64,000 nucleotides of DNA from Chlorobiota bacterium. Lineage in GTDB: Bacteria > Bacteroidota > Bacteroidia > Bacteroidales > JAADGE01. How positions within the stretch are numbered: position 1 is the first letter of the stretch; every line of letters starts with the position of its first letter. A model generated the notes under the pieces. It ran no database searches. It saw only the letters and a list, made by a program, of their open reading frames with translations, and was not told the origin of the DNA. The position numbers and the translations under genes were made by a program. Below are positions 1 through 64,000 of this stretch, in pieces. Location: assembly GCA_013152535.1 (NCBI GenBank), contig JAADGE010000055.1, forward strand, positions 466 to 64,465. Reading direction: 5' to 3'.

Positions 1-1618
1 TAAAATAACAAATTTTACATTGAGCAATGATGAGCTGACAATAAATTTAGGAACAATTTTACCGCAAAGCACATTAGATTCAATATCTGTTTTTTATCGA
101 GGCGTACCGGACGCAAACGGTTTTGGGTCATTTGAACAAAGTACACATAACGGAGTACCGATTGTTTGGAGTTTATCGGAACCATACGGTGCTAAAGATT
201 GGTGGCCATGCAAACAAAGTTTGGATGATAAAATTGACTCAATTGACGTTTATGTTACAAATCCCGAAGCATACAAAGCGGCAAGACGGATTGCTTATTT
301 CCGAAACTGTTTCGGGAGGAATGAAAACGGCACACTGGAAACATCGACATCCTATAGCTGCCTATCTTATTGCAATTGCCGTTACAAATTATTCGTCATA
401 TTCTGATTATGTAACATTAACAACAGGAGAAAATATAGAAGTACTGAACTATGTTTATCCTGAAAATTTAACATCTGCTCAAAATAATACACCAAATGTA
501 CTGGATGTTATTCAATTATACAGTGATTTGTTTATTCCTTATCCGTTTGCTGATGAAAAATACGGACATGCACAATTTGGATGGGGCGGCGGAATGGAAC
601 ATCAAACAATGAGCTTTATGCACGGTTTCAGTCATCATTTAATGGCTCACGAATTAGCCCATCAATGGTTCGCGGCGACTATGTTACTTGCGGAAGTTGG
701 CATGATATCTGGCTTAACGAAGGTTTTGCAACTTATCTTGACGGAATGACCAATGAACATAATTTAAATGACGACGGAGTAAGTTTTGATGATTGGAAAC
801 AAGACAGAATTAACAGTATAATATCTAAACCGGACGGTTCGGTTTATGTTACCGATACAACAAGCGTTAACCGAATTTTTAACGGACGATTATCCTATGA
901 CAAAGGGGCAATGGTTTTGCATATGTTGAGAAAATATATCGGTGACGATGCTTTTTTTAACGGAATTACAAATTATTTGAACGATTTGGGTAACGGATAT
1001 GCACGTACTTCTGACTTACAATCGCATTTGGAGCAAACTTTCGGGAAATCACTGCAAGATTTTTTTGACGATTGGTTTTACGGCGAAGGATACCCGATTT
1101 ATACGATTTATTTTTCTCAAAATCAGAATAAAGATGTTACGGTTACGATGAATCAAACACAGTCGAATAATTCCGTTGATTTTTTTAATATGAAAATCCC
1201 GCTTAAGTTCTTAGGTGTCGATAAAGATACTGTTATTTGGTTTGATAATAATGTTAACGGAGAACAATTTAATTTTCATCTTGATTTTTTGGTTACTGCT
1301 GCAATATTTGATCCTAATCACGATATTATTTCCGGCAGTTCAACAGTGTTAAAAATTGATACATTTGATAAAGCAAATAAAGTTTTTGTTATCCCGAATC
1401 CTGCAAGAAATAAAATAACGGTTACTTTTCTTGAAAAAATAATCCCGGAAAAAACCATAATCTGTAATAATACGGGAAAGATATTAAAATCATATTCAAA
1501 AAGTAAAGAAAGTAACTATAAATTTGAATTTGACATTTCCGATTTACCTTCGGGAATGTATTATATTTCTTTTTATGAAGACGGGAAAAACATTACTAAA
1601 AAGTTTGTAAAAGATTAA
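1..1618 (+). pseudogene. M1-family zinc aminopeptidase (aminopeptidase N-like) with T9SS C-terminal sorting domain. The 5' end lies outside the window, and the gene is disrupted by two frameshifts.
   Basis: Three overlapping ORFs tile one protein: 20-406 (frame 2), 123-749 (frame 0) and 581-1618 (frame 2). Frame 0 carries GGMEH (a GxMEN-like motif) and HELAH (codons 651-665). The sequence GDYVTCGSWHDIWLNEGFATY continues in frame 2, so the HExxH-x18-E signature only forms if 2 nt at 672-673 are removed. The C-terminus (IPNPARNKITVTF...GMYYISFYEDGKNITKKFVKD) resembles a T9SS CTD. Confidence 0.85.
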
Positions 1619-1637
1619 CAGAATTTGATGATATTTT

Positions 1638-1645
1638 TATCTTTG
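1638..1645 (+). promoter_or_regulatory. Bacteroidota -7 promoter box (TATCTTTG) upstream of ribE
   Basis: Matches the TAnnTTTG consensus and lies 23 nt before the ATG at 1668. Confidence 0.5.
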
Positions 1646-1667
1646 CACAAATTTAAAAAAAAAGATA

Positions 1668-2264
1668 ATGTTTTCAGGAATAACAGAGAAAACCGGAACG
1701 GTAAAAGAAATAATAAAAGACGGTAAAAATATTCATTTTATATTGACTTGCGATTTTGTAAATGAGTTAAAAATTGACCAAAGTTTATCGCATAACGGTG
1801 TATGCCTGACGGTAACAGATGTTACAAAAGATACATATACCGTTACGGCAGTAAATGAAACTTTGATAAAATCAAATCTCGGCTTATTACAAGTCGGCGA
1901 TGAGGTTAATTTAGAACGAAGTATGAAACCTGACAGTTTGCTTGACGGACACATCGTACAGGGACATGTTGACCAAACGGCGGTTTGTACAGACGTTGAA
2001 GAAGCTGACGGAAGTTGGTATTATACTTTTGAATATGAACCGAAAGATGATAACGTAACAGTTGAAAAAGGCTCTGTTTCTGTTAACGGAGTAAGCCTTA
2101 CGGTCGTAAATTCAAAAGAAAATTCTTTTCAGGCGGCAATAATTCCTTTTACTTATGAAATTACAAATTTTCATAATATAAAAAAAGGAACCGTTGTGAA
2201 TATAGAATTTGATATTATAGGAAAATACATAACGAAAATTGTTAAGCAATATATGGGGAAATAA
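1668..2264 (+). CDS. ribE: riboflavin synthase (alpha subunit)
   Basis: 198 aa. The N-terminus MFSGITEKTGTV is typical, and two internal lumazine-binding repeats are present (..HNGVCLTV.. / ..VNGVSLTV..). Confidence 0.9.
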   Translation: MFSGITEKTGTVKEIIKDGKNIHFILTCDFVNELKIDQSLSHNGVCLTVTDVTKDTYTVTAVNETLIKSNLGLLQVGDEVNLERSMKPDSLLDGHIVQGHVDQTAVCTDVEEADGSWYYTFEYEPKDDNVTVEKGSVSVNGVSLTVVNSKENSFQAAIIPFTYEITNFHNIKKGTVVNIEFDIIGKYITKIVKQYMGK

Positions 2265-2282
2265 AATAAATCATAAAATTTT

Positions 2283-2318
2283 AAAAGCCCCTTTTTTCAA
2301 CGAGAAGGGGCTTTTTTT
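2283..2318 (+). terminator. rho-independent terminator after ribE
   Basis: The stem aaaagcccctt / aaggggctttt is followed by a T-run. Confidence 0.75.
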
Positions 2319-2355
2319 AAGCAGTTTTATTAATTTGATATTATAAAAATAAAAT

Positions 2356-2363
2356 TATCTTTG
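2356..2363 (+). promoter_or_regulatory. Bacteroidota -7 promoter box (TATCTTTG) upstream of ileS
   Basis: Matches TAnnTTTG and lies 32 nt before the ATG at 2395. Confidence 0.5.
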
Positions 2364-2394
2364 CAAATTGTTTCAAAATGACAATAATATTATT

Positions 2395-5300
2395 ATGAGT
2401 AAGAAGTTTCAGGAATATAAAGGATTAGATTTATCGCAGGTAAATAAAGATATTCTGAAAAAGTGGAAAGAAGAAAATACATTCGAAAAAAGTATTACTT
2501 CAAGAGAAGGAAATCCTGAATTTATATTTTATGAAGGTCCGCCGTCTGCAAACGGTATGCCGGGTATTCATCATGTTATTTCCCGAACACTTAAAGATGC
2601 TTTCTGCCGATACAAAACCTTACAAGGTTTTCAGGTAAAAAGAAAAGCCGGTTGGGATACGCACGGACTACCTGTTGAACTTGCCGTAGAGAAAAAACTT
2701 GGGATTACAAAAGATGATATAGGAACAAAAATTTCCGTAGAAGAATATAATACTACCTGCCGTAAAGAAGTGATGAAATATACGGCACAATGGGAGGATA
2801 TTACAGAGAAAATGGGTTATTGGGTTGATATGAATAATCCGTATGTTACTTATGATAACAAGTATATTGAAAGTGTTTGGTGGCTGCTTAAGGAGTTGTA
2901 TAACAAAGGCTTACTTTACAAAGGCTATACCATTCAACCATATTCGCCGGCAGCCGGTACAGGATTAAGTTCCCATGAATTAAATCTTCCCGGTTGTTAT
3001 CGTGATGTAAAAGACAGTACGGGTATTGCTCAATTTAAAACTGTTCGAAATGAAAAATCGGAATTTTTATTTGAAAATGTTGATACCGATTTGTATTTTT
3101 TAGCTTGGACAACAACACCTTGGACATTACTTTCAAATACAGCATTAGCAACCGGAGCAAAGATATCATATTTAAAAATAAAAACTTTTAACCCGTACAC
3201 CGGAATTTCGGTAACGGTAATAATGGCTAAAGATCGTTTCAGAACATTATTTCCCGAGAAAAATGAAGAGTTAAAATTTGAAGATTATACTAAAGGAGAT
3301 AAAAACATACCGTATAAAGTTATCGGAGAATATAAAGGAAAAGACCTTGCCGGAATTTCATACGAGCAGCTTTTACCCTACAAACAACCCGAAGACGGAG
3401 ATGCGTTTAAAGTTTTAAACGGCGATTTTGTTACTACCGAAGACGGAACCGGAATTGTGCATATAGCTCCGAGTTTTGGTGCTGACGACTATTTTGTTGC
3501 AAAGAAAAACGGCATAGGTTCTTTGACGTTGGTAAATAAGAAAGGTGAATTCGTTGAGGGTGTCGGAGAATTCAGCGGGCGACCGGTAAAAAATGCCTAC
3601 GATCCGTCAATTCCGGAAAATACTCCGAGTGTTGATATTGATATTTTAGTAAAACTGAAACAAGAAAATAAACTTTTTAAAAGCGAAAAATACGAACATT
3701 CTTATCCGCATTGTTGGCGAACCGACAAGCCTATTTTATATTATCCGTTGGATTCTTGGTTTATCAAGTCTACTGCAATGAAAGACAGGATGCTGGAACT
3801 GAATAAAACCATAAACTGGCAACCGCCGGCAACAGGTGAAGGTCGTTTCGGGAAATGGTTGGAAAACTTAATCGATTGGAACTTATCTCGTTCAAGATAT
3901 TGGGGAACACCGTTGCCGATTTGGCGAACTGAAGATGCTTCGGAAGAAATTTGTCTCGGTTCTTTGGAAGAATTGAAAACAGAATCGGAAAAAGCCGTAA
4001 AAGCCGGTTTTATGAAAGAAAATCCCTTAAAAGATTTTGTTCCGGGTGATTTCTCAAAAGAAAATTATCTGAAATTTGATATGCACCGTCCGTATGTTGA
4101 TGAACTAATTTTAGTTTCTCCTTCCGGTAAAAAAATGTATCGCGAAGCCGACTTAATTGATGTATGGTTCGATTCCGGTTCAATGCCTTATGCTCAAATG
4201 CACTATCCGTTTGAAAATAAAGAAAATTTAAAACATGCTTTTCCGGCTGATTATATTGCCGAAGGTGTTGACCAAACACGCGGCTGGTTCTTTACGCTTC
4301 ACGCAATATCAACAATGTTATTTGATTCCGTTGCGTATAAAAATATTATTGCAACCGGTTTACTCTTAGATAAAAACGGTGTAAAAATGTCAAAACGTAT
4401 CGGAAACGTAGTTGACCCTTTCAGCACAATCGAAAAATACGGTTCCGACCCTGTTCGTTGGTATATGCTGACAAATTCACGACCTTGGGATAATTTAAAA
4501 TTTGACCTTTCCGGAGTTGATGAGGTAAAACGGAAATTTTTCGGAACTTTGTATAATACCTATTCATTCTTTTCATTATATGCAAATTTGGACGGTTTTA
4601 AATATGAAGAAAAAGAAATTCCGCTTAACGAAAGACCCGAAATTGACAAATGGATTATTTCTTTATTAAATACATTGATTAATAAAGTTCAAAATTCGTT
4701 AGATAATTACGAACCTACAACGGCAGGCAGATTAATTCAAAATTTTGTTATTGATAATTTGAGTAATTGGTATGTTCGCTTAAACAGAAAACGTTTTTGG
4801 GGACAGGAGTATAATACGGATAAAATTTCTGCTTATCAAACCTTATATACTTGTTTGGAAACTGTTGCAAAATTAATGTCACCGATTGCACCGTTCTATT
4901 CAGAACAATTATTTTCGGATTTGAATGCCGTTTCCGGAAAAAATGTAAATTCCGTACATCTTTCAAATTATCCGAAATATAATGCAGCATCAACAGATAA
5001 AAAACTTGAAGAAAGAATGGAACTTGCACAGCAAATTTCTTCACTGACTTTAAGTTTAAGGAGAAAAAGTAAGCTGAAAGTAAGGCAGCCGCTGCAAAAA
5101 ATTATGATTCCGATATTGAATGATGAATTTAAAAAACAAATTGAAGCCGTAAAGGATATAATTTTAACCGAAATTAACGTTAAAGAAATCGAATACCTTA
5201 AGGACAGCAGCGGAATTATTGTTAAAAAGTTAAAACCGGATTTTCGAGTAATGGGAAAAAAATACGGTAAATTTGTAAAACCTATTTCTAAATTGCTGTC

Positions 5301-5760
5301 TGAATTTTCACAAGAAGACATTTTAAAATTTGAACAAAGCGGAAATGTTGTCCTTAATATCGAAGGAGACGAAAAAACAATAACCATTGATGAGGTTCAG
5401 GTTGTAACAGAAGATATTCCCGGATTATTGGCTGCAAATAAAGGAACTTTAACGGTTGCTTTGGATACGGAAATTACTAACGAATTAAAGTCGGAAGGAA
5501 TAGCACGCGAGATTGTAAATAAAATTCAAAATATCAGAAAAGATTCCGGATTTGAAGTTACGGACAAAATAAATATTGATATTGAAAGTAATGAACCGAT
5601 TAATAAAGCAATTAATAAATACGAAGATTATATTAAATCTCAGGTACTTGCTAATAAAATAAATATAAAAGACAGCCTGAATCATAATGAAGAAGAGTTT
5701 GAAAAAATAGAAATTGATGAAAACCTTTATGCTAAGGTTTCAGTAAATAAAATTCAATAA
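2395..5760 (+). CDS. ileS: isoleucine--tRNA ligase
   Basis: Class I aaRS motifs are present: PSANGMPGIHH (HIGH-type) and VKMSKR (KMSKS). The product is long (about 1121 aa). The ORF-track start at 2368 is a TTG, so ATG 2395 (MSKKFQEYKG) is the more likely start. Confidence 0.95.
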   Translation: MSKKFQEYKGLDLSQVNKDILKKWKEENTFEKSITSREGNPEFIFYEGPPSANGMPGIHHVISRTLKDAFCRYKTLQGFQVKRKAGWDTHGLPVELAVEKKLGITKDDIGTKISVEEYNTTCRKEVMKYTAQWEDITEKMGYWVDMNNPYVTYDNKYIESVWWLLKELYNKGLLYKGYTIQPYSPAAGTGLSSHELNLPGCYRDVKDSTGIAQFKTVRNEKSEFLFENVDTDLYFLAWTTTPWTLLSNTALATGAKISYLKIKTFNPYTGISVTVIMAKDRFRTLFPEKNEELKFEDYTKGDKNIPYKVIGEYKGKDLAGISYEQLLPYKQPEDGDAFKVLNGDFVTTEDGTGIVHIAPSFGADDYFVAKKNGIGSLTLVNKKGEFVEGVGEFSGRPVKNAYDPSIPENTPSVDIDILVKLKQENKLFKSEKYEHSYPHCWRTDKPILYYPLDSWFIKSTAMKDRMLELNKTINWQPPATGEGRFGKWLENLIDWNLSRSRYWGTPLPIWRTEDASEEICLGSLEELKTESEKAVKAGFMKENPLKDFVPGDFSKENYLKFDMHRPYVDELILVSPSGKKMYREADLIDVWFDSGSMPYAQMHYPFENKENLKHAFPADYIAEGVDQTRGWFFTLHAISTMLFDSVAYKNIIATGLLLDKNGVKMSKRIGNVVDPFSTIEKYGSDPVRWYMLTNSRPWDNLKFDLSGVDEVKRKFFGTLYNTYSFFSLYANLDGFKYEEKEIPLNERPEIDKWIISLLNTLINKVQNSLDNYEPTTAGRLIQNFVIDNLSNWYVRLNRKRFWGQEYNTDKISAYQTLYTCLETVAKLMSPIAPFYSEQLFSDLNAVSGKNVNSVHLSNYPKYNAASTDKKLEERMELAQQISSLTLSLRRKSKLKVRQPLQKIMIPILNDEFKKQIEAVKDIILTEINVKEIEYLKDSSGIIVKKLKPDFRVMGKKYGKFVKPISKLLSEFSQEDILKFEQSGNVVLNIEGDEKTITIDEVQVVTEDIPGLLAANKGTLTVALDTEITNELKSEGIAREIVNKIQNIRKDSGFEVTDKINIDIESNEPINKAINKYEDYIKSQVLANKINIKDSLNHNEEEFEKIEIDENLYAKVSVNKIQ

Positions 5761-5775
5761 TTTAACAGATAAGTC

Positions 5776-6168
5776 ATGTCAAACAAAAGTAAACTAGAAA
5801 AATCGCGTTATTCTGATGAAGAATTACAGGAATTTAAGAAGATTATCGAACACAAACTCGAAAGAGCACGAAAAGATTATCAATTATTGAGCAGCACCCT
5901 TTCACATGAAGGCTCTAATGATATTCAGGACACTTCACCGACTTTTAAGGTCTTGGAAGAAGGCGCAACAACTTTGTCAAGAGAACATACCGGACGATTG
6001 GCACAGAGACAACTTAAATTTATTTCTCATTTGGAAGCCGCATTGGTTCGTATTGAGAATAAAACATACGGAATTTGTCGAGAAACCGGAAAATTAATTT
6101 CAAAAGAACGATTAAGAGCTGTGCCTCATGCAACTTTGAGCATTGAAGCAAAAAAAAATCAGAATTAA
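5776..6168 (+). CDS. TraR/DksA-family regulator (C-terminal YGICRETGKLISKERLRAVPHATLSIEAK)
   Basis: Coiled-coil N-terminus with a DksA-like C-terminus. Only one Cys is present, so this is a non-C4 (zinc-less) variant. Confidence 0.7.
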   Translation: MSNKSKLEKSRYSDEELQEFKKIIEHKLERARKDYQLLSSTLSHEGSNDIQDTSPTFKVLEEGATTLSREHTGRLAQRQLKFISHLEAALVRIENKTYGICRETGKLISKERLRAVPHATLSIEAKKNQN

Positions 6169-6182
6169 TATAAACTGTAATA

Positions 6183-6788
6183 ATGTCTTTATTTAAAAAA
6201 TCATTAATACTTGTTTTTTTGCTTTTGCTGATTGATCAGACAGTAAAAATTTGGATTAAAACACATTTTGCTCTCGGAGAAGGTTTTTCTGTATTCGGAA
6301 ATTGGGCAAAAATTAATTTTGTTGAAAATCCCGGAATGGCATTTGGATTGAAATGGGGCGGAGATGCAGGAAAATTATTGCTGAGCAGTTTCAGATTAGC
6401 AGCTATTGCAGCACTAATTTGGTATTTATATTCAATATCAAAAAAGAAGTTACCTAAGATTGCAGTTTTTAGTGTTGCATTAATTTTAACCGGTGCAATC
6501 GGAAATATTTTAGACAGTGCTTTTTACGGATTAATTTTCTCAAATTCAACATATCACACTGTAGCTCAGTTGTTTCCTGCAGCAGGAGGATATGCAGGAT
6601 TTTTACATGGGTCTGTTGTTGATATGTTTTATTTTCCGATGTTTCATGGCGTTTTGCCTTCTTGGATTCCGATATACGGCGGCGAAAATTTTGTATTTTT
6701 CAGCCCGGTTTTTAATGTTGCGGATTCTTGTATTACGATAGGTGTATTTTTAGTTATTTTATTCAGAAAACGATTTGTAAAAGATTAA
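6183..6788 (+). CDS. lspA: lipoprotein signal peptidase (signal peptidase II)
   Basis: Multi-TM protein with motifs FVENPGMAFG and FNVADS. Shows the classic ileS-lspA linkage. Confidence 0.9.
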   Translation: MSLFKKSLILVFLLLLIDQTVKIWIKTHFALGEGFSVFGNWAKINFVENPGMAFGLKWGGDAGKLLLSSFRLAAIAALIWYLYSISKKKLPKIAVFSVALILTGAIGNILDSAFYGLIFSNSTYHTVAQLFPAAGGYAGFLHGSVVDMFYFPMFHGVLPSWIPIYGGENFVFFSPVFNVADSCITIGVFLVILFRKRFVKD

Positions 6789-6811
6789 ATTGACTTACTG
6801 AAATTTTTACG

Positions 6812-6836
6812 GGACGGATTTTTCCGTCCTTTTTTG
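6812..6836 (+). terminator. rho-independent terminator after lspA
   Basis: Hairpin ggacgga-tttt-tccgtcc followed by a T-run. Confidence 0.75.
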
Positions 6837-6930
6837 TTTCCGACTTAGTTATTTTTTATATTTTTAACCTTTTAAAAGAACCTTGAATTAAATTTTTGAA
6901 AATTTTCATAAAAATTATTATTATAAACAT

Positions 6931-8595
6931 ATGAAAAAATTAACACTTCATGTCATTCTTTTTATAAGTTTTACTGTTTTTTTTCTGACAGTTTTATTTT
7001 TTTCTGTTAGTGAACTCGTTTATATATACAATTATACAAAAACAGATAATGAAATTCAATCAATTTATACACAAGAGAAATTGATTGAAGAATTAAATTT
7101 TGTTTTTGAAACAGATGTAAATCTCACTCAAATATTAATGATTACCGAAAAGAAAACGGAATTAAACAATTTTCAGAAAAAACATCAGGAAAATTCAACA
7201 AAGTATAATAAAAATAATGACAGATTAAGACTGTTGCTTTCCGGCGTAAATGCAGATCCTGAAAACTTAAAAATACTTCGTATAATTGAAGATGCTGCAA
7301 AATTGTATAATAAAGAGATTGACCCTTTAATTTTATCCTTAATTAAACAAAAAGAAAAACTGACGGAAATTCAAAAAGATTTTCCGAAAAGTATTAATTC
7401 AAAGGATTTTAATATTTTATATGCAAATATTCAGGAAGAGATTAATCAAATTAAGGAAACTTCCGGAATTGTTTCGGATAATTTAATTACGGCAAAAAAA
7501 ATCATTAAAAAAAATGCTTCTGTTTTGTCTGAACAAAAAAATAATTTGTTAGGAAATGCAGAATTAAGTTTATTTGTTTTTGTCATTTTTGTATTTATTT
7601 TACTTGCTGTAATTTATGGATATATATCAAAATACATTTTTAAACCGACTGCAAAAATTCAAAATTTTGTTGATATATTAGCTACGGGAGCTTTACCGGA
7701 AGAGAAACATTTTATTGCCGGCAAAGATATTATTAATATATCATCGTCTTTAAATAAAGTTGTAGCGAATTTAAAAAAAGCTGTTGTTTTCTCTGAAGAA
7801 TTAGGAAAGGGAAACTTTTCTTCGGAATTTAGACCTGCCGGAGACAAGGATTCTCTCGGAAATACCTTACTTGCCCTAAAAGAAAACTTACAAAAATCTA
7901 AAACAGAAGAAGATAAAAGAAAAACAGAAGAAACTCAAAGACAAAAAACAAATGAAGGATTAACGATGTTTGCAGAAATTTTACGTCGGCATTCCGATAA
8001 TCTTCAAGAATTAGCAGACAAAGTAATTTCTTCCTTGGTTAATTTTACAGGTGCAAATCAAGGAGCTTTGTTTTTTTTGAATGATGAAAATTCTGAAAAT
8101 ATTTTTTATGAATTAATTGGTGCCTATGCTTATAATCGGAAAAAATATCTTTCTAAAGAGATAAAACCGGGAGAAGGTTTAATCGGTGCCGTTGCATTGG
8201 AAAAATATACTGTTTATATGACAGAAGTTCCGGAAGATTATATCGAAATTGAATCAGGTACCGGAAAAGCAAATCCGAAGTCGATACTTATTGTTCCTTT
8301 GAAAATTGAAGATCGGGTGTTGGGAGTTATAGAATTGGCATCGTTTAATAAATTTAATAAAGAAGAAATAAAAACAGTTGAGAAAATTGCTGAAAGTATT
8401 GCCGGTTCACTTTCGAGTGCTAAAATAAATATGCAAACGACAAAATTGAACGCACAATTTCGAGAACGTGTAGAATTATTGCAACAAACAGAAAAAGAAC
8501 TTGACGAAAGTTTAAATGAAATTAAAAACTTAACACGAAAAATTACACGACTCGAAAGAGAAAATAATCGCTTAAAGAATATGATTGAAACATAA
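6931..8595 (+). CDS. membrane-anchored HAMP + GAF domain signalling protein with C-terminal coiled coil
   Basis: Two TM segments, a HAMP-like linker after the second TM, and a GAF core (GANQGALFFLND...GEGLIGAV...ILIVPLKIEDRVLGVIELASF). No enzymatic output domain was recognised. Confidence 0.7.
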   Translation: MKKLTLHVILFISFTVFFLTVLFFSVSELVYIYNYTKTDNEIQSIYTQEKLIEELNFVFETDVNLTQILMITEKKTELNNFQKKHQENSTKYNKNNDRLRLLLSGVNADPENLKILRIIEDAAKLYNKEIDPLILSLIKQKEKLTEIQKDFPKSINSKDFNILYANIQEEINQIKETSGIVSDNLITAKKIIKKNASVLSEQKNNLLGNAELSLFVFVIFVFILLAVIYGYISKYIFKPTAKIQNFVDILATGALPEEKHFIAGKDIINISSSLNKVVANLKKAVVFSEELGKGNFSSEFRPAGDKDSLGNTLLALKENLQKSKTEEDKRKTEETQRQKTNEGLTMFAEILRRHSDNLQELADKVISSLVNFTGANQGALFFLNDENSENIFYELIGAYAYNRKKYLSKEIKPGEGLIGAVALEKYTVYMTEVPEDYIEIESGTGKANPKSILIVPLKIEDRVLGVIELASFNKFNKEEIKTVEKIAESIAGSLSSAKINMQTTKLNAQFRERVELLQQTEKELDESLNEIKNLTRKITRLERENNRLKNMIET

Positions 8596-8644
8596 ATTTT
8601 TTATATCTATCATTTTGACAGCGGTTTGGTATTAACAGTTAAAT

Positions 8645-9733
8645 TTAGTCATCACCTTTATTCATTATTACAAGTTCTTTATTGTATTTTTTTCCGTAAA
8701 GATCCCACATTACAATAAATAATGCTGTTAAAATCGGTCCGGCAAGAAAACCGATAACTCCGAGCCATAACAAGCCTCCGAGACTTGCAATAAGAGCCAT
8801 TGCTGTGTGCATTCCGCTTCTGTTTGCATCAAGCCGGGGACGTATTAAATTTTGATTTACCAGTACTGCACCAACTCCGAAAATGAGTAAAAGTGTTCCT
8901 GTTGTATAATTTCCGATTAAAAAATAAATAATAACAGCCGGTACCATTATGCTGTTTGTTCCTACGATAGGAATAATGGAAAGTGCAGCCATAACAATGC
9001 CCCAAAATACCGGTGACGGGACACCGACAACAGCAAATAATATTCCGCCGTATGTTCCTTCAATTGCACCGAGTAAAAATGAATTAAATACAATTCCGTC
9101 AGTTACCTTTTCAATATTATTAATTAATGTCTGTTCATCGGAATCTTGCAAGGGTATTAGATATTGCAGACGTTTTAGCAGGTTGTCGCCGTCGGCAAAC
9201 AAAAAATATAATATAAATAATACAAAAAAAGTATGAATCAGCATATAAGTTAAACCGGTAAAAGTATTTTGCAAAAGAGAAACCGTCCAACCGGTTGCTG
9301 TTCCGATAAAATCATCGAGTTTTTTTTCTAAATCTTCAAATTTAATTCTCTCTACATATTTATTTACATACGGAATGTCTTTAAACCGGTCTTTAATATT
9401 TGTTTCGGAAAGTTCTTTTTTTATATCGGGCCATTGATTTTTAATTTTTGAATAATTTTCACCTGCTTCATTTGCAATAACAAGACCCACAAGCATAATC
9501 GGAATAACAATGACAATTACAACAAGAAAAGTTGTAATACCTGCGGCACGCCGGGTATTATTTTTAAATTTTTTACGCAACCAACGAAACGGTCTTTTAA
9601 ATAAAATAACAAGAATCAACGCAAGAAAAGCGTCTCCGATAAACGGTTCCAGTATATTGTAGAAAGCAATTGTTAAAACAATCAGAATCAAAAAGAAAAA
9701 AATGTCTTGTAAGGATAAATTAAATTTATTCAT
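8645..9733 (-). CDS. AI-2E family transporter (PerM/UPF0118-like permease)
   Basis: 362-aa polytopic membrane protein with family-typical architecture and C-terminal motifs. Confidence 0.75.
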   Translation of the reverse strand: MNKFNLSLQDIFFFLILIVLTIAFYNILEPFIGDAFLALILVILFKRPFRWLRKKFKNNTRRAAGITTFLVVIVIVIPIMLVGLVIANEAGENYSKIKNQWPDIKKELSETNIKDRFKDIPYVNKYVERIKFEDLEKKLDDFIGTATGWTVSLLQNTFTGLTYMLIHTFFVLFILYFLFADGDNLLKRLQYLIPLQDSDEQTLINNIEKVTDGIVFNSFLLGAIEGTYGGILFAVVGVPSPVFWGIVMAALSIIPIVGTNSIMVPAVIIYFLIGNYTTGTLLLIFGVGAVLVNQNLIRPRLDANRSGMHTAMALIASLGGLLWLGVIGFLAGPILTALFIVMWDLYGKKYNKELVIMNKGDD

Positions 9734-9744
9734 CGGACTGGTTT

Positions 9745-10629
9745 TTATTGTTTGGATGTCTTAAGTTTAACGATATTATTAACGGTCATATCCCAAGTAT
9801 ATGCAGGTTCGCTGTTTTTTGTATATAGCATATTTACGCTTCCTGTTCCGAATTGTTTGATAAGTCCTTCTTTAATAATACACGAAAGTTTATCAAGAAC
9901 AAATTTGTTTTCGGCAGTTCCTTTAATATTATATGAAATAAAAACACGATTCATCGGAATTAGTTTGTTTTTATCGGATGAAAAGTCGCTTTTTTCTGAG
10001 ATAAAATAGTTTTTTTCTGAAATTGAATCCAGTGTATATGTTTTATTATAAAAGTTGAAAATTCCTGAAGTTAATGTATCCTGAACAGACCAAGAATTGC
10101 CCGGGCTTATTGACGTGTCCGGAAAAATGATGCTTACAGGTAAATCACCGGTGATTTTTTGTTCAACAGATTGTGAAAAAATATATTTTTGTGATTCTTC
10201 CGAAGAATCTGAAAACAGTTTGTTAATTGTAAAAAGCGGTATTTTTTTGCCTTTTTTCGAGAGTTGAAAATTCAGTTCTTTTGTCAGAAAATGTTTGAAA
10301 ATTTTAGAAACTTGATTATTTGAACTGTCGGAACTGAAAAATTGTTTTTGTCCGGACTGATTGACTAAACTTGATATTTTATTAAATTTTACATTCAGAT
10401 GATAGTTTACATCGGACGGGATTTCGGTAATTGTTAAGGTGTAAAAAATTTGTTGATTTGTAGAAACATCTTGTGGGCTGCCTGCAACTTCTTGCATACT
10501 TTGAGATGTGATATTTGTTGTAACAGTATATATGTCAGTATTTTGAAACTTATATTTTAAATCAACTTTCTTTTGAGAAAATAAAGGGAGTGAAATGAGA
10601 ACGAAAATAAAAGTGTAAAATTGATTCAT
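9745..10629 (-). CDS. hypothetical secreted protein
   Basis: N-terminal signal peptide MNQFYTFIFVLISLPLFSQ. Tightly spaced between hflX and the AI-2E transporter gene. Confidence 0.5.
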   Translation of the reverse strand: MNQFYTFIFVLISLPLFSQKKVDLKYKFQNTDIYTVTTNITSQSMQEVAGSPQDVSTNQQIFYTLTITEIPSDVNYHLNVKFNKISSLVNQSGQKQFFSSDSSNNQVSKIFKHFLTKELNFQLSKKGKKIPLFTINKLFSDSSEESQKYIFSQSVEQKITGDLPVSIIFPDTSISPGNSWSVQDTLTSGIFNFYNKTYTLDSISEKNYFISEKSDFSSDKNKLIPMNRVFISYNIKGTAENKFVLDKLSCIIKEGLIKQFGTGSVNMLYTKNSEPAYTWDMTVNNIVKLKTSKQ

Positions 10630-10659
10630 TCGACTGCTTTAAAATTTATCTTTTCAAAG

Positions 10660-11850
10660 TTAATATAAAAATTCATTATAGGGATATCGAATTTTATGGA
10701 TTTTTACCACTTCTTTATAAAGATATGATTTTAAAGAATCAATATTTATCTTTTTCCTGGCGGAAATAAAGATAGAATCTTTTTCTTTTGCAAACCACAT
10801 TTTTTGTAATTCTGCAAGTGAATAGTTTTCTTTTTTTACGGGAGTTAAATCATCTTCGTCCTTTTGAATAAATTTGTAAGCATCTGTTTTATTAAAAACA
10901 GTTATGATTTTCTTGTCTCCGGCACCTATGTCGGCAAGTGTTTTGTTAACAATTGTAATTTGTTCTTCAAAATTCGGATGAGAGATGTCAACAATATGAA
11001 GTAATAAATCAGATTCTCGAACTTCATCCAGTGTTGATTTAAAGGACTCTATGAGATGATGCGGTAATTTTCTTATAAATCCGACCGTATCAGCCAATAA
11101 AAACGGTAAATTTTCTATTACCATTTTACGAACCGTAGTATCTAAAGTTGCAAATAATTTATTTTCGGCAAAAATATCAGATTTACTTATTAGGTTCATT
11201 AAGGTTGATTTTCCTGCATTGGTATATCCGACTAAAGCTACACGAACTAATTTGCCGCGATTTTTTCGCTGAACAGTTTTTTGTCTGTCAATTTTTTCGA
11301 GTTTCGTTTTAAGTAAAGCAATTTTATCTTTTACAATTCGTCGATCGGTTTCAATTTCTTTTTCACCCGGACCTCGCATTCCGATTCCGCCTCTTTGTCG
11401 TTCGAGGTGAGTCCACATACCTTTTAATCTAGGCATAAGGTATTCATATTGAGCAAGTTCAACTTGAGTTTTTGCATGTGCTGTTCTTGCACGACTTGCA
11501 AAAATATCTAAAATAAGATTTGTTCTGTCAAGAACTTTACATTTTAATTCTTGTTCTGTATTTCGAAGTTGGGAGGGCGATAATTCATCGTCAAATATTA
11601 CCGTATCAATATCATTTTCTTCGACATAGGTTTTAATCTCAAAAAATTTTCCGCTGCCGACAAATGTTTTTTTGTCGGCAAAATTTCTTTTTTGTGTAAA
11701 TTGTTTTTTAACAACAGCTCCGGCAGTTCTTGCTAAAAAGTTTAATTCTGCGAGGTATTCGTCAACTTGTTCTGTTGACTGATCTTGTTTTATAATGCCT
11801 ACAACAACAGCTGTTTCTGTTTGTATGTTATGTAATTTTTTTTCAATCAT
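10660..11850 (-). CDS. hflX: GTPase HflX
   Basis: G1 GYTNAGKST, G3 DTVGF and G4 NKTD motifs, with an HflX-type N-terminal domain. Confidence 0.9.
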   Translation of the reverse strand: MIEKKLHNIQTETAVVVGIIKQDQSTEQVDEYLAELNFLARTAGAVVKKQFTQKRNFADKKTFVGSGKFFEIKTYVEENDIDTVIFDDELSPSQLRNTEQELKCKVLDRTNLILDIFASRARTAHAKTQVELAQYEYLMPRLKGMWTHLERQRGGIGMRGPGEKEIETDRRIVKDKIALLKTKLEKIDRQKTVQRKNRGKLVRVALVGYTNAGKSTLMNLISKSDIFAENKLFATLDTTVRKMVIENLPFLLADTVGFIRKLPHHLIESFKSTLDEVRESDLLLHIVDISHPNFEEQITIVNKTLADIGAGDKKIITVFNKTDAYKFIQKDEDDLTPVKKENYSLAELQKMWFAKEKDSIFISARKKINIDSLKSYLYKEVVKIHKIRYPYNEFLY

Positions 11851-11898
11851 TAATAGCGAAAAGGTTTGTTATTTGAAACTGTTATTTTGTAAATTAAT

Positions 11899-11927
11899 AA
11901 AAAAACAGCCGTATTTAACGGCTGTTT
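11899..11927 (-). terminator. rho-independent terminator after the third TonB-like gene
   Basis: The minus strand reads aaacagccg-ttaaata-cggctgttttttt. Confidence 0.7.
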
Positions 11928-11949
11928 AAAATATAAAGAGTTTAATGAT

Positions 11950-12618
11950 TTAATTTAATTTAAATGTAACAGGTATTGAGTACCAAACACTTACTTTTTT
12001 GCCGTTTTGTTCTCCCGGTTTAAATCTCGGAAGGGTTTTAATAACTTTAATTGCTTCATTATCAAGTAAAGGATCTACACCTTTTTGAAGTTCTACTTTA
12101 CCTATTTTTCCGGTTTTTGTAACTTCAAATCTTAAAAATACAGTACCTTCAATTCCGTTTTCTCTGGCAACGGCAGGGTAAACAACATGAGTTGCAATGT
12201 AGCGCTTTAATGCAACAACACCGCCCGGAAATTCCGGCATATTTTTAACATATATAAAAATTTGATCTTCTTCTCCGTTATTTGTGTCTTCAAGGTTTAT
12301 ATCTTCGTTTTCATCATATTCAAGGTTTAATTCAACATCATCGTTAACATCTTCGTTATTATCAATGATATTAATAACCTCAATTGTTTGTTGTTTTTGT
12401 TGTTGTTGCGGCGGCGGCGGTTTCTTTTCATCTTGACGGGTAATTTCTACCATGTCTTCTTCTTCAATATTTTGATTTACAGCTAAATCAGATTTTGCAG
12501 ATGTAGAAGACCAATTAAAAGCTGAAACTAACACACCGATACTGATTATTAAGCCGATTGCCAAAAACATCAGCTTATATTTTTCCAGATTTGCTTTGGG
12601 ATTTTTTTTAATTTCCAT
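11950..12618 (-). CDS. energy transducer TonB-family protein (copy 3)
   Basis: N-terminal TM anchor, a PPPPQQQQKQQ linker, and a C-terminal TonB domain (PEFPGG...GIEGTVFLRFEVTKTGKIG). Confidence 0.8.
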   Translation of the reverse strand: MEIKKNPKANLEKYKLMFLAIGLIISIGVLVSAFNWSSTSAKSDLAVNQNIEEEDMVEITRQDEKKPPPPQQQQKQQTIEVINIIDNNEDVNDDVELNLEYDENEDINLEDTNNGEEDQIFIYVKNMPEFPGGVVALKRYIATHVVYPAVARENGIEGTVFLRFEVTKTGKIGKVELQKGVDPLLDNEAIKVIKTLPRFKPGEQNGKKVSVWYSIPVTFKLN

Positions 12619-12715
12619 TGTTTTGTTTTTTAAATGTTAAATAATAGTTTAAACATTAACATTTGAGTCGATAAAGTTAATGCTTTTTTATTTTTTATAC
12701 AAACTAATTTTATTT

Positions 12716-13378
12716 TTAATATAATTTAAATGAAACCAGCAGTGAAAACCAAACACTGACAGGCTTTCCGTTTTGTATGCCGGGATTAAAATTCGGTAAT
12801 GATTTTATAACTCTTATTGCTTCGTCTTGTAATAATTTATCAACAGATTTATTCAGAACTACGGTTGTTCCGATTGTGCCTTTTTTCGTTACTTCAAATC
12901 TTAAAAACACGGTTCCTTGTATTTCGTTTCTTAATGCAGCATTCGGATATTTTGTGTGTTTTGCAATATATTGTTGCAAAGCGGGAATGCCTCCGGGAAA
13001 TTTTGGTTTAACACTCGGGTTATAAATCAGTTCAGTATCAATTTCTTTAGGAATTTGGTATAATGCAGAGTCTTCAAATTCAGGTATATAAAATTCCGGA
13101 GTTTCAATTTTCGAACTGTCAACAACAATATTAATAATATCTGTGATAATATGCTTAGGTATTGTTGTTTTTGGTTTTGGTTTTTCATCCGGCGGACGAG
13201 TGATTGGAATTATTTCAGATATTTCTGAATTTACGGACTTTGAAATTGTATTTTCAGATTTTCGGGATTCTATGCTGAATGCATAATTAATAATTGCAAA
13301 TACAATTCCGATGCTGATAATGAAAAACAATGTTTTCATTTTTTCTAAATTTGCTTTGTTGTTTTTTTTCTTTTCCAT
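12716..13378 (-). CDS. energy transducer TonB-family protein (copy 2)
   Basis: The N-terminus MEKKKNNKANLEK parallels that of copy 3. C-terminal TonB domain present (PKFPGG...IQGTVFLRFEVTKKGTIG). Confidence 0.8.
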   Translation of the reverse strand: MEKKKNNKANLEKMKTLFFIISIGIVFAIINYAFSIESRKSENTISKSVNSEISEIIPITRPPDEKPKPKTTIPKHIITDIINIVVDSSKIETPEFYIPEFEDSALYQIPKEIDTELIYNPSVKPKFPGGIPALQQYIAKHTKYPNAALRNEIQGTVFLRFEVTKKGTIGTTVVLNKSVDKLLQDEAIRVIKSLPNFNPGIQNGKPVSVWFSLLVSFKLY

Positions 13379-13917
13379 GACGATTGCTTTTGATTATTTA
13401 TAAACATGACAGGTAAAATTTGCTCACTTTCAACTTGTTCGTTTTTTGATTTTGCCGGTGTCCAATCGGGCATATTTTTTATTAATTTTACTGCTTCCTT
13501 ATCAATTAACGGATTAATGCTTCGTACGATTTTTATATTTTTGATTTTTCCGTGTCGCGTAATTGTAAATTTTACATAAATGCGACCTTGAATGTTTTGT
13601 TTTTTTGCTTTTTCGGGATATTGTAAATTCTTTTTAAAATATTTTTGTAATGCAATTTCTCCGCCCGGAAATCGTGCCGGAGTATCAATGTTTAAATTTG
13701 CAAATGTGGGCAACGGTTTGATAATTAGCTTGTTATTAATGTTATTTGTGTCAATTTCAAGATTTATTTCAACAAAATTTCCCGTAATTTTATTTTTATT
13801 TTTGGTTTTGTAATTGAATGCTCCCAAAACTATCATCAATGAAATAATAATGCTTATTTGCAGCAATAAACCCCGATGTTGTTCTAATTTATTATTTTTG
13901 TATTTGTTGCCGTTCAT
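13345..13917 (-). CDS. TonB C-terminal-domain protein (copy 1, shorter, no Pro-rich linker)
   Basis: TM anchor plus ARFPGG...IQGRIYVKFTITRHGKI. Overlaps the start of copy 2 by 34 nt. Confidence 0.7.
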   Translation of the reverse strand: MNGNKYKNNKLEQHRGLLLQISIIISLMIVLGAFNYKTKNKNKITGNFVEINLEIDTNNINNKLIIKPLPTFANLNIDTPARFPGGEIALQKYFKKNLQYPEKAKKQNIQGRIYVKFTITRHGKIKNIKIVRSINPLIDKEAVKLIKNMPDWTPAKSKNEQVESEQILPVMFINNQKQSSWKRKKTTKQI

Positions 13918-13920
13918 TTT

Positions 13921-15252
13921 TTAATAAAGTTTTTCAGGATTATAAGTTGTGTCATTTTTTGATATTTTTATATTTATTGTCGGGTATAATCTGATGTCTC
14001 CGCTTTTTGCAATGAGTTCTCCTTTTTTTATTTTTTTGTTCGGTTTAATAAATATTTTGTAAAGTCCGGAATAGTGAATTTTATATCCGTTTTTTAATTC
14101 TTCCGTAACAGTAATTTCTTTTAAGCCGAAAACATTTTTTGTTTCTGTATGTGATATTGTTCCGCTTTCAACAGCATATATATTTGAAAAACTTTTTACT
14201 TCATAACTGACTTCTTTGTGAGACACCGTAATACCGTCAAATTGCTTATGAGTAAAATACGGACTAATTATTTTATATGTGTTGTTATCGAAGGGTTTAC
14301 TGAATATTTTTTCAGGTTCTTTCGGAATTTTCAGATAATTATTTGTTGATGAAAAAATAAACCACGATGCAAATAATGTTAAAACTAATACCGGAACTGA
14401 AATAATAAAACGTCTTTTTCTGATGTTTTCATTTTCGGGATAACTGATAATTTTTATTCTGTTTTTTATTTCTTCTTTTGAAAAATTACTTGCTGTTAAG
14501 AAATTATTTTCAGTTGCTGATAATTTTACAATTAGTTTTGAATAATCGGGTTTATTTTTATTTCCGGTAAGAATATTATCAACAATAAATTCGTGAATAA
14601 TTTTTATGTCTGCGGCTATAAGCCTTGAGACAGGATTAAACCAGAAGATACTTCTGAAAACTTCAAATATTAAATTATCAATTGTATGTAATTGGTTACC
14701 GTGAATTTTTTCATGTGTAATAATTTGTTCTTTTTCCTGCTCGTTTAGTAATTCAAACTCGTTGTTAATAAAAATGAACTTAAAAAATGAGAATACACTG
14801 CCGTTAAAGTCGCTTTTTACAATTGTGAAATTTTTTTGTTGAAATTTTTGACCTTTTTTTATAAGTTTTATTACAGAATAAATATTTTTAAGCAAAATAA
14901 ATAAATATCTGACAACACCTGATAACCATATTATTAATAATGTTTTAATAATAAAATAAATGTTGAGAAACCGATACCCGAAATATAAAAAATTTTGATT
15001 AATTTTGATAAGTGCATTTATTTTTCCGGAATGAGTTTCCTTGAAAATTTGAGAAACACTTATCCCGACACTTTCATAATTGAAAAAACTCGGCAGTAAC
15101 GGAATTATTAAGCTGAACAGTAAAACAGCATAGAAATAATACCTGCTCCAGGCAAAATAAGCCAATTTAAAATATAAATATCTGTAGAACAGGTATAAAA
15201 TACTTGTTAAAACAGAAAATTCGAGTAAATATATTAAGGTGTTAAGCATCAT
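13921..15252 (-). CDS. BlaR1/M56-family membrane metallopeptidase sensor with an M23/LytM-like C-terminal domain
   Basis: Four or more N-terminal TM segments and an HEKIH zinc motif. The C-terminal region has HKQFD (HxxxD) and ...GYKIHYSGLYKIFIKPNKKIKKGELIAKSGD..., but no HxH motif is evident. Confidence 0.75.
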   Translation of the reverse strand: MMLNTLIYLLEFSVLTSILYLFYRYLYFKLAYFAWSRYYFYAVLLFSLIIPLLPSFFNYESVGISVSQIFKETHSGKINALIKINQNFLYFGYRFLNIYFIIKTLLIIWLSGVVRYLFILLKNIYSVIKLIKKGQKFQQKNFTIVKSDFNGSVFSFFKFIFINNEFELLNEQEKEQIITHEKIHGNQLHTIDNLIFEVFRSIFWFNPVSRLIAADIKIIHEFIVDNILTGNKNKPDYSKLIVKLSATENNFLTASNFSKEEIKNRIKIISYPENENIRKRRFIISVPVLVLTLFASWFIFSSTNNYLKIPKEPEKIFSKPFDNNTYKIISPYFTHKQFDGITVSHKEVSYEVKSFSNIYAVESGTISHTETKNVFGLKEITVTEELKNGYKIHYSGLYKIFIKPNKKIKKGELIAKSGDIRLYPTINIKISKNDTTYNPEKLY

Positions 15253-15611
15253 TTATTCTCACTTTTTTCAATTATTTTCATCATTTCTTCAATGTCTTTT
15301 TGGTCTAATTTTTTTTCTTTTATCATATATGAAACGATATTTTTATATGAATTATCGAAATAGCCGGATAAAACAGTTTTAAATATTTGTTTTCGATAGC
15401 GCGATTTTGAAATTTTAGGACTGTATTCGTATGTGTTACCGTATTGTTTATATTTTAAAAATCCTTTTTTTTCTAAAATTCTTACAATTGATGAAATTGT
15501 GTTATACGGCGGATTTTCAGGAAGTCTTTTGATTATGTCTTTTACAAAACCTTTTTTTATTTCCCAAAAAATCAGCATTATTTCCTCTTCTCTTTTTGTT
15601 AATTGTTCCAT
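15249..15611 (-). CDS. BlaI/MecI/CopY-family transcriptional repressor
   Basis: 120-aa winged-helix protein. Its stop overlaps the blaR1-like start by 4 nt. Confidence 0.85.
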   Translation of the reverse strand: MEQLTKREEEIMLIFWEIKKGFVKDIIKRLPENPPYNTISSIVRILEKKGFLKYKQYGNTYEYSPKISKSRYRKQIFKTVLSGYFDNSYKNIVSYMIKEKKLDQKDIEEMMKIIEKSENK

Positions 15612-15640
15612 GTTGTATTGTTTTTTTTATTTGCTTTGAG

Positions 15641-15648
15641 CAAAGATA
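15641..15648 (-). promoter_or_regulatory. -7 promoter box (TATCTTTG on the minus strand) for the blaI operon
   Basis: Matches TAnnTTTG and lies 30 nt upstream of the ATG at 15611. Confidence 0.5.
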
Positions 15649-15792
15649 CAACTAAATTTTCAATAATGCAACTAAAAGATAAATTAACCAACTTATTATT
15701 CAGTTAAAGAACTTAAAAAGCAGTATGTTTATTGTGTTAATTAAGAAATATTTTTTAAAATATTAAAAAGTTTTACTTTTGTATTGTAAAAC

Positions 15793-15866
15793 GGGGCATT
15801 AACTCAGTTGGCTAGAGTGTCACACCGGCAGTGTGGAAGTCATCGGTTCGAGTCCGATATGCTCCA
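15793..15866 (+). tRNA. tRNA-Ala (anticodon GGC)
   Basis: A cloverleaf can be folded by hand: acceptor GGGGCAT/ATGCTCC with a G3:U70 pair, D stem ACTC/GAGT, anticodon stem TCACA/TGTGG, loop CCGGCAG, T arm ATCGG-TTCGAGT-CCGAT, discriminator A. No CCA is encoded. Confidence 0.85.
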
Positions 15867-15867
15867 C

Positions 15868-15901
15868 AAAAAAAGAGGATTAATATTTAATCCTCTTTTT
15901 T
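15868..15901. terminator. bidirectional terminator between tRNA-Ala and the giant surface-protein gene
   Basis: A-run, then hairpin gaggattaa-tat-ttaatcctc, then T-run. Confidence 0.7.
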
Positions 15902-15919
15902 GTGTCAGGTTTCAGTTTT

Positions 15920-18900
15920 TTATTTTTGCAGAATGATTTTAAAACTTAATGTTTTAGTTTCATTTTGTATTTTAATAAAATATATTCCTGCACCAAATCC
16001 TGTTAAATTTATTTCTTCTTTATTCGTAAAGGATTTTTCTTCTTTTATAATACTTCCGGTTATGTCTGTAATTATATAATGCAGTTCAACAGGTTTTGAA
16101 TTTGCAATAAAAAATCTACCTGTTGTCGGATTCGGATAGATATTGAAATCAGATTCAGATACATTTGAAATATCGGAACTTCCTTTAACTGTGAGAGTAT
16201 AAATATCAGACGTATTTGCTCCTGCAATGTCAGTTGCTTTAACTTTTATTTGAAAAACACCTGCATTTTCGGGTATTCCGGAGAATGTTTTTGTTTCGGT
16301 ATTAAAACTCAGCCATTCGGGGAGTTGATTGCCGTTTTCGGACTGTGCCGAATAAGTTAATAAATCTCCAAAGTCAATATCATTAAAAATATTATTCGGT
16401 ATTGTATAGGAATATAATTCTGATGTATATGTTTCCATATCAGGAATAGAATTTTCTACAAAAGGAGCATCATTTGTATTAATTACGGATAAATTAAATT
16501 CTTGATATCCTGTTGCACCCATTTTATCAAAAGCAAAGACTTTAATTGTTAAAATACCGACATCTTCATTTTTGGGAATACCTGAGAATGTCAATGTTTT
16601 GTTGTTAAAAGTAAGCCATTCCGGTAAATCGTTATCGTTTTCTAATTTTGCATAATAACCTGATATTTTATCATTTTTATCTGTTTCAATAAAAGAATTT
16701 TTCGGTAAAATAAAATTAAGTTCCCGGTCTTCAAAAACAGTTGTATCTTTTATTTGATTCAGAGCTTCGGGTGCATTATTTTTATAGAAATGCAATTCAA
16801 AACGGTCGGAAATAATTCCGGCATCGCAATAAAAAGAATAATTGTTAAGAGCATTTTCATTTAAATAAATTTCAACATTTTTTTGTTTGTCGATAAAATA
16901 AACGTGATTATTTTTGAAATTAAATTTATCTGCCGAAATTGTGTATGTTCCTGCTTGTTCTATTTTTACGGCTATAGGAACAATTAAATCGGCCATACTG
17001 TTTTCCGGTAATACATTTATCGAAAGCGGTGTTTTGTCTTTTTGACTTATTGAATATATATGCGGAACAGAAGCAATATTGCTGAATAATTTCAAGGCAT
17101 CAAAATCTCCGTCAAATCCCGAAGTTGCATTTGATTTAAAATACACAACCGCATAATCGGAATAACCGTTTGCCTGCATTTTAAGTCTTATGAAATTCGG
17201 TATATCTTCATTCGCATTATTTTTATTCGGAGATTTCAAATAATTTTGAGTTGAATGTACACGATTTGAATTATGCAATGAAAAGCCTGCCGAATTTGCC
17301 GTGGCATGAACAAAAAATGCCTGCATCGGAGCAATTTCGTTTGACAGACTAAGATTTCCGCCTTTTACTCCGTTTGCATAACTGGAATATTGTGTTCCGT
17401 CCCATACATAAATTCCGTCGTCTAAATTTGTTCTGCTGCTTTTAATTACATCCCAATCAATAGCTGAAGGGTAAGGATTTGCAACAAGATCCCACCCGTC
17501 ATAATAATTTGGGAGAGAACAGCTTACCTGATCGTTATTTGTGTATGCTAAACCGTTAATGGAAATATCCCCGGTATTCGGTGTTCCGATGAATGTTATT
17601 AATTGATTTTCATCCGTATAAAAAGCATATCCTGTTTTTGTTTTCATAGGATCATCGGTTGTTTGGTTCGGATATGCATAAACCCACCCCGAGACTAAAT
17701 TATCTGAATTAAAAGCACCTGCAGGAGCTGTTCCTGCATTTCCGTCTAAATCAAATGTTTCGTCATAAACATAGAAATTGGGATTAAAATTTCCGGATGA
17801 GTTTGATTGCGTAAATAAATCGCTCGAAGCATTTCCTCCGGATTGAATAGGAGAAGATACATAATGAAATTTATTTGCGGAAAAATAACGTTCAATATGA
17901 ACGGTTCCGCTTCCGGCAGTTGTTCCGTTATCAATAAATGATGCAGAGGCGGTTTCATCGGCAGGTGATTTTAATAAAAGCATTCCGTCATTTGTAAAAT
18001 CACCGTTTAATGTTAATGATTTTGCGGCATTAACTGTAACTGTTGCCGAACTTTGAATATCAAGTTTATGACAATGTGCTGCAACATTAATTTCAGGAAA
18101 TCTGTTGCCGACCGGATTTGTCGGAATTATTGCATCAGAACTTCCTGTAGGAACTGTTCCGGCTGACCAATTTCCGGCATCACTCCAAACAGTAGAAATA
18201 TTACCTTCCCAAGTATTGGTAATCAGTAATTGAGATGTGAGAGTAAATATATGATTTCCGTTTAATGCCGGACTTGTCGGGTTTGTTGTAACAGTTCCGT
18301 CAGTTGCTGAACCGCTTGCTGTTGCTGTAGAATGAGAAACTTCCCATCGGCTGTTTGCAGAAATCCATTCAGCTACCCGAAGATCATCTCTTTCTGTTGC
18401 AACTGAAGAAACTCCGCTCGAAGCATCCCACCTTAATTCGACATAAGACGAACTGCTTGCCGGACCATTTATTCTCCAAAACTCGTTTTCACTGACAACT
18501 TTAATCGGAGCAAGGAAATTTGCCGGATCATAACCGTCATTTAAAGGATTGTGATTGTAATATTCAGCTTGCCAATAATTTGATTGATCAATATTATCCA
18601 GAATTACATATCCGTATCTTGTATTATTTCCGACAGGAAAAAGAAATTTACCGCCAATTATAATATTTTTATTCAACGGACCGTCAACATAATTTCCCGA
18701 ACCGGCACCTGTAACAACTGTTTCATTTGTATTTTCTAATGTGAGAATGTTGGTTGTTGTTGTGTGAATAACACCGGATGTGAAATTCAGATTGTAATTA
18801 ATATCAACCGAACGAGATAATGTAAGTCCGGATGAATTATTCATTGTAAGATGATTGAATGCGTTTGTTCCCGTAAAACTGCTTGTTCCCAAAATGTTTT

Positions 18901-19855
18901 GAGCCGATGTACCGGCAAATTCAATAATGGCATCTGCTCCGAGACCGGCATCAAAAGTTCCGGCATTATATGTTATATCACCTCTTATTTTTATTGTTTG
19001 GTCAAATTCATTAATTACATCAGGAGAACTTGTTCCGTTATCGGAAAAAAGTAAATCACCTAATATTGTCAGAGTAAGATTCGGTAATTCTCTTTTGCCT
19101 GTACCGCTGAATGTTAAATTATTAACTTGTGTAATTTGACTTAAAACACAGTAATTTGTACTTCCTCCGAATTCAACTGTTCCGCCGCTTGCGGAGAAAA
19201 AATCTTCATAAAAGCCGGCAGGCAGACTGCCTCTTTCCGAATATAAAGTTCCGGTACCGGATACATTTCCTATTCGATTTCCGAAAGTTGTACCGACATC
19301 AAGTGTTCCCAGTATTTCTGTAGTATATGCCGATATATAATTAACAGCTGTTGTAACTCTGTCTCCGGTATATATTCTTACTCTTGCACCGTCAGGAATA
19401 TCGGGTAAGCCTAAAGAAGCAGGAAGTACCCATGTACCTGTTCCGTCATCAACACGCCATGTATCAGCTGTATGCCAATCTAAATTTGTAAAAGGACCGC
19501 CGCCGGCTACACCTTTTGAAACATACAAAGGTACTTGATCGGGTATGGCTCCGAGAAATGTTGAACCGTCAACACCGGCAGTATAATCACCGCTTATGTC
19601 AACATCCGATACATTAGAATAATCGAAAATAAGTTTTTTATTGGTTTCATCAAATTTACTGACATTACTGACATTATCGTATTTTACCCAATTTCCGGTT
19701 CCGTCGTTTAACAATTTTGCCGTTATGTAATCATAAACATCATAAGGTGCAGTAACTTTAACATCATTTTCATTATAATAAAATTCAGTTGTTCCGGAAA
19801 AATCCGTGAAGCCAGTTGCTGTTAAAACCCAATAATATTGTAAAACGTTATCCAT
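15920..19855 (-). CDS. C-terminal fragment (1311 aa from the first ATG) of a giant T9SS-secreted surface protein
   Basis: Two LPEWL(T/S)FN...TFSGIP cadherin-like/He_PIG-type repeats (about 16190-16760) and a T9SS CTD (FNIYPNPTTGRFFIAN...GIYFIKIQNETKTLSFKIILQK). There is no signal peptide, and the reading frame stays open upstream of the ATG into the preceding ORF. Confidence 0.85.
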   Translation of the reverse strand: MDNVLQYYWVLTATGFTDFSGTTEFYYNENDVKVTAPYDVYDYITAKLLNDGTGNWVKYDNVSNVSKFDETNKKLIFDYSNVSDVDISGDYTAGVDGSTFLGAIPDQVPLYVSKGVAGGGPFTNLDWHTADTWRVDDGTGTWVLPASLGLPDIPDGARVRIYTGDRVTTAVNYISAYTTEILGTLDVGTTFGNRIGNVSGTGTLYSERGSLPAGFYEDFFSASGGTVEFGGSTNYCVLSQITQVNNLTFSGTGKRELPNLTLTILGDLLFSDNGTSSPDVINEFDQTIKIRGDITYNAGTFDAGLGADAIIEFAGTSAQNILGTSSFTGTNAFNHLTMNNSSGLTLSRSVDINYNLNFTSGVIHTTTTNILTLENTNETVVTGAGSGNYVDGPLNKNIIIGGKFLFPVGNNTRYGYVILDNIDQSNYWQAEYYNHNPLNDGYDPANFLAPIKVVSENEFWRINGPASSSSYVELRWDASSGVSSVATERDDLRVAEWISANSRWEVSHSTATASGSATDGTVTTNPTSPALNGNHIFTLTSQLLITNTWEGNISTVWSDAGNWSAGTVPTGSSDAIIPTNPVGNRFPEINVAAHCHKLDIQSSATVTVNAAKSLTLNGDFTNDGMLLLKSPADETASASFIDNGTTAGSGTVHIERYFSANKFHYVSSPIQSGGNASSDLFTQSNSSGNFNPNFYVYDETFDLDGNAGTAPAGAFNSDNLVSGWVYAYPNQTTDDPMKTKTGYAFYTDENQLITFIGTPNTGDISINGLAYTNNDQVSCSLPNYYDGWDLVANPYPSAIDWDVIKSSRTNLDDGIYVWDGTQYSSYANGVKGGNLSLSNEIAPMQAFFVHATANSAGFSLHNSNRVHSTQNYLKSPNKNNANEDIPNFIRLKMQANGYSDYAVVYFKSNATSGFDGDFDALKLFSNIASVPHIYSISQKDKTPLSINVLPENSMADLIVPIAVKIEQAGTYTISADKFNFKNNHVYFIDKQKNVEIYLNENALNNYSFYCDAGIISDRFELHFYKNNAPEALNQIKDTTVFEDRELNFILPKNSFIETDKNDKISGYYAKLENDNDLPEWLTFNNKTLTFSGIPKNEDVGILTIKVFAFDKMGATGYQEFNLSVINTNDAPFVENSIPDMETYTSELYSYTIPNNIFNDIDFGDLLTYSAQSENGNQLPEWLSFNTETKTFSGIPENAGVFQIKVKATDIAGANTSDIYTLTVKGSSDISNVSESDFNIYPNPTTGRFFIANSKPVELHYIITDITGSIIKEEKSFTNKEEINLTGFGAGIYFIKIQNETKTLSFKIILQK

Positions 19856-19923
19856 ATCAACAATATCCGGGTCTGTACCTTCTGAGTCATCAATAATACT
19901 CGGGTGAATTTCATCGGCAGGTT

Positions 19924-22900
19924 TTAAAATAAGATAACCCGTTGTACTTGTATTGTACTTGTATTTTGTGTAATTGTAACAATTGCCGGTGTATATTTAT
20001 TTAATGCACCGCTGACTGATCCTACGGGAAAGGTAAAAGTTCCTGATCCTGACGGGAAGAGTTTTTTAACACCGTAGTCAGTAAATGAAACATTTGTTCC
20101 GATCATATTATTTATTCCGAACGGATTTGCTTCTTGTATTCGGCAATTAATACCGAGTGTTAAAATATTTCCGCCAATATTTAAAATTCCGGATTCTAAC
20201 TTTAAATATTCTGAAATTAACGGTGTATTTCCTACGGGAAGCACAATGCCGTTTCCGTTATTTATTGTTAATTTACCGTATGTTCCGCTTCCGGTCATTG
20301 TTTGTTGTGATGTTCCGACTAATGAAATTCCGTCTTCAATACCCGTTCCTCCGTAAGTATGTACGGCATCATTATTAATATTTCCGTAAACTTGAATTTC
20401 ATTGGCATTGTCGTTTAATGTTCCGGATTGCAGATCCAATATATTATCAATAACAATATCGGTCGTTCCGGAAGCAAGATTTAGGTTTGCTGTGTTTTGA
20501 TTTGTTAAATTCCAAAATGTTGTATTTCCGTTAATTTGCTGGTCGGAATTATTTTTAAAATAAGTTGTATTACCTCCGGCTGTGAATGTTCCTGCATTTG
20601 TAAAATCTCCGTAGCAATTCAAATCTAATCCGTTTGTTTTAAATTCGGTTCCGCCTTGAATATTTAATTCTCCGTTAAGAGTTAAAGGAATTGTCCACAT
20701 TTTTGCTTTCGGATTATTGGTACTTGTATTATCAAGGGTTAAATTTTGTAATGCAACGGTTGAATAAATACCGAATTCTTGATTTGCGGGTGTATCTCCG
20801 CTACCTAATGTAATTGTTGTTCCGGCTGATAAATTTGTTGTTTCGGGATCAAGATATAAACTTGCAAAAGTCGGATTTGTTTGTTGACGGACAATACTTA
20901 AACTACCGGCTGAATGTGTAAATGAACTTCCTGTATTTAAGATTTCAAAGACACCTCTGTTTTCTTCCGGAGCTGTATTTTTTCCGATAATAACAGTTCC
21001 GCCGCTTTGATTATATGTTAAAATTCCTTCGGTACTTGTAAGTCCTCTTCTGATTTGAGAACCGACAATTAATGAGCCGGAAGTTATTTCTAATGTTGCG
21101 TTTCCTGATGCCGAGTATTGAATGTAATTATTTCCGTTTGCCGTAGCCGGGAAATTTGCATCATCCATATTTACAATTCCGCCGCTTATGAGTAATTTAC
21201 CGTCGAGTAAAATTCCTGTATCATCACCTGAAACATTTACTTGTCCTTGTCTGATTTCGAGACAGGAGGAAGACGGGATATAAAAATTATCATTACCGGT
21301 GTTAATGTCAATATTAATTCCGGAATTATTAATTATCAGTGTTCCGTTTTGCAGTTCAACAGATTTCTGAATACCGACACCGTTTGTCGGACCGCCTAAA
21401 TTAAAATTATTATCAAAACTGAAAGAATAGGTTTGACTGTTTCCTTTATTTATAACAAATCGATAAAAATCAGCGGTATTACCGGCTAAAAAAGTATATG
21501 CGGCATTTTGCTCTCCCTGCAATTCCAGAATAGCATTGTTTCCGCCGGTATTATCTGAAAATAAATTGATTGTACCTTCTCTTTGTATCAGGTTTCCGGT
21601 TAAAATAATTTTGTGTTTTAAATTATTCGGACTTGTGTTTAAAACAGAAAGGTAGTTATTTGAAGATTGTGCCTGTCCGTCTCTGATTGTAATGTTTCCT
21701 TTTACCGTCAGTGTTCTGGCTGTACCGTCTGTTGAGAATTCAAATGCACCGTCTCTGTATCCGCCAACATAAAAGTTTCTGTCAACTAAGATATCGCCGT
21801 CTGCATCATTATCTGTTCTTATAACAGCACCGCCGTCAATTTTCATATCCCTTTTTACTTCAATGTCAACAGGAAAAATGAGGATTCTGTTGCCGACACC
21901 GGAAGAAGTATTTCCTTCTATTCTAAGATTCGGATATTCAGGATGATTCGGGAGTACGGTTATACCGTCTGCACGGTCGTGATAATAGAAATAGGCTTCG
22001 GTATTATTTACAAAATCTCCCATATCGGCAATTACTGTCGGGATGTTTGCAGGAGAAACTCTTTCGACAAAACCGCCGCGTCCCGAAATATAATTAAAGT
22101 TATGAGTTTGGGTTTCTTGTACATATACACGCGGATTCCAGGTTGTTCCGTCGCCGTCAAAAATAAGTGCGGCAATATTTATGTTATTGATATCACAAAG
22201 AATGGAGTGGTAGTCTCCGCCGCTGCCTCCGTTTGTGTTTCCTGTATCGTATCCTACACGGGCGATATCACCTGTTTGCGGGTATGTTCCTGTATTTGTG
22301 GAGCTGTTGTGAGATACGGTTGACCATACATTGGGGTCTGACCAATGATTACCTGTCCAACCGTTCCATAAGCGACTGTAGTAAACTCTGACGCTGCCGG
22401 TAAATCGGTTTGCAACACCGGCTGTATAATTTGCTTTTTCAAGTGTAAGCACATCAAAACTAATTCGGTTATTTGATGTATTAATGCTGCCGATTGTTCC
22501 TGATTGAGGTGCACGAGTAAACGGATCTTCATCCAATACTTTCCCTGCAATAAAATTTGCTTCATCCCCGGCATCATCATCAGAGTCATCATATACAAAG
22601 CGATAGATAACCGTCGGTAAAGTTGTAAAATCAGAATGTCCGACTCTCCAGTAATAAGACAGCAGATTTCCGCCGGCTAAATTCGTTGTTTGTAATTCTC
22701 CGTCAACCGGTCTTATTTGAATGTATCCGTCGTCGGTTGAGGCGGTTATACGTATTCTTACCGGTGTATATCTTGCTGTTCCGGTTTGTGTTCCGAGCGG
22801 CAAGCCAAAATCAGTATTACTGCTTATATTTCCGGGAATGTATAATTGAATTCCGCCGTCAGAAGCATTTGCATCGCTGAAAATCATTTTAGTTGTACTT

Positions 22901-25900
22901 CCGCCGGTATAGGAAAAATTGTTAAGAGTTGATTTTTGATGTAAATAGTCAACTTTTAATTTGTAGGTTTTAAGGTTTAAAAGTCCTCTGAAATAACCGA
23001 TTCTTTTGATATAAACGTTACTTCCGAGAGAAACAACAGCTCCGCCTTGCGGATTAAGCTTAAAATTACCGAGTTGTGCTCCGTCTTCTGTTTCTAATAC
23101 AGTATCATTATCTTTAAGCATAATATATGCGGTTAATTCTGTTGTGCCGGCAATATACACACCTAAAATTCCTGTTTTTTTAACTTGTACCGGTCCGAAA
23201 AGTCGAATGGACTGATGTCCCTGATTAAATGTTCCTTTTATAACATCAATGGTTCCTTGTACATTTATTAATCTGTTATAGTATTCTTGTGTTAAAGTTG
23301 TTTGAGTCGGATCTTTATTTGGGTCTCCTTTTAAAACAATTTCTGCACCGTTTGTTTTATTAACGGTCATATTCCATACATACAGTTCATAACCGTCATC
23401 AACATTATGTCCGATATATAAGGTATCACTTTTATCGCTGTTGAAAGTTAAAGTATTTGGTTTAGAAGAATCGTATAATAATCCATAGTTATGAGCACCT
23501 TGTTTTTGAGTGTTTTCAGCAATTGAAAAACCACCTCCTATTGTTATATCTTGTCCGTTGTGATTGAGGAAACAATTATCTTCGATTGTAAAATCATTTA
23601 AAACGACCAAAGGTTGAGCTGCCAAATCGGCATCGGCATTTCCGTTAATATTTGTTCCGGCATCCAAAAGATGATCGGTTGTGTTATCATTTGTGTTTCT
23701 GAATATGAGATTATAAAAAAGTGCTTTGGATGTAATTTTAAATGTATTACTTGTTCCGGCAATTTCTGCAATAACAGTTCCGCCGGTAACGTTAACATTT
23801 GCCGGGTCGGAAGCGATAAAAATTCCGCCTTGGTTTGTTGCGGTTCCGTTAGCGTCAAATATATGCAGGGTTCCTCCGGACATATTGAAAACATTTCCGG
23901 GATAAGTTAAGCTGAAATGATAATAACTGTTATTTGTAACGGCGGGGTTAATGATATTAACAGTTCCTCCGGATTGTATGTATCCGCCTACATTTGTCGA
24001 ACCATAAACGGAAGTTCTGATTTGATTTGTATTTACGATACCGCCTTCAATTTTTATTAATCCGTTAGCTCTGATTGTAATACCGCTGTTAATTTTTGCT
24101 TCAAGCAAACCGGAAGAAATTTGGATAATACCATAAGGAACAATTGCTGTTCCGGAATTTTTTTGAACGCTTCCTCCGGCAATCCATAAACGTGCAGCTT
24201 CTGAAATATTATAATTATTTACGGTATTTAATACGGGGATGTTGATGTTCGAACCTATTTTTACCGTTCCTTTTATTAATCCCAGAGCATTTGCATTGTT
24301 TGCAAGTTGAGATGTTGCCGAATGCCCTTGAGCTGCATATCCGAACAAGTTAAAATCAGCCGAAGCTGTTGCTTGAAGGGAGAGGATATAGGTTTTATCA
24401 TTTCCTTTATCAATTTCTATTCTGTAAAAATTTGTTGTACCGTTACATAAAACTTCCTGATTTGCATCGGGACTTAAAAAATTAGCATCCACAATTCCGT
24501 CAGTTGCTTCATTTGCATAATCGGCAGCTGTTCTGTTTGTAAATTTAACGGTTCCGTTATTTGTAAAATTCCCGTATATGTTAAATTGATGGCGTGCATT
24601 GCCTGTTCCGGTAAGAATTTGTCCGTTTGCTTGTATGCTGACATTGCCGGTTACGGTAAGATTTAGATTTGTTGTTGCAGAATTATCATTAATTTGAAAA
24701 ATACCGTTTTCAATAGTTAATCTGCCGTTTAAAGTATAATCGGCAAGCATTGTTAAAGTGTTTGCAGCATTATCCAAATTGATTTCCATATTAAAAAATG
24801 TGTGCGGTGTTGCAAGATTATATGAACCGCCTTGCCACACAACGGTTCCTTCACCTTGTCCTTTTGTTACAAAATCCGTTGCATCACCGAGCGGGAAATT
24901 ATCACTTGCTAATTTAATTCTTCCGCTTCCTTTAATCGTTGTAAAATTGTGACCGGAAGTGATGCCGAGTTGAAGAATTCCGTTAACGGTAATTCCTGCT
25001 GTTGTTTTATTGTTTGCAGAAACAGTAATTGTTTTACCTGTTTGTATGACAACTTTATCTTGAGACGCAGGAGTTTCATGACCGGGATTATTGGGTAATG
25101 CTCCGGCGGGATCAAGTGTCCAATATTCCCAATTATCCCAGTCTCCGCTTGCGAGAGCATACCAAGTTCTTCCGGCAATTCCTTCGATCGGACTGTTTGT
25201 TTCATCATCGGTTCCGATGGTGTAATAGCCGTTTTGTAAATCGGCATCGGCAACGTTAAAATACACTTGGTCGGCATCAAAACTTCCTTGTCCGGCAACT
25301 GTAACTTTTGTATATGATCCGGTTGCAGTGCTTCTGTATAATAAAACATAGTTAGCAACATTTGTCGGATATTGACCGTCTGTCAATGCTTCTTTAAAAT
25401 CAAAAATTAATTTTGCATCTATTCCGTCAGATGCAGTTTTTTCAATATACCATTGTCGGGCCCATGAAGCTTGAGTTACTGCGGGTAAATCTGCTCCGGT
25501 ATATGTTGTTGTTGAGTTATTGGCTGTATTATCATGTGCAAGCATCATATATTCGCCGTTTGCAAGAGTAGAATTCCATTCGTAAAGATATAAGCCGCCG
25601 GAACTTGTTTGATTTTGGCTGCCGTCAGTCTCTTTTCCTATGCCGGCAATATTATATACATAATTTGAGTTAAAATTTGCATCATTTCCGAATTTATTGT
25701 TTGAAGCAGTTGCAAAAGCTAAGTTGTATTTTTCGCTGAGATAATTTTCAACGATTAATCTTTGTGCTGAATTCAGAAAAGAGTTATACATTATTACTTC
25801 GGCAATCTCGCCCTGAAATGCTTGTCCTGCTGAATATCCGCCGTCGGGAGAATCTTGTTCGCCGCCGATTGCAAGACTTCCGCCTGAGGGAATTGAAACG

Positions 25901-26529
25901 CCGTTTTGAAAAGTTGCAGAATGAACAGGATCGCCGTTTTGATTAATGATTAAATTGCCGCCGCTGCTTTTCCATTTATGAGACATCATTTGCCAATTTC
26001 CGCTGTTAAAAGCATTTCCGGAAACGTTATTTCCGCCGTTGAGATAGGTTGTCAGCGAACTGTTATTGTATAAAAGAAACGCATTGTCTGTGCTTGAAGT
26101 GTTATAAGAAAGAAGACCGTCTCCGCTGTCGGTTGTTTTATAAACCATAAAAGTGGTAATACCGGAAGTGGGCATATCATTGAAAGGATTAATAACAATG
26201 CGGTTGTTTGTTTTAGAAAATTCTGCTCTCGGATGTCCGTTTAAATTGCTTGCATCATTCTGAAAAACAGGCGTAAAACCGGCAGTCGGTTGACTTAAAT
26301 TATTATTGTTGCCTGAAAGGTCAGTCCATGTTGCGATATCAGCACCATCAGTTAATCCCAAAGTGCCGGCATCAAGCCACAGAATATTTTTCGGTTGTCC
26401 GGAAGTTCCGGCGGCATTTCCGACACCGCCCGGACCTGTTTGAGCTAATATGGTATATGAGAAGCTCCAAAAAAATATCAGGAACAAAACTGTTGCAGTT
26501 TTTGTTATTTTTAAAAATAGATTTTTCAT
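19924..26529 (-). CDS. N-terminal fragment (2201 aa) of the giant surface protein: signal peptide, LamG/concanavalin-like domain, long Gly/Asn/Thr-rich beta-helix-like region
   Basis: Signal peptide MKNLFLKITKTATVLFLIFFWSFSYTILAQ. LamG-like block (...WQMMSHKWKSSGGNLIINQNG...GEIAEVIMYN, about 25700-26230). Ends prematurely in ...QVQRVILF* without a CTD. Confidence 0.85.
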   Translation of the reverse strand: MKNLFLKITKTATVLFLIFFWSFSYTILAQTGPGGVGNAAGTSGQPKNILWLDAGTLGLTDGADIATWTDLSGNNNNLSQPTAGFTPVFQNDASNLNGHPRAEFSKTNNRIVINPFNDMPTSGITTFMVYKTTDSGDGLLSYNTSSTDNAFLLYNNSSLTTYLNGGNNVSGNAFNSGNWQMMSHKWKSSGGNLIINQNGDPVHSATFQNGVSIPSGGSLAIGGEQDSPDGGYSAGQAFQGEIAEVIMYNSFLNSAQRLIVENYLSEKYNLAFATASNNKFGNDANFNSNYVYNIAGIGKETDGSQNQTSSGGLYLYEWNSTLANGEYMMLAHDNTANNSTTTYTGADLPAVTQASWARQWYIEKTASDGIDAKLIFDFKEALTDGQYPTNVANYVLLYRSTATGSYTKVTVAGQGSFDADQVYFNVADADLQNGYYTIGTDDETNSPIEGIAGRTWYALASGDWDNWEYWTLDPAGALPNNPGHETPASQDKVVIQTGKTITVSANNKTTAGITVNGILQLGITSGHNFTTIKGSGRIKLASDNFPLGDATDFVTKGQGEGTVVWQGGSYNLATPHTFFNMEINLDNAANTLTMLADYTLNGRLTIENGIFQINDNSATTNLNLTVTGNVSIQANGQILTGTGNARHQFNIYGNFTNNGTVKFTNRTAADYANEATDGIVDANFLSPDANQEVLCNGTTNFYRIEIDKGNDKTYILSLQATASADFNLFGYAAQGHSATSQLANNANALGLIKGTVKIGSNINIPVLNTVNNYNISEAARLWIAGGSVQKNSGTAIVPYGIIQISSGLLEAKINSGITIRANGLIKIEGGIVNTNQIRTSVYGSTNVGGYIQSGGTVNIINPAVTNNSYYHFSLTYPGNVFNMSGGTLHIFDANGTATNQGGIFIASDPANVNVTGGTVIAEIAGTSNTFKITSKALFYNLIFRNTNDNTTDHLLDAGTNINGNADADLAAQPLVVLNDFTIEDNCFLNHNGQDITIGGGFSIAENTQKQGAHNYGLLYDSSKPNTLTFNSDKSDTLYIGHNVDDGYELYVWNMTVNKTNGAEIVLKGDPNKDPTQTTLTQEYYNRLINVQGTIDVIKGTFNQGHQSIRLFGPVQVKKTGILGVYIAGTTELTAYIMLKDNDTVLETEDGAQLGNFKLNPQGGAVVSLGSNVYIKRIGYFRGLLNLKTYKLKVDYLHQKSTLNNFSYTGGSTTKMIFSDANASDGGIQLYIPGNISSNTDFGLPLGTQTGTARYTPVRIRITASTDDGYIQIRPVDGELQTTNLAGGNLLSYYWRVGHSDFTTLPTVIYRFVYDDSDDDAGDEANFIAGKVLDEDPFTRAPQSGTIGSINTSNNRISFDVLTLEKANYTAGVANRFTGSVRVYYSRLWNGWTGNHWSDPNVWSTVSHNSSTNTGTYPQTGDIARVGYDTGNTNGGSGGDYHSILCDINNINIAALIFDGDGTTWNPRVYVQETQTHNFNYISGRGGFVERVSPANIPTVIADMGDFVNNTEAYFYYHDRADGITVLPNHPEYPNLRIEGNTSSGVGNRILIFPVDIEVKRDMKIDGGAVIRTDNDADGDILVDRNFYVGGYRDGAFEFSTDGTARTLTVKGNITIRDGQAQSSNNYLSVLNTSPNNLKHKIILTGNLIQREGTINLFSDNTGGNNAILELQGEQNAAYTFLAGNTADFYRFVINKGNSQTYSFSFDNNFNLGGPTNGVGIQKSVELQNGTLIINNSGINIDINTGNDNFYIPSSSCLEIRQGQVNVSGDDTGILLDGKLLISGGIVNMDDANFPATANGNNYIQYSASGNATLEITSGSLIVGSQIRRGLTSTEGILTYNQSGGTVIIGKNTAPEENRGVFEILNTGSSFTHSAGSLSIVRQQTNPTFASLYLDPETTNLSAGTTITLGSGDTPANQEFGIYSTVALQNLTLDNTSTNNPKAKMWTIPLTLNGELNIQGGTEFKTNGLDLNCYGDFTNAGTFTAGGNTTYFKNNSDQQINGNTTFWNLTNQNTANLNLASGTTDIVIDNILDLQSGTLNDNANEIQVYGNINNDAVHTYGGTGIEDGISLVGTSQQTMTGSGTYGKLTINNGNGIVLPVGNTPLISEYLKLESGILNIGGNILTLGINCRIQEANPFGINNMIGTNVSFTDYGVKKLFPSGSGTFTFPVGSVSGALNKYTPAIVTITQNTSTIQVQRVILF
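19943..19964. repeat. perfect 11-bp tandem duplication (tgtacttgtat x2) at the junction of the two giant-protein ORFs
   Basis: Read directly: positions 19943-19953 are identical to 19954-19964. Confidence 0.95.
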
Positions 26530-26587
26530 AGTATATCGGGTCTAAGTTGTTCTGTTGAATAAAAGCGTAAAATTCTGTATTAACCGG

Positions 26588-26595
26588 CAAATTTA
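26588..26595 (-). promoter_or_regulatory. -7 promoter box (TAAATTTG on the minus strand) upstream of the giant gene
   Basis: Matches TAnnTTTG and lies about 59 nt upstream of the ATG at 26529. Confidence 0.4.
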
Positions 26596-26762
26596 TAGGT
26601 TTATATATAAAAAGGCTTCATTTTTTGATGAAATAACCTTTGTTTTACTTAAATAACTAAATCAACAGCTGTTAAGCAGAATTTTATTGCAAATTTAGAT
26701 TCTAAAAATTAGATAATCAAGAGATAGGGGTAAGCAAAAGGTAAACAAAAATCGGACAGAAG

Positions 26763-27737
26763 TTATTTTTTTCTGACGGTTATATATTCAACGAGAGCAG
26801 AAAGATATTTTTTCGGAAGCGAATTCGGCAGGCTGTCAAGATTTTTTAGTGTTTTCGTTTTATATTCGTTTAAGATTTGTTCAGTATATTTTAAACCGTT
26901 TTTATCGTTAACAAAATTTAAAATTTCATTAACGGAAGATTGCTTTTCGGAAGATTTTGCAACTAATTTTAATATATGTCTTTTTTCGGATTTATTTGCA
27001 TTTTTCAAAGCGTAAATCAGCGGCAAAGTCATTTTTTTTTCTTGTATATCATTTCCTGAAGGTTTCCCTGTTAAATTGGTTTTTTGATAATCGAAAAGAT
27101 CGTCTTTTATTTGGAAAGTGATACCCGCATTTTTACCGAATTGTTTCAGATTTTTGATTGTTTGTTCATCAGCACCGGCAGAAGCAGCACCGGCAGCGGT
27201 ACATGAGGCAATTAAAGTTGCGGTTTTTTTATAAATTATTTCAAAATAGGTTTCCTCGGAAATATCTAATTTTCGTGATTTTTCCATTTGCAACAGTTCA
27301 CCCTCAGCCATTTCTTTAACAGCTTCGGACACAATTTCCAGTAATTCAAATTCTTTCTTTTGAACGGCTAACAGTAAGCCTTTAGAAAGCAGAAAATCAC
27401 CGGCAAGAACGGCAATTTTCGATCGCCACAAAGCACTTATTGAGAAAAAACCGCGTCTTTTATGTGAATTGTCAACAACATCATCGTGAATTAATGTGGC
27501 TGTGTGCATTAACTCAATAAGAGCGGCAGCCGTATATGTGCTTTCGGTAACTTCTCCGACAAGTTTAGCCGAAAGAAAGACAAACATAGGTCTCATTTGT
27601 TTGCCTTTTCGCCGAATAATATAGTTCATAATAATGTCCAAGAGCGGAACATTACTTTTAACTGCTTTTTTAAAAAAGGGATTGAATTTATCCATTTCGG
27701 GCTTAATAAAAGCCCTTATCTTGTTTATTTCTGACAT
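26763..27737 (-). CDS. polyprenyl diphosphate synthase (long-chain, IspB-like)
   Basis: Asp-rich motifs LIHDDVVDNS and FQIKDDLFDY; 324 aa. Confidence 0.85.
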   Translation of the reverse strand: MSEINKIRAFIKPEMDKFNPFFKKAVKSNVPLLDIIMNYIIRRKGKQMRPMFVFLSAKLVGEVTESTYTAAALIELMHTATLIHDDVVDNSHKRRGFFSISALWRSKIAVLAGDFLLSKGLLLAVQKKEFELLEIVSEAVKEMAEGELLQMEKSRKLDISEETYFEIIYKKTATLIASCTAAGAASAGADEQTIKNLKQFGKNAGITFQIKDDLFDYQKTNLTGKPSGNDIQEKKMTLPLIYALKNANKSEKRHILKLVAKSSEKQSSVNEILNFVNDKNGLKYTEQILNEYKTKTLKNLDSLPNSLPKKYLSALVEYITVRKK

Positions 27738-27745
27738 TCAATTTT

Positions 27746-28507
27746 TTATTTAAAAAGCATCAATCGACCTTTACCGCAGGTAGCATCTCCGTAAAATGCA
27801 AAATAATAGTTTACCTCTAAAATAAGTTGTATCGAAAGCGGATTTGTGGGAGTTAAGATTTCTTCAGACGGGATATAGTATCCGTCATCAACTACATTGT
27901 ATGAATAACCCGGTGTAAAATCCGTAAATGAATAAGCAAATCGTGTTCCGAGGTTAACATCAAAACGTTCATTTTTATATACGGCAAGCCCAAAGCCCAA
28001 AACTAAACTTGTAAATTTTGGTGCATAATTAGCGGCAATATTATCCGTAGATTTAAACGGCGGATTAGGGTTGCTTATTGAGTTTGTAATTGTCAGAGAT
28101 TTTACGTTTGAAAATTTAGGACCAATTTCAAGATAACCGCCTTTTTCTCCGGAATATCTGAAAAACGGTAAAATATCAAGTGATTTTATTTTTAAGTTTT
28201 TATCGTAAATATCGCTGTTATTATCAATTGTATAATTTTGACCGAAATTTGAGAACAAGACATCAATACCGAAACCGATTTTATTTCCGTAAGTAAACGT
28301 AAAACGCCCGCCGTATGATAAACTCGGGGTTAAATAATTAAATTCAACATGTTTATCTTCAATATTATTAACATTTAAAAGAACTGAATTCCCGTAACCG
28401 ACTTTTGCTGCTATACTAAACCATTTGATAGTTTGTTTTCTTCTTTGAGCATCAGCATATTGAAAAAGAAGTGAGAATGTAATGAATAAATAAATAAATT
28501 TTTTCAT
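27746..28507 (-). CDS. outer-membrane beta-barrel protein (porin-family)
   Basis: Signal peptide MKKFIYLFITFSLLFQYADAQ at internal Met 61 of the ORF-track call, with alternating-strand composition. The upstream 60 codons overlap the divergent MscS promoter and gene and are unlikely to be coding. Confidence 0.6.
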   Translation of the reverse strand: MKKFIYLFITFSLLFQYADAQRRKQTIKWFSIAAKVGYGNSVLLNVNNIEDKHVEFNYLTPSLSYGGRFTFTYGNKIGFGIDVLFSNFGQNYTIDNNSDIYDKNLKIKSLDILPFFRYSGEKGGYLEIGPKFSNVKSLTITNSISNPNPPFKSTDNIAANYAPKFTSLVLGFGLAVYKNERFDVNLGTRFAYSFTDFTPGYSYNVVDDGYYIPSEEILTPTNPLSIQLILEVNYYFAFYGDATCGKGRLMLFK

Positions 28508-28576
28508 TTTAAGTAATTTTAGTTTGAAAGGATAAAAGTAATAAGATTTTCGATTTTTTAAATAAATTTTCTTTAA

Positions 28577-28584
28577 TAGATTTG
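28577..28584 (+). promoter_or_regulatory. -7 promoter box (TAGATTTG) upstream of the MscS gene
   Basis: Matches TAnnTTTG and lies 22 nt before the ATG at 28606. Confidence 0.5.
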
Positions 28585-28605
28585 CAAAATAAATAAAAAA
28601 AAGAT

Positions 28606-29673
28606 ATGAGTGAATTTTTTGAGAAGACTTTCTACGGAAATACGATTGCAGAATGGAGTGTTGCATTTTTAATAATTTTAGGAACATTCATTGTGGCAAA
28701 GGCAATTTATTGGCTTTCGGGAAATATTATAAAAAAGATTACTAAAAAGACGAAATCAAAATTAGACGACTTAATTATTGATAAAATTGAAGAACCCGTA
28801 ATTTTGGCATTAGTTCTGGGCGGAATTTGGTATGCTGTTTCATATCTGAATTTATCGGAAGGATTTGCAAATTTTGCCGACAAGGCTTTTTATGTTGCCT
28901 TTACTTTTGATGTGTCATGGTTGGTTGTACGCTTAGTTGATTCAATATTAGTTGAATATTTAAGTCCGCTTGTTAAAAAAACAAAAGGCAACCTTGACGA
29001 TCAGCTGATGCCGATAGTAAGAAAAAGTTTAAAAGCACTTATTTGGGCAATGGCAATTGTTATAGGATTAAATAATGCGGGCTATGATGTGGGGGCTTTA
29101 CTTGCCGGACTCGGATTAGGCGGTTTGGCATTTGCTATGGCGGCAAAAGATTCGGTGGCAAATCTTTTTGGCGGAGTAACGGTTTTTATGGATAAGCCGT
29201 TTCAAATAGGAGACAGAATTGTAATTGACGGTTATGACGGTACTGTTTTTGACATGGGCTTACGCAGTACGAAATTAAGAACACTTGCCGGAAGAACGGT
29301 TACCATTCCGAATAAAAACTTTACTGAAAAATATATTGAAAATATCAGTTCGGAACCGAGTCGAAAAATGACTGTTACCCTGGGATTAACTTACGAAACA
29401 ACTCCTGATGATATAAATAAAGGAATCGAGATTCTTAAAATGATTAATGAAAAGTGTGAATATACGAATAATAATTGTGTTGTGTATTTTCAATCATTCG
29501 GGGACTTTTCTTTAAATATTAATTTTACATATTATATTTTAAGCAAACCGGATTATTGGTTTTTAGCACCAAATGAAATAAATTTACAGATTTTACAAAA
29601 ATTTAACCAAGCCGGATTAGATTTTGCTTTTCCCACACAAACAATTTTAACCCAAGAAATACAATCGAATTAA
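28606..29673 (+). CDS. mechanosensitive ion channel (MscS family)
   Basis: Three or four TM segments followed by a conserved MscS core (...NLFGGVTVFMDKPFQIGDRIVIDGYDGTV...RTVTIPN). Confidence 0.85.
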   Translation: MSEFFEKTFYGNTIAEWSVAFLIILGTFIVAKAIYWLSGNIIKKITKKTKSKLDDLIIDKIEEPVILALVLGGIWYAVSYLNLSEGFANFADKAFYVAFTFDVSWLVVRLVDSILVEYLSPLVKKTKGNLDDQLMPIVRKSLKALIWAMAIVIGLNNAGYDVGALLAGLGLGGLAFAMAAKDSVANLFGGVTVFMDKPFQIGDRIVIDGYDGTVFDMGLRSTKLRTLAGRTVTIPNKNFTEKYIENISSEPSRKMTVTLGLTYETTPDDINKGIEILKMINEKCEYTNNNCVVYFQSFGDFSLNINFTYYILSKPDYWFLAPNEINLQILQKFNQAGLDFAFPTQTILTQEIQSN

Positions 29674-30617
29674 TGAAAAATCCGTTATTTGAACATTCGC
29701 ATCCTTTTACACGAGTCTTATTTTTATTATTTATTATTGTTACATCATTCTTTGTATTTTTAATATTGGGTTTGATAACAGCAATTCCTTTTTTCGGGTT
29801 GCATTTGTCATCTTTTAGTGAAGCGATGAATGTTAATAATCCGGAAAATATAGGTTTGATAAAATACATGCAATTTATTCAACATCTCGGAATATTTGTT
29901 GTTCCGCCGATAGTTGCAGCTTATGTATTTTCAAAAAATCCTGCAATTTATTTAAGAGTTAATACAAAAAGTAATTTGAATATTTATTTATTAGCAGTTT
30001 TAATAATTTTTTTTGCAATACCTCTCATTAATTTTACTGCTGCAATAAATGCCAAAATGACTTTTCCTGCGGGGTTTTCAGGTTTTGAAGATAAATTAAA
30101 GGCAATGGAAGAGTCTGCCGGAAAAATAACCGAAGCATTTTTAAATGTTAAAACAATCGGCGGACTTTTTGTTAATGTAATTTTAGTGGCTTTATTGCCG
30201 GCAATAGGAGAGGAGTTTTTATTCAGAGGAATTTTGTTGAAACTTTTCAGAGAATGGACAAAAAATAAACATGCGGCAATTTTGATTTCAGCATTTATTT
30301 TTAGTGCTGTTCATATGCAGTTTTACGGATTTTTACCTCGATTTTTACTGGGAGCATTATTTGGTTATTTGTTTGTTTGGTCAAAAAATATTTGGGTTCC
30401 CGTTACTGTTCATTTTTTCAACAACGGACTTGCCGTTCTTATGTACTATTTTATGAAGGGCAGTGATTTTTATGATAAAGCAGATAAAATAGGCAGTGAT
30501 TTTGCTTCGTTGCCGACTGTATTGTTTTCAATATTAATTGTCGGAACTTTGTTGTATTACTTTTTTAAGATTTCACAAACCGGAACATCTACGGTAGATT
30601 CTCAATCGGAAGATTAA
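29673..30617 (+). CDS. CPBP-family intramembrane glutamic endopeptidase (CAAX protease-like)
   Basis: Motifs EEFLFRG, FSAVH and HFFNN in a polytopic membrane protein. Its start overlaps the MscS stop. Confidence 0.85.
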   Translation: MKNPLFEHSHPFTRVLFLLFIIVTSFFVFLILGLITAIPFFGLHLSSFSEAMNVNNPENIGLIKYMQFIQHLGIFVVPPIVAAYVFSKNPAIYLRVNTKSNLNIYLLAVLIIFFAIPLINFTAAINAKMTFPAGFSGFEDKLKAMEESAGKITEAFLNVKTIGGLFVNVILVALLPAIGEEFLFRGILLKLFREWTKNKHAAILISAFIFSAVHMQFYGFLPRFLLGALFGYLFVWSKNIWVPVTVHFFNNGLAVLMYYFMKGSDFYDKADKIGSDFASLPTVLFSILIVGTLLYYFFKISQTGTSTVDSQSED

Positions 30618-31413
30618 TGATTTGACCATTTTTTATAAATGATATTTTGCCGAAAATAACCGGTGTTTTTGTTTCATTTCGTTGTTTCGGAATTAAAAGA
30701 TACGAAAGCAAAATACTTTTATTATTACCGGAATTGACTTTGTTAAATTGAATAAGTCTTTTATTTTCTGTAATTGTTACGTTTGCCGAACGGGAACTTT
30801 GAATTTCAAAATCGGAAGATATTTCTTCAACGATAATACATTGAATTTTTTTCGGTAAATTACTTATTTTTATTTCTGTTAAATAGCTTTTATCGGGTTG
30901 CGGCATAATTTTTCTGACACATTTTACATTTTGATAAGTTTCATAATTGATACTGTAATTATCTAAATTTTTGACAGTTGTTAAGTTTTCGGGTATTATT
31001 GAAAAGCGATATTTTTTAAGTTTGTACTCACCTTTTTTATTTCCGATAAGGTAATTGAGATTTCCGGAAAGAGAATACACTCCGGATAATCCTTTAAGAT
31101 AAGAAATCGTGTATGAAACCGTAACAGAATTTTTTCCGGAAAGTCGCAACCATCTTATTGTAAGCAAATTATCTTTAACAGAAAAATTTGCACCATTAAG
31201 AATTTTCGGATTAACGAAGAATCCGTTTGGAATTTTTTGTGTAAAAACGGCAAAGGAATGAAGATTTTCCGGTTTTTTTATTGTTAATGTTACCGTAAAG
31301 TTTTTATTGTTACTTATTTGAGTCGGTAATGATAATTCAGCAGTTAAAGTATTTTGGGCACAGCTTAATTGTACATTAAAAAATAAAGCAATACTCAAAA
31401 TAAAAAACCGCAT
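30589..31413 (-). CDS. hypothetical secreted protein
   Basis: Signal peptide MRFFILSIALFFNVQLSCAQ. No recognisable domain. Confidence 0.45.
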   Translation of the reverse strand: MRFFILSIALFFNVQLSCAQNTLTAELSLPTQISNNKNFTVTLTIKKPENLHSFAVFTQKIPNGFFVNPKILNGANFSVKDNLLTIRWLRLSGKNSVTVSYTISYLKGLSGVYSLSGNLNYLIGNKKGEYKLKKYRFSIIPENLTTVKNLDNYSINYETYQNVKCVRKIMPQPDKSYLTEIKISNLPKKIQCIIVEEISSDFEIQSSRSANVTITENKRLIQFNKVNSGNNKSILLSYLLIPKQRNETKTPVIFGKISFIKNGQIINLPIENLP

Positions 31414-31422
31414 ATTAAAAGT

Positions 31423-32142
31423 TTATAAGTTGCTGATATATTTATACTTATCATATATTACAATCCATTTTTCACCTAAGAAAAACACATTATTGAGGGT
31501 TGAGCCGTTTTGAACAAGTTCTTTTATTTTTATTGACATTGAAAGCGGAATATTATAGTATGAAAATCCTTTTTTTGCATATAAAACAATCCATCCGTCC
31601 TTTTTTGTAAGTGCAATATTTTTTACTCGCTGGTTACGATATTTTAAATCGGATAATTTCTTTTTTAATAAAGATGAAATATTGTGTTGATAATGAGTTT
31701 TTGGTGTATATAAAACGACACTTTTATCATTATAAATACTTATACATTTAATTATTTTTCCTTGTTGGTTAATTTTTTTAAGATCCGACAGAATTTTAGC
31801 GGGAAGAGAGTCAGAATAAAAGGCATTGTCTTCAGCCAACAAAACCCAACCGGAATTACCTACGAAATCAATGTCTTTCAAAGGGACTTGTTTTTTGTTT
31901 AATGTATCTAATTTTGCAGATAATTTCGCCGGCATTGTTACAAAAGAGAAACCGATATCACCATAAAAAATAATCCAATTACCGTTTTGATTCAGTGCTA
32001 CGGAAGTAATCGGCAGTTTTTGTGCAGAAATAGTATCAAGTTCAGATTTTAATAAACTTTCATTGTTTATTGTTGTTTGTGTATTTCCGAAATATGATAA
32101 AAGCAGAAATACGGTAATTAATAGAGTTTGTTTTGTTTTCAC
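31423..32142 (-). CDS. hypothetical secreted repeat protein (about 4.5 copies of a roughly 43-aa unit)
   Basis: Signal peptide present. The pattern ..G(N/D)W(I/V)(I/L)(F/L)Y....F.....P..L...L..L recurs. Confidence 0.5.
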   Translation of the reverse strand: MKTKQTLLITVFLLLSYFGNTQTTINNESLLKSELDTISAQKLPITSVALNQNGNWIIFYGDIGFSFVTMPAKLSAKLDTLNKKQVPLKDIDFVGNSGWVLLAEDNAFYSDSLPAKILSDLKKINQQGKIIKCISIYNDKSVVLYTPKTHYQHNISSLLKKKLSDLKYRNQRVKNIALTKKDGWIVLYAKKGFSYYNIPLSMSIKIKELVQNGSTLNNVFFLGEKWIVIYDKYKYISNL

Positions 32143-32162
32143 CGTACCGAATTTTAGTTATT

Positions 32163-32510
32163 TTATAATTTTGTTGATGTCCAAGTTCTTTTTGAATTAA
32201 TTGTATCTTTTTTTCTGAAAGCTTCTTCTAAGTTGATATTAAAACAGTTAGCCAGATCAAAAAGATAATTTAAAACGTCTGCAAATTCAAGTTCTAATTC
32301 TTCCTTATTCGATTCTTTATTTTTTTCTGAATACAAACCGATTTTATTTCTTATCGCCTTTGCTAATTCTCCCATTTCTTCCGATAAGAGCAAAAAAATT
32401 TCCAAATGATTATTTTTATCCCAACCGCGTTCATCTGCAACAGTTTTAATATAATCCTGCAAATCTTTTAAAGTCGGTTTTTCCGGTAGTTCAGGCATTT
32501 TATTCTCCAA
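32163..32510 (-). CDS. MazG-like nucleotide pyrophosphohydrolase
   Basis: 115 aa with EEMGELAKAIR and ELEFADVLNYLFDLAN motifs. Confidence 0.75.
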   Translation of the reverse strand: MENKMPELPEKPTLKDLQDYIKTVADERGWDKNNHLEIFLLLSEEMGELAKAIRNKIGLYSEKNKESNKEELELEFADVLNYLFDLANCFNINLEEAFRKKDTINSKRTWTSTKL

Positions 32511-33498
32511 AAATTTCTTTTAGTTTTTTTGTTAAACTTGTGCCTCTTAAACCGGCAGCAATAATTTTACCGTCTTTATCTAAGAGTACCGTATGCGGAA
32601 TGGATCGGACGTTATATATTTTTGCACCTTCGGATTGCCAAAATTTCAAATCGCTGACCTGTGTCCAAGTTAAATTATCATCTTTTATTGCTTTAAGCCA
32701 GGCATTTTTGTCTCTGTCAAGTGAAACACCGTAAATTTCAAAACTTTTATCGTGATATTTTTTATATAATTTTACGTTATTTGGGTTTTCGGCACGACAG
32801 GGGCGGCACCATGAAGCCCAGAAATCAATTAAAACATAATTGCCTCTGAGCGAGGATAATTTTATTATTTTCCCTTCCGGATTCGGAAGGCTTATTTCCG
32901 GGGCAACTTTACCTGTTGATAAATTTTTAACATTTTCAGTTTTTGTAATATAGTCTTTAACTATCTTATTACCGGAATATTTTGCTAAGCCGACACTTAA
33001 TTTTTTATGGTAAGAATAATACTTGTCGGTATTTAAAAAATTAACAAAAAAGATACAAACCGGTGAAGACGGATTTTCATCAATCATTTTTTTAACGAAT
33101 TCAATTTTTTCTTTATCGTTTTTCAGTTTACTGAATTTATTATTGAAATTATAGTATAACTGAGTTTGAACAGAGTTTGTAATTTTCGGATTTTTTATAT
33201 TTTTTATATCTATGATGATTTCTGTTTGTTCGCCCGGTTCGGGAAAAAATGCCGTAATATTTTGTTTGTTAAGAACTAACAGGTAAAAATTAAATTTATC
33301 AAAAGTTGTGTTAAAAGTAAAATTTCCCGAAGCATCCAATTTTTGAGTTTCAATGGTATTGTGTGAAATATCTTGGAGTTTTATTTCAGTAAATTTATCA
33401 CTATTAATAACCTTTCCCTTTAAGGTTGCATTTTTTGCAAAACTGAAAATACTTACAAAAATTAAAATTCCTGTAAGTAAAGTTTGTTTAAAATTCAT
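32500..33498 (-). CDS. TlpA/AhpC-TSA-family thiol:disulfide oxidoreductase (periplasmic thioredoxin-like)
   Basis: Signal peptide present. The C-terminal thioredoxin fold carries the FWASWCRPC active site. Confidence 0.85.
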   Translation of the reverse strand: MNFKQTLLTGILIFVSIFSFAKNATLKGKVINSDKFTEIKLQDISHNTIETQKLDASGNFTFNTTFDKFNFYLLVLNKQNITAFFPEPGEQTEIIIDIKNIKNPKITNSVQTQLYYNFNNKFSKLKNDKEKIEFVKKMIDENPSSPVCIFFVNFLNTDKYYSYHKKLSVGLAKYSGNKIVKDYITKTENVKNLSTGKVAPEISLPNPEGKIIKLSSLRGNYVLIDFWASWCRPCRAENPNNVKLYKKYHDKSFEIYGVSLDRDKNAWLKAIKDDNLTWTQVSDLKFWQSEGAKIYNVRSIPHTVLLDKDGKIIAAGLRGTSLTKKLKEIFGE

Positions 33499-33571
33499 TT
33501 GTTTTATTTTGATTTATTATAAATTAGTCTTTTTGTAAAACGTATTTTTTTTATTTTATTGCCGAAAATTC

Positions 33572-33889
33572 TCAATTATTCATTTGTCTGTCTAAACGCT
33601 CGGCATCTCTTATTCTGCCTTTTAATATATTAATGTAAGTTCTTGCATCTTTCAGATGATAATCGGCATATGCTTTTTGAGCCCAATCTAAAGCGATATC
33701 AAATTTTCCGAATATTTCAGAGGCTAATGCCATATTGTAACAAGCACGACCGGCAATTTTATAATCGGGGTCGTTAACATATTGTTTCCATATATCTGCT
33801 GCATCTTCCCATTGTTTTGCATTAACTTTATATTTTGCATCTTTAAAGTCATCATTTCCTTTAACGTAATAATGTCTTGAAACCCAAAT
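33572..33889 (-). pseudogene. in-frame continuation (105 codons, TPR-like) of the lipoprotein gene downstream of the internal TGA
   Basis: Hand translation of the same frame gives IWVSRHYYVKGNDDFKDAKYKVNAKQWEDAADIWKQYVNDPDYKIAGRACYNMALASEIFGKFDIALDWAQKAYADYHLKDARTYINILKGRIRDAERLDRQMNN*. The span 34618-33572 is exactly 349 codons. Confidence 0.75.
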
Positions 33890-34618
33890 TCAAGTAGGAG
33901 ATATTCTGCGGGCATAGCGTTGTCCGGAAAAATAACCGGCACTTTTAACAGCATCAGCTTGTTTCGGCAGATTGTTTTCAGCTTCTGTTTTTGTTCTGCC
34001 CTTTTTGTCCCAACCTTTGTGGTCAACATAAACGTTTTGGTCAATTATTTTACGATTTACGGGATCGTAAATTCGCCAACCGGCATTTACTGCAATATCA
34101 ATTGAAGCAATGTATTCAGTATAGGTAACATCTTTATTATCTTTTTTTATTGTTTTTTGTTGTGAATCCAAATGTCTTGATGTGTTAGAATCAAAAGTTT
34201 CAAGTAAAATTAAGGCATCAGCAGAATAATTATTACAAATTTGTTTAACTTTTTGCCAATTTAAAGGAGCAGGAAATGTTGCCGCTCCGGTTCCTTTTAA
34301 ATTTAAACCGTCGGGAACGGTAACGTTGAATCTCGGAGAATTTTGTAATCCGCTTACCAAACCGCTGATTGCTTTTTCCGAAGCTTCGCGGTCAACAAAT
34401 ATTTCTTCTCCGCTGATAATTCCTTCTACAACATTGCGGAACTGATTACCGTTTCCTTTTGCCGGTAAACTTCTGTTTGCAACTGCTAAGGTTTTAATAT
34501 TTGCCGGCACAAAAATGTCAGCCGGTTTCAGCACTTTTACAGAAAGTGATTTTGTTTTACAGGAAAAGAACCCTATTCCTAAAATTATTACGAATAAAAT
34601 AATATAGTTTTGTTTCAT
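33890..34618 (-). CDS. lipoprotein, N-terminal 242 codons ending at an in-frame TGA
   Basis: Lipoprotein signal ...GIGFFSC. The ORF stops at TGA 33890-33892, but the same frame continues open (see the next feature). Confidence 0.7.
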   Translation of the reverse strand: MKQNYIILFVIILGIGFFSCKTKSLSVKVLKPADIFVPANIKTLAVANRSLPAKGNGNQFRNVVEGIISGEEIFVDREASEKAISGLVSGLQNSPRFNVTVPDGLNLKGTGAATFPAPLNWQKVKQICNNYSADALILLETFDSNTSRHLDSQQKTIKKDNKDVTYTEYIASIDIAVNAGWRIYDPVNRKIIDQNVYVDHKGWDKKGRTKTEAENNLPKQADAVKSAGYFSGQRYARRISPT

Positions 34619-34626
34619 AGTATTTT

Positions 34627-37600
34627 CTAAAGTTTAAATCCTAATAAGATAATATCATCGGTTTGCGGAGTATTCTCCATCCATTTTTCAATTATTTTGC
34701 TTAATATTTCATGTTGTTCTTCCATTGGTTTGTAGTGAATATCCAATAAAACTTCTTTTAATCGTTTTATCATAAATTTACGATTTTTCGGACCCCCGAA
34801 TTGATCTTGAAAACCATCAGAAAACATATAGAACCAAGTTGGTGATTCGTAATGAATTATGTCAACATTATAGTCTTTAGCTTCGGATTGATAGCCTCCT
34901 ATACCGCTTCTGCTTGCTTTAATTTGTTTTAATTCTCCGTTTGTAATATAAACCAACGGATTTTTTGCACCTGCAAATTCAACTGTTTTATTTGTTTTGT
35001 CAATAACACATAATGCCATATCCATTCCGTCCTGAGATAAGCCTTCTTTTTCCTGTTTCAGAGCTTTTATTACATAATCATTCATTTTTTCAAGAATAAC
35101 ATCTGCTTTTGTAATTCCGTTTGCATTAACAAGAGTTGTTAAAATTTGCCCGCCTATCATACTCATTAATGCTCCGGGAACACCATGCCCGGTACAATCA
35201 ACAGCAGTATAAATAATTTTATTGTTTTTTTCGGCATACCAATAAAAATCACCGCTGACAATATCGCGAGGTTTGAATAAAATAAAATTTTCGGGTAAGC
35301 CGGCAGTAATTCTTTCTTTCAAGGGCAACATTGCTTCCTGAATTCTTTTTGCATAGTTGATACTTGCCGTAATAGAAGCATTTTTTTGGCTGATTTCATC
35401 ATTTTGTTCCGACAAAATTTCATTTTTAGCTTCAATTTCTTCTTTTTGAAGCTGAATTTCCTGAGTTCGTTCTTCTACAATGCGTTTTAAATTTTCTCTT
35501 TGTTTTTTTAATCGAAAAATACTTAATTGAATTACTCCGTAAATAAACAGAATAAATAAAATAAAGTAGCCCAAATATGCACCGAAAGTTCGGTACCAAG
35601 GCGGTAAAATTTCAAATGTATATTCGGCAGTGTTACTTTCGACATTGTATAAATTTTTTGCTTTTACAATAAATGTATATGTTCCCGGACCTAAATTAGA
35701 ATATTCTTTATCAATTTTAAATTTCCAATCGGACCATTTTGTGTCATTGCCGTTTAAAATAAACTTATATTGTGTTTTTTCGGGTTCTTCATAAAAAACA
35801 GAAGAAAAAGTAAATCGTAAATTATTAAATTCGTATGGAATTTGAGGGATATTATTCGGGTTTTGAAGAAGGGCCATTTTGCCGGAATCATTTTTAAATG
35901 CACCGCCGAATAAAAGAGAATCGTTTTTGACAAATTCTACTTTTCGGATTAATGCTGCAAAAGGTTCTTCAAATTGTTTTGTCATATTTAAATTATAAAG
36001 AACAAAACCACTTTCAGTTCCGACAATTAACTCGTTATCAGATATTTGATTGATACTGAAAATGTTGTTTTTTACTTTATAGAAAGGTGTTTTAATAACA
36101 GGTCGGATGCCTTTAGGATTATACTTGATTAAACCTAATTCCCAAGATTGTTTATTTTTTATTTTAGGATCATCAATGGCTTCTTTAAACCAAATATTAC
36201 CGTTTTTTGCCTGATAAAGGTTTGTAATTTTTATATCTCTTTTGAAAATTTTATCAAAAAACGGGTCTTTAATAAATTTCCCGGTTTTTTTATCAAATAA
36301 ATAAACACCTTTTTTTGTTGTAAAAATAATTTGATTATTAATTTTGAAAACATAATTTCCGTAAATGCTCGGTAATCCGTCTTTTTCCGTAAATATTTTA
36401 TTTTCAATAACAGAATCAAGTTTTTTGTTTAATTTTAATCTGAAAATTCCTTTGCTTCTGTCAGAAATCCAAAATGTTCCGTCAGAGTCTTCTTCTAAAT
36501 GACGAAAATTTCCTTTGAAGTTTTTAACGGCATAATTAAATTTCCAAGTGTTGTTCTGAAATGTAAAAATTGATAAACCATGACCGCCGATTGCAAGAAT
36601 TTTATCAGGATAATCGGCAAGTTTAATGAAACTTTTTACACTGACATTAGGTCCGATTAATTGGGCTTTATTATCTTTAACTTCAAATAATCCTGATTGT
36701 CCGGCAAAAAGAAGGGTATGATTTAAAGTGTCAATTTTCCAAATTTGTGTATGTCCTGTCGGATTTTCAATTTGGGTAAAATTTTCATTTTCCGTATTGT
36801 TATTAAAAGTAAAATTTCTGTAAAATAATCCTCCGGCAGTGCCTACGAACAGCTTATTATTAAAAAGCAATGATGAATGAACGGCTTCGCTTAAATTTGA
36901 TTGAGCTGAAAATACGGTATAAGGTAAGTTTGCATAGATAATTGAAATTCCGTCATTTGTTCCGATCCAGATATTTTTATCGCGATCGGTATAAATACAC
37001 CATACTGTGTTGTTTTGCAGCCCGTTATAGGTGGAAAGATGTTTTATTATATGTAATTTATTATCGGTAATTATCATTCCTTTCCCATATAAACCCCCTA
37101 AATAATATTTATCATTATACACGGAAGGATAGATTAAATTAAAAAGTAAAGGATCTCTGTTTATGTTTTTCAGTTCGCCGTCAGACAGGATTTTTACACT
37201 GTCTTGCCAGCTTGTTATATATAGTGCATTACCGGGAGCCGGAAACATACCTAAAGGTTGTTTTTTTGCGTAATAATCACCGGTTCCTTTTACAAGTTCT
37301 AATTTGTCGTTCTTGAATTCCAGAATTCCCCGACCTTTTTCGTGGATAAAAATTCGGTCATTAATTTTAAACGAACCGCTGAAATTATTTTCCGGTTTTT
37401 CTATATCAATTGTTTTTATTGTATCATTTTCATAGATGTAAATTGTTTGAGGTGTAATAAAAACCGCATGATTATTTTTGGTTATTTGAACTTTTCTTAC
37501 AATTGTAAATTGTTTCTTTTTTTCGGGTATTTTCGACGATAAAGATTGGTATTTCATATTCCCCTTTTTGCCGATTTTTAAATAGCCGAATTCACCGACA

Positions 37601-37896
37601 CTGGCACCTACATATATTCGTCCGTTTTTATCTTTTACCATTGAATATATATTCGGGTCACCGGGTAAAAAGATTTTTCGCCAAGTGTTACCGTCAAACT
37701 CTAAAATATAGGTTTGGTTTGCAAAATACATAATACCTCGATTATCCTGAACGATTGAAAACGTCTGATTGTTTCCGTCATAATCAACTCGGGTATAGTT
37801 TTTTAAATACGGTATCCCTTTACTTTCAATTTGTGAAAAAGAGATTGAAATTGAGAAAAGAAAAAACAGTGTGAAAATGTATTTTTTAATAGCCAT
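34627..37896 (-). CDS. sensor protein: periplasmic two-component-regulator beta-propeller repeats + Y_Y_Y domain, TM, coiled coil, cytoplasmic PP2C/SpoIIE phosphatase
   Basis: Signal peptide and long propeller-like region. YTFIVKAKN...YTFEILPPWYRT (Y_Y_Y-like) immediately precedes the TM. C-terminal GDFYWY...DCTGHGVPGALMSMIG...SDGFQDQFGG matches SpoIIE. Confidence 0.8.
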   Translation of the reverse strand: MAIKKYIFTLFFLFSISISFSQIESKGIPYLKNYTRVDYDGNNQTFSIVQDNRGIMYFANQTYILEFDGNTWRKIFLPGDPNIYSMVKDKNGRIYVGASVGEFGYLKIGKKGNMKYQSLSSKIPEKKKQFTIVRKVQITKNNHAVFITPQTIYIYENDTIKTIDIEKPENNFSGSFKINDRIFIHEKGRGILEFKNDKLELVKGTGDYYAKKQPLGMFPAPGNALYITSWQDSVKILSDGELKNINRDPLLFNLIYPSVYNDKYYLGGLYGKGMIITDNKLHIIKHLSTYNGLQNNTVWCIYTDRDKNIWIGTNDGISIIYANLPYTVFSAQSNLSEAVHSSLLFNNKLFVGTAGGLFYRNFTFNNNTENENFTQIENPTGHTQIWKIDTLNHTLLFAGQSGLFEVKDNKAQLIGPNVSVKSFIKLADYPDKILAIGGHGLSIFTFQNNTWKFNYAVKNFKGNFRHLEEDSDGTFWISDRSKGIFRLKLNKKLDSVIENKIFTEKDGLPSIYGNYVFKINNQIIFTTKKGVYLFDKKTGKFIKDPFFDKIFKRDIKITNLYQAKNGNIWFKEAIDDPKIKNKQSWELGLIKYNPKGIRPVIKTPFYKVKNNIFSINQISDNELIVGTESGFVLYNLNMTKQFEEPFAALIRKVEFVKNDSLLFGGAFKNDSGKMALLQNPNNIPQIPYEFNNLRFTFSSVFYEEPEKTQYKFILNGNDTKWSDWKFKIDKEYSNLGPGTYTFIVKAKNLYNVESNTAEYTFEILPPWYRTFGAYLGYFILFILFIYGVIQLSIFRLKKQRENLKRIVEERTQEIQLQKEEIEAKNEILSEQNDEISQKNASITASINYAKRIQEAMLPLKERITAGLPENFILFKPRDIVSGDFYWYAEKNNKIIYTAVDCTGHGVPGALMSMIGGQILTTLVNANGITKADVILEKMNDYVIKALKQEKEGLSQDGMDMALCVIDKTNKTVEFAGAKNPLVYITNGELKQIKASRSGIGGYQSEAKDYNVDIIHYESPTWFYMFSDGFQDQFGGPKNRKFMIKRLKEVLLDIHYKPMEEQHEILSKIIEKWMENTPQTDDIILLGFKL

Positions 37897-37954
37897 TATA
37901 ATAATATTAGATGTCTCAATTAATAATTATGTAAAGTAAATAAAATAAAAAACA

Positions 37955-40162
37955 TTAATCGTGCCAAGCAGAATAAATTTTATTTGCTGCAGGATTGATT
38001 AATTCATAATATAATTCGTTTAAGTTTAGAGATTTAAAATCGGATGTTATCATTTCGGATTTATAACCTAAGATATTTATTGTATTACTGTTTATTTTTA
38101 AGGCTTTAACACCGAAAAAAGAATTTGAACTAAAAAAGGGTATTTGTTTTTTAATTAAACCTTTTGAAATAATTGTTACCAGAACATTTGTATTTTTATT
38201 ATTGTTTCCTGCTTTTGAGTTTACGATATGTCCGTTTAAATCTGTATAATTTATAAAGTTACTGAAAAGTAATATTTTATTATTTACTCGAATCATATCA
38301 AAAATTACTGCTTTTGCTGATATTTTGACTTCATAAGTTTGCAGTTGATCATCCGGATTATAGTGATAAATTATTTGTTCGGGGTCATCGGGCATTTTGT
38401 CAAATGTTTGCCCGTTAAAAACAATTAAAAGAATATTATTTATATCGTCGTATTTCATTAAGCGCGGAATTTTATGATAGGGTAATTCCTTTTTAAAAAT
38501 AACATCTCCTTTATTATTGTAATTTATTAAAGTGTTTGTGATTTGCGAACCTGTTTCGGTTGAAATAATATAACAGCCGCCTTTATATGAAGCACAAACA
38601 GTATTGTACGTTTCGGAGGAATTTTGCGGTGTTATATTTTTAATGAATTTAACATGTTTTAAATCTTCGGTATATCCGGTAAATCCGTGTTTCTTCTTAT
38701 CTTTAGAGACTGCAAATCCTGTGAACCAAATATGATTATTTTTTGTTTGAATGAAATGTGTAATATTATATTTTCCCGAATCCGGAAGACTTGTTGCCGG
38801 GTTGACGATTTCAGTTGAAATGGATTTGTTTTGATAAATTAATGAGTCGATATTAATTTTAAAAGATGTATAATATAATTGCTTTTTAAGGTTTAATAAA
38901 ACATCATTCAGTTTGGCTTCAAAAAATAACTCTTGTCTGAAAGAATATTTTTTTAAACCTTGCATTCCTTCGTATTTTGAGACATAGAAGTTTTTGTATT
39001 TTTTAACTTGTTCCGGAGTAATTGCATTTATGAAAATTTTATTGATGCTGTCTGCAATTTCTTTTTCTTTTAACAGGTTAAAACAATATTCTGCACGTTT
39101 TAAAATCGGAAATTTTGTAATAGTTACCGGGTCGTTTATTGCTTTTTTAAAATTTACAAGATAATTAATTTTTGTTTCGTTCAGTTTAAAAAGTTTTACA
39201 AGTAAAGAATTATTATCAAATTTTTCAATTTTGTAAACAAACTTAGGGGGCAGTTTAAAGTGTTTGTAATCATCAGAATAAATTCCGTTTACCAAAGTGT
39301 TTATTTTGCTTTTTAACTTTTTGTCTTCATCGGCAATATCTGTTCTGTTGTTTTTAATAACATTATTTTTTACGGTTCTTACACCTTGTATCCATTTTTT
39401 ATAATTCCAAAGAATAATATCATTTTTTAAAAAATCAGAATAATTTAAACCGTCTAATCTGTATGTTACGATATTTTTCAGTTTATAAGTTTGGTCGTAA
39501 CCGGGTATCGGGAATTTTTTTAATGCTTCTTTATATAAGTTGAAATATATTAGGGTAGAATCAAAATTGGTTTCTAAATTTTTTAAATCAAAATTAAGAG
39601 TATCGTCATCACTTAAATAAATGTTTTTGATTTTAGCATAGTCAGAATTTATTTTCATAAAGATACTGACACATTCGTTGTAAGAGTCGCTGCTTTTATT
39701 GTAATAATTAATAATTTTAACAATGTTATTTTCATAATCTGTTATGTCCTCAACTTGTGAATCAATATAGGCATTAATATCATCTAATTTTAATTTTTTA
39801 CCTTTAGGAATTATCGGAGCATTTTTATAATAAGAACGATTTTTCTTTTTTTCGTCTTTCATTTTCAACTTTGCTAAATTGAAGTATAGTTTTGTGTTGT
39901 AAATGAATAGTTTAGTGTATTCAAATTCTGTAAAAGGGTTGAAATTTTTTGCCCATTCTTTTGCTATTATGCCTAATTGGAAATAGGTGTTGGCAAAGTC
40001 CGGATTTTGTTTTTGATAAGCTGTTAACAGGGTATAAGCCTTATCTTTATCTCCGCTTAAAATTACCTTATAAATATCGTCATATTTTAGTCTCGAACTC
40101 GAAAAAGACTTATTTGCAATTAATAAAAAAGCAAAAATTATTATGATTTTATATTTTGTCAT
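37955..40162 (-). CDS. hypothetical secreted protein with N-terminal TPR-like region
   Basis: 735 aa with a signal peptide. No other domain recognised. Confidence 0.5.
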   Translation of the reverse strand: MTKYKIIIIFAFLLIANKSFSSSRLKYDDIYKVILSGDKDKAYTLLTAYQKQNPDFANTYFQLGIIAKEWAKNFNPFTEFEYTKLFIYNTKLYFNLAKLKMKDEKKKNRSYYKNAPIIPKGKKLKLDDINAYIDSQVEDITDYENNIVKIINYYNKSSDSYNECVSIFMKINSDYAKIKNIYLSDDDTLNFDLKNLETNFDSTLIYFNLYKEALKKFPIPGYDQTYKLKNIVTYRLDGLNYSDFLKNDIILWNYKKWIQGVRTVKNNVIKNNRTDIADEDKKLKSKINTLVNGIYSDDYKHFKLPPKFVYKIEKFDNNSLLVKLFKLNETKINYLVNFKKAINDPVTITKFPILKRAEYCFNLLKEKEIADSINKIFINAITPEQVKKYKNFYVSKYEGMQGLKKYSFRQELFFEAKLNDVLLNLKKQLYYTSFKINIDSLIYQNKSISTEIVNPATSLPDSGKYNITHFIQTKNNHIWFTGFAVSKDKKKHGFTGYTEDLKHVKFIKNITPQNSSETYNTVCASYKGGCYIISTETGSQITNTLINYNNKGDVIFKKELPYHKIPRLMKYDDINNILLIVFNGQTFDKMPDDPEQIIYHYNPDDQLQTYEVKISAKAVIFDMIRVNNKILLFSNFINYTDLNGHIVNSKAGNNNKNTNVLVTIISKGLIKKQIPFFSSNSFFGVKALKINSNTINILGYKSEMITSDFKSLNLNELYYELINPAANKIYSAWHD

Positions 40163-40172
40163 AATGTAAAAA

Positions 40173-42230
40173 TTATGATTTTATGTCAATTATTTTTAAT
40201 TCAACTCTCCTGTTTCTGGCTCTGTTTTCTTCGGTATTTACCGGCAGATAGGCAGGTTTACTTTCCCCGTATCCTTTTGCAATAATTTGTTCGTCCGGAA
40301 TACCGTTATCGGTTAAATATTCTTTTACTGATGCAGCCCTTCGATCGGATAATTTTAAATTATATGCTTTTGATCCCACATCATCCGTATGAGCGGAAAT
40401 TTCAACTTTCATTTGCGGGTTTATGGTTAACAGTTCAAATAACTGATTTAATTCTGTATATGAACTTTCGTTTAAATCTGCAGAATTACTTTCAAAATTT
40501 ATATCGTGTAATTCAACCTTAGTGTTCTTTTTGAGAGGTTTGAGTTCAGCATTTAAGGTATAATCTGCATCTTCATCAACCAAATTTACGGTTGTGTTGT
40601 AAAAAGCATATCCTTTTGGTTTAACACTGATTTCATATTGTTCCCCGTCACGTAATTTAATTTTTAATTTACCGTTTTTACCGGTTTTTATTTTTCTGAT
40701 AATTTTTTCATTCGTAGAAAGGTTTGTTATTTCAACAACAGTTTCAACACTTTCACCGGTTTCTTGGTTTGAAAGATTAATTTCATAATCAACTTTTTTA
40801 ACCTGTAATTCTAAATCTCGTTCAAATTCACTGAATTGAACAACACCGGTCAAATCTAAATCAAAAGAATTGGTTTTAAAGTGTTTCTGTTCTGCTTCAA
40901 TTTTATATTTTTTACCTATTGCCAGGGTAATATAAAAACGCCCTGTTCCGAGTGTTTTAATCGGCAGATGTATTTTTGTATTTGTTTTTTTATCAATAAT
41001 AGAAATTTTTGCCGGAATGGGTTCGTAAATTTCGGTATCATATACATTTAAAATCAGGTTAACATTTCTGTACAGCTGTATGTTTTTTTGAATTTCCTGA
41101 AATTTATTAATTTTTCGAGCATCGAAATAAAAAAAGTAATGAGATGAGTTTTTATTAAACACTTCAATGCGATATTTTTTACCTTTTTGCAAAAACAGAC
41201 TATATTTTCCGGTTTTTTCATCTGAAGTAACTTGCGATAATATTTCAGATGTATTCGGGTCGATAATATTAACAAAGGCTTTTAATGGTTTGCCGCTTTT
41301 CAAATCTGTTACATAGCCGTAGAAATGAGTCGTTTTTTCAGGTTGTAAACCAATCGGAAGCGGATATTTTACAACTTTTTCATCTTTTGAATTTTTCTTT
41401 TTACTTTTTATTTGATAATACAGAAAATTACCGGACAGAGGAATGCTCGGATAGGCTTCATCTTCCGAATTATTTATTGTGTCAATAGGAATGGGCGTTA
41501 ACCAAGCATTTTTTGTTATTTTTTTTGCGTAATATAAATCAATTCCGGTATTATTATTACCTCTTACTGACATAAAATAGAGTGTTTTTCCGTCGGCAGC
41601 CATTCTCGGAGCACGATCACAACCTGAATTTATCGGATTGGGCAGTGCTTTTGGTATTCCCCAAGCAGTATCATTTTTTTGAGAAACATATATTTGATAA
41701 CATTCATAATCTTCAAATTCCTTATCTTCGAATCGTCTTGCAAAAAATAAATATTTTCCGTCAAAACTTATAAACGGGTCTGTTTCGTCTGCATAACCGT
41801 TAATGGGTGCTTTCATTTTAACAGGTGTTCTCCAAATACCGTCTTCTTTTTTTGTATAATAAATATCAAAATTGGCACGCCTGTCATCGTGTAACATGCT
41901 GAAATATATAACAGTTGCATCATGATTATATGTGGGAGCATCAATAAAATAATCTAAAGAATCATAAATATTTACAGAATCAATAGGAACAGGCAGCGAC
42001 CATTTTCCGTCAGCTTGTTTTTTACTTTCAAACATGTGCCTGAATTTCTTAGTTTGTCGAATGAATACAATGCTGTTACCGTCATAACTTACGTAGGGTG
42101 CAATAGTCCTTTGATTTTCAGAATTAATCGGTTCGGGAAGCAACTCCGCTGTTTGAGAAAATCCGATAATTGAAAACATCAGGAAAATAATAACCGTAAT
42201 ATTTTTTTTTGTAAAAATTTTTAACCCCAT
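40173..42230 (-). CDS. OmpA-family protein with TolB-like beta-propeller repeats and carboxypeptidase-regulatory-like beta-sandwich domains
   Basis: C-terminal OmpA domain (FESNSADL...AHTDDVGSKAYNLKLSDRRAASVKEYL...NRRVELKI). N-terminal repeats of the (I/V)(Y/V)F....G..D(I/L)Y type. Confidence 0.8.
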   Translation of the reverse strand: MGLKIFTKKNITVIIFLMFSIIGFSQTAELLPEPINSENQRTIAPYVSYDGNSIVFIRQTKKFRHMFESKKQADGKWSLPVPIDSVNIYDSLDYFIDAPTYNHDATVIYFSMLHDDRRANFDIYYTKKEDGIWRTPVKMKAPINGYADETDPFISFDGKYLFFARRFEDKEFEDYECYQIYVSQKNDTAWGIPKALPNPINSGCDRAPRMAADGKTLYFMSVRGNNNTGIDLYYAKKITKNAWLTPIPIDTINNSEDEAYPSIPLSGNFLYYQIKSKKKNSKDEKVVKYPLPIGLQPEKTTHFYGYVTDLKSGKPLKAFVNIIDPNTSEILSQVTSDEKTGKYSLFLQKGKKYRIEVFNKNSSHYFFYFDARKINKFQEIQKNIQLYRNVNLILNVYDTEIYEPIPAKISIIDKKTNTKIHLPIKTLGTGRFYITLAIGKKYKIEAEQKHFKTNSFDLDLTGVVQFSEFERDLELQVKKVDYEINLSNQETGESVETVVEITNLSTNEKIIRKIKTGKNGKLKIKLRDGEQYEISVKPKGYAFYNTTVNLVDEDADYTLNAELKPLKKNTKVELHDINFESNSADLNESSYTELNQLFELLTINPQMKVEISAHTDDVGSKAYNLKLSDRRAASVKEYLTDNGIPDEQIIAKGYGESKPAYLPVNTEENRARNRRVELKIIDIKS

Positions 42231-42306
42231 ATAAAAATATTTATCTTACAAATATACAAAAGAACATTAATTCAATTAAATTTTTTTGATATTTACTTAC
42301 AAAAAT

Positions 42307-42314
42307 TATTTTTG
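42307..42314 (+). promoter_or_regulatory. -7 promoter box (TATTTTTG)
   Basis: Matches TAnnTTTG and lies 22 nt before the ATG at 42336. Confidence 0.5.
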
Positions 42315-42335
42315 TGATAAATTAATAATAAGAAA

Positions 42336-44114
42336 ATGGGAAAAACATTTGCAGAAAAAATATTGGGAGCAACAGCCGGAACAGTTGTTTTTAAAAAACC
42401 GAATATCATTTTAACGCATGATAATACGGCAAGCATAAAAAAAACGTTTGAAAAAATGGGCGGTAAAAAAGTTGCCGATCCAAATCAGTTGTTAATCGTT
42501 TTAGACCATAATGCACCTCCCACGACTGCTGCATTAGCTACTCAATATCAAACAATTCGCGATATAGTAAAAGAACAGGGAATTAAAAAATTTTATGATG
42601 CCGGAAAAGGAATTTGCCATCAAATTATGTCGTATCATGCTGAGCCGAAAATGATAATTGCAGGCAGCGACAGTCATACTTGTACCGCCGGAGCATTTAA
42701 TGCACTTGCAGTCGGAATTGACAGAACTGAAGCAGCCGGTTTGTGGAAACGGAGTGAAACATGGTTTAGAATTCCGGAAAGTTTGAAGGTTACTTTAAAA
42801 GGGAAATTGAGAAAAGGTGTTTATGCAAAAGATATTTCTTTGTGGATTATCGGAATGATAGGCTCTGACGGAGCGAATTATATGTCAATTGAATATCACG
42901 GAGACGGAGTTAAAACTTTGGGTATTTCGGAAAGAATGACTTTGGCTAATTTAGCTTCGGAAATGGGAGCAAAAAATGCCGTTTTCCCGCCCGATGAAGT
43001 TTTGGCTGAATTTTACGGGAAAGAAAATATTGAAGGAATTTGGGCAGACGAAGATGCAAACTATGCCAAAGAAATTGAGATTAATTTGAATGAATTATTT
43101 CCCGTTGTTGCCGCCCCGCATTATGTTGATAATGTGAAGGCATTGGCAGAAGTTGCCGGAACGTCAATTCAACAAGGATTTATAGGAACTTGTACGAACG
43201 GTAGAATTGAAGATTTGCGACAAGCTGCAGAAATTTTAAAAGGGAAAAAAGTTGCCGAAGGATTTCAATTACTGATTACTCCGGCATCGCAAAAAATATA
43301 TTTGCAGGCAATGAAAGAGGGTTTGATTGAAATTTTTTTAGAAACCGGAGCAAATGTTTTATCGTCTTCCTGCGGTCCGTGTTTGGGAACCGGACAAGGT
43401 ATTCCTGCCGACGGGTATAATGTAATTTCTACGGCAAATCGGAATTTTCTCGGTCGTATGGGCAACAAAAACGCAAGTATTTATTTGGCATCGCCGGCAA
43501 ATGTTGCTGCTTCCGCACTTAAAGGCGAAATTACGGCTGCTTTTGCGTTTGATAAAAACGATAAGTTTCCGTATAAAAAAGAACAAAGTAAAACTTTAAC
43601 TATTTCCGAAAACGAAAACAGAAGGACAGAGAACGGAGTTTGGAATTATGCCGATGTTGATGATTTGAATACAGATCAAATGTTTGCCGGAAACTTGACA
43701 TACAAAGTGTTAAGTTCTGAACCGGAAACTATAATTCCGCATTTATTTGTCGGCTTTGACCCGAATTTCCATAAAAATGTACAAAAAGATGATATTATCA
43801 TTGCCGGAGATAATTTCGGTTGCGGAAGTTCGCGCGAACATCCTGCCGTAGGGCTTTCTTATCTGGGTGTGAAGGCGGTTATCGTAAAATCTGTTAATCG
43901 TATTTTTTATCGCTCGTCAATAAATCAAGGACTTCTGCTTATTGTTCATCCGCAGGCAGTTGAAGCATACAAATCGGGAGATAAAGTAGATATTGATTTT
44001 GATAATTCAAATATTACCGTTGGCGGAAAGCAATTTAATTTTGCACCATTACCGGAAAAATTGATGCAGATTATTAAGAAAAGAGGTTTGGTAAATTGGA
44101 TTAAAGAGCAATAG
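42336..44114 (+). CDS. aconitase-superfamily dehydratase, fused LeuC-like large and LeuD-like small subunits (3-isopropylmalate / homoaconitate dehydratase type)
   Basis: Large-subunit motifs GSDSHTCTAGAF, GTCTNGRIEDL, SCGPCLG and STANRNFLGRMG, followed by the small-subunit motif GDNFGCGSSREHPA in one 592-aa ORF. Confidence 0.8.
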   Translation: MGKTFAEKILGATAGTVVFKKPNIILTHDNTASIKKTFEKMGGKKVADPNQLLIVLDHNAPPTTAALATQYQTIRDIVKEQGIKKFYDAGKGICHQIMSYHAEPKMIIAGSDSHTCTAGAFNALAVGIDRTEAAGLWKRSETWFRIPESLKVTLKGKLRKGVYAKDISLWIIGMIGSDGANYMSIEYHGDGVKTLGISERMTLANLASEMGAKNAVFPPDEVLAEFYGKENIEGIWADEDANYAKEIEINLNELFPVVAAPHYVDNVKALAEVAGTSIQQGFIGTCTNGRIEDLRQAAEILKGKKVAEGFQLLITPASQKIYLQAMKEGLIEIFLETGANVLSSSCGPCLGTGQGIPADGYNVISTANRNFLGRMGNKNASIYLASPANVAASALKGEITAAFAFDKNDKFPYKKEQSKTLTISENENRRTENGVWNYADVDDLNTDQMFAGNLTYKVLSSEPETIIPHLFVGFDPNFHKNVQKDDIIIAGDNFGCGSSREHPAVGLSYLGVKAVIVKSVNRIFYRSSINQGLLLIVHPQAVEAYKSGDKVDIDFDNSNITVGGKQFNFAPLPEKLMQIIKKRGLVNWIKEQ

Positions 44115-44125
44115 TTTTATAATCA

Positions 44126-44158
44126 AGACCTAACAGGTTTTTAAAACCTGTTAGGTCT
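44126..44158. terminator. bidirectional hairpin between convergent genes
   Basis: agacctaacaggttt-ttaaa-acctgttaggtct, a 13-14 bp stem. Confidence 0.7.
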
Positions 44159-44179
44159 CGGTTAGAATTAAATTAATAT

Positions 44180-45436
44180 TTATCGTCTTCTTCTGTTATT
44201 TTGTGTTTGAGAATTTCCCTGCTTTTTTTTCCTGTTTGCAAAAAATTCTTGTTTTCGTCGCTGCTTTTCTTTTTCAACCTCTTTTTTCTCTGCTTGTGTC
44301 ATTGGTTTATCGGTTTGCAGAAACGGATGATTATTAACCACATTAATTTTCAGCTTAATTAATTTTTCAATATCTCGGATATAAATATTTTCTTCAGGTT
44401 CGCATAATGAAATTGAATTTCCGGCTTCGCCTGCTCTGCCCGAACGACCGATACGATGAACATAGTCTTCGGCAACATTAGGGATGTCATAATTAATCAC
44501 ATATTTTAGTTTTTGAATATCAATACCTCTCGCTGCTATATCGGTGGCAACTAATACTCTGATTTCACCGGCTTTAAATTGTTTTAAAACTTTTTGACGG
44601 TTGTTTTGTGCTTTATCGCCGTGAATGGCAGCGGAGTTTATTTTGTGCTTTTTAAGATTGCGTGCAATTTTATCTGCACCGTGTTTGGTTCTGGAGAACA
44701 ATAAAACTTGCTCATTTTCAATATTTTGAAGAATATGTAAGAGTAAATCTTTTTTTGTTGATTTATTTGTAAAATACACATATTGTTGAATGGTTTCAGC
44801 TGTTGAAGAAACCGGATTAACTTCAATTTTTACGGGATTTTTCAGAATTTTTGAAGACAGTTCAACGATATTTCTCGGCATTGTGGCAGAAAAAAACAAG
44901 GATTGTCTTTTGTACGGCAACAACTTTATTATTTTTCGAATGTCGTGAATGAAACCCATATCCAGCATTCTGTCAGCTTCGTCCAGAACAAAAATATCGA
45001 GTTCATTTAATTTGATAAACCCCTGATTTATAAGGTCTAATAGTCTGCCCGGAGTTGCCGTCAAAATATGCACACCGCTATTTAATTTATCAACTTGTTT
45101 GCCTTGTTTTACGCCGCCGAAAATTACGGTATGTTTTACACGTGTATATTTTCCGTATTCTCTGATATTGTCATCAATTTGAATGGCAAGTTCTCTTGTC
45201 GGGGTAACAATCAAAGCTTTTATTTTTACTTTTCCTCCTGTATTGTATATGTGTTGAATAATCGGAATTGCAAATGCTGCCGTTTTTCCGGTTCCTGTTT
45301 GGGCACTTCCCAGAACATCTTTTCCGTTAAGAATAATCGGAATTGCTTTGCTTTGTATGCTTGTAGGTTCGGTATAGTTTTTATCTTTAAGAGCCTTTAA
45401 TACAGGCTCAATAATATTCATGTTTTCAAATTTCAT
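44180..45436 (-). CDS. DEAD-box ATP-dependent RNA helicase with basic C-terminal tail
   Basis: Motifs AQTGTGKT, DEAD (VLDEADRMLDMGF), SAT and HRIGRSGRAG. Confidence 0.9.
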   Translation of the reverse strand: MKFENMNIIEPVLKALKDKNYTEPTSIQSKAIPIILNGKDVLGSAQTGTGKTAAFAIPIIQHIYNTGGKVKIKALIVTPTRELAIQIDDNIREYGKYTRVKHTVIFGGVKQGKQVDKLNSGVHILTATPGRLLDLINQGFIKLNELDIFVLDEADRMLDMGFIHDIRKIIKLLPYKRQSLFFSATMPRNIVELSSKILKNPVKIEVNPVSSTAETIQQYVYFTNKSTKKDLLLHILQNIENEQVLLFSRTKHGADKIARNLKKHKINSAAIHGDKAQNNRQKVLKQFKAGEIRVLVATDIAARGIDIQKLKYVINYDIPNVAEDYVHRIGRSGRAGEAGNSISLCEPEENIYIRDIEKLIKLKINVVNNHPFLQTDKPMTQAEKKEVEKEKQRRKQEFFANRKKKQGNSQTQNNRRRR

Positions 45437-45555
45437 TAATCTGTTAATTTTGTTTACCGGTAAAAAATAATAGTGGTATATTTTGAAGAGGTAAGATTTA
45501 TATCGGCTGCAAATATAGACATTAATTTATATATTGCAATTTATTATATGATAAT

Positions 45556-45581
45556 CCGTGGCACGCTGCAGCGTGCCACGG
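45556..45581. repeat. 26-nt perfect GC-rich palindrome ccgtggcacgctgcagcgtgccacgg
   Basis: Self-complementary over its whole length. Lies 50 nt downstream of the murF-alr stop. Confidence 0.9.
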
Positions 45582-45630
45582 TTAACAAGAGACATTATTA
45601 GTAAAGAAATGTAAGTTAAATATTTCTTTT

Positions 45631-48099
45631 TTATCCTAAATAAACCCGCTTCACCCGTTCCGAAATACCGGAAATAATTTCATACGGAATCGTGTTCAAT
45701 TTTTCGGCAATTTTACTTGCCGGATAATCATCACCGAAAATAATTACTTCATCGCCTTCATCAGCTTCAATGTCCGTAATATCAGCTATGCACATATCCA
45801 TACATACATTTCCGACAATCGGGACTTTTTGCCCTTTTATCAGAACTTCGCCGACACCGTTACTCAATGCACGACTGTATCCGTCAGCATAACCAATCGG
45901 CAAAATTGCAATTCTTGTTTCTCTGTTTGCCGTCCATTTTCTGCCGTAACCTACTGTTTCGCCGTTATGTACCTTTTTAATTTGTAAAATTCGTGTTTTT
46001 AAGGTGCTGACATTCATTAGTTTGTCTTGATTAAAGCCGAAACCGTAAAGTCCGATACCCAATCTAACCATTTCAAAACTTGCTTCCGGAAAACGTTCAA
46101 TACCCGAAGAATTTAGAATATGTCGATCAATCGGATAGTTTAATTCCGCAATAATTTTACTGCTGATTTGTTTGAATTTTTCAATTTGCCGGTTTGTAAA
46201 ATCATCTTTTCCCGGCTCATCGGAAACTGCAAGATGAGAAAAAACTGTTTTGACATAAATTTGCGGATAGTGTTTTAATTTTTGTATCAATTCATCAATT
46301 TCAAAATAACAAAATCCCAGGCGTTTCATTCCGGTATCAATTTTAATGTGTATCGGAATTTTGCCGCTTGCATATTTTTCTGCTTTTTCGGCAAAAGTAT
46401 CTAAAATACCGAAACTGTATATTTCGGGTTCCAGTCGGTAATCAATAATATCCGAAAATCCGTCTTCGTCGGGATTCATAACGATAATATCGCTTGTAAT
46501 GCCGGCAGTTCTTAATTTTACGCCTTCGTCGGTAAATGCCGTACCGAGAAAATCGACTTTATGATGCTGTAAAATTTTGGCAATTTCATAAGTTCCGCTG
46601 CCGTACGACAGGGCTTTTACCATTACCGTAATTTTAGTTCCGTTTTTCAGTAAAGACTTGTAGTAGTTTAAGTTATGAACAAGAGCTTCGAGATTAATTT
46701 CAAGAACCGTGCGGTGTTTTTTTAGTTGAAGAGCATCCGAAATGTCTTCAAATTTAAAGGCACGAGACCCTTTTAAAAGAATATTTTCGTTTCGGAAATT
46801 TTGTTTTGAAAAAGTCTTTAAAAATTGTTCGCTTGTGTGGTAAAAAAAAGATTGCTTAATGTCTGCAAAGTAATTTTTGTATTCGGATACGGCTTTTCCG
46901 ATACCGATAAATTTTGTAATTTTTGCATTTTTTACATATTCGGCTACTTTTTGATACAATACGGCATTTTTAATACCGCTCTGATAAATATCCGAAAAAA
47001 TTAATGTTTTATTTTTATGAACAGATTGATATTCAAGCGTGTCGAGGGCAATTTTCAAAGAAATAAGGTCGGAATTATAACTGTCGTTTATCAGTGAACA
47101 ATTATTGATGCCTTGTTTTTGTTCAATACGCATTTCTACGGGTTCCAGCTCGGCAAATCGACTTAATATTTCTTTCGTAACTATATTACGGGCATATAAA
47201 AACGACAGACAAACCAGTGAATTTTTAACTGATGCTTCGTCAATAAAAGGAATTTGATAATGAACTTCTTTATTTTGATATATAACGGTAATATCGGAAA
47301 CCGATTGTCGTTTTTGTATTTTTTTCAAATATAAATCGGCATTGGTATTTTGTGTTGACCAAGTAAATATTTTTTTAGTATTATAATTATCATTTGTTTC
47401 GATAATGTCCTTTAATTCAGAATAATCGGGAGAATAGATAATTGTATTAACACCATTCATCAACTGTATTTTTTCCTTTGCTTTTTCTGTTTTATCCGAA
47501 AAGTTTTCCTGGTGTGCATCTCCCAAAGAAACGAATATTCCGATGTCGGGTTTTATAACGGCTTCTAATTTTTGCATTTCGCCGATTTGTGAAATGCCGG
47601 CTTCGATAAAAGCAAAATCAAAATCCTTGTTTAACAACAGTAAAGACAAGGGAACACCGGTTTGCGAATTGTAACTTTTAGGACTTCTTACAATCTTATA
47701 ATCATCTTTAAGAAGTTGAAATAACCACTCTTTAACAATCGTTTTTCCGTTGCTTCCGATAATTGCCGTAAGCAGTTTTTTAAATTGTTTTCTGTAATAA
47801 AGCCCTAATTTTTGAAGTGCCGGCAAAGTATCTGAAACTACGATAAAATTTGCGGTTTTTAATATATTAAAAGAGGTTCTCATTTCTGAAACAACAAAAT
47901 TTTTAACCCCTCTTTCGTATAAATCCGGAATAAACTGATGTCCGTCGCGGCTGTTTCCTTTCAGTGCAAAAAAAACTTGTTCGGAAGATGAAGCAATACT
48001 TCTGCTGTCAATTATAATTTCGGAAATAAAAGCGTTTTTATCTCCGATTAATCTGCCGTTTGTAATTTCAGACAGGGTTTTGAGTGAAATTCCGGTCAT
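45631..48099 (-). CDS. bifunctional UDP-N-acetylmuramoyl-tripeptide--D-alanyl-D-alanine ligase (MurF) / alanine racemase (Alr) fusion
   Basis: The N-terminal half is Mur-ligase-like (GSNGKT P-loop). The C-terminal half is an alanine racemase (VKALSYGSG with the PLP lysine context, ...GYADGY...). 822 aa, a fusion typical of Bacteroidota. Confidence 0.9.
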   Translation of the reverse strand: MTGISLKTLSEITNGRLIGDKNAFISEIIIDSRSIASSSEQVFFALKGNSRDGHQFIPDLYERGVKNFVVSEMRTSFNILKTANFIVVSDTLPALQKLGLYYRKQFKKLLTAIIGSNGKTIVKEWLFQLLKDDYKIVRSPKSYNSQTGVPLSLLLLNKDFDFAFIEAGISQIGEMQKLEAVIKPDIGIFVSLGDAHQENFSDKTEKAKEKIQLMNGVNTIIYSPDYSELKDIIETNDNYNTKKIFTWSTQNTNADLYLKKIQKRQSVSDITVIYQNKEVHYQIPFIDEASVKNSLVCLSFLYARNIVTKEILSRFAELEPVEMRIEQKQGINNCSLINDSYNSDLISLKIALDTLEYQSVHKNKTLIFSDIYQSGIKNAVLYQKVAEYVKNAKITKFIGIGKAVSEYKNYFADIKQSFFYHTSEQFLKTFSKQNFRNENILLKGSRAFKFEDISDALQLKKHRTVLEINLEALVHNLNYYKSLLKNGTKITVMVKALSYGSGTYEIAKILQHHKVDFLGTAFTDEGVKLRTAGITSDIIVMNPDEDGFSDIIDYRLEPEIYSFGILDTFAEKAEKYASGKIPIHIKIDTGMKRLGFCYFEIDELIQKLKHYPQIYVKTVFSHLAVSDEPGKDDFTNRQIEKFKQISSKIIAELNYPIDRHILNSSGIERFPEASFEMVRLGIGLYGFGFNQDKLMNVSTLKTRILQIKKVHNGETVGYGRKWTANRETRIAILPIGYADGYSRALSNGVGEVLIKGQKVPIVGNVCMDMCIADITDIEADEGDEVIIFGDDYPASKIAEKLNTIPYEIISGISERVKRVYLG

Positions 48100-48191
48100 T
48101 ATTTACTACTTTTGTAAAATAAAACAATAATCAAAAGTAATAATTCTTATTTTAAAATCAATTTTCATTCAAATAATTCATTGGTTCGGCT

Positions 48192-49166
48192 ATGTTTACA
48201 ATTTCACAATTACAAGATATTATTTCCGAAAAATTTTCGACATTAAATTTTGATAAAAAACCGCAAAGACTATATGAACCGATTGAATATACTTTGGCTT
48301 CGGGAGGAAAACGAATTCGACCGGCATTGGTTTTGGCGGCATGCAATATGTTTTCCGAAAAAATTGAAACGGCAATACCGGCAGCTCTGGCTTTTGAAGT
48401 TTTTCATAATTTTACGCTGTTGCACGATGATATTATGGATAATTCGCCCGTTCGGCGAAATAAAGAAACCGTTCACAAGAAATGGAATAAAAACATCGCC
48501 ATACTTTCCGGCGATGCTATGATGATACAGGCATACGAATTTTTATCCGAGTTACCTTCCGAATTATTAAAAAAGATATTGCCTTTGTTTAATAAAACTG
48601 CTCTTGAAGTTTGTGAAGGGCAGCAATACGATATGGATTTTGAAAAATGCGATAATGTGTCGGAGGAAAAATATTTGAATATGATTAAATTAAAAACATC
48701 GGTATTGATTGCCGCAGCATTAAAAACCGGTGCGATAATAGGAGGTGCAAGTGAAAAAAACGCTGATTTACTTTATGATTTCGGTATTAATATCGGCTTG
48801 GCATTTCAAATTCAGGATGATTTATTGGATACTTATGCCGATACGTCTGTTTTCGGAAAAAAAATCGGAAATGATATTTTGACCGGAAAAAAAACTTTTC
48901 TTTTAATAAACGCCTTACAAAAATCCGGAATAAAGGAATTCGATAAGTTAAGAAATCTTATAAAAAATAAAAAAATTGAAGACGATGAAAAAATAAAATC
49001 AGTTATTCAAATTTATGACGATTTTAATATTAAAAGTTTAACCGAAAACAGAATAAAAAAATACCATAAAAAAGCACTGCAATCTTTAAATTTAGTATCT
49101 TGCGAAAATAATAAAAAACAGATTTCAGCAGAATTTGCCGATATGATAATGAACAGAAAAAAATAG
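48192..49166 (+). CDS. polyprenyl (geranylgeranyl/farnesyl-type) diphosphate synthase
   Basis: Asp-rich motifs LLHDDIMDNS and FQIQDDLLD. Confidence 0.85.
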   Translation: MFTISQLQDIISEKFSTLNFDKKPQRLYEPIEYTLASGGKRIRPALVLAACNMFSEKIETAIPAALAFEVFHNFTLLHDDIMDNSPVRRNKETVHKKWNKNIAILSGDAMMIQAYEFLSELPSELLKKILPLFNKTALEVCEGQQYDMDFEKCDNVSEEKYLNMIKLKTSVLIAAALKTGAIIGGASEKNADLLYDFGINIGLAFQIQDDLLDTYADTSVFGKKIGNDILTGKKTFLLINALQKSGIKEFDKLRNLIKNKKIEDDEKIKSVIQIYDDFNIKSLTENRIKKYHKKALQSLNLVSCENNKKQISAEFADMIMNRKK

Positions 49167-49174
49167 CAGTAAAA

Positions 49175-49747
49175 ATGGAGGAAAATAAAATTCATATTAA
49201 AAACATGGTATGCCCTCGCTGTGTTTCTGCCGTAAAACGAACACTTACCGAAATGCAAATTCCGTTTACGGAAGTAAAACTTGGTGAAGTTGTTTTAGCT
49301 GTTGACAAAAAAGAAATCGACAAAGAACTTTTTGACAAAAAACTTCACAAAATCGGATTCGAACTCATTGATGACGAAAAAAGTCATATCGTCAGCCAAA
49401 TTAAAACCGAAATTATTAAATACATACATTATTCGCCCGATTTAATACGAAAAGTGAATTTTTCGGATTATCTTGCCGACAAAATCGGACATAATTATTC
49501 TTACCTGAGCCGCCTGTTTTCTTCCGTTGAAGTTCAAACTATTGAAAAATACATTATTCAGCAAAAAATCGAAAAAGTTAAAGAACTTCTTATTTATGAA
49601 GAACTTTCGCTTTCGGAAATTTCTTATGATTTGGATTACAGCAGCGTGCAACATCTTTCGCGGCAATTTAAAAATGTTACCGGAATGACCCCGACGGAAT
49701 TTAAAAAATTGGAAAAGAAAAACCGAAGACCTTTAAACGAAATATAA
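49175..49747 (+). CDS. AraC-family transcriptional regulator with N-terminal HMA-like metal-binding domain
   Basis: The N-terminus IHIKNMVCPRCVSAVKRTL carries the MxCxxC motif of HMA folds. The C-terminal AraC HTH reads LSEISYDLDYSSVQHLSRQFKNVTGMTPTEFKK. Confidence 0.8.
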   Translation: MEENKIHIKNMVCPRCVSAVKRTLTEMQIPFTEVKLGEVVLAVDKKEIDKELFDKKLHKIGFELIDDEKSHIVSQIKTEIIKYIHYSPDLIRKVNFSDYLADKIGHNYSYLSRLFSSVEVQTIEKYIIQQKIEKVKELLIYEELSLSEISYDLDYSSVQHLSRQFKNVTGMTPTEFKKLEKKNRRPLNEI

Positions 49748-49837
49748 TTCTGAATTTTGTCCTTTCAATTTTCAATTTTCTGCAAAACTATATAAATCAT
49801 CTCCTTAATTGTATGAAGTTTTTATTTCATACCGGCG

Positions 49838-49845
49838 TAACTTTG
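49838..49845 (+). promoter_or_regulatory. -7 promoter box (TAACTTTG) upstream of copA
   Basis: Matches TAnnTTTG and lies 24 nt before the ATG at 49869. Confidence 0.5.
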
Positions 49846-49868
49846 CCGTAAATAAAAACAATACGATT

Positions 49869-51320
49869 ATGAAACATACATATAAAATAGACGGCATGAC
49901 ATGCGTCGGGTGTGAAACGGACGTTAAGAATGCTTTAAGTAACCTGAATGAAATAAACAAAGTTAAGGTTGACTTAAAAAAATCGGAAGTCGAAATTGAA
50001 ATGTCGCAACACATTTCGCTTGAGAAGTTGCAGGAAACTCTAATGAAAGCCGGTTTGCACTATACAATTCATTTGCCCGGCGATGAGCCCGTTCATAAAC
50101 ACGTTCATAAACAGCATATAAAACAAGTTGATTTTAACGGAAACGGTATTTTTTATTGCCCCATGCGATGCGAAGGCGATAAAACTTATGATAAATCCGG
50201 AGCTTGCCCCGTTTGCGGAATGGATTTAATCGAGCAAAAGCAGGTAAGTACAAAAGCAGAATATACCTGTCCTATGCACCCGGAAATTATTAAAGATGCT
50301 CCCGGTGCCTGCCCGAAATGCGGAATGGATTTAATTCCGAGAGAACCGGAAGAAAGTGAAGAAGATAAAACGTATTTAGGACTGTTAAAGAAAATGAAAA
50401 TTGCGGTAATTTTTACCCTCCCGATTTTTCTTATTGCAATGGCTGATATTTTGCAAAAAAATCCGTTGTTAGATTTGATGAACCAACAAAATTGGAATAT
50501 CGTACAGTTGATATTATCTCTGCCGGTTGTGTTTTATGCAACAAGAATGTTCTTCGAACGTGCTTGGAGGTCAATTGTTACTTGGAATTTGAATATGTTT
50601 ACACTTATAGGAATAGGTGCCGGTGTAGCTTTTATTTTCAGTATTTTTGCATTATTCTTTCCTGATATTTTCCCGGATCAGTTTAAAACTGACAGTGGAA
50701 CGGTATATGTTTATTTTGAGGCAGTTACAGTAATCCTCACACTTGTTCTTCTCGGTCAGTTATTAGAAGCCAAGGCACACAGCAGAACAAGCGGTGCCAT
50801 AAAAGAACTGATGAAGTTGGCACCTACGCAGGCAACGGTAATAGTTGACGGAGAAGAAAAAGTTATTTCAATACACGACATAAAACAAGGAGATTTAATA
50901 CGTGTAAAACCCGGAGAAAAAATTCCCGTTGACGGAAAAATTACCGAAGGCAGCACTCATATTGACGAAAGTATGATTACCGGAGAACCTGTTCCCGCAG
51001 ACAAAACAATAGGCGACAAAGTCAGTTCCGGAACCATTAACGGCAATAAATCATTTGTAATGATTGCTGAAAAAGTCGGGTCGGATACGTTGCTTTCGCA
51101 AATTATAAAAATGGTTAACGAAGCAAGTCGCTCGCGTGCTCCTATCCAAAAACTCGCCGATAAAATATCAAAATATTTTGTGCCGATTGTAGTCCTTATT
51201 GCCGCATCAACTTTTGCCGTATGGGCAATTTTCGGTCCCGAACCGGCTTATGTTTATGCTTTTGTAAACGCAGTTGCCGTTTTAATCATTGCTTTGCTTG
51301 CCCGTGTGCATTGGGATTAG
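49869..51320 (+). CDS. copA: copper-translocating P1B-type ATPase, N-terminal fragment (frameshifted)
   Basis: HMA domain (GMTCVGC), two Cys-rich CPxCGMDL metal-binding modules, TM helices and the TGE actuator motif (ITGEPVP). The frame is lost at 51290-51299, immediately before the expected CPC motif. Confidence 0.9.
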   Translation: MKHTYKIDGMTCVGCETDVKNALSNLNEINKVKVDLKKSEVEIEMSQHISLEKLQETLMKAGLHYTIHLPGDEPVHKHVHKQHIKQVDFNGNGIFYCPMRCEGDKTYDKSGACPVCGMDLIEQKQVSTKAEYTCPMHPEIIKDAPGACPKCGMDLIPREPEESEEDKTYLGLLKKMKIAVIFTLPIFLIAMADILQKNPLLDLMNQQNWNIVQLILSLPVVFYATRMFFERAWRSIVTWNLNMFTLIGIGAGVAFIFSIFALFFPDIFPDQFKTDSGTVYVYFEAVTVILTLVLLGQLLEAKAHSRTSGAIKELMKLAPTQATVIVDGEEKVISIHDIKQGDLIRVKPGEKIPVDGKITEGSTHIDESMITGEPVPADKTIGDKVSSGTINGNKSFVMIAEKVGSDTLLSQIIKMVNEASRSRAPIQKLADKISKYFVPIVVLIAASTFAVWAIFGPEPAYVYAFVNAVAVLIIALLARVHWD

Positions 51321-52372
51321 CAACACCTATGGCTGTGATGGTCGGTGTCGGAAAAGGTGCACAATCCGGAATTTTAATAAAAAATGCCGAAGCTATTGAA
51401 AAAATGAATAAAATTAATGTGCTTATTACCGATAAAACAGGGACACTTACCGAAGGAAAACCTTCGCTTGAAAAACTTATTGCTCTAAATCCCGCTGATG
51501 AAAAAAATTTGCTGATTAAAGCTGCATCTTTGAATACACAAAGCGAGCATCCCTTGGCGGAAGCAGTCGTAAAATATGCAAAAAATGAAAAACTTGATTT
51601 GAAAAATGTTGAGAATTTTGAAGCTGTTGCCGGAAAAGGTGTTACAGGAATCGCAGGTAATGAGAATATTGCTGTAGGAAATTCAAAATTAATGTCGGAA
51701 ATTAAAGCAGAAATCCCTAAAACACTTCAAACACAGGTCGAAACAGAACAAAAGCTCGGAAAAACTGTTTCTTACATTGCCGTAAACAACAAAGTTCTCG
51801 GATTTATTGTCATCAGCGACAAAATTAAAAAAACAAGTCAAAATGCCGTCAAAGAACTTATCGAACAAGGAGTTGAAGTAATCATGCTCACCGGAGATAA
51901 CAAAAATACGGCAAAAGCCGTTGCCGATGAATTAAATATAACAGGCTTTAAAGCAGAATGTTTGCCCGAAGATAAGCTTAATGAAATAAAACGTTTACAA
52001 AATGAAGGTAAAATTGTTGCAATGGCAGGCGACGGTATTAATGACGCTCCTGCATTGGCACAGTCCGACATCGGAATTGCCATGGGAACCGGAACTGACG
52101 TTGCCATTGAAAGCGGAGAAATAACACTTATGAAAGGCGATTTAAACGGTATTGTAAAAGCAAAAAAATTAAGTCATGCAATTATGAAAAATATCAAACA
52201 AAATTTATTCTTTGCTTTTGTTTATAACGTTCTTGGTGTTCCTGTTGCAGCCGGCGTATTATTTCCGGTATTCGGTTTGCTGCTCTCACCGATGATTGCA
52301 GCAGCAGCTATGAGTTTCAGTTCGGTTTCCGTAATCTCAAATTCATTACGATTGAGAAATTTAAAACTTTAA
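51221..52372 (+). CDS. copA: copper-translocating P1B-type ATPase, C-terminal fragment (the real coding part of this frame starts at about 51300)
   Basis: CPCALGLATP, DKTGTLT, MLTGDN and GDGINDAPAL motifs, in a frame shifted by +2 relative to the N-terminal fragment. Confidence 0.9.
   Translation: MGNFRSRTGLCLCFCKRSCRFNHCFACPCALGLATPMAVMVGVGKGAQSGILIKNAEAIEKMNKINVLITDKTGTLTEGKPSLEKLIALNPADEKNLLIKAASLNTQSEHPLAEAVVKYAKNEKLDLKNVENFEAVAGKGVTGIAGNENIAVGNSKLMSEIKAEIPKTLQTQVETEQKLGKTVSYIAVNNKVLGFIVISDKIKKTSQNAVKELIEQGVEVIMLTGDNKNTAKAVADELNITGFKAECLPEDKLNEIKRLQNEGKIVAMAGDGINDAPALAQSDIGIAMGTGTDVAIESGEITLMKGDLNGIVKAKKLSHAIMKNIKQNLFFAFVYNVLGVPVAAGVLFPVFGLLLSPMIAAAAMSFSSVSVISNSLRLRNLKL
51290..51299. repeat. 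perfect 5-bp tandem duplication (tgctt x2) inside copA
   Basis: Read directly: positions 51290-51294 are identical to 51295-51299. Confidence 0.95.
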
Positions 52373-52471
52373 AAAATAAATAAAGAAATGAGCCCTATTA
52401 TGTCTGACTAAATTTCATTTAAAAATGAAAATACAAATTAAAAATATTATGAAACATTTAAATTTAATATT

Positions 52472-52714
52472 ATGTGGATAAATCATTCTTGGATGGGCGG
52501 AATGTGGATTTTCCCCGTCATCATGGCAGTTATTGTGATACTTATTCTTGTTTTCTTCTCAAACGGAAGATATCGTTTCCCGTGGTTTTCCGGAAATCAG
52601 GATTTTTATCAAGACAATAAAAAAGACAGTCCGTCGGATATTCTTAAAAAAAGATATGTAAACGGCGAAATTAATAAAGAAGAATTTGACAGAATAAAAC
52701 ACGACATTGTCTGA
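52472..52714 (+). CDS. small membrane protein with C-terminal SHOCT domain
   Basis: One TM segment plus ILKKRYVNGEINKEEFDRIKHDI. Confidence 0.7.
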   Translation: MWINHSWMGGMWIFPVIMAVIVILILVFFSNGRYRFPWFSGNQDFYQDNKKDSPSDILKKRYVNGEINKEEFDRIKHDIV

Positions 52715-52856
52715 AAAAAATAAAATTGTAAACTTATCCCGTACAGAAAAAAGTAACGACTTTTACTGTGCGGGGTTTTAACTTAAAAAGTTAGATAACG
52801 GCAAAATTATACACAATTCAGTAAAAATTATATGAAAAATAGTTAGCTTTACTCTT

Positions 52857-52864
52857 TACTTTTG
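52857..52864 (+). promoter_or_regulatory. -7 promoter box (TACTTTTG)
   Basis: Lies 25 nt before the ATG at 52889. Confidence 0.45.
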
Positions 52865-52888
52865 TCTTTAATAAAATCTATCCCGTAA

Positions 52889-53263
52889 ATGTTTAAAAAA
52901 ACAGTTTATTATATAATGATTTTTCTGCTGCTGTTGTCTGTAATAGGCATAACAGTTAATAAACATTATTCGGGGACTAAATTATTTTCTGTTTCTGTTT
53001 TTACGGAAGCCGAAAGTTGTTGCACCGGACATTGTAATTGTTGCAACAATACTTCTGAAACGTACAAACTGACGGACAGTTTCTTTAAAACAGATTTTGA
53101 ATCAAATACAAAGCCGGTAATTTTTAATTCTTTCGGCTATATTTTAAGTACAAATAATAAAATTCCATGTTTGTCCGAAAGTTGTGTTTTTTCGAACACA
53201 TATAAAAATACTGAATATATTGTAAATTCTTCACCTGCATATTTGCAGAACTTCAGATTGTAA
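52889..53263 (+). CDS. small Cys-rich membrane protein, paralog 1 (resembles the HYC_CC_PP-type proteins found next to Bacteroidota metal-efflux genes)
   Basis: N-terminal TM, then VNKHYSGTKLFSVSVFTEAESCCTGHCNCCNN. Paralogous to 56776-57231. Confidence 0.55.
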   Translation: MFKKTVYYIMIFLLLLSVIGITVNKHYSGTKLFSVSVFTEAESCCTGHCNCCNNTSETYKLTDSFFKTDFESNTKPVIFNSFGYILSTNNKIPCLSESCVFSNTYKNTEYIVNSSPAYLQNFRL

Positions 53264-53375
53264 AAAAACTACCGGGGATGTGCAGATATTTATTCCGTTT
53301 TTATGAATAAAATTCTCGGACATTCTTTCAAACCGTAACTGTTAATACCGCTAAGCTATTATTAAAAGTACATTT

Positions 53376-53383
53376 TATATTTG
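53376..53383 (+). promoter_or_regulatory. -7 promoter box (TATATTTG, within the shared 14-mer TTATATTTGTAATA)
   Basis: The same 14-mer recurs at 56166-56179 upstream of the HMA gene. Confidence 0.45.
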
Positions 53384-53465
53384 TAATAGTTCGGTATTAA
53401 AAAGCTAATATTTTCTGTTTTTCCGATTAGCGGAAAAATAAATACATAAATTATATCATAATAAA

Positions 53466-53984
53466 ATGAAAACTTTAAAGATTTTAACAATATCAATTGT
53501 TGTAATATTGGTTACACTTAATGTAGCCTGTAACAAAAAGAATAATATTAAAGATCTCAGTTCTGAAATATTAGGTACCTACACCGGTACACTTAACAGT
53601 AATAATCAAAAAAGTATTACCGATGCCGTTGCTGATGTTACCGAAAGCGGTGATAATCAAATAGAAATTCATTGCTATGGTAATGAGATTGATACAACAT
53701 TTGTGCAACGTTTGTTTGATGACGGAGACACAATTCAAATGTGTTCAACAGGAGACGACTTTTATAACGAATACGGGCATCAAATGACAAATCAAAGTGA
53801 GCACCACGATATGATGACAGATACAAACGGATTATCTTGGATGCATCACATGGATGAAGAACATAATGAGAATGATAAACATTTCGGTTTCTTTAAACCT
53901 TCTGAGGGAACATTCAGCTATACATTTAATTTAATGTCCGGCGGAGTTTCATATACGGCGGTTTTTAACGGAACTAAAAAATAA
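53466..53984 (+). CDS. probable lipoprotein with a His/Met/Asp-rich segment (candidate periplasmic metal binder)
   Basis: Signal sequence ending LNVAC. Contains HQMTNQSEHHDMMTDTNGLSWMHHMDEEHNENDKH. Confidence 0.55.
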   Translation: MKTLKILTISIVVILVTLNVACNKKNNIKDLSSEILGTYTGTLNSNNQKSITDAVADVTESGDNQIEIHCYGNEIDTTFVQRLFDDGDTIQMCSTGDDFYNEYGHQMTNQSEHHDMMTDTNGLSWMHHMDEEHNENDKHFGFFKPSEGTFSYTFNLMSGGVSYTAVFNGTKK

Positions 53985-54082
53985 AATATTTATGAAATTA
54001 AGATGATGCCCGAGCAGATTTATTTAAGTAATTTTTCAGGCATCTTTTTATAAAAAAATTTAATAATTTAAAATATATAAAA

Positions 54083-54505
54083 ATGAAAAAGTCAGCTTAT
54101 TTATTTATGTTAATAGTGTTTGTTGTTGCCGGAACAGCAATGATTTCACCAAAAAAAATGTTAAATCTGAGAACAAACCAAGCAGGTTGGGTTGCTCCTA
54201 AAAGTGCAGATAATTTAGAAAATCCGTATAAAGGAAACCTTGAGGCAATAAAAGCAGGAAAAAAATTATATAAACAAAATTGTGCAATTTGTCACGGCAA
54301 CAAGGGAGTTGGTGATGGTATTGCAGGTATGAGTCTGAAACCTAAACCTACAAACCTCACAACAGCTACATTTAATAATCAAACCGACGGTGCAATATTT
54401 TGGAAATTGACAGAAGGGAAATCGCCTATGCCTTCATATAAAACAACCTTTTCCGAGAAACAACGATGGCAAGTAGTTAATTATTTAAAATCAATTAAAA
54501 AATGA
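54083..54505 (+). CDS. class I c-type cytochrome (monohaem)
   Basis: Signal/anchor sequence, a CAICH haem motif and a distal MPSY Met ligand context. Confidence 0.8.
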   Translation: MKKSAYLFMLIVFVVAGTAMISPKKMLNLRTNQAGWVAPKSADNLENPYKGNLEAIKAGKKLYKQNCAICHGNKGVGDGIAGMSLKPKPTNLTTATFNNQTDGAIFWKLTEGKSPMPSYKTTFSEKQRWQVVNYLKSIKK

Positions 54506-55713
54506 TTAAAATGAAAATTATATCAATTTTATCTATTATATTATTGTTCTTTTCTGTCAATATTTATTCTCAAAACTATGATAATCAGAAGTTTGAAAAA
54601 ATGAATAATGATATTGACAGCCTGAAAGAATTAATTAAACCCGGAAAAAGTAAATTTCTTTTAAGAGGATATTCTCATTCGGGAATTGTAATTACTGACG
54701 AAAATTCATCTTTTGTCGGCGGTTCTTTTAATCCCATTTTTATTTACAAACAATCCGACAGGTTAATGTTTGAAAGTGAACTGGAATTTGAACTTGAAGA
54801 CAGGAATCTGAATATAGGTCTTGAATATGCAAATATTTCATATCTGCTTACCAAGTCGTTAACTGTACGTTTCGGAAAAATCCTTTTGCCTTTTGGTATT
54901 TTTGTTGACCGAATGCATCCGGCATGGGTTGACAAGTTTTCGTCAAAACCTTTAGGTGTAGGTCACGGCGGGATTTTACCCGGTTCTGATATCGGTATAG
55001 AATTAAGAGGTGCATCTTATTTAGGATCTTCTAAAATAAACTATTCATTTTATGTAATGAACGGTCCGCGTTTAAATGAAGGCGATGAAGAACCGGATGA
55101 AGCCGGACAATTACATTATGACAATTTCCCGGATAATAACAAAAATAAGGCAATTGGCGGAAGATTGGGTTTTTTACCCCTGTCAAATTCATCATTGGAA
55201 ATCGGATTTTCGGGAATGTACGGAAAAGTCGGGTCCGGCAACTCTCAATATGCTGATGTTGCATCAAAATTATATGCAATTGATATCTCTTATATTCAAA
55301 ATTTACCGTTTATGCAAAGTGTTTTAGATGTTAAGGCTCAATACAGCGGAGTAATTACCGATAATGCAAATTACCGAAATTATGACAATCTTGTAAATCC
55401 TGATGCCGTGTACACCTTTACAAATCAAAATTCAACCACTTTTGCTCAAATTGCCCTTAGACCGGCAATGGTAAATAATAAAATATTGCGAAATTTTGAA
55501 ATAGCAGGCAGATATTCTGATTTGATTACTCCCGAAGGGTCTAAATGGGCCTCAAATCTTAACCAATGGGAATTTAGTTTGAACTATTGGCTGAATTGGC
55601 GAACGGTTTTTAAACTTTCCTATCGAACAACGGAAGGAGAAACAGAACATACTGAGGGTGCTGAAAGTCCTTTGGGTAAAGCATTTTTCTTTCACTGGGC
55701 AATCGGGTTTTAA
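54502..55713 (+). CDS. outer-membrane beta-barrel porin-like protein
   Basis: Signal peptide, alternating strands, and a C-terminal ...FFFHWAIGF. Its start overlaps the cytochrome c stop (ATGA). Confidence 0.65.
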   Translation: MIKMKIISILSIILLFFSVNIYSQNYDNQKFEKMNNDIDSLKELIKPGKSKFLLRGYSHSGIVITDENSSFVGGSFNPIFIYKQSDRLMFESELEFELEDRNLNIGLEYANISYLLTKSLTVRFGKILLPFGIFVDRMHPAWVDKFSSKPLGVGHGGILPGSDIGIELRGASYLGSSKINYSFYVMNGPRLNEGDEEPDEAGQLHYDNFPDNNKNKAIGGRLGFLPLSNSSLEIGFSGMYGKVGSGNSQYADVASKLYAIDISYIQNLPFMQSVLDVKAQYSGVITDNANYRNYDNLVNPDAVYTFTNQNSTTFAQIALRPAMVNNKILRNFEIAGRYSDLITPEGSKWASNLNQWEFSLNYWLNWRTVFKLSYRTTEGETEHTEGAESPLGKAFFFHWAIGF

Positions 55714-55739
55714 TATTTAATCACACAAATTATAACAGA

Positions 55740-56021
55740 ATGAAAAATAAAAGAAAATCACTAATATTCAGCAGCTTTGGGGTACTAATCTTAGTTATGT
55801 TAATATCTCTGCTGAGTAATTGCAATGTAAGTAATGAAATAAAAGCTAAAAGCGGAGCCCAATTATGGGGTGAGAATTGCTTGAGATGCCACAACAATCC
55901 GTCGCCGGAAACATTCAGCGATGTGGAGTGGGATGTAGCCGTAATGCATATGCGTATTCGTGCAAACTTAACAGATGAAGAAGCAAAAAAAATAGCAAAA
56001 TTTCTTAAAACAGCAAATTAA
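55740..56021 (+). CDS. small c-type cytochrome-like protein (single CxxCH)
   Basis: TM/signal sequence plus WGENCLRCHNNPSP...WDVAVMHM. Confidence 0.6.
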   Translation: MKNKRKSLIFSSFGVLILVMLISLLSNCNVSNEIKAKSGAQLWGENCLRCHNNPSPETFSDVEWDVAVMHMRIRANLTDEEAKKIAKFLKTAN

Positions 56022-56040
56022 TTGAGATCATTTTATATTT

Positions 56041-56091
56041 TGTAAACAGGATTATTTGCCGGTAAATTTTTTATTCGGCAACCTGTTTACA
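56041..56091 (+). terminator. long composite hairpin after the cytochrome/porin operon
   Basis: Outer stem tgtaaacagg/cctgtttaca enclosing an inner stem ttgccg/cggcaa. There is no clear T-run. Confidence 0.45.
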
Positions 56092-56166
56092 TCAGTTTCA
56101 AAAATATTTGCAGAATAATATAAAAGATATACCGAATTATATAAAAGCAAAAGACAAAAAGGTCTT

Positions 56167-56174
56167 TATATTTG
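56167..56174 (+). promoter_or_regulatory. -7 promoter box (TATATTTG)
   Basis: Lies 31 nt before the ATG at 56205. Confidence 0.5.
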
Positions 56175-56204
56175 TAATATTTATAAACGAAAATTAAAAA
56201 AATA

Positions 56205-56642
56205 ATGAAAAAAATAATCTTCTTAACAGTTGCCCTATTGTTTGCATTCAGTTTTTCAAACATATCGGCTCAAAGTGAAAAATCATGCTGTAATAAATCA
56301 ATGAATATGTCGTCTTGCGATAAAAACATGAAAAATTCATCAAACGACAAAAGCAAAACAAGTATGAATTCTGAAAAAGGCGAAAAAGAAACCGTTTTTA
56401 AAGTTTCCGGAAAATGCGAAATGTGCGAAGCTCGTATAGAAAAAGCTGCTCTCGGAGTGAAAGGCGTTAAAACAGCCGAGTGGGATAAGACTACCAAATT
56501 GTTGAAAGTTTCTTTTGACGGAAATACAAGCAAAAAAGATATCGAAAAAGCAATTGCCGATGTCGGTCACGATACTCCGGATTTTAAAGCAAAAGATGCT
56601 GTGTACAATGCACTGCCCGGATGCTGCAAATACGAACGATAG
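56205..56642 (+). CDS. secreted heavy-metal-associated (HMA) domain protein with Cys/Met-rich N-terminal region
   Basis: Signal peptide; CCNKSMNMSSCDKNMKNSS; HMA core FKVSGKCEMCEARIEKA; C-terminal PGCCKYER. Confidence 0.8.
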   Translation: MKKIIFLTVALLFAFSFSNISAQSEKSCCNKSMNMSSCDKNMKNSSNDKSKTSMNSEKGEKETVFKVSGKCEMCEARIEKAALGVKGVKTAEWDKTTKLLKVSFDGNTSKKDIEKAIADVGHDTPDFKAKDAVYNALPGCCKYER

Positions 56643-56667
56643 ATTTTTATAATACCCTAAAAACATC

Positions 56668-56706
56668 AAAGGGCTTGTTAAATGTTATGTTTTTCGAGCC
56701 CTTTTT
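56668..56706 (+). terminator. rho-independent terminator after the HMA gene
   Basis: Stem aaagggcttg / cgagcccttt with a 17-nt loop, followed by a T-run. Confidence 0.55.
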
Positions 56707-56762
56707 ACAAAATCCTGCACATTTTAATTAAAATTATATAACGAGTATAATAACAGTTGCCG

Positions 56763-56770
56763 TATCTTTG
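56763..56770 (+). promoter_or_regulatory. -7 promoter box (TATCTTTG) only 5 nt from the ATG at 56776 (near-leaderless)
   Basis: Matches TAnnTTTG. Confidence 0.4.
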
Positions 56771-56775
56771 TCCCA

Positions 56776-57231
56776 ATGTTAAAAACAATCGCACATATCA
56801 CTGTTTCAATTTTAATCCTTATCCTTACAATAGGAATAAGTATTAATAAACACTACTCAAACGGGAAATTATTTTCATGGTCCGTTTTGGGCGATGCCGA
56901 AACTTGTGATGCCGGCATAAACGAAGTTTGCGAAATGCAAAATATGCCGAATAATTGCGAGACACACAAAATGCAAGTTACTCCGGAAAATACGAACACT
57001 TCGTGTTCTTGCGAAGACACTTCCGAATATCTGCATTTTGATACCGATTATACGGTTCCCGAAAAAATAAACGCAGATAATGTTTTTCAACAAGAAATAA
57101 CGCTATTTATAAACAGTACTGTTGCTGTTCAAACAAATTTTTTTCGTACTCAAAATCAAACTTTCGGAAGCGGTAAACAAAAACTGAAAATTCCGGATTT
57201 TACTTCCTTATATCAAGTATTCATTTGTTAA
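56776..57231 (+). CDS. small Cys-rich membrane protein, paralog 2
   Basis: INKHYSNGKLFSWSVLGDAETCDAG aligns with VNKHYSGTKLFSVSVFTEAESCCTG of 52889-53263. Confidence 0.55.
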   Translation: MLKTIAHITVSILILILTIGISINKHYSNGKLFSWSVLGDAETCDAGINEVCEMQNMPNNCETHKMQVTPENTNTSCSCEDTSEYLHFDTDYTVPEKINADNVFQQEITLFINSTVAVQTNFFRTQNQTFGSGKQKLKIPDFTSLYQVFIC

Positions 57232-57405
57232 TGTAATTACTTTATTGTAAGTTGTTTTTATTCCCTTTTTTGTACAAGCATCATAAGTTGTACCTCGAAA
57301 ATTACAATTTACACTTCAATTTTTATTTCTTGTTCAATTCAGAAATAAATAAATAAAACATTGTATATTAGCACAATATATTATTCACTTATAAAACTCT
57401 TTATC

Positions 57406-57789
57406 ATGAACTATTACACAAACAAAACTGTCGATACCGACATAGAAAAAGCAACCGAATTAATAAAAGCAGAACTTCAAAAAGAAGGTTTCGGAATAGT
57501 AACACAATTTGACGTAAATAAAGCACTGAAAGAAAAACTGGATTTGGATTTTCGCCCATACAGAATTTTGGGTGCATGCAATCCGCCTTTTGCTCTTAAA
57601 TCAATTAATGCAGAAGATAAAATCGGAACATTATTACCCTGTAATGTTATGTTGCAGGAAGAAAACGGTAAAACCGAAATAGCAATTATCAATCCTGTTG
57701 CAATGATGCAATCGGTTGAAAACGATGAAATGCTCAAAATTGCAGAGGAAATTGCAGAGAAATTGAACAAGGCATTATCAAAAGTCTAA
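57406..57789 (+). CDS. DUF302 domain protein
   Basis: EGFGIVTQFDVNKALKEKLDLDFRPYRILGACNP is a typical DUF302 core. The start is taken at internal ATG 57406 (MNYYTNK). Confidence 0.75.
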   Translation: MNYYTNKTVDTDIEKATELIKAELQKEGFGIVTQFDVNKALKEKLDLDFRPYRILGACNPPFALKSINAEDKIGTLLPCNVMLQEENGKTEIAIINPVAMMQSVENDEMLKIAEEIAEKLNKALSKV

Positions 57790-57828
57790 TGCCTCAACCT
57801 AATATCTAACATCTCAAATATATCTAAC

Positions 57829-60800
57829 ATGTTAAATAAAATAATAAAATTTTTCCTCGAAAATAAGCTTGTAACATTTATGTTTCTTGCCATATTTATC
57901 GCTTGGGGAATTTCTTCGTCGCCGTTTGGGTGGGATACTTTTTTACCGTCCGACCCGGTACCGGTTGATGCCATCCCCGATATAGGAGAAAATCAACAAA
58001 TCGTTTATACGGAATGGTCGGGACGTTCACCGCGTGATATCGAAGATCAAATTTCATATCCGCTTACAACGGCATTACTCGGTATTCCGGGTGTAAAAAC
58101 AATAAGAAGTAATTCTATTTTCGGTTTATCAAGTATCTATTTAATTTTTGAAGACGGTGTCGATTTTTATTGGAGTCGTACAAGAATACTTGAGAAACTG
58201 AATTCTTTACCGCCGGGTACTTTACCCGATAAAGTCAAACCGGCTCTCGGACCTGATGCCACGGCACTCGGTCAAATATATTGGTACACACTTGAAGGCA
58301 GAGACAAAAACGGCAAACCTGCGGGCGGTTGGGATCCGCAGGAGCTCAGGACTTTGCAGGATTTTTATGTTCGTTACGGACTGACTTCCGCAAAGGGGGT
58401 TTCCGAAGTTGCTTCAATCGGAGGATTTGTGAAAGAGTACCAAATTGACATTGACCCGAATGCAATGAAAGCATACGGTGTAAATGTGTCGCAAATTATT
58501 AATGCCGTTAAGAAAAGTAATCTCGACATCGGAGCAAGAACAATTGAATTTAATAAGGTTGAATACCTTGTCAGAGCTTTGGGATACATCAAAAATCTGA
58601 GTGATTTGGAGGAAAGTGTTGTAGCTGTTCATAAAAATATACCCGTAAGATTAAAAGATGTGGCAAAAATCTCTTTCGGTCCGGCAACTCGAAGAGGAGG
58701 GCTTGATAAAGGCGGTTCGGAAGCTGTAGGCGGCGTTGTTGTTGCTCGTTACGGTGCGAATCCGATGGAAGTTATCAAAAATTTGAAAGAAAAAATCAAA
58801 GAAATTTCGCCCGGACTGCCGAGCAAAACTCTTGCAGACGGTACGGTTTCAAAAGTTACGATTGTACCATTTTACGACCGAACCGGTTTAATAAAAGAGA
58901 CACTCGGAACACTTGAAGAAGCACTTACACTTGAAATTCTTATCAGTATTATAGTGATATTAATTTTAGTAATGAATTTACGGGCATCGTTCTTAATCTC
59001 AAGTTTATTGCCGATTGGTGTTTTGATGACATTTATTGTGATGCGGCGTTTCGGTGTTGATGCAAATATTGTTGCATTATCAGGTATTGCAATAGCAATA
59101 GGTGTAATGGTTGATGTGGGAATAGTCTTTACCGAAAACATCATCCGGCATCTCGAAATGGCAAAGAATATCGGAGCAAAAGGTAAGCAATTAGTTAAAG
59201 TAATTTACGAAGGAACAACAGAAGTTGCCGGAGCCGTTATTACGGCACTTTCAACAACCATTGTCAGTTTCTTACCGGTATTTGCTATGCAGGCAGCCGA
59301 AGGAAAATTATTTCGCCCTTTGGCATTCACAAAAACGTTTGCAATGATTTCGGCATTAGTTATCGGTTTAATGTTTATTCCTTTGTTGGCAAACCTTGTT
59401 TTTTCAATCAAACCGTCCGACAAATTAAGAAAGTATATTTCAAACGGAATTTTGATTGTTACCGGTATTGTTTTGGCAATTCTTGCGAAATCAGTGATAG
59501 CTCTTGCATTAGTCATCATTGGCTTAAACAATATATTCTCATACAAATGGTCTGAGAAAAGGAAAAAATATACAAATTACATTAATATCTTTATTACATT
59601 AAGTATAGTAATCTTTTTCTTAACACGCGAGTGGATGCCGCTCGGAGCACAAAACAGCCTGACTTTCAATTACATATTTGTAATGTCTTTGATTGGAGTT
59701 GTATTGGGAACTTTATTAACAGTCGTTCATTATTATAAACAAATTTTGAAATGGAGTTTAGAAAATAAAAAGAAATTTCTTACAATTCCTGTAATTGTTA
59801 TTTTATTCGGAATATTATCTTGGCTCGGAGTCAATAAAATGTTCGGTTTTATGCCCGATTTTGTCAAGAATACAAAAACTTGGAATTCTTTTGCGGAAAC
59901 ATTTCCGGGCACGGGAAAAGAATTTATGCCGAGTTTAGATGAAGGGTCATTTTTGCTTATGCCGACAACAATGCCGCATTCCGGCGTTCAGGAAAATCTG
60001 GATGTTATCAGGTTGCTTGATAAAAGAGTAAACAGCATTCCCGAAGTTGAAAATGTCGTGGGAAAATGGGGAAGGGCAAATTCTGCTCTCGATCCGGCAC
60101 CGACTTCAATGTTTGAAAATATCATAAATTATAAAACAGAATATATTGTTGACGAAGACGGATACAAAAGACGGTTTAAAGTTAATTCGGACGGAGCATA
60201 CGTTTTAAAAGACGGGTCAACTTATAATCCGAAAAAAGAAGATTTCAGAGTAATTGAAAAATCAGAACTCATTCCGGATGACAGCGGCAAATATTTCCGT
60301 CAATGGCGACCTGAAATAAAATCAACAGATGATATTTGGAAAGAAATTGTAAGTAAATCAAATATTCCAGGTTTAACTTCTGCACCGAAATTGCAACCCA
60401 TTCAAACACGTCTTGTAATGTTGCAAACCGGAATGCGAGCACCTATGGGAATAAAAGTTTTCGGTCCCGACCTTGAAACAATTGAGAAAACGGCTTATGA
60501 AATAGAACATCAACTTAAATTCGTAAAAGGTGTAAAAGCATCGTCTGTTTTTGCCGACAGGGTTGTAGGTAAACCTTATATTGAACTGGAAATCAAGCGT
60601 AAAGCAATAGCACGTTACGGACTTACTATAAAAGATTTACAAACAACTTTGGCAACAGCAATCGGAGGAATGCCTCTTACTTCCACAGTTGAGGGCAGGG
60701 AACGCTTCCCTGTGCGTGTACGTTATGCTCGCGAACTCAGAGATAATCCGGATGAGTTAAAGAAAATTCTGATACCGACAAAAAGCGGTGTTCAAATTCC

Positions 60801-61644
60801 ATTGGGAGAACTTGTTGATGTAAAATACAAAAGAGGTCCGCAACTTATTAAAAGTGAAAATACATTTCTTGTCGGTTATGTAATTTTCGATAAAAAAGAC
60901 GGTTTTGCAGAAGTTGATGTTGTTGAAGATGCACAAAAATATCTTAAAGAAAAAATTAAAAGCGGAGAACTGATTATTCCGGCAGGTGTAAATTATAAAT
61001 TTACAGGAAATTATGAAAATCAAGTACGTGCAAGTAAACGCTTGCTTCTTGTTGTTCCGATTTCTTTAATCTTAATTTTCTTGATTCTATATTTTCAATT
61101 CGGGAAAGTACAACCGTCATTAATGGTCTTTTCAGGAATATTTGTTGCTTTTGCCGGTGGTTTTATTATGATATGGCTTTACGGTCAATCATGGTTTTTG
61201 AATTTCTCTGTCGGCGGAATGAATATGCGAGATATGTTTAATATGCATACGATTAACTTAAGCGTTGCTGTTTGGGTAGGGTTTATTGCTCTTTTCGGTA
61301 TTGCAACCGATGACGGAGTAATTGTAGGAACTTATTTGAAGCAAGTTTTTGAACGTAACAAACCTACAACGGTTGCAGAAGTAAGAAATTCTGTAATTGA
61401 AGCGGGTTCAAAACGTGTTCGTCCGGCAATGATGACTGCTGCAACAGCAATAATTGCTCTAATTCCGGTACTTACATCAACAGGTAAAGGTTCTGATATT
61501 ATGGTTCCTATGGCAATTCCCTCTTTCGGAGGAATGATAATTCAGGTAATGACCATGTTTGTTGTTCCGGTGCTCTACAGTATGTGGCAAGAAGGAAAAC
61601 TTAAAAAAAATAAAATACATAACACTGATTCGAATGGTTTTTAA
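57829..61644 (+). CDS. heavy-metal efflux RND permease (CusA/CzcA family), 1271 aa
   Basis: N-terminus IIKFFLENKLVTFMFL and RND hallmarks throughout (…GENQQIVYTEW…, …ATDDGVIV…). Longer than the roughly 1040-aa canonical members. Confidence 0.9.
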   Translation: MLNKIIKFFLENKLVTFMFLAIFIAWGISSSPFGWDTFLPSDPVPVDAIPDIGENQQIVYTEWSGRSPRDIEDQISYPLTTALLGIPGVKTIRSNSIFGLSSIYLIFEDGVDFYWSRTRILEKLNSLPPGTLPDKVKPALGPDATALGQIYWYTLEGRDKNGKPAGGWDPQELRTLQDFYVRYGLTSAKGVSEVASIGGFVKEYQIDIDPNAMKAYGVNVSQIINAVKKSNLDIGARTIEFNKVEYLVRALGYIKNLSDLEESVVAVHKNIPVRLKDVAKISFGPATRRGGLDKGGSEAVGGVVVARYGANPMEVIKNLKEKIKEISPGLPSKTLADGTVSKVTIVPFYDRTGLIKETLGTLEEALTLEILISIIVILILVMNLRASFLISSLLPIGVLMTFIVMRRFGVDANIVALSGIAIAIGVMVDVGIVFTENIIRHLEMAKNIGAKGKQLVKVIYEGTTEVAGAVITALSTTIVSFLPVFAMQAAEGKLFRPLAFTKTFAMISALVIGLMFIPLLANLVFSIKPSDKLRKYISNGILIVTGIVLAILAKSVIALALVIIGLNNIFSYKWSEKRKKYTNYINIFITLSIVIFFLTREWMPLGAQNSLTFNYIFVMSLIGVVLGTLLTVVHYYKQILKWSLENKKKFLTIPVIVILFGILSWLGVNKMFGFMPDFVKNTKTWNSFAETFPGTGKEFMPSLDEGSFLLMPTTMPHSGVQENLDVIRLLDKRVNSIPEVENVVGKWGRANSALDPAPTSMFENIINYKTEYIVDEDGYKRRFKVNSDGAYVLKDGSTYNPKKEDFRVIEKSELIPDDSGKYFRQWRPEIKSTDDIWKEIVSKSNIPGLTSAPKLQPIQTRLVMLQTGMRAPMGIKVFGPDLETIEKTAYEIEHQLKFVKGVKASSVFADRVVGKPYIELEIKRKAIARYGLTIKDLQTTLATAIGGMPLTSTVEGRERFPVRVRYARELRDNPDELKKILIPTKSGVQIPLGELVDVKYKRGPQLIKSENTFLVGYVIFDKKDGFAEVDVVEDAQKYLKEKIKSGELIIPAGVNYKFTGNYENQVRASKRLLLVVPISLILIFLILYFQFGKVQPSLMVFSGIFVAFAGGFIMIWLYGQSWFLNFSVGGMNMRDMFNMHTINLSVAVWVGFIALFGIATDDGVIVGTYLKQVFERNKPTTVAEVRNSVIEAGSKRVRPAMMTAATAIIALIPVLTSTGKGSDIMVPMAIPSFGGMIIQVMTMFVVPVLYSMWQEGKLKKNKIHNTDSNGF

Positions 61645-61692
61645 AAACATATATCAATCATTATCATCAGTCTGTAATTAAAATATTTGAAT

Positions 61693-62913
61693 ATGAAAAA
61701 TATATTATTAATAATTATGTTGTTTTTAATAAAGATAAGTTCGGCACAAAACACATTGCCCGATTATCTTAAAACAGCAGCGGAAAATAATCCGGAACTT
61801 GCATCTAAATTCAGCGAATATAATGCGAGTTTACAAATTATTCCGCAAGTAAAGGCATTGCCCGATCCTAAAATTGCATTCGGGTATTTTATAATGCCCG
61901 TTGAAACACGAACAGGACCGCAGCAGGCAAAAATTTCGGCAAGTCAGTCTTTTCCGTGGTTCGGAAGTTTGAAAGCAAAGGAAAATACTGCAATTCAAGC
62001 TGCAAAAGCAAAATATGAAATATTTAATCAGACAAAAACAACTTTATTTCTGAATGTCAGAACTTCCTACTATACATTGTATTATATTCAAAAATCAATA
62101 CAAATTACGGGAGAAAATCTGGAAATTCTCAGAACATTTAAAAAGTTGGCAGCCGTAAAAGTCGAAACCGGAAAAGCATCGGCAACCGATGAATTGCGGA
62201 TAGATATGGAAATTGCTGAACTCGAAAATAAATTGGCTTTATTAAAAGACAGTTTTTATGCCGAGCAAGTCAAATTTAATAAACTTTTGAATGTTAAAAA
62301 TGAAAGTCCGGTAGTAATTTCTGAAATCGAAGATCAAAGTTTTGTATTCGACAAACAAGCAGTTCTTGACAGCATTAAAAAAAATAATCACAATTTAAAA
62401 GTGCTTGATTTTAAACTTATGTCTTTGGAATATCTGAAAACATCCGCACAAAAAGACGGGATGCCTAAGTTTTCGGTAGGTGTTGATTATACGCTTATCG
62501 GACCGGGAGAAAATAATCTTGCAGGAACCGATGCTTTTTTAGCACCGAAAATAGGGATTTCAATTCCGCTGAATCGAAAAAAATACAAAGCTAAAGTTTC
62601 GGAAGTTCAATACAAACAAGATGCCGTAAAGATGCAAAAAGAAAATACCGAAAATTTGCTCGAAACAGCTTCGGAAAATGTTTATAAAGATTTCAAGGAT
62701 GCGGAAAGACGTACTAAACTGTATGTATATCAAACAGATATTGCAAAAAAAACAATCCGTTTGTTAGAAAACGAATATGCTGTCAGTTCCGTAGGATTTG
62801 AGGAAGTTTTGAGAATGGAACGCAAGGTTTTAAACTATAATCTTGCTCTTGAAAAAGCAAAATCAGACAGAGAAAAAGCCAAATCTAAAATTTATTACTT
62901 AACAGGAAAATAA
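61693..62913 (+). CDS. TolC-family outer-membrane efflux protein
   Basis: Signal peptide and two OEP-type repeats. The ORF-track start at 61687 is a TTG, and an ATG lies at 61693. Confidence 0.8.
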   Translation: MKNILLIIMLFLIKISSAQNTLPDYLKTAAENNPELASKFSEYNASLQIIPQVKALPDPKIAFGYFIMPVETRTGPQQAKISASQSFPWFGSLKAKENTAIQAAKAKYEIFNQTKTTLFLNVRTSYYTLYYIQKSIQITGENLEILRTFKKLAAVKVETGKASATDELRIDMEIAELENKLALLKDSFYAEQVKFNKLLNVKNESPVVISEIEDQSFVFDKQAVLDSIKKNNHNLKVLDFKLMSLEYLKTSAQKDGMPKFSVGVDYTLIGPGENNLAGTDAFLAPKIGISIPLNRKKYKAKVSEVQYKQDAVKMQKENTENLLETASENVYKDFKDAERRTKLYVYQTDIAKKTIRLLENEYAVSSVGFEEVLRMERKVLNYNLALEKAKSDREKAKSKIYYLTGK

Positions 62914-62963
62914 AACATTATACAGTCATCTGATGACTCTATTTTATATTAAAATAAGAAAAT

Positions 62964-64000
62964 ATGAAAAATATAATTCAAAAAATTAAAGAAAAGATCA
63001 AATACATACTTCCGAGTATCGTAATAGGATTATTTTTCGGTTGGTTGTTCTTTGCCGGAGGGTCAAGTTCTGATAACGGACAAAATCAAAAAACCGAAGC
63101 ACAAGTTGAAGAACATTGGACATGCTCCATGCATCCGCAGATTGACGAGCCCGGACCGGGACAATGCCCGATTTGCGGCATGGATTTAATTCCGAAAAAA
63201 ACTGTAAGTTCCGATGATGAGGCGGTTGGTCCCGATGAAATTTTAATGACACAATCAGCTATAAAACTTGCAGATATTCAAGTATATATAGTAAAAAAGG
63301 GTATTCCGGAGAAAAAAGTTTATTTACTCGGAAAAGCACAAGCTGATGAACGCAAAATTGCAGAACTTACGGCAAGGTTTTCCGGAAGAATTGAGAAATT
63401 GTATATTAACTTCACCGGACAAAACGTGAAAAGAGGACAGAGATTAGCCACCGTTTATTCGCCGGAACTTGTTACGGCACAGAAAGAATTAATGGAAGCA
63501 ATTTCTTTTAAAAAAACAAATCCGAGTTTTTACACGGCAGCCAGAAATAAACTTAAACTTTGGGATTTAAGTGAAAATCAAATTAATGCTATCGAAAAAA
63601 ACGGAAAACCGAAATTATATTTCGATATTTTGTCTCCTATTTCAGGAACTGTAACCAAACGACACGTTGCTTTGGGTGACTATATTAAAGAAGGTAACGC
63701 TTTATTTCAAGTTGTGGATTTAACAAAAATTTGGGTAATGTTTGATGCTTATGAGAGTGATTTGCCTTGGCTGCAAAAAGGTAATAAAGTTGATTTTGTT
63801 TTTCAGGCAATTCCCGGTAAAAAATTTACTGAAAAAATTACATTTATTGACCCGTTTATCGACCCGCAAACACGGGTTGCAAAAGTGCGCGTTGAAATAA
63901 AAAATCCGAAACTCGAAATAAAACCCGAAATGTTCGCCGACGGAATTGTACAATCTGAAATTTCCGAAGGAACCGATGATATATTGATACCAAAATCCGC
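62964..64000 (+). CDS. efflux RND periplasmic adaptor (CusB/MFP-like) with an N-terminal CPxCGMDL metal-binding module; 3' end outside the window
   Basis: Hand translation gives MKNIIQKIKEKIKYILPSIVIGLFFGWLFF...HWTCSMHPQIDEPGPGQCPICGMDLIP...ARFSGRIEKLYINFTGQNVKRGQRLATVYSPELVTAQKE.... The frame is open to the window end, which is why it is absent from the ORF track. Confidence 0.85.
   Translation, partial: MKNIIQKIKEKIKYILPSIVIGLFFGWLFFAGGSSSDNGQNQKTEAQVEEHWTCSMHPQIDEPGPGQCPICGMDLIPKKTVSSDDEAVGPDEILMTQSAIKLADIQVYIVKKGIPEKKVYLLGKAQADERKIAELTARFSGRIEKLYINFTGQNVKRGQRLATVYSPELVTAQKELMEAISFKKTNPSFYTAARNKLKLWDLSENQINAIEKNGKPKLYFDILSPISGTVTKRHVALGDYIKEGNALFQVVDLTKIWVMFDAYESDLPWLQKGNKVDFVFQAIPGKKFTEKITFIDPFIDPQTRVAKVRVEIKNPKLEIKPEMFADGIVQSEISEGTDDILIPKS

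Follow-up and report, generated by a model that had tools for sequence, protein, structure and literature searches.

Small gene-breaking indels in a 64-kb stretch of a Chlorobiota metagenome-assembled genome: a probable case of local assembly errors

Main finding

Four unrelated genes out of approximately 45, namely those for an M1 peptidase, a giant adhesin, a DUF6340 lipoprotein and the metal ATPase CopA, are broken in the 64,000-nucleotide stretch of DNA analyzed here (hereafter the window), as originally predicted, and each break is confirmed by homologues. The confirmed events comprise a 2-bp deletion, insertions of 2, 5 and 11 bp, an in-frame insertion of 9 bp and a single TGG to TGA change. 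The pattern of these events suggests, with a rough probability of 0.55, that most of the indels (-2, +2, +5, +9 and +11) arose through local misassembly of an uncurated short-read metagenome-assembled genome (MAG) and are not mutations of the organism. The lesion pattern is thus most likely an ordinary finding rather than the product of an unusual mutational process. Of the four explanations offered with the original prediction, the assembly artefact is the one best supported, with the origin of the MAG in an uncurated IDBA-UD assembly being deduced from database links.

The broken genes

The first affected gene begins upstream of the window:

1 to 1618, + strand: M1-family aminopeptidase with a T9SS C-terminal sorting domain (three-frame translation, Pfam, orthologues)
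between 285 and 286, + strand: first lesion of the M1 gene, a 2-bp deletion (TA), from the DNA alignment to the related genome L083 (89.5% identical)
671 to 674, + strand: second lesion of the M1 gene, a +2 insertion (CG CG) directly after HELAHQWF, from the alignment to L083

The N-terminus falls before the window start, and on account of the two indels the remainder is read in three frames. The repaired protein is matched by the Pfam models Peptidase_M1 and Por_Secre_tail, its intact orthologues (646-650 aa) are 77-87% identical to it, and the gene is syntenic in L083. At the first lesion L083 has GCAAGTAACGG and the window GCAAGACGG (aligned as GCAAG--ACGG), and KAA[S/G]NG is found in 17 of the 17 homologues examined; a +1 repair would give one residue fewer. 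Based on this alignment and the motif shared by all 17 homologues, the first lesion is a 2-bp deletion, and its original description as a single added nucleotide is wrong. The predicted CG duplication is indeed present, and it interrupts HELAHQWFGD, which is invariant among 17 M1 homologues. The two indels are 386 bp apart with a net change of zero, and recovery of the full-length protein takes two changes, one per lesion.

The second affected gene is the largest:

15920 to 26529, - strand: giant T9SS-secreted adhesin-like protein, 3,532 aa when repaired (ORFs, repair, Pfam, homologues)
19942 to 19963, - strand: perfect 11-bp tandem duplication, frameshifting (ATACAAGTACA x2 on the coding strand; repeat scan, repair, alignment)
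19656 to 19673, - strand: perfect in-frame 9-bp tandem duplication (NVS NVS; repeat scan, homologue alignment)

As found, the adhesin consists of two ORFs of 2,201 aa and 1,311 aa, whereas over 100 homologues, about 3,000-3,800 aa in length, each match across the ORF junction as one stretch. Removal of one 11-bp unit fuses the two into a 10.6-kb ORF, with the local homologue alignment being gap-free at that point, and the repaired protein of 3,532 aa shows Pfam matches to Pentaxin, He_PIG and Por_Secre_tail, which bears out the 11-bp duplication as the cause of the break. The 9-bp duplication, 289 bp downstream of the 11-bp one, is likewise an insertion relative to the homologues; it is an extra event that was absent from the original prediction.

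The third gene carries the only nucleotide substitution among the events:

33572 to 34618, - strand: DUF6340 lipoprotein, 348 codons with an in-frame stop (Pfam, orthologue)
33890 to 33892, - strand: TGA nonsense codon in the lipoprotein gene, where the closest relative has TGG (Trp)

The DUF6340 match covers residues 41-303 and spans the stop, an intact orthologue of 350 aa is found in the relative L084, and the closest relative has TGG within ISPTWIWVSRHYY, confirming that this gene is broken by the TGA. Recoding of TGA (genetic code 4 or 25) was considered and rejected, as TGA ends four other genes in the window and a single in-frame TGA stands against 201 TGG codons.

The last region includes the fourth broken gene and the spacer upstream of it:

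49869 to 52372, + strand: copA, P1B-type heavy-metal ATPase, 832 aa when repaired, split into two ORFs (ORFs, repair, Pfam, orthologues)
51289 to 51298, + strand: perfect 5-bp tandem duplication (TTGCT x2) in the CPC motif of transmembrane helix 6 (relatives' DNA)
49763 to 49778, no strand: 7-bp repeat in the AraC-copA spacer, at chance level and not counted as a lesion (repeat count)

The 5-bp duplication falls within the invariant LIIACPCALG motif, where the relatives have ATTGCTTGCCC and the window has ATTGCTTTGCTTGCCC. Removal of one TTGCT unit yields an 832-aa CopA that aligns without gaps with nine orthologues of 832-842 aa, and in the comparison with the relative L002 the duplication is the sole indel, so that the predicted break in copA stands. 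A 12-bp repeat, also in copA, does not represent inserted sequence when compared with the orthologues. The gene sits in an island common to other MAGs at about 80% identity. The 7-bp intergenic repeat, which had been proposed as a further duplication event, finds no support: repeats of this class are at chance level in the window (15 observed versus 8.6 expected), and the surrounding spacer proved unalignable to L001 and L002.

Spectrum, freshness and density of the lesions

All inserted letters (+2, +5, +9 and +11) are exact copies of adjoining sequence; the original characterization of the lesions as dominated by tandem duplications therefore holds for the insertions, but neither for the first M1 lesion, which is a deletion, nor for the 7-bp repeat, which is a chance occurrence. 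There is no 1-bp frameshift anywhere in the window (0 among the four frameshifts), and the five indels all fall outside homopolymers. The window has about 100 coding homopolymers of at least 7 nt and all are in frame, which argues against base-calling error as the source of the lesions. Perfect 5-bp tandem repeats occur at chance level (94 observed versus 90 expected), and those with units of 9-12 bp number 6 versus 1.25 expected.

The lesions are fresh, as had been proposed: full-length ORFs are recovered with one repair per lesion, and at conserved columns the repaired M1 peptidase and CopA show no more private substitutions than their intact orthologues. In copA, the adhesin and the lipoprotein, the homologues are intact at the site and one change is enough to recover the ORF, as is expected of recent pseudogenes; the M1 gene is the one that needs two. 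No older pseudogenes are seen in the window, all lesions being single and young. For comparison we used about 34 kb of orthologous DNA alignable between the window and four related MAGs. Over this length the clear frameshifting indels in the bodies of coding sequences all belong to the window and none was seen in the four relatives, with one exception: the gene at 31423-32142, where the DNA is only 78% identical, has a -2 and a +2 separated by 15 bp; this pair would be either compensated or an alignment artefact. The lesion density in the window is elevated, though with modest statistical support. A search for an independent assembly of the same population found none, and the closest sequences found are 95% (one 1-kb contig only) and 89.5% identical at the nucleotide level, neither being from the same population.

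A special mutational process of the lineage, be it a mismatch-repair defect, slippage-prone replication or duplication-generating repair, could in principle scatter short tandem duplications genome-wide, and it would fit the surplus of perfect repeats with 9-12-bp units and the three verified duplications of at least 5 bp, which lie in two genes. However, long coding homopolymers that have all remained in frame are the opposite of a mismatch-repair-deficient signature and, together with the lack of 1-bp frameshifts, contradict the slippage-prone or repair-deficient lineage suggested originally. The window itself contains none of the mutS, mutL and polymerase genes. Moreover, the 5-bp repeats are not in surplus, the 12-bp repeat in copA is no insertion, the repaired proteins carry no surplus of private amino acid changes and, setting aside the pair at 31423-32142, no other gene in the aligned DNA has a clear frameshift. 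Such a process is very improbable.

Slightly less credible still is the proposal that surface proteins are switched on and off reversibly through the duplications (by phase variation or as population heterogeneity), the assembler having picked the "off" alleles. Two of the affected genes do encode T9SS-secreted surface proteins, and a tandem duplication is more easily reverted than a point mutation. Yet the lesion sites have no multi-copy simple-sequence tracts of the kind seen in contingency loci, but in each case a unique unit of 2-11 bp that is present just twice, and the homologues have one copy and no repeat at these positions. Furthermore, the duplications destroy the catalytic CPC of an inner-membrane ATPase and the catalytic-site region of a peptidase, neither of which is a typical contingency locus.

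Source of the assembly and the case for faulty joins

Proteins from the window are identical to NOZ35445.1 and NOZ35461.1, both named "MAG: ... [Chlorobi bacterium]", which share one 113,923-bp contig present in NCBI and IMG alike. NPA69021.1, from a sister MAG of the same accession series, is placed in the IMG metagenome 3300005095, and the NCBI and IMG contigs of that sister MAG are 100% identical. This metagenome is part of the study of Hou et al. 2020, in which HiSeq 2x100 reads were assembled with IDBA-UD 1.1.3 (k 52-92) and binned automatically, without an error curation step. Taking the accession series and the IMG metagenome together, we infer that the MAG stems from this East Pacific Rise chimney study, and hence from an uncurated assembly made with an error-prone assembler. 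IDBA-UD has been reported to be prone to local assembly errors, with duplicated overlapping flanks sometimes remaining at scaffold joins; an example genome of 1.13 Mb contained 13 such errors, and they are reported to enter public databases (Chen, Anantharaman, Shaiber, Eren & Banfield 2020, Genome Res 30:315; PMC7111523).

The arbitrary small sizes of the indels, the exact flank copies and the independence from homopolymers are the spectrum expected of an assembly artefact. Under this scenario the de Bruijn graph would break at shared k-mers or at strain variation, and the broken pieces would be rejoined through paired-end scaffolding or local assembly. IDBA-UD may trim by estimated rather than aligned overlap. 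A true overlap that is mis-trimmed by a few bases could then leave an exact tandem copy where too few are removed and a small deletion where too many are, and a short piece between two such joins would produce two indels separated by a few hundred bases. A mechanism of this kind probably lies behind most of the indels, and we favor it for four reasons: the lack of 1-bp indels, the form that most natural bacterial frameshifts take; the exact flank copies; the occurrence of indels in pairs at 290-390 bp; and the placement of two lesions on conserved motifs. These two strike the most conserved motifs of their respective proteins, i.e. HELAHQWF/GD in the M1 peptidase and LIIA/CPC in CopA, the slash marking the lesion, and such motifs are the places where co-assembled relatives would share k-mers. 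The freshness of the lesions and the lack of clear frameshifts in the four related MAGs also speak for this reading.

Several observations count against faulty joins. Spontaneous insertions of more than 1 bp, too, normally take the form of short tandem duplications. The k-mers of a pure de Bruijn contig all derive from reads, and an exact duplication could therefore arise only where pieces are scaffolded or joined; the window, however, contains 0 N letters, and Hou et al. 2020 speak of "contigs". The affected genes are all accessory envelope or efflux genes with no housekeeping gene among them, which is a weak objection, as random placement gives the same with P of about 0.4. In the sister MAG from the same assembly pipeline the 21 kb checked contained no lesion, and its comparison with two independent assemblies gave 1-4 gap positions over about 11.5 kb, none shifting a called gene. 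The lesion density in the window is about 5x the single published IDBA-UD figure. Finally, joins do not explain the nonsense codon; the best reading of it is a single ordinary nonsense allele, approximately the background number for about 45 genes.

Less probable readings: genuine alleles and genome decay

A possible, if less probable, alternative to faulty joins is a genuine and recent loss of function, the broken alleles being either fixed or predominant in the chimney population that was sampled. Such alleles would have arisen by ordinary pseudogenization of dispensable surface and efflux genes, through replication slippage and one G to A transition, possibly driven by drift in a small clonal patch or by selection against exposed surface proteins. 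Consistent with this, the k-mers of a de Bruijn contig must all originate in reads, tandem duplications and TGG to TGA are respectively a canonical spontaneous insertion and a canonical transition, and the broken genes (two T9SS cargo proteins, the DUF6340 lipoprotein and the island-borne copA) are accessory, with the housekeeping genes in the window all intact. A pseudogene fraction of 1-5% is normal for free-living bacteria, and 4 genes in about 45 represent no more than a moderate elevation in comparison. On the other hand, four frameshifts that include no 1-bp or homopolymer indels are difficult to reconcile with the many long coding runs, and the spectrum is insertion-biased whereas bacteria are usually deletion-biased. 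The pairing of indels, the two strikes on signature motifs and the equal youth of all events with no older pseudogenes likewise speak against it, as does the loss of a copper exporter, which is unexpected in a metal-sulfide chimney. An even stronger version, in which the lesions are real and represent a burst of duplication-type loss-of-function mutations in the chimney population, is quite unlikely; it would require an insertion-biased, homopolymer-independent process, such as template switching or the repair of staggered breaks by fill-in, that preferentially knocks out T9SS surface proteins and the copper exporter.

Genome decay under relaxed selection in a host-restricted or enrichment-culture organism, another of the original suggestions, is the least probable of the readings. 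It would accommodate the fraction of broken genes, but the inferred source is a free-living deep-sea hydrothermal-chimney community, coding is dense with short intergenic spacers, IS elements and repeats are absent, as are old pseudogenes that are truncated or carry several lesions, and coding DNA shows hardly any indels between orthologues that have diverged by 10-20%.

Significance and comparison with known systems

Should the indels be join errors, public protein databases contain artefactual split entries for the M1 peptidase, the adhesin and CopA. The C-terminal part of the M1 peptidase is listed as NOZ35445.1, and the two pieces of the adhesin seem to have received accessions of their own. 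Comparable lesions would then probably be present elsewhere in MAGs of the same pipeline. If the lesions are genuine, they amount to young pseudogenes of an ordinary kind, affecting accessory genes in an uncultured Bacteroidota lineage from hydrothermal vents. Neither reading raises a new biological question, and the main value of the observation is one of caution; moderate interest would attach only to a duplication bias that is seen across the genome and supported by reads.

Among known phenomena, the lesions resemble the local and scaffold-join errors of IDBA-UD (PMC7111523) in that small local errors corrupt protein-coding genes of an uncurated short-read MAG made with this assembler, and a duplicated flank at joins is one described error class. 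They differ in that the published cases involve unsupported consensus and Ns between overlapping flanks, not specifically N-free duplications of 2-11 bp, and in frequency, with 4-5 per 64 kb here as against 13 per 1.13 Mb there. With ordinary pseudogenes formed by slipped-strand mispairing or nonsense mutation they share one disabling event per otherwise intact ORF, exact adjacent duplications, a G to A nonsense change and a location in accessory genes, but not the absence of 1-bp homopolymer indels, the excess of insertions over deletions, the pairs at 290-390 bp and the equal youth. Mismatch-repair-deficient mutator lineages similarly show several frameshifts in a short stretch, yet their defining surplus of +/-1 indels in homopolymer runs is missing here, where about 100 coding runs are in frame. 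Contingency loci resemble them in frame-changing differences of repeat number in surface-protein genes; unlike those loci, the sites described here have two copies of a unique unit with no tract in homologues, and catalytic motifs of non-surface proteins are also struck.

Gene content and provenance of the window

The window is AT-rich (GC about 33%) and densely coding, with short spacers and about 45 genes, and no repeated or mobile elements were found in its 64 kb. Its intact housekeeping genes include ribE, ileS, dksA, lspA, hflX, two polyprenyl synthetases, an aconitase-family gene, a DEAD-box helicase and a murF-alr fusion, and these are accompanied by envelope genes, regulatory genes and a copper/RND efflux island. 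Its main loci are:

1-1618, plus strand: M1 peptidase, interrupted
11950-15611, minus strand: BlaI-type repressor and BlaR1 (M56) sensor fused to an M23 peptidase domain, after which come three consecutive small TonB_C paralogues (190, 220 and 222 aa)
15920-26529, minus strand: adhesin, interrupted
26763-27737: polyprenyl synthetase, 324 aa
33572-34618, minus strand: DUF6340 lipoprotein, interrupted
45631-48099, minus strand: MurF-like Mur ligase fused to a complete alanine racemase in one 822-aa ORF
48192-49166: second, separate polyprenyl synthetase of 324 aa, within 22 kb of the first
49175-49747: AraC-type regulator, 190 aa
49869-52372, plus strand: copA, interrupted

The gene called araC in the original prediction is the second polyprenyl synthetase, the true AraC-type regulator being the 190-aa gene. 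The NCBI name of the source MAG, "Chlorobi bacterium", appears to be a wrong taxonomic label. Among the matches listed from the genome contigs searched, the best for the IleRS reaches 72% identity, to Bacteroidales MAGs, and several window proteins carry T9SS sorting domains; judged by these sequence affinities, the organism is a member of Bacteroidota rather than of Chlorobi. The nearest syntenic relatives are likewise Bacteroidales/Bacteroidetes MAGs.

Two window proteins have 100% identical database entries, the C-terminal M1 fragment in NOZ35445.1 and a polyprenyl synthetase in NOZ35461.1, both annotated "MAG: ... [Chlorobi bacterium]" and encoded on one 113,923-bp contig present in NCBI and IMG. 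The sixteen accession steps between them equal the number of intervening ORFs, if both adhesin halves received accessions. IMG metagenome 3300005095 contains a sister MAG that bears this label too and whose accession series (NPA69021.1) is a neighboring one; NCBI and IMG have identical versions of its contig. Hou et al. 2020 (Microbiome 8:102) cite this metagenome; their work on East Pacific Rise chimneys has two libraries (BioProject PRJNA557557; IMG 3300005095 and 3300005096), and they assembled HiSeq 2000 2x100 reads with IDBA-UD 1.1.3 (k 52-92) and binned with MetaBAT2/MaxBin, in a pipeline without correction of assembly errors. From the accession series and the IMG metagenome, rather than from a direct match, we infer that the window comes from the same study. 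No independent assembly of this population was found in the collections searched; the nearest other population, at 95% nucleotide identity, is represented by contigs of only about 1 kb, none of which reaches a lesion.

Lesions in the four interrupted genes

At the copA site the window reads ATC ATT GCT TTGCT TGC CCG, as against ATT ATT GCT TGC CC(T/C) in two relatives. Removal of one TTGCT yields an 832-aa protein in which the invariant LIIACPCALGLATP is recovered and which aligns with nine orthologues (79-88% identical) from residue 1 to 832 with zero gaps, confirming the predicted 5-bp duplication at 51289-51298. It is also the sole indel inside copA relative to L002, a contig of a related MAG. 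Programmed frameshifting can be set aside on sequence grounds, as there is no slippery site and the CPC motif is lost through the insertion.

In the adhesin, removal of one 11-bp unit at 19942-19963 fuses ORFs of 2,201 and 1,311 aa into a protein of 3,532 aa with a T9SS sorting tail. A repaired segment of 1,200 aa, with the junction at its midpoint, was compared with 1.84 billion representative proteins and matched over 100 proteins of about 3,000-3,800 aa, many of them in one unbroken stretch across the junction. For example, query residues 12-1199 correspond to residues 1614-2783 of the homologue P0365 at 50% identity, and the local alignment at the junction is gap-free (TQNTSTTGYLILKPADE versus TQNSSTTAYLIAKAADE), which bears out this duplication too. 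Only 289 bp away lies a perfect, in-frame 9-bp duplication, AATGTCAGT x2 (NVS NVS; 19656-19673), which is an insertion relative to the homologues. Metagenome contigs gave no match to a gapped DNA pattern spanning the adhesin junction, with either allele accepted, or to the repaired segment as query.

The M1 peptidase has a CG duplication (+2) at 671-674, directly after HELAHQWF, a motif that continues with GD in 17/17 homologues, and this lesion stands as originally described. Its first lesion had been read as a 1-nt insertion and is instead a 2-bp deletion between 285 and 286: the window has GCAAG--ACGG where L083, a contig of a related MAG (89.5% identical over 11.6 kb), has GCAAGTAACGG, so that TA is missing, and KAA[S/G]NG, found in all 17 homologues, is one residue longer than what a +1 repair gives. 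In M1 the window thus carries -2 and, 386 bp further on, +2. No chimerism step between the two lesions showed in a sliding identity profile against L083, at an identity of 85-90% that gives little power.

The in-frame TGA of the lipoprotein (33890-33892) corresponds to TGG in the related contig L084 (ISPTWIWVSRHYYVKGNDDFKDAK), and the Pfam DUF6340 domain runs across it, confirming the predicted nonsense codon. Given that TGA ends four other genes in the window, recoding is excluded. This gene is probably one ordinary real pseudogene, whether the indels are genuine alleles or assembly errors.

When every perfect tandem unit was deleted in turn and a fusion of two long open arms sought, no further lesion emerged in the window. 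Two other candidates were rejected: the 190-aa TonB_C ORF (13345-13917), which overlaps the next gene, has a complete domain and is intact, and a 313-aa ORF without a Pfam hit (27746-28687), whose start makes it over-long, is intact and orthologous to an outer-membrane beta-barrel protein of 251 aa.

Repeats and conserved elements around copA

The copA gene also contains a 12-bp perfect tandem repeat, CGTTCATAAACA x2 (50090-50113; VHKHVHK in the His-rich linker), of which about 0.01 are expected by chance. It is not an insertion relative to the nine orthologues, which rejects it as a lesion and suggests a templated or conversion-like change. A 7-bp repeat in the araC-copA spacer, earlier counted as an event, provides no evidence of one, since it is among 15 such repeats in the window (8.6 expected) and lies in DNA absent from the relatives. 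Upstream of copA, at 49790-49835, the motif AAACTATATAAATCAT...CTTAATTGTATGAAG is kept in two relatives (about 80% overall identity) while conservation is lost in the remaining spacer; the motif probably serves the adjacent AraC-type regulator as its operator or promoter. The segment 49175-64000 (copA, a cytochrome c gene, small hypotheticals and RND efflux genes) shares 70-81% nucleotide identity with L001 and L002, contigs of MAGs in which the surrounding genes differ from those of the window, and resembles a horizontally mobile island of metal resistance.

Age and density of the lesions

One repair per lesion restores a full-length ORF in each gene, including the one of 10.6 kb. Private substitutions at otherwise invariant columns number 12 in the repaired M1 peptidase (5-10 in intact orthologues) and 9 in the repaired copA (6-25), and the window M1 is nearer to the outgroups than its sister P0121 is. 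This agrees with the earlier claim of recent events and implies that the lesions are either very young or not biological.

Pseudogenes usually make up 1-5% of the genes of free-living bacteria, a norm that the four broken genes among about 45 exceed, if not by much. Over about 34 kb alignable to four related MAGs (70-90% identity), all clear frameshifting indels in gene bodies are those of the window, with three broken genes as against none in the relatives. Perfect 5-bp repeats are at expectation in the window (94 observed, 90 expected), whereas those with 9-12-bp units are in excess (6 versus 1.25). Taken singly, the lesions are hence real and non-random; the claim of high density is no more than moderately supported.

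Two further sites deserve mention. The intact, minus-strand gene of unassigned function at 31423-32142 has -2 and +2 indels 15 bp apart relative to L084 (31692-31708), which at 78% identity may be an alignment artefact or else a between-species compensated frameshift. On L083 (GCA_024277895.1; 5031-6819), same-strand genes of 194 and 421 aa (the latter CarbopepD_reg_2) overlap by 62 nt and could be a split gene; if so, such lesions are not unique to the MAG of the window.

Origin of the lesions

A mismatch-repair-deficient or slippage-prone lineage, as originally suggested, predicts +/-1 homopolymer indels; about 100 coding runs of at least 7 nt are without exception in frame and no 1-bp event occurs among the four frameshifts, so that this explanation fails. 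The same observations reject homopolymer base-calling errors of long-read or flow-based platforms. Relaxed selection in a host-restricted organism fails as well, as it predicts old pseudogenes with multiple hits, IS elements and loose coding, all of which are absent in the window. Reversible on/off switching at contingency loci requires repeat tracts, but the sites have just two copies of unique units and include catalytic motifs, and this proposal fails too. The readings that would be of more interest are contradicted or lack support.

Of the artefacts envisaged in the original prediction, a join or local-assembly error is favored for the indels, with a probability of roughly 0.55. Where the trimming at a join falls a few bases short, an exact tandem copy would be left; where it goes a few bases too far, a small deletion would result; and a short contig between two joins would yield paired indels; at conserved motifs co-assembled relatives may share k-mers, causing graphs to branch. 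Such errors would explain the indel sizes (-2, +2, +5, +9 and +11), the exactness of the duplicated copies, the pairing of indels at distances of 386 and 289 bp, the absence of a net length change in M1, the fact that two lesions fall on the most conserved motifs, and the uniform youth of the events. Genuine young loss-of-function alleles are a less probable alternative: spontaneous insertions also normally take the form of tandem duplications, each k-mer in a pure de Bruijn contig derives from reads, only accessory genes are struck, and the nonsense codon cannot arise as a join error. The original observation is partly confirmed, and as a whole it most likely reflects an assembly artefact on top of background. 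Local and scaffold-join errors are reported for IDBA-UD metagenome assemblies by Chen et al. (2020, Genome Res 30:315, PMC7111523), who describe duplicate sequence that stays at scaffold joins despite overlapping flanks and counted 13 errors in one 1.13-Mb genome.

Follow-up and report, generated by a model that had tools for sequence, protein, structure and literature searches.

On the evidence of sequence comparison, the 2201-aa and 1311-aa open reading frames (ORFs) on the minus strand of the DNA examined here (a stretch of 64 kb, referred to as the window) are the two parts of one ancestral gene for a T9SS cargo protein of about 3530 aa, which is interrupted by an 11-bp microduplication, and are not two natural genes. 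On balance, we think it somewhat more likely than not that the interruption is a real, recent and unprogrammed loss-of-function lesion of an ordinary kind. Lesions of this kind are already known, and the biological significance of this one was overstated in the initial annotation of the window.

The duplication and the two reading frames

The plus strand carries TGTACTTGTAT as a perfect back-to-back pair (Table 1), in the context ...cccgt TGTACTTGTAT TGTACTTGTAT tttgtg.... Tandem Repeats Finder places the repeat at 19942-19965, with a period of 11, 2.2 copies and a 100% match. The extra 0.2 copy means that a microhomology of 2 nt flanks the 11-bp unit, and the coding strand across the duplication reads AA-TACAAGTAC-AA-TACAAGTAC-AA. 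The 2201-aa ORF ends at a premature TAA (19924-19926), its final 9 residues (IQVQRVILF) being an out-of-frame tail. The second frame of the giant gene is -1 relative to the first and overlaps it by about 70 nt; the 1311-aa ORF within this second frame (15920..19855, minus strand) starts at the first ATG, at 19855, above which a further 47 codons are open. With one copy deleted in silico, the frame runs through 3532 codons to its stop as one uninterrupted ORF and reads ...TITQNTSTTGYLILKPADE.... The duplication, the two ORFs and their fusion had been described in the initial annotation, and we were able to reproduce the repeated pair (both from the sequence and with Tandem Repeats Finder), every number given for the ends of the two ORFs and the open frame above the ATG, and the restoration of an uninterrupted 3,532-codon ORF.

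A null model for tandem duplications was obtained from simulated sequences in which the trinucleotide content was kept. The simulations predict 0.10 perfect duplications of period 11 per 64-kb window, or 0.11 for periods of at least 11. The duplication coincides exactly with the point at which the giant gene changes frame, and this position is a stronger argument against chance than the simulated expectation.

The domains of the protein are divided between the two ORFs. Only the 2201-aa ORF begins with a signal-peptide-like sequence, and only the 1311-aa ORF has a T9SS C-terminal sorting domain (CTD), a type A domain that lies at the extreme C-terminus and scores above the curated cut-offs of both Pfam and NCBIfam. 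Only in the repaired gene, and in the orthologues from loci L003 and L004 described below, do the putative signal peptide and the CTD lie on one polypeptide. The domain layout suggested previously is thus broadly upheld, with the type A CTD standing as proposed, the LamG domain becoming a Pfam Pentaxin domain (which we take to be a member of the same lectin-fold clan as LamG) and the cadherin-like repeats becoming Pfam He_PIG domains. Domain positions also agree with the earlier description of an N-terminal product that has a putative signal peptide and no CTD, and of a C-terminal product for which the reverse is the case.

Searches of Pfam and NCBIfam gave no family for the approximately 2800 central residues of the giant protein. 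A module of about 100-170 aa (F.FP.G...YTP...I...G.I...P...HP...L.YYW) recurs in this central part, at aa 1215-1302 and about 2140-2310 of the merged protein; it is kept in all homologues and has no Pfam family. The giant gliding adhesin SprB of Bacteroidota, likewise secreted by the T9SS, is another very large and repetitive protein that starts with a signal peptide and ends in a T9SS sorting domain. However, SprB has a type B CTD whereas the CTD found here is of type A (TIGR04183), and the comparison drawn here is one of layout.

Table 1. Positions of the duplication, the giant gene and its domains, and other altered genes in the window
Feature	Position	Strand	Remarks
Duplication, copy 1	19943..19953	-	TGTACTTGTAT on the plus strand
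Duplication, copy 2	19954..19964	-	removal of either copy gives the 3532-codon ORF
N-terminal fragment ORF, 2201 aa	19924..26529	-	ends ...TITQNTSTIQVQRVILF followed by stop
C-terminal open frame, 1358 codons	15920..19996	-	upper limit set by the stop at 19997-19999
Putative Sec signal peptide, MKNLFLKITKTATVLFLIFFWSFSYTILA/Q	26443..26529	-	judged by eye from the sequence
Pentaxin domain, aa 120-256 of the first ORF	25762..26172	-	PF00354, 61.8 bits (cut-off 25)
He_PIG putative Ig domain, better-scoring of two stretches (the other just upstream)	16187..16468	-	PF05345, 104 bits, 2 stretches
T9SS type A C-terminal sorting domain	15926..16141	-	PF18962, 50.5 bits (cut-off 27); TIGR04183, 48.3 bits (cut-off 23)
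Second perfect tandem duplication in the giant gene, 9 bp, in frame, adds NVS	19656..19676	-	specific to the window in comparison with three orthologues
CopA-type P1B copper ATPase (copA), split ORFs 49809..51320 and 51221..52372	49809-52372	+	break at 51289-51298
Perfect 12-bp tandem duplication, CGTTCATAAACA x2, in frame	50090-50113	+	His-rich N-terminal region of copA; reads VHKH VHKQ
M1 zinc metallopeptidase carrying a T9SS CTD of its own, cut off by the window start	1-1618	+	two frame changes
DUF6340 lipoprotein-like gene, in-frame TGA at 33890-33892	33572-34618	-	Pfam profile match

Homologues across the junction

A protein database search, in which the query was a 700-aa segment centered on the repaired junction, returned 17 homologues. 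All 14 homologues that were aligned (32-76% identity) are contiguous through the junction. The closest of them, P0001, aligns without a gap (TQNSSATGYIIAKPADE versus TQNTSTTGYLILKPADE in the repaired protein), and within 30 positions of the junction there are invariant residues both upstream (F, P, G, Y and P) and downstream (P and W). A tblastn scan of species-representative genomes found a single frame over the junction at 9 of 9 loci, and the internal paralogue of the junction module (aa 1215-1302) is contiguous as well. At the DNA level, six orthologous sequences have one copy each, reading CAA AAT xCA AGx xCx ACx GGx, and in the alignment the window differs from them by a clean insertion of 11 nt.

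The closest genome found is that of a Bacteroidetes MAG (L003), which has an uninterrupted ORF of 3506 aa at the syntenic position. Residues 1-3532 of the repaired window protein align to residues 1-3506 of L003 with 76.8% identity, rising to 84% in the junction segment. Ten flanking genes are colinear between the two. Eight of these are full-length matches with an aa identity of 88-97%, a ninth is 87% identical over 106 of 120 residues, and the tenth has a partial match only. With colinear flanks that consist mostly of such full-length matches, the L003 ORF is the true orthologue. A second locus, L004, has an intact ORF of 3456 aa. The initial annotation had allowed for homologues that are naturally two genes with the same boundary; the 14 proteins, the 9 genome loci and the internal paralogue are all unbroken at the junction, and a natural two-gene organization is ruled out by these contiguous homologues, by the intact L003 and L004 ORFs and by the fact that the break bisects a conserved module.

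The arrangement is that of a frameshift pseudogene. Both fragments are colinear with one intact orthologue, the indel that separates them is not a multiple of three, the ORF is whole apart from this one indel, and full-length orthologues span the break. Nothing essential sets the window gene apart from this class, although the indel is an 11-bp microduplication and not a homopolymer change. An annotation of the window should give the 2201-aa and 1311-aa ORFs as one frameshifted gene, and the same treatment applies to at least three other genes of the window, namely, those for the M1 peptidase, the DUF6340 protein and CopA.

The relationship of the frames, with the downstream frame at -1 relative to the upstream frame and an overlap of about 70 nt, might also be read as a functional split, in which programmed -1 ribosomal frameshifting generates the full-length protein or in which two natural polypeptides are made. 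We attach very little probability to this reading. A slippery heptamer of the canonical form X_XXY_YYZ was sought in the upstream frame of the overlap and none was found, while the frameshift is absent from all orthologues, with L003 and L004 having single ORFs and a further locus, L007, having one frame at the equivalent site. Neither the bisection of a conserved module nor a downstream product that has no signal peptide would be expected of a functional split. Programmed frameshifting was therefore rejected because of the absent slippery site and the lack of conservation of the shift, and on these sequence features it appears very unlikely.

Interruptions, each at a different position, were encountered among the giant-gene homologues of other public MAGs. 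L007 has one in-frame TGA (9038-9040) aligned to a conserved Gly (GNATLEISS-stop-VLTVGSQ versus ...ITSGSLIVGSQ), the giant-gene homologue of L001 is garbled over a short stretch that includes two stops (about 9590-9640) and that of L002 has a frameshift (about 8145-8170). Among the six full-length loci compared, including that of the window, the giant gene is intact only in L003 and L004. A GldD-type lipoprotein is present at the L002 locus. The giant protein has a lower identity to L003 than most of the flanking genes (window 8645-28687), which suggests that this surface protein evolves faster than its neighbors.

Other lesions and the origin of the duplication

Besides the 11-bp duplication, the window has at least four further disruptive lesions in otherwise intact genes. 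The break in copA reads ATCA-TTGCT-TTGCT-TGCCCG, an apparent 5-bp tandem duplication at the CPC motif; removal of one TTGCT regains the canonical ...VLIIACPCALGLATP... motif, and after this repair the protein gives one unbroken alignment (130-830) to Legionella CopA (3rfu_A, E = 2e-236). Two insertions are present in the M1 peptidase gene, one of 1 nt near 283-287 and one of 2 nt (CG) near 671-674, the second of which parts HELAHQWF from GDYVT...WLNEGFA. Once repaired, this protein also aligns in one stretch (26-363), to 6a8z_A, over both frameshift sites. Reading through the in-frame TGA of the DUF6340 gene gives a match to positions 1-257 of the 258 in the profile at 221.6 bits, as against 129.5 bits for the truncated ORF. 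The M1 peptidase is the second CTD-bearing protein in the window. A hidden in-frame stop was also suspected between ORFs 57349..57789 and 57790..61644, which are in the same frame; from the translations read by eye, they look like two separate genes, the former probably for a small protein and the latter for a putative RND-type pump with its own N-terminus.

All four frameshifts in the window are insertions. The recent insertions have lengths of 1, 2, 5, 9, 11 and 12 nt, two of the six being multiples of three, which matches the expectation in the absence of selection. About 50 other genes of the window are intact and there are no long-degraded regions. Perfect tandem duplications with a period of at least 8 are in modest excess (7 in the window versus 3.7 expected), and for a perfect duplication of period 12 the expectation is 0.03 per window. 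A genome-wide duplication-prone signature was tested for and proved weak, with this modest excess in the window and no such perfect tandem duplications in the closest relative, L003. The giant gene makes up 17% of the window and, given five lesions, its probability of being hit is about 0.6; with five lesions and a target of this size, a hit in the giant gene needs no special explanation. The earlier view of this lesion as special is therefore not borne out, given that it shares the 64-kb window with four or more other disruptive lesions and that a hit is expected from target size.

For a free-living bacterium, about five disruptive lesions in 64 kb, each in a gene that is otherwise intact, are many, and a density of this order is as compatible with technical error as with very recent mutation. 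It is possible, though less likely in our view, that the 11-bp duplication is an artefact of sequencing, assembly or polishing; the extra 11 nt would then have arisen in consensus building or contig joining, and the 3532-aa gene would be intact in the organism, with a single copy of the unit. This explanation draws on the occurrence of two M1 frameshifts, the copA 5-bp duplication, the 11-bp duplication and an in-frame TGA within one window, on the finding that every frameshift is an insertion in an otherwise intact gene and on indel lengths that look unselected. In addition, giant-gene homologues are broken at various positions in other public long-read-style assemblies (L001 and L002), and the Illumina-assembled closest relative, L003 (a k141_ contig), is free of such a lesion. 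However, to our knowledge, perfect tandem duplications of 5 to 12 nt, such as the 5-, 9-, 11- and 12-nt duplications seen here, are not typical read or consensus errors with either long-read or Illumina data, the usual long-read error being one of homopolymer length. About 50 other genes are intact despite the AT-rich and homopolymer-rich nature of the window, the in-frame TGA is a substitution that an indel artefact does not explain, and the spacings of the lesions (389, 289 and 1193 nt) have no regular polishing-window period. Exact look-ups of six window proteins (the two fragments and four intact neighbors) found no independent copy of the species. Metagenome contigs gave no match either to a gapped DNA pattern, with 5-35 nt between the flanks to fit one to three copies, or in a protein-guided scan.

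We infer that the duplication is present in the DNA of the organism rather than in the assembly only, and an ordinary loss-of-function mutation is the explanation that we prefer. The ancestral gene would have encoded, behind a putative Sec signal peptide, a lectin domain of the pentaxin/LamG-like type, a repetitive modular region of about 2800 aa, two He_PIG Ig-like domains and a CTD of type A. The 13-nt stretch AA-TACAAGTAC-AA may have undergone an 11-bp tandem microduplication in this lineage, the likely mechanism being replication slippage on the 2-nt microhomology. The insertion causes a +2 frameshift within a conserved module, with a stop 9 codons on. The N-terminal product is predicted to keep the signal peptide and to lose the CTD, which is described in PMC8545088 as the outer membrane translocation signal of the T9SS, while a product made from the internal ATG would have the CTD and no signal peptide. 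As the signal peptide and the CTD would be on separate products, surface display is likely to be lost. The gene was probably hit mainly through its very large target size. No further stop is present in 10.6 kb of AT-rich DNA, and this speaks for a recent lesion.

If the duplication is real, the largest T9SS surface protein can no longer be displayed by this strain, and the lesion matters only for a description of the surface of that strain. The cluster of lesions should be taken as a quality flag for the whole assembly, ahead of any conclusions about pseudogenization or phase variation.

Reversibility and comparison with known systems

Duplication and precise excision of the 11-mer could act as an on/off switch for display of the giant surface protein, but we consider such a switch unlikely. 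The idea has some appeal, as the duplication is a perfect tandem one inside the ORF of a surface protein, the gene has no secondary damage and loss of one unit restores the gene exactly. There is also a precedent in Streptococcus pneumoniae, in which the capsule genes cap3A, cap8E and tts undergo phase variation through spontaneous tandem duplication (Waite et al., 2001, 2003; cited as references 33 and 28 in PMC4022640). As in the pneumococcal capsule genes, a perfect tandem duplication within the ORF inactivates a surface structure, and its precise loss would restore function. In the pneumococcus, however, switching was seen experimentally, whereas no allele variation was seen here; the host is an uncultured-type Bacteroidales relative; and the window also carries lesions in nonsurface genes.

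Several of our results weigh against a switch. There are only two copies of the unit, and the six orthologues are single-copy and have no repeat tract, and hence this is not a conserved hypermutable locus. Comparable lesions are carried by genes of a housekeeping type, those for the copA-like ATPase and the M1 peptidase, which makes selection for switching needless as an explanation. The size of the giant gene, together with the five lesions, is sufficient to account for the hit, and the scans of metagenome contigs revealed no alternative allele and no match at any copy number from one to three. The potentially reversible slippage put forward in the initial annotation is, with a two-copy tract and single-copy orthologues, a formal possibility only.

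The contingency loci of Haemophilus, Neisseria and Campylobacter, which are based on simple sequence repeats (SSRs) (reviewed in PMC11868660), also produce frameshifts in surface proteins through changes in repeat copy number. In contrast to the 11-nt unit present twice in the window, the repeats of those loci are short units in long tracts, which have copy numbers above the compositional expectation and are conserved across strains. The window gene was examined as an SSR-type contingency locus and rejected, the tract consisting of two copies and the six orthologues being single-copy.

A broader proposal is that small perfect tandem duplications (+1, +2, +5 and +11, together with the in-frame +9 and +12) are inactivating genes of this lineage or clone in a burst, and that the 11-bp duplication is a "pre-mutation" state which can revert, as in the pneumococcal capsule genes. 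We judge this to be quite improbable. If it were true, the genes hit would include two for T9SS cargo proteins and one for a copper ATPase, among others, and an unusual duplication-biased mutational process, or a defect in replication or repair, would be operating in an environmental Bacteroidales.

Directly downstream of the giant gene (12716-15611, minus strand) are genes for a BlaI-like repressor (Penicillinase_R), a BlaR1-like M56 peptidase and two TonB_C proteins. One of the TonB_C genes (12716-13378) has partial matches only in L003. The BlaR1-like M56 peptidase is fused to an M23 peptidase domain, and the arrangement of BlaI/BlaR1-like and TonB_C genes is kept in L003.

Follow-up and report, generated by a model that had tools for sequence, protein, structure and literature searches.

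The copA gene in the window, the whole 64,000-nucleotide stretch of DNA that was analysed, carries a 5-bp tandem duplication that changes its reading frame immediately before the CPC motif. A genuine and very recent mutation in the sequenced population is the most likely reading of this lesion, to which we assign on sequence evidence a probability of roughly 0.55. The disrupted gene is composed as follows.

49869 to 51293, plus strand: 5' part of copA, codons 1-475, with one HMA domain (GMTCVGC), two HMBD domains, the N-terminal transmembrane (TM) helices, the A-domain (TGEP) and the first half of the CPC helix, ending in AVAVLIIA (Pfam HMA, HMBD twice and E1-E2_ATPase; tblastn identity of 100 % in frame +3 up to 51293).
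51289 to 51299, plus strand: the lesion, a 5-bp tandem duplication and thus a +5 insertion in comparison to every relative (from the sequence and the comparison with relatives).
51299 to 52372, plus strand: 3' part of copA in the +2/-1 frame, with CPC, DKTGT, SEHP, TGDN, GDGINDAP, the TM7 motif N-x6-YN-x4-P, the TM8 motif M-xx-SS-x5-N and the stop codon (motifs; TIGR01511 positions 221-542).
51318 to 51320, plus strand: premature TAG that closes the frameshifted N-terminal fragment, preceded by the junk tail LLARVHWD (from the reading frame).

The pentamer TGCTT is present twice (51290-51294 and 51295-51299) within a maximal period-5 run from 51289 to 51299 (TTGCT TTGCT T), and the region 51280-51320 reads ...GTT TTA ATC ATT GCT TTG CTT GCC CGT GTG CAT TGG GAT TAG... 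The duplication can be aligned in several equivalent ways, in one of which the extra TTGCT (51294-51298) is located exactly between the codon of Ala475 (51291-51293) and the codon of the first CPC cysteine (51299-51301). The upstream frame starts with the ATG at 49869 and has the tail ...AVAVLIIALLARVHWD in front of the TAG at 51318-51320. The +2 frame, equivalently the -1 frame, is open from 51164, reads from 51299 on CPCALGLATPMAVMVGVGKG followed by DKTGT, TGDN and GDGINDAP, and has its stop at 52372. No uninterrupted ORF covers all domains of the pump, with the frame change at 51289-51299 and the TAG at 51318-51320, and deletion of 5 nt yields a single ORF of 832 aa. A sequence-only reading of this DNA had described the duplication, the frame change and the site immediately before CPC; all of this was correct, with the coordinates confirmed and 13 relatives lacking the 5 nt. 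Exact 5-bp tandem repeats were observed 94 times in the window, at an expectation of about 85 in a first-order Markov simulation. Such a repeat by itself is unremarkable; its significance rests on the comparison with relatives.

Exactly these 5 nt were absent from all 13 related DNA loci, ten of them in an alignment of relatives drawn from a species-representative genome collection (A1) and three (L040, L041 and L042) added via cluster look-ups. The ten aligned relatives read ATT/ATC GCY TGY CCN TGT at the site, encoding I-A-C-P-C. L040 (JAGGYL010000260.1), the closest partial relative, whose incomplete CopA falls into the same 90 % cluster, reads GTTGCCGTTTTAATCATTGCTTGCCCGTG, which is the window sequence minus one TGCTT with identical flanks. 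Intact copA orthologues of 823-840 aa are present in L041 (JBPKSO010000092.1, 823 aa), collinear with the window over the segment that begins with the aconitase-family gene and includes the RND system, and in L042 (JBPLTK010000089.1, an ORF of 840 aa with a protein identity of 94-95 %). An alignment of 120 protein homologues gave no sign of a break at the site among the matches listed. Because all 13 relatives have the single copy and the flanks in L040 are identical, the insertion is, judged by these sequences, derived and unique to this sequence. In scans of genomes and metagenome contigs for the same site from the same species, no hit exceeded about 90 % amino acid identity, and a 220-aa query centred on CPC retrieved no fragment above 82 % identity. 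A Logan contig of 1,059 bp (L039, SRR33956863) is 99.15 % identical to the window and ends 8 nt before the copA ATG.

The repaired product presents TGEP at residue 371, DKTGT at 520 and GDGINDAP at 719. The transmembrane metal-site signature of P1B-1 ATPases is complete with CPC at 476, NLFFAFVYNVLGVP at 777 and MSFSSVSVISN at 813, and all three elements are encoded in the downstream frame. With the NCBIfam model for copper-translocating P-type ATPases (TIGR01511) the repaired product scored 579.6 bits at a cut-off of 397, and the fragments alone remained under this cut-off (N-terminal fragment 220.1 bits, C-terminal fragment 347.1 bits). Their matches to the profile, 2-222 and 221-542, meet at the break. 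The best match in the PDB was CopA of Legionella pneumophila (3RFU, E=1.9e-236, residues 130-830 aligned) with an identical VLIIACPCALGLATPM segment. By its sequence the gene belongs to the P1B-1 Cu(I) ATPases and is, as deposited, disrupted. Removal of one copy had been expected to give a single 832-aa CopA, and motifs, TIGR01511 and the match to 3RFU bear this out. The frame change and the premature TAG also support the earlier claim of a non-functional pump: copA as deposited is predicted to be unable to encode a working protein.

A division of the pump over two functional polypeptides, or a new function of the 483-aa N-terminal fragment as a membrane-anchored copper-binding protein, was considered. 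The N-terminal fragment keeps three metal-binding domains, and the downstream frame offers an in-frame ATG at 51221. However, the break lies inside the CPC helix and leaves a complete helix in neither piece, the product from ATG-51221 would begin with 26 out-of-frame residues, a split arrangement was found in no relative, and the lesion appears too young for an adaptation. We regard such a split pump as extremely improbable.

The genes around copA were those of a metal cluster.

49175 to 49747, plus strand: intact gene immediately in front of copA for an AraC-family regulator whose N-terminus has a metal-binding region with CxxC (MVCPRC) (Pfam HTH_18 and HTH_AraC; exact protein NOZ35478.1).
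52472 to 57789, plus strand: accessory genes for a SHOCT protein, a Cys-rich 124-aa protein, a His/Met-rich 172-aa protein, a cytochrome c, a 400-aa unknown protein, an HMA-domain protein, a 151-aa unknown protein and a DUF302 protein (Pfam; NOZ35479-35486).
57829 to 64000, plus strand: CusA-like RND pump (57829-61644), outer-membrane factor (61687-62913) and CusB-like adaptor with HMBD from about 62960, the latter cut by the window end; all intact (Pfam ACR_tran and OEP).

The order of AraC regulator and copA is also found in L040, L041 and L002. In comparison to L041, L042 and L002, the accessory genes in 52472 to 57789 had no frame breaks or stops, and the AraC-type regulator and the CusCBA-like system were likewise intact. 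The CusB-like adaptor is represented by BSH_CusB and HMBD in the gene tables of L041 and L042, and tblastn located the HMBD match at 63087-63233. A second P-type ATPase that could compensate for CopA was not found within the 64-kb window. The sequence-only reading had named CopA the main Cu(I) exporter, a role that is putative on the evidence of these 64 kb.

The window originates from a public MAG and is part of a 113,923-bp contig, also available in JGI/IMG, with the proteins NOZ35446 to NOZ35488 and the locus tags GXO80_09260 to GXO80_09345. As the sequence is the consensus of a MAG, its copA allele may represent a minority variant or be erroneous, a point that speaks against a real mutation. 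For copA no NCBI protein exists: the accessions of its neighbours run from the AraC regulator (NOZ35478) to the SHOCT protein (NOZ35479, GXO80_09310), and the 483-aa fragment was called only by JGI/IMG (P0243). From the DUF6340 gene (GXO80_09260, NOZ35470) to GXO80_09310 (NOZ35479) there are ten steps in the locus tags and nine in the accessions, that is one locus without a protein. With one locus-tag slot lacking a protein accession, the numbering implies that copA already counts as a pseudogene in GenBank.

The reading frames on both sides of the break were well preserved. In comparison to its nearest relatives, L042 and L004, the repaired copA had an overall dN/dS of 0.06; the 5' side of the break gave 0.058 and 0.059, and the 3' side 0.066 and 0.063. 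All of these values fall in the range of 0.05-0.11 seen for pairs of intact copA genes. In columns conserved to at least 95 %, the repaired protein departs at 2 of 355 positions (A/V and L/V), fewer than most of the eleven intact relatives, which have 1-13 departures. Given the low dN/dS before and after the break and the 2 deviating columns among 355 conserved ones, copA has to all appearance in these alignments been kept by strong purifying selection almost to the present day, and the lesion must be of very recent date or else not genuine.

For a genuine mutation, the following course of events is proposed. A non-programmed 5-bp tandem duplication would have arisen very recently in copA of an uncultured population of the Bacteroidota/FCB group. 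Short tandem duplications are a classic product of replication slippage, and we infer this origin here, with a microhomology of only 1 nt. The frame would shift between Ala475 and the CPC of the metal-binding TM helix, and translation from the normal start would stop 8 junk codons past the shift. The resulting 483-aa fragment would be devoid of CPC, the phosphorylation site DKTGT, the ATP-binding domain and the last two helices, hence the allele would be null and the gene a newly formed pseudogene. The export of cytoplasmic Cu(I) by CopA would be lost, and the adjacent CusCBA-type system and the accessory genes would stay intact.

The lesion in copA is not alone. At least five disruptive lesions, that of copA included, are spread over four of the roughly 50 genes in the window; the other genes concerned are the following.

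2 to 1618, plus strand: M1 aminopeptidase with a T9SS sorting domain, cut by the window start, with two frame changes (relatives have 646-650 aa in one frame).
15920 to 26529, minus strand: giant T9SS protein, split into 2201 and 1311 aa, with the break exactly at an 11-bp tandem duplication at 19942-19965.
33572 to 34618, minus strand: DUF6340 gene with a TGG>TGA nonsense change at 33890-33892 (a 348-aa relative, P0279, 90 % identical overall, has Trp243).

In the M1 peptidase, the first frame change at about 285/286, where relatives read YKAASNGLL, fits a 2-nt deletion and is probably one; the second, at 671-674 (TTCG[CG]GCGAC), is a duplication of CG right after HELAHQWF. One ORF is restored when both changes are undone, and NCBI calls only a C-terminal piece of 317 aa. 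The presence of two lesions in this gene was considered as a sign of real pseudogenes and rejected, as by a rough hand estimate the probability of some same-gene pair among five random hits is about 0.4. Removal of one 11-bp copy from the giant T9SS gene yields an ORF of 3,532 aa, and a related MAG (L044) has a gene of 3,506 aa at this place. In homologues of about 2,900-3,700 aa, the part that corresponds to the beginning of the 1,311-aa ORF lies at residues of roughly 2,100-2,600. By chance, the window should contain 0.07 exact tandem repeats of 11 bp. The class of lesion found in copA recurs in this 11-bp duplication (19942-19965) and in the CG duplication (671-674), an observation on the side of a real mutation. 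In the DUF6340 gene, 105 codons past the stop are still in frame and conserved. An alternative genetic code with TGA as Trp was rejected for this gene, all other genes giving long ORFs under table 11.

In related MAGs, the homologous stretches of twelve loci contained a single lesion in about 31,000 aligned residues, a TAG in place of the Ser codon of the ASRSRAPIQ motif in copA of L002. The lesion density in the window, five in 64 kb, is about 8 times that of the related MAGs over homologous regions. The coincidence that the lesion of L002 is also located in copA is not significant, because about 22 % of the aligned sequence is copA. If the lesions in the window are real, this independent nonsense mutation in an orthologous copA would be a hint that a loss of Cu(I) efflux is tolerated or favoured. 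The cluster of lesions points to a genome-wide or assembly-wide burden, and since at least five lesions were found in four genes of the window, the break in copA is not to be seen as a locus-specific device.

Such a burden may be technical. The cells may carry an intact copA, and the extra TGCTT together with the other small indels would originate from sequencing, read processing, assembly or polishing, or represent a rare variant; we consider this a serious alternative, if less probable than a mutation. The source is a MAG, and with five lesions in four genes over 64 kb in contrast to one in some 31,000 aligned residues elsewhere, a lower-quality assembly would look alike. Secondary decay was observed in none of the broken genes examined for it, copA, the DUF6340 gene (90 % to P0279) and the M1 peptidase gene (85-90 % per segment), and the complete lack of it fits an artefact as well as a very recent mutation. 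Technical errors, however, would have to account for lesions that are not homopolymer errors and are of mixed type (duplications, a probable deletion and a G>A nonsense change), on a contig whose 113.9 kb suggest a decent coverage. Exact duplications of 5 bp and 11 bp are atypical of Illumina substitution errors. If the contig stems from a de Bruijn assembly of short reads, the reads must, as for such assemblers in general, contain the k-mers of a novel duplication junction. Because of these two points the real mutation is favoured.

If the lesions are real, they may have a common background. A hydrothermal-type Bacteroidota population may then carry an unusually high load of very young disruptions, mostly tandem duplications of 2, 5 and 11 bp, as a slippage-prone or repair-deficient lineage or at the onset of genome decay, with the loss of Cu(I) efflux tolerated or favoured. 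We propose this as an unlikely, speculative extension of a genuine mutation in copA.

The sequence-only reading had further suggested that copA may be switchable by loss of the duplication. A reversible on/off switch, a phase variation of the contingency type, would require gains and losses of the duplication frequent enough to be of use, by which the population could toggle copper export. A precise reversion of short tandem duplications by slippage is possible in principle, the ancestral site has with TTGCTTGC a small 4-nt repeat, and the otherwise pristine gene would make a revertant fully functional. Positive evidence for a switch was not found: the site has only 2.2 copies of the 5-mer, two copies and not a repeat tract, with no homopolymer of six or more, and the copy number does not vary among the 13 relatives, all of which have the single-copy state. 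Of 120 listed copA fragments, none began or ended within about 20 residues of CPC, in a search biased toward sequences spanning the site. Similar lesions in the unrelated genes for the giant T9SS protein, the M1 peptidase and DUF6340 argue for an undirected mutational or technical burden. A switch at this site is thus very improbable.

A programmed recoding by -1 ribosomal frameshifting or transcriptional slippage would restore the full-length pump from the interrupted gene. The downstream frame is indeed -1 relative to the upstream frame and open from 51164, and copA of Escherichia coli uses a -1 frameshift, located after the first metal-binding domain, for the synthesis of the 70-aa chaperone CopA(Z) (PMC5009743). 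That event yields the chaperone instead of mending an interrupted CPC helix, and a -1 slip in the window gene would add 2 residues immediately before CPC. From 51164 to 51320, neither a slippery heptamer X_XXY_YYZ, classical or relaxed, nor a homopolymer of six or more was present. For a stimulatory structure, the downstream 101 nt had a minimum free energy of -21.5 kcal/mol compared to a shuffle mean of -23.5 (z=+0.62), and 149 of 200 shuffles folded at least as well. The shift is also absent from all 13 related DNA loci. Programmed frameshifting and transcriptional slippage were rejected for lack of a slippery site and a downstream structure, and we attach next to no probability to recoding.

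The biological weight of the disrupted copA is small: family and type of mutation are well understood, and the gene is part of a draft MAG and apparently flagged in the public annotation. Metabolic and resistance inferences from this MAG should not count the window copA as functional. With five lesions in 64 kb, the assembly deserves a read-level quality check before claims are made on copper sensitivity, T9SS cargo or pseudogenisation. Should the lesions be real, the spectrum rich in tandem duplications and the parallel knock-out of copA in L002 would be a modestly interesting population-genetic observation.

In comparison to known systems, the gene resembles L. pneumophila CopA (P1B-1, 3RFU) in all P1B-1 motifs, in the N-terminal HMA domain and in the identical VLIIACPCALGLATPM. 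It differs in the +5 frameshift, by which the pump is covered by no single ORF, and in two extra HMBD domains of the CPMH type between HMA and membrane part, a feature shared with its Bacteroidota relatives. With the contingency loci based on simple sequence repeats (SSR), copA has in common a repeat-associated frameshift that is reversible in principle, but it has two copies of a 5-mer instead of a tract and shows no copy-number variation among relatives. E. coli copA belongs to the same gene family and also changes frame inside copA (PMC5009743); its site, however, is a conserved recoding signal, whereas in the window DNA was inserted into the CPC helix, with neither slippery site nor structure nor conservation. 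The gene also resembles ordinary bacterial pseudogenes that arose by short tandem duplications or slippage and are annotated as frameshifted by the NCBI pipeline (PGAP): a single derived out-of-frame indel in a conserved gene, intact orthologues in relatives and no GenBank protein. From these, nothing substantive differs, and the local density of lesions in the window MAG is the sole oddity. The break in copA makes an ordinary frameshift pseudogene or is an assembly lesion in a draft MAG, and is apparently so treated by GenBank.

Besides copA, the Cu(I) ATPase gene, further genes of the window were disrupted:

2-1618, plus strand, M1 aminopeptidase gene with T9SS sorting domain, two frameshifts (near 285/286 and at 671-674)
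15920-26529, minus strand, gene of a giant T9SS-sorted protein, broken into ORFs of 2201 and 1311 aa
33572-34618, minus strand, DUF6340 gene, in-frame TGA at 33890-33892

The break between the two ORFs of the giant gene coincided exactly with an 11-bp tandem duplication at 19942-19965, in which the unit AATACAAGTAC occurs twice on the coding strand. Removal of one copy restored a single ORF of 3,532 aa, and the related MAG L044 carries a gene of 3,506 aa at this position. In the M1 aminopeptidase, the frameshift at 671-674 was a CG duplication directly after the zinc motif HELAHQWF, while the one near 285/286, where relatives read YKAASNGLL, is probably a 2-nt deletion; the NCBI annotation covers only a C-terminal piece of 317 aa. 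The TGA of the DUF6340 gene falls at Trp243 of a 348-aa relative with 90 % identity, and the 105 codons past the stop are still in frame and conserved. The NCBI entry is the truncated product of 242 aa, a "hypothetical protein".

An independent copA lesion was present in the orthologue on JAJRUH010000128.1 (L002, MAG Dive96_bin10.164): a TAG at positions 2682-2684 of L002 replaces a serine codon (TCG in the window) of the conserved motif ASRSRAPIQ. This was the sole lesion found across ~31,000 aligned residues of relatives. Since about 22 % of these residues belong to copA, the coincidence of copA lesions in the window and in L002 is not significant. An exact 12-bp in-frame tandem repeat was observed in copA of the window (50090-50113, plus strand; CGTTCATAAACA twice), which encodes the His-rich linker VHKHVHKQ. 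The linker is equally long in relatives, e.g., VHKHEHKQ in the related protein P0244, thus the repeat is an old feature rather than a new duplication.

One gene start was affected by the mechanical ORF call:

57361-57789, plus strand, DUF302 gene, ORF beginning at a TTG too far upstream

Its relatives encode 127 aa and contain stops in the region matching the additional N-terminal codons, and the actual start probably lies near 57406.

The source MAG bears the label "Chlorobi bacterium". This phylum label looks doubtful, because most of its nearest relatives go under Bacteroidales or Bacteroidetes, and T9SS cargo (Por_Secre_tail) is abundant in the window. The same species is present in the independent run SRR33956863, as a contig of 1,059 bp (L039) shared 99.15 % identity with window positions 48803-49861.

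Compared with the related loci L041 and L042, both with intact copA, the metal cluster (49800-64000) was a mosaic. L042 shared 88 % identity with the window over 49.8-56.0 kb and 82 % over 56.1-64 kb; L041 shared 82 % over 43.4-56.0 kb and 90 % over 57.8-64 kb, with far stronger divergence at 56.0-57.8 kb than in the flanking stretches. These shifts in identity along the cluster suggest recombination between lineages.
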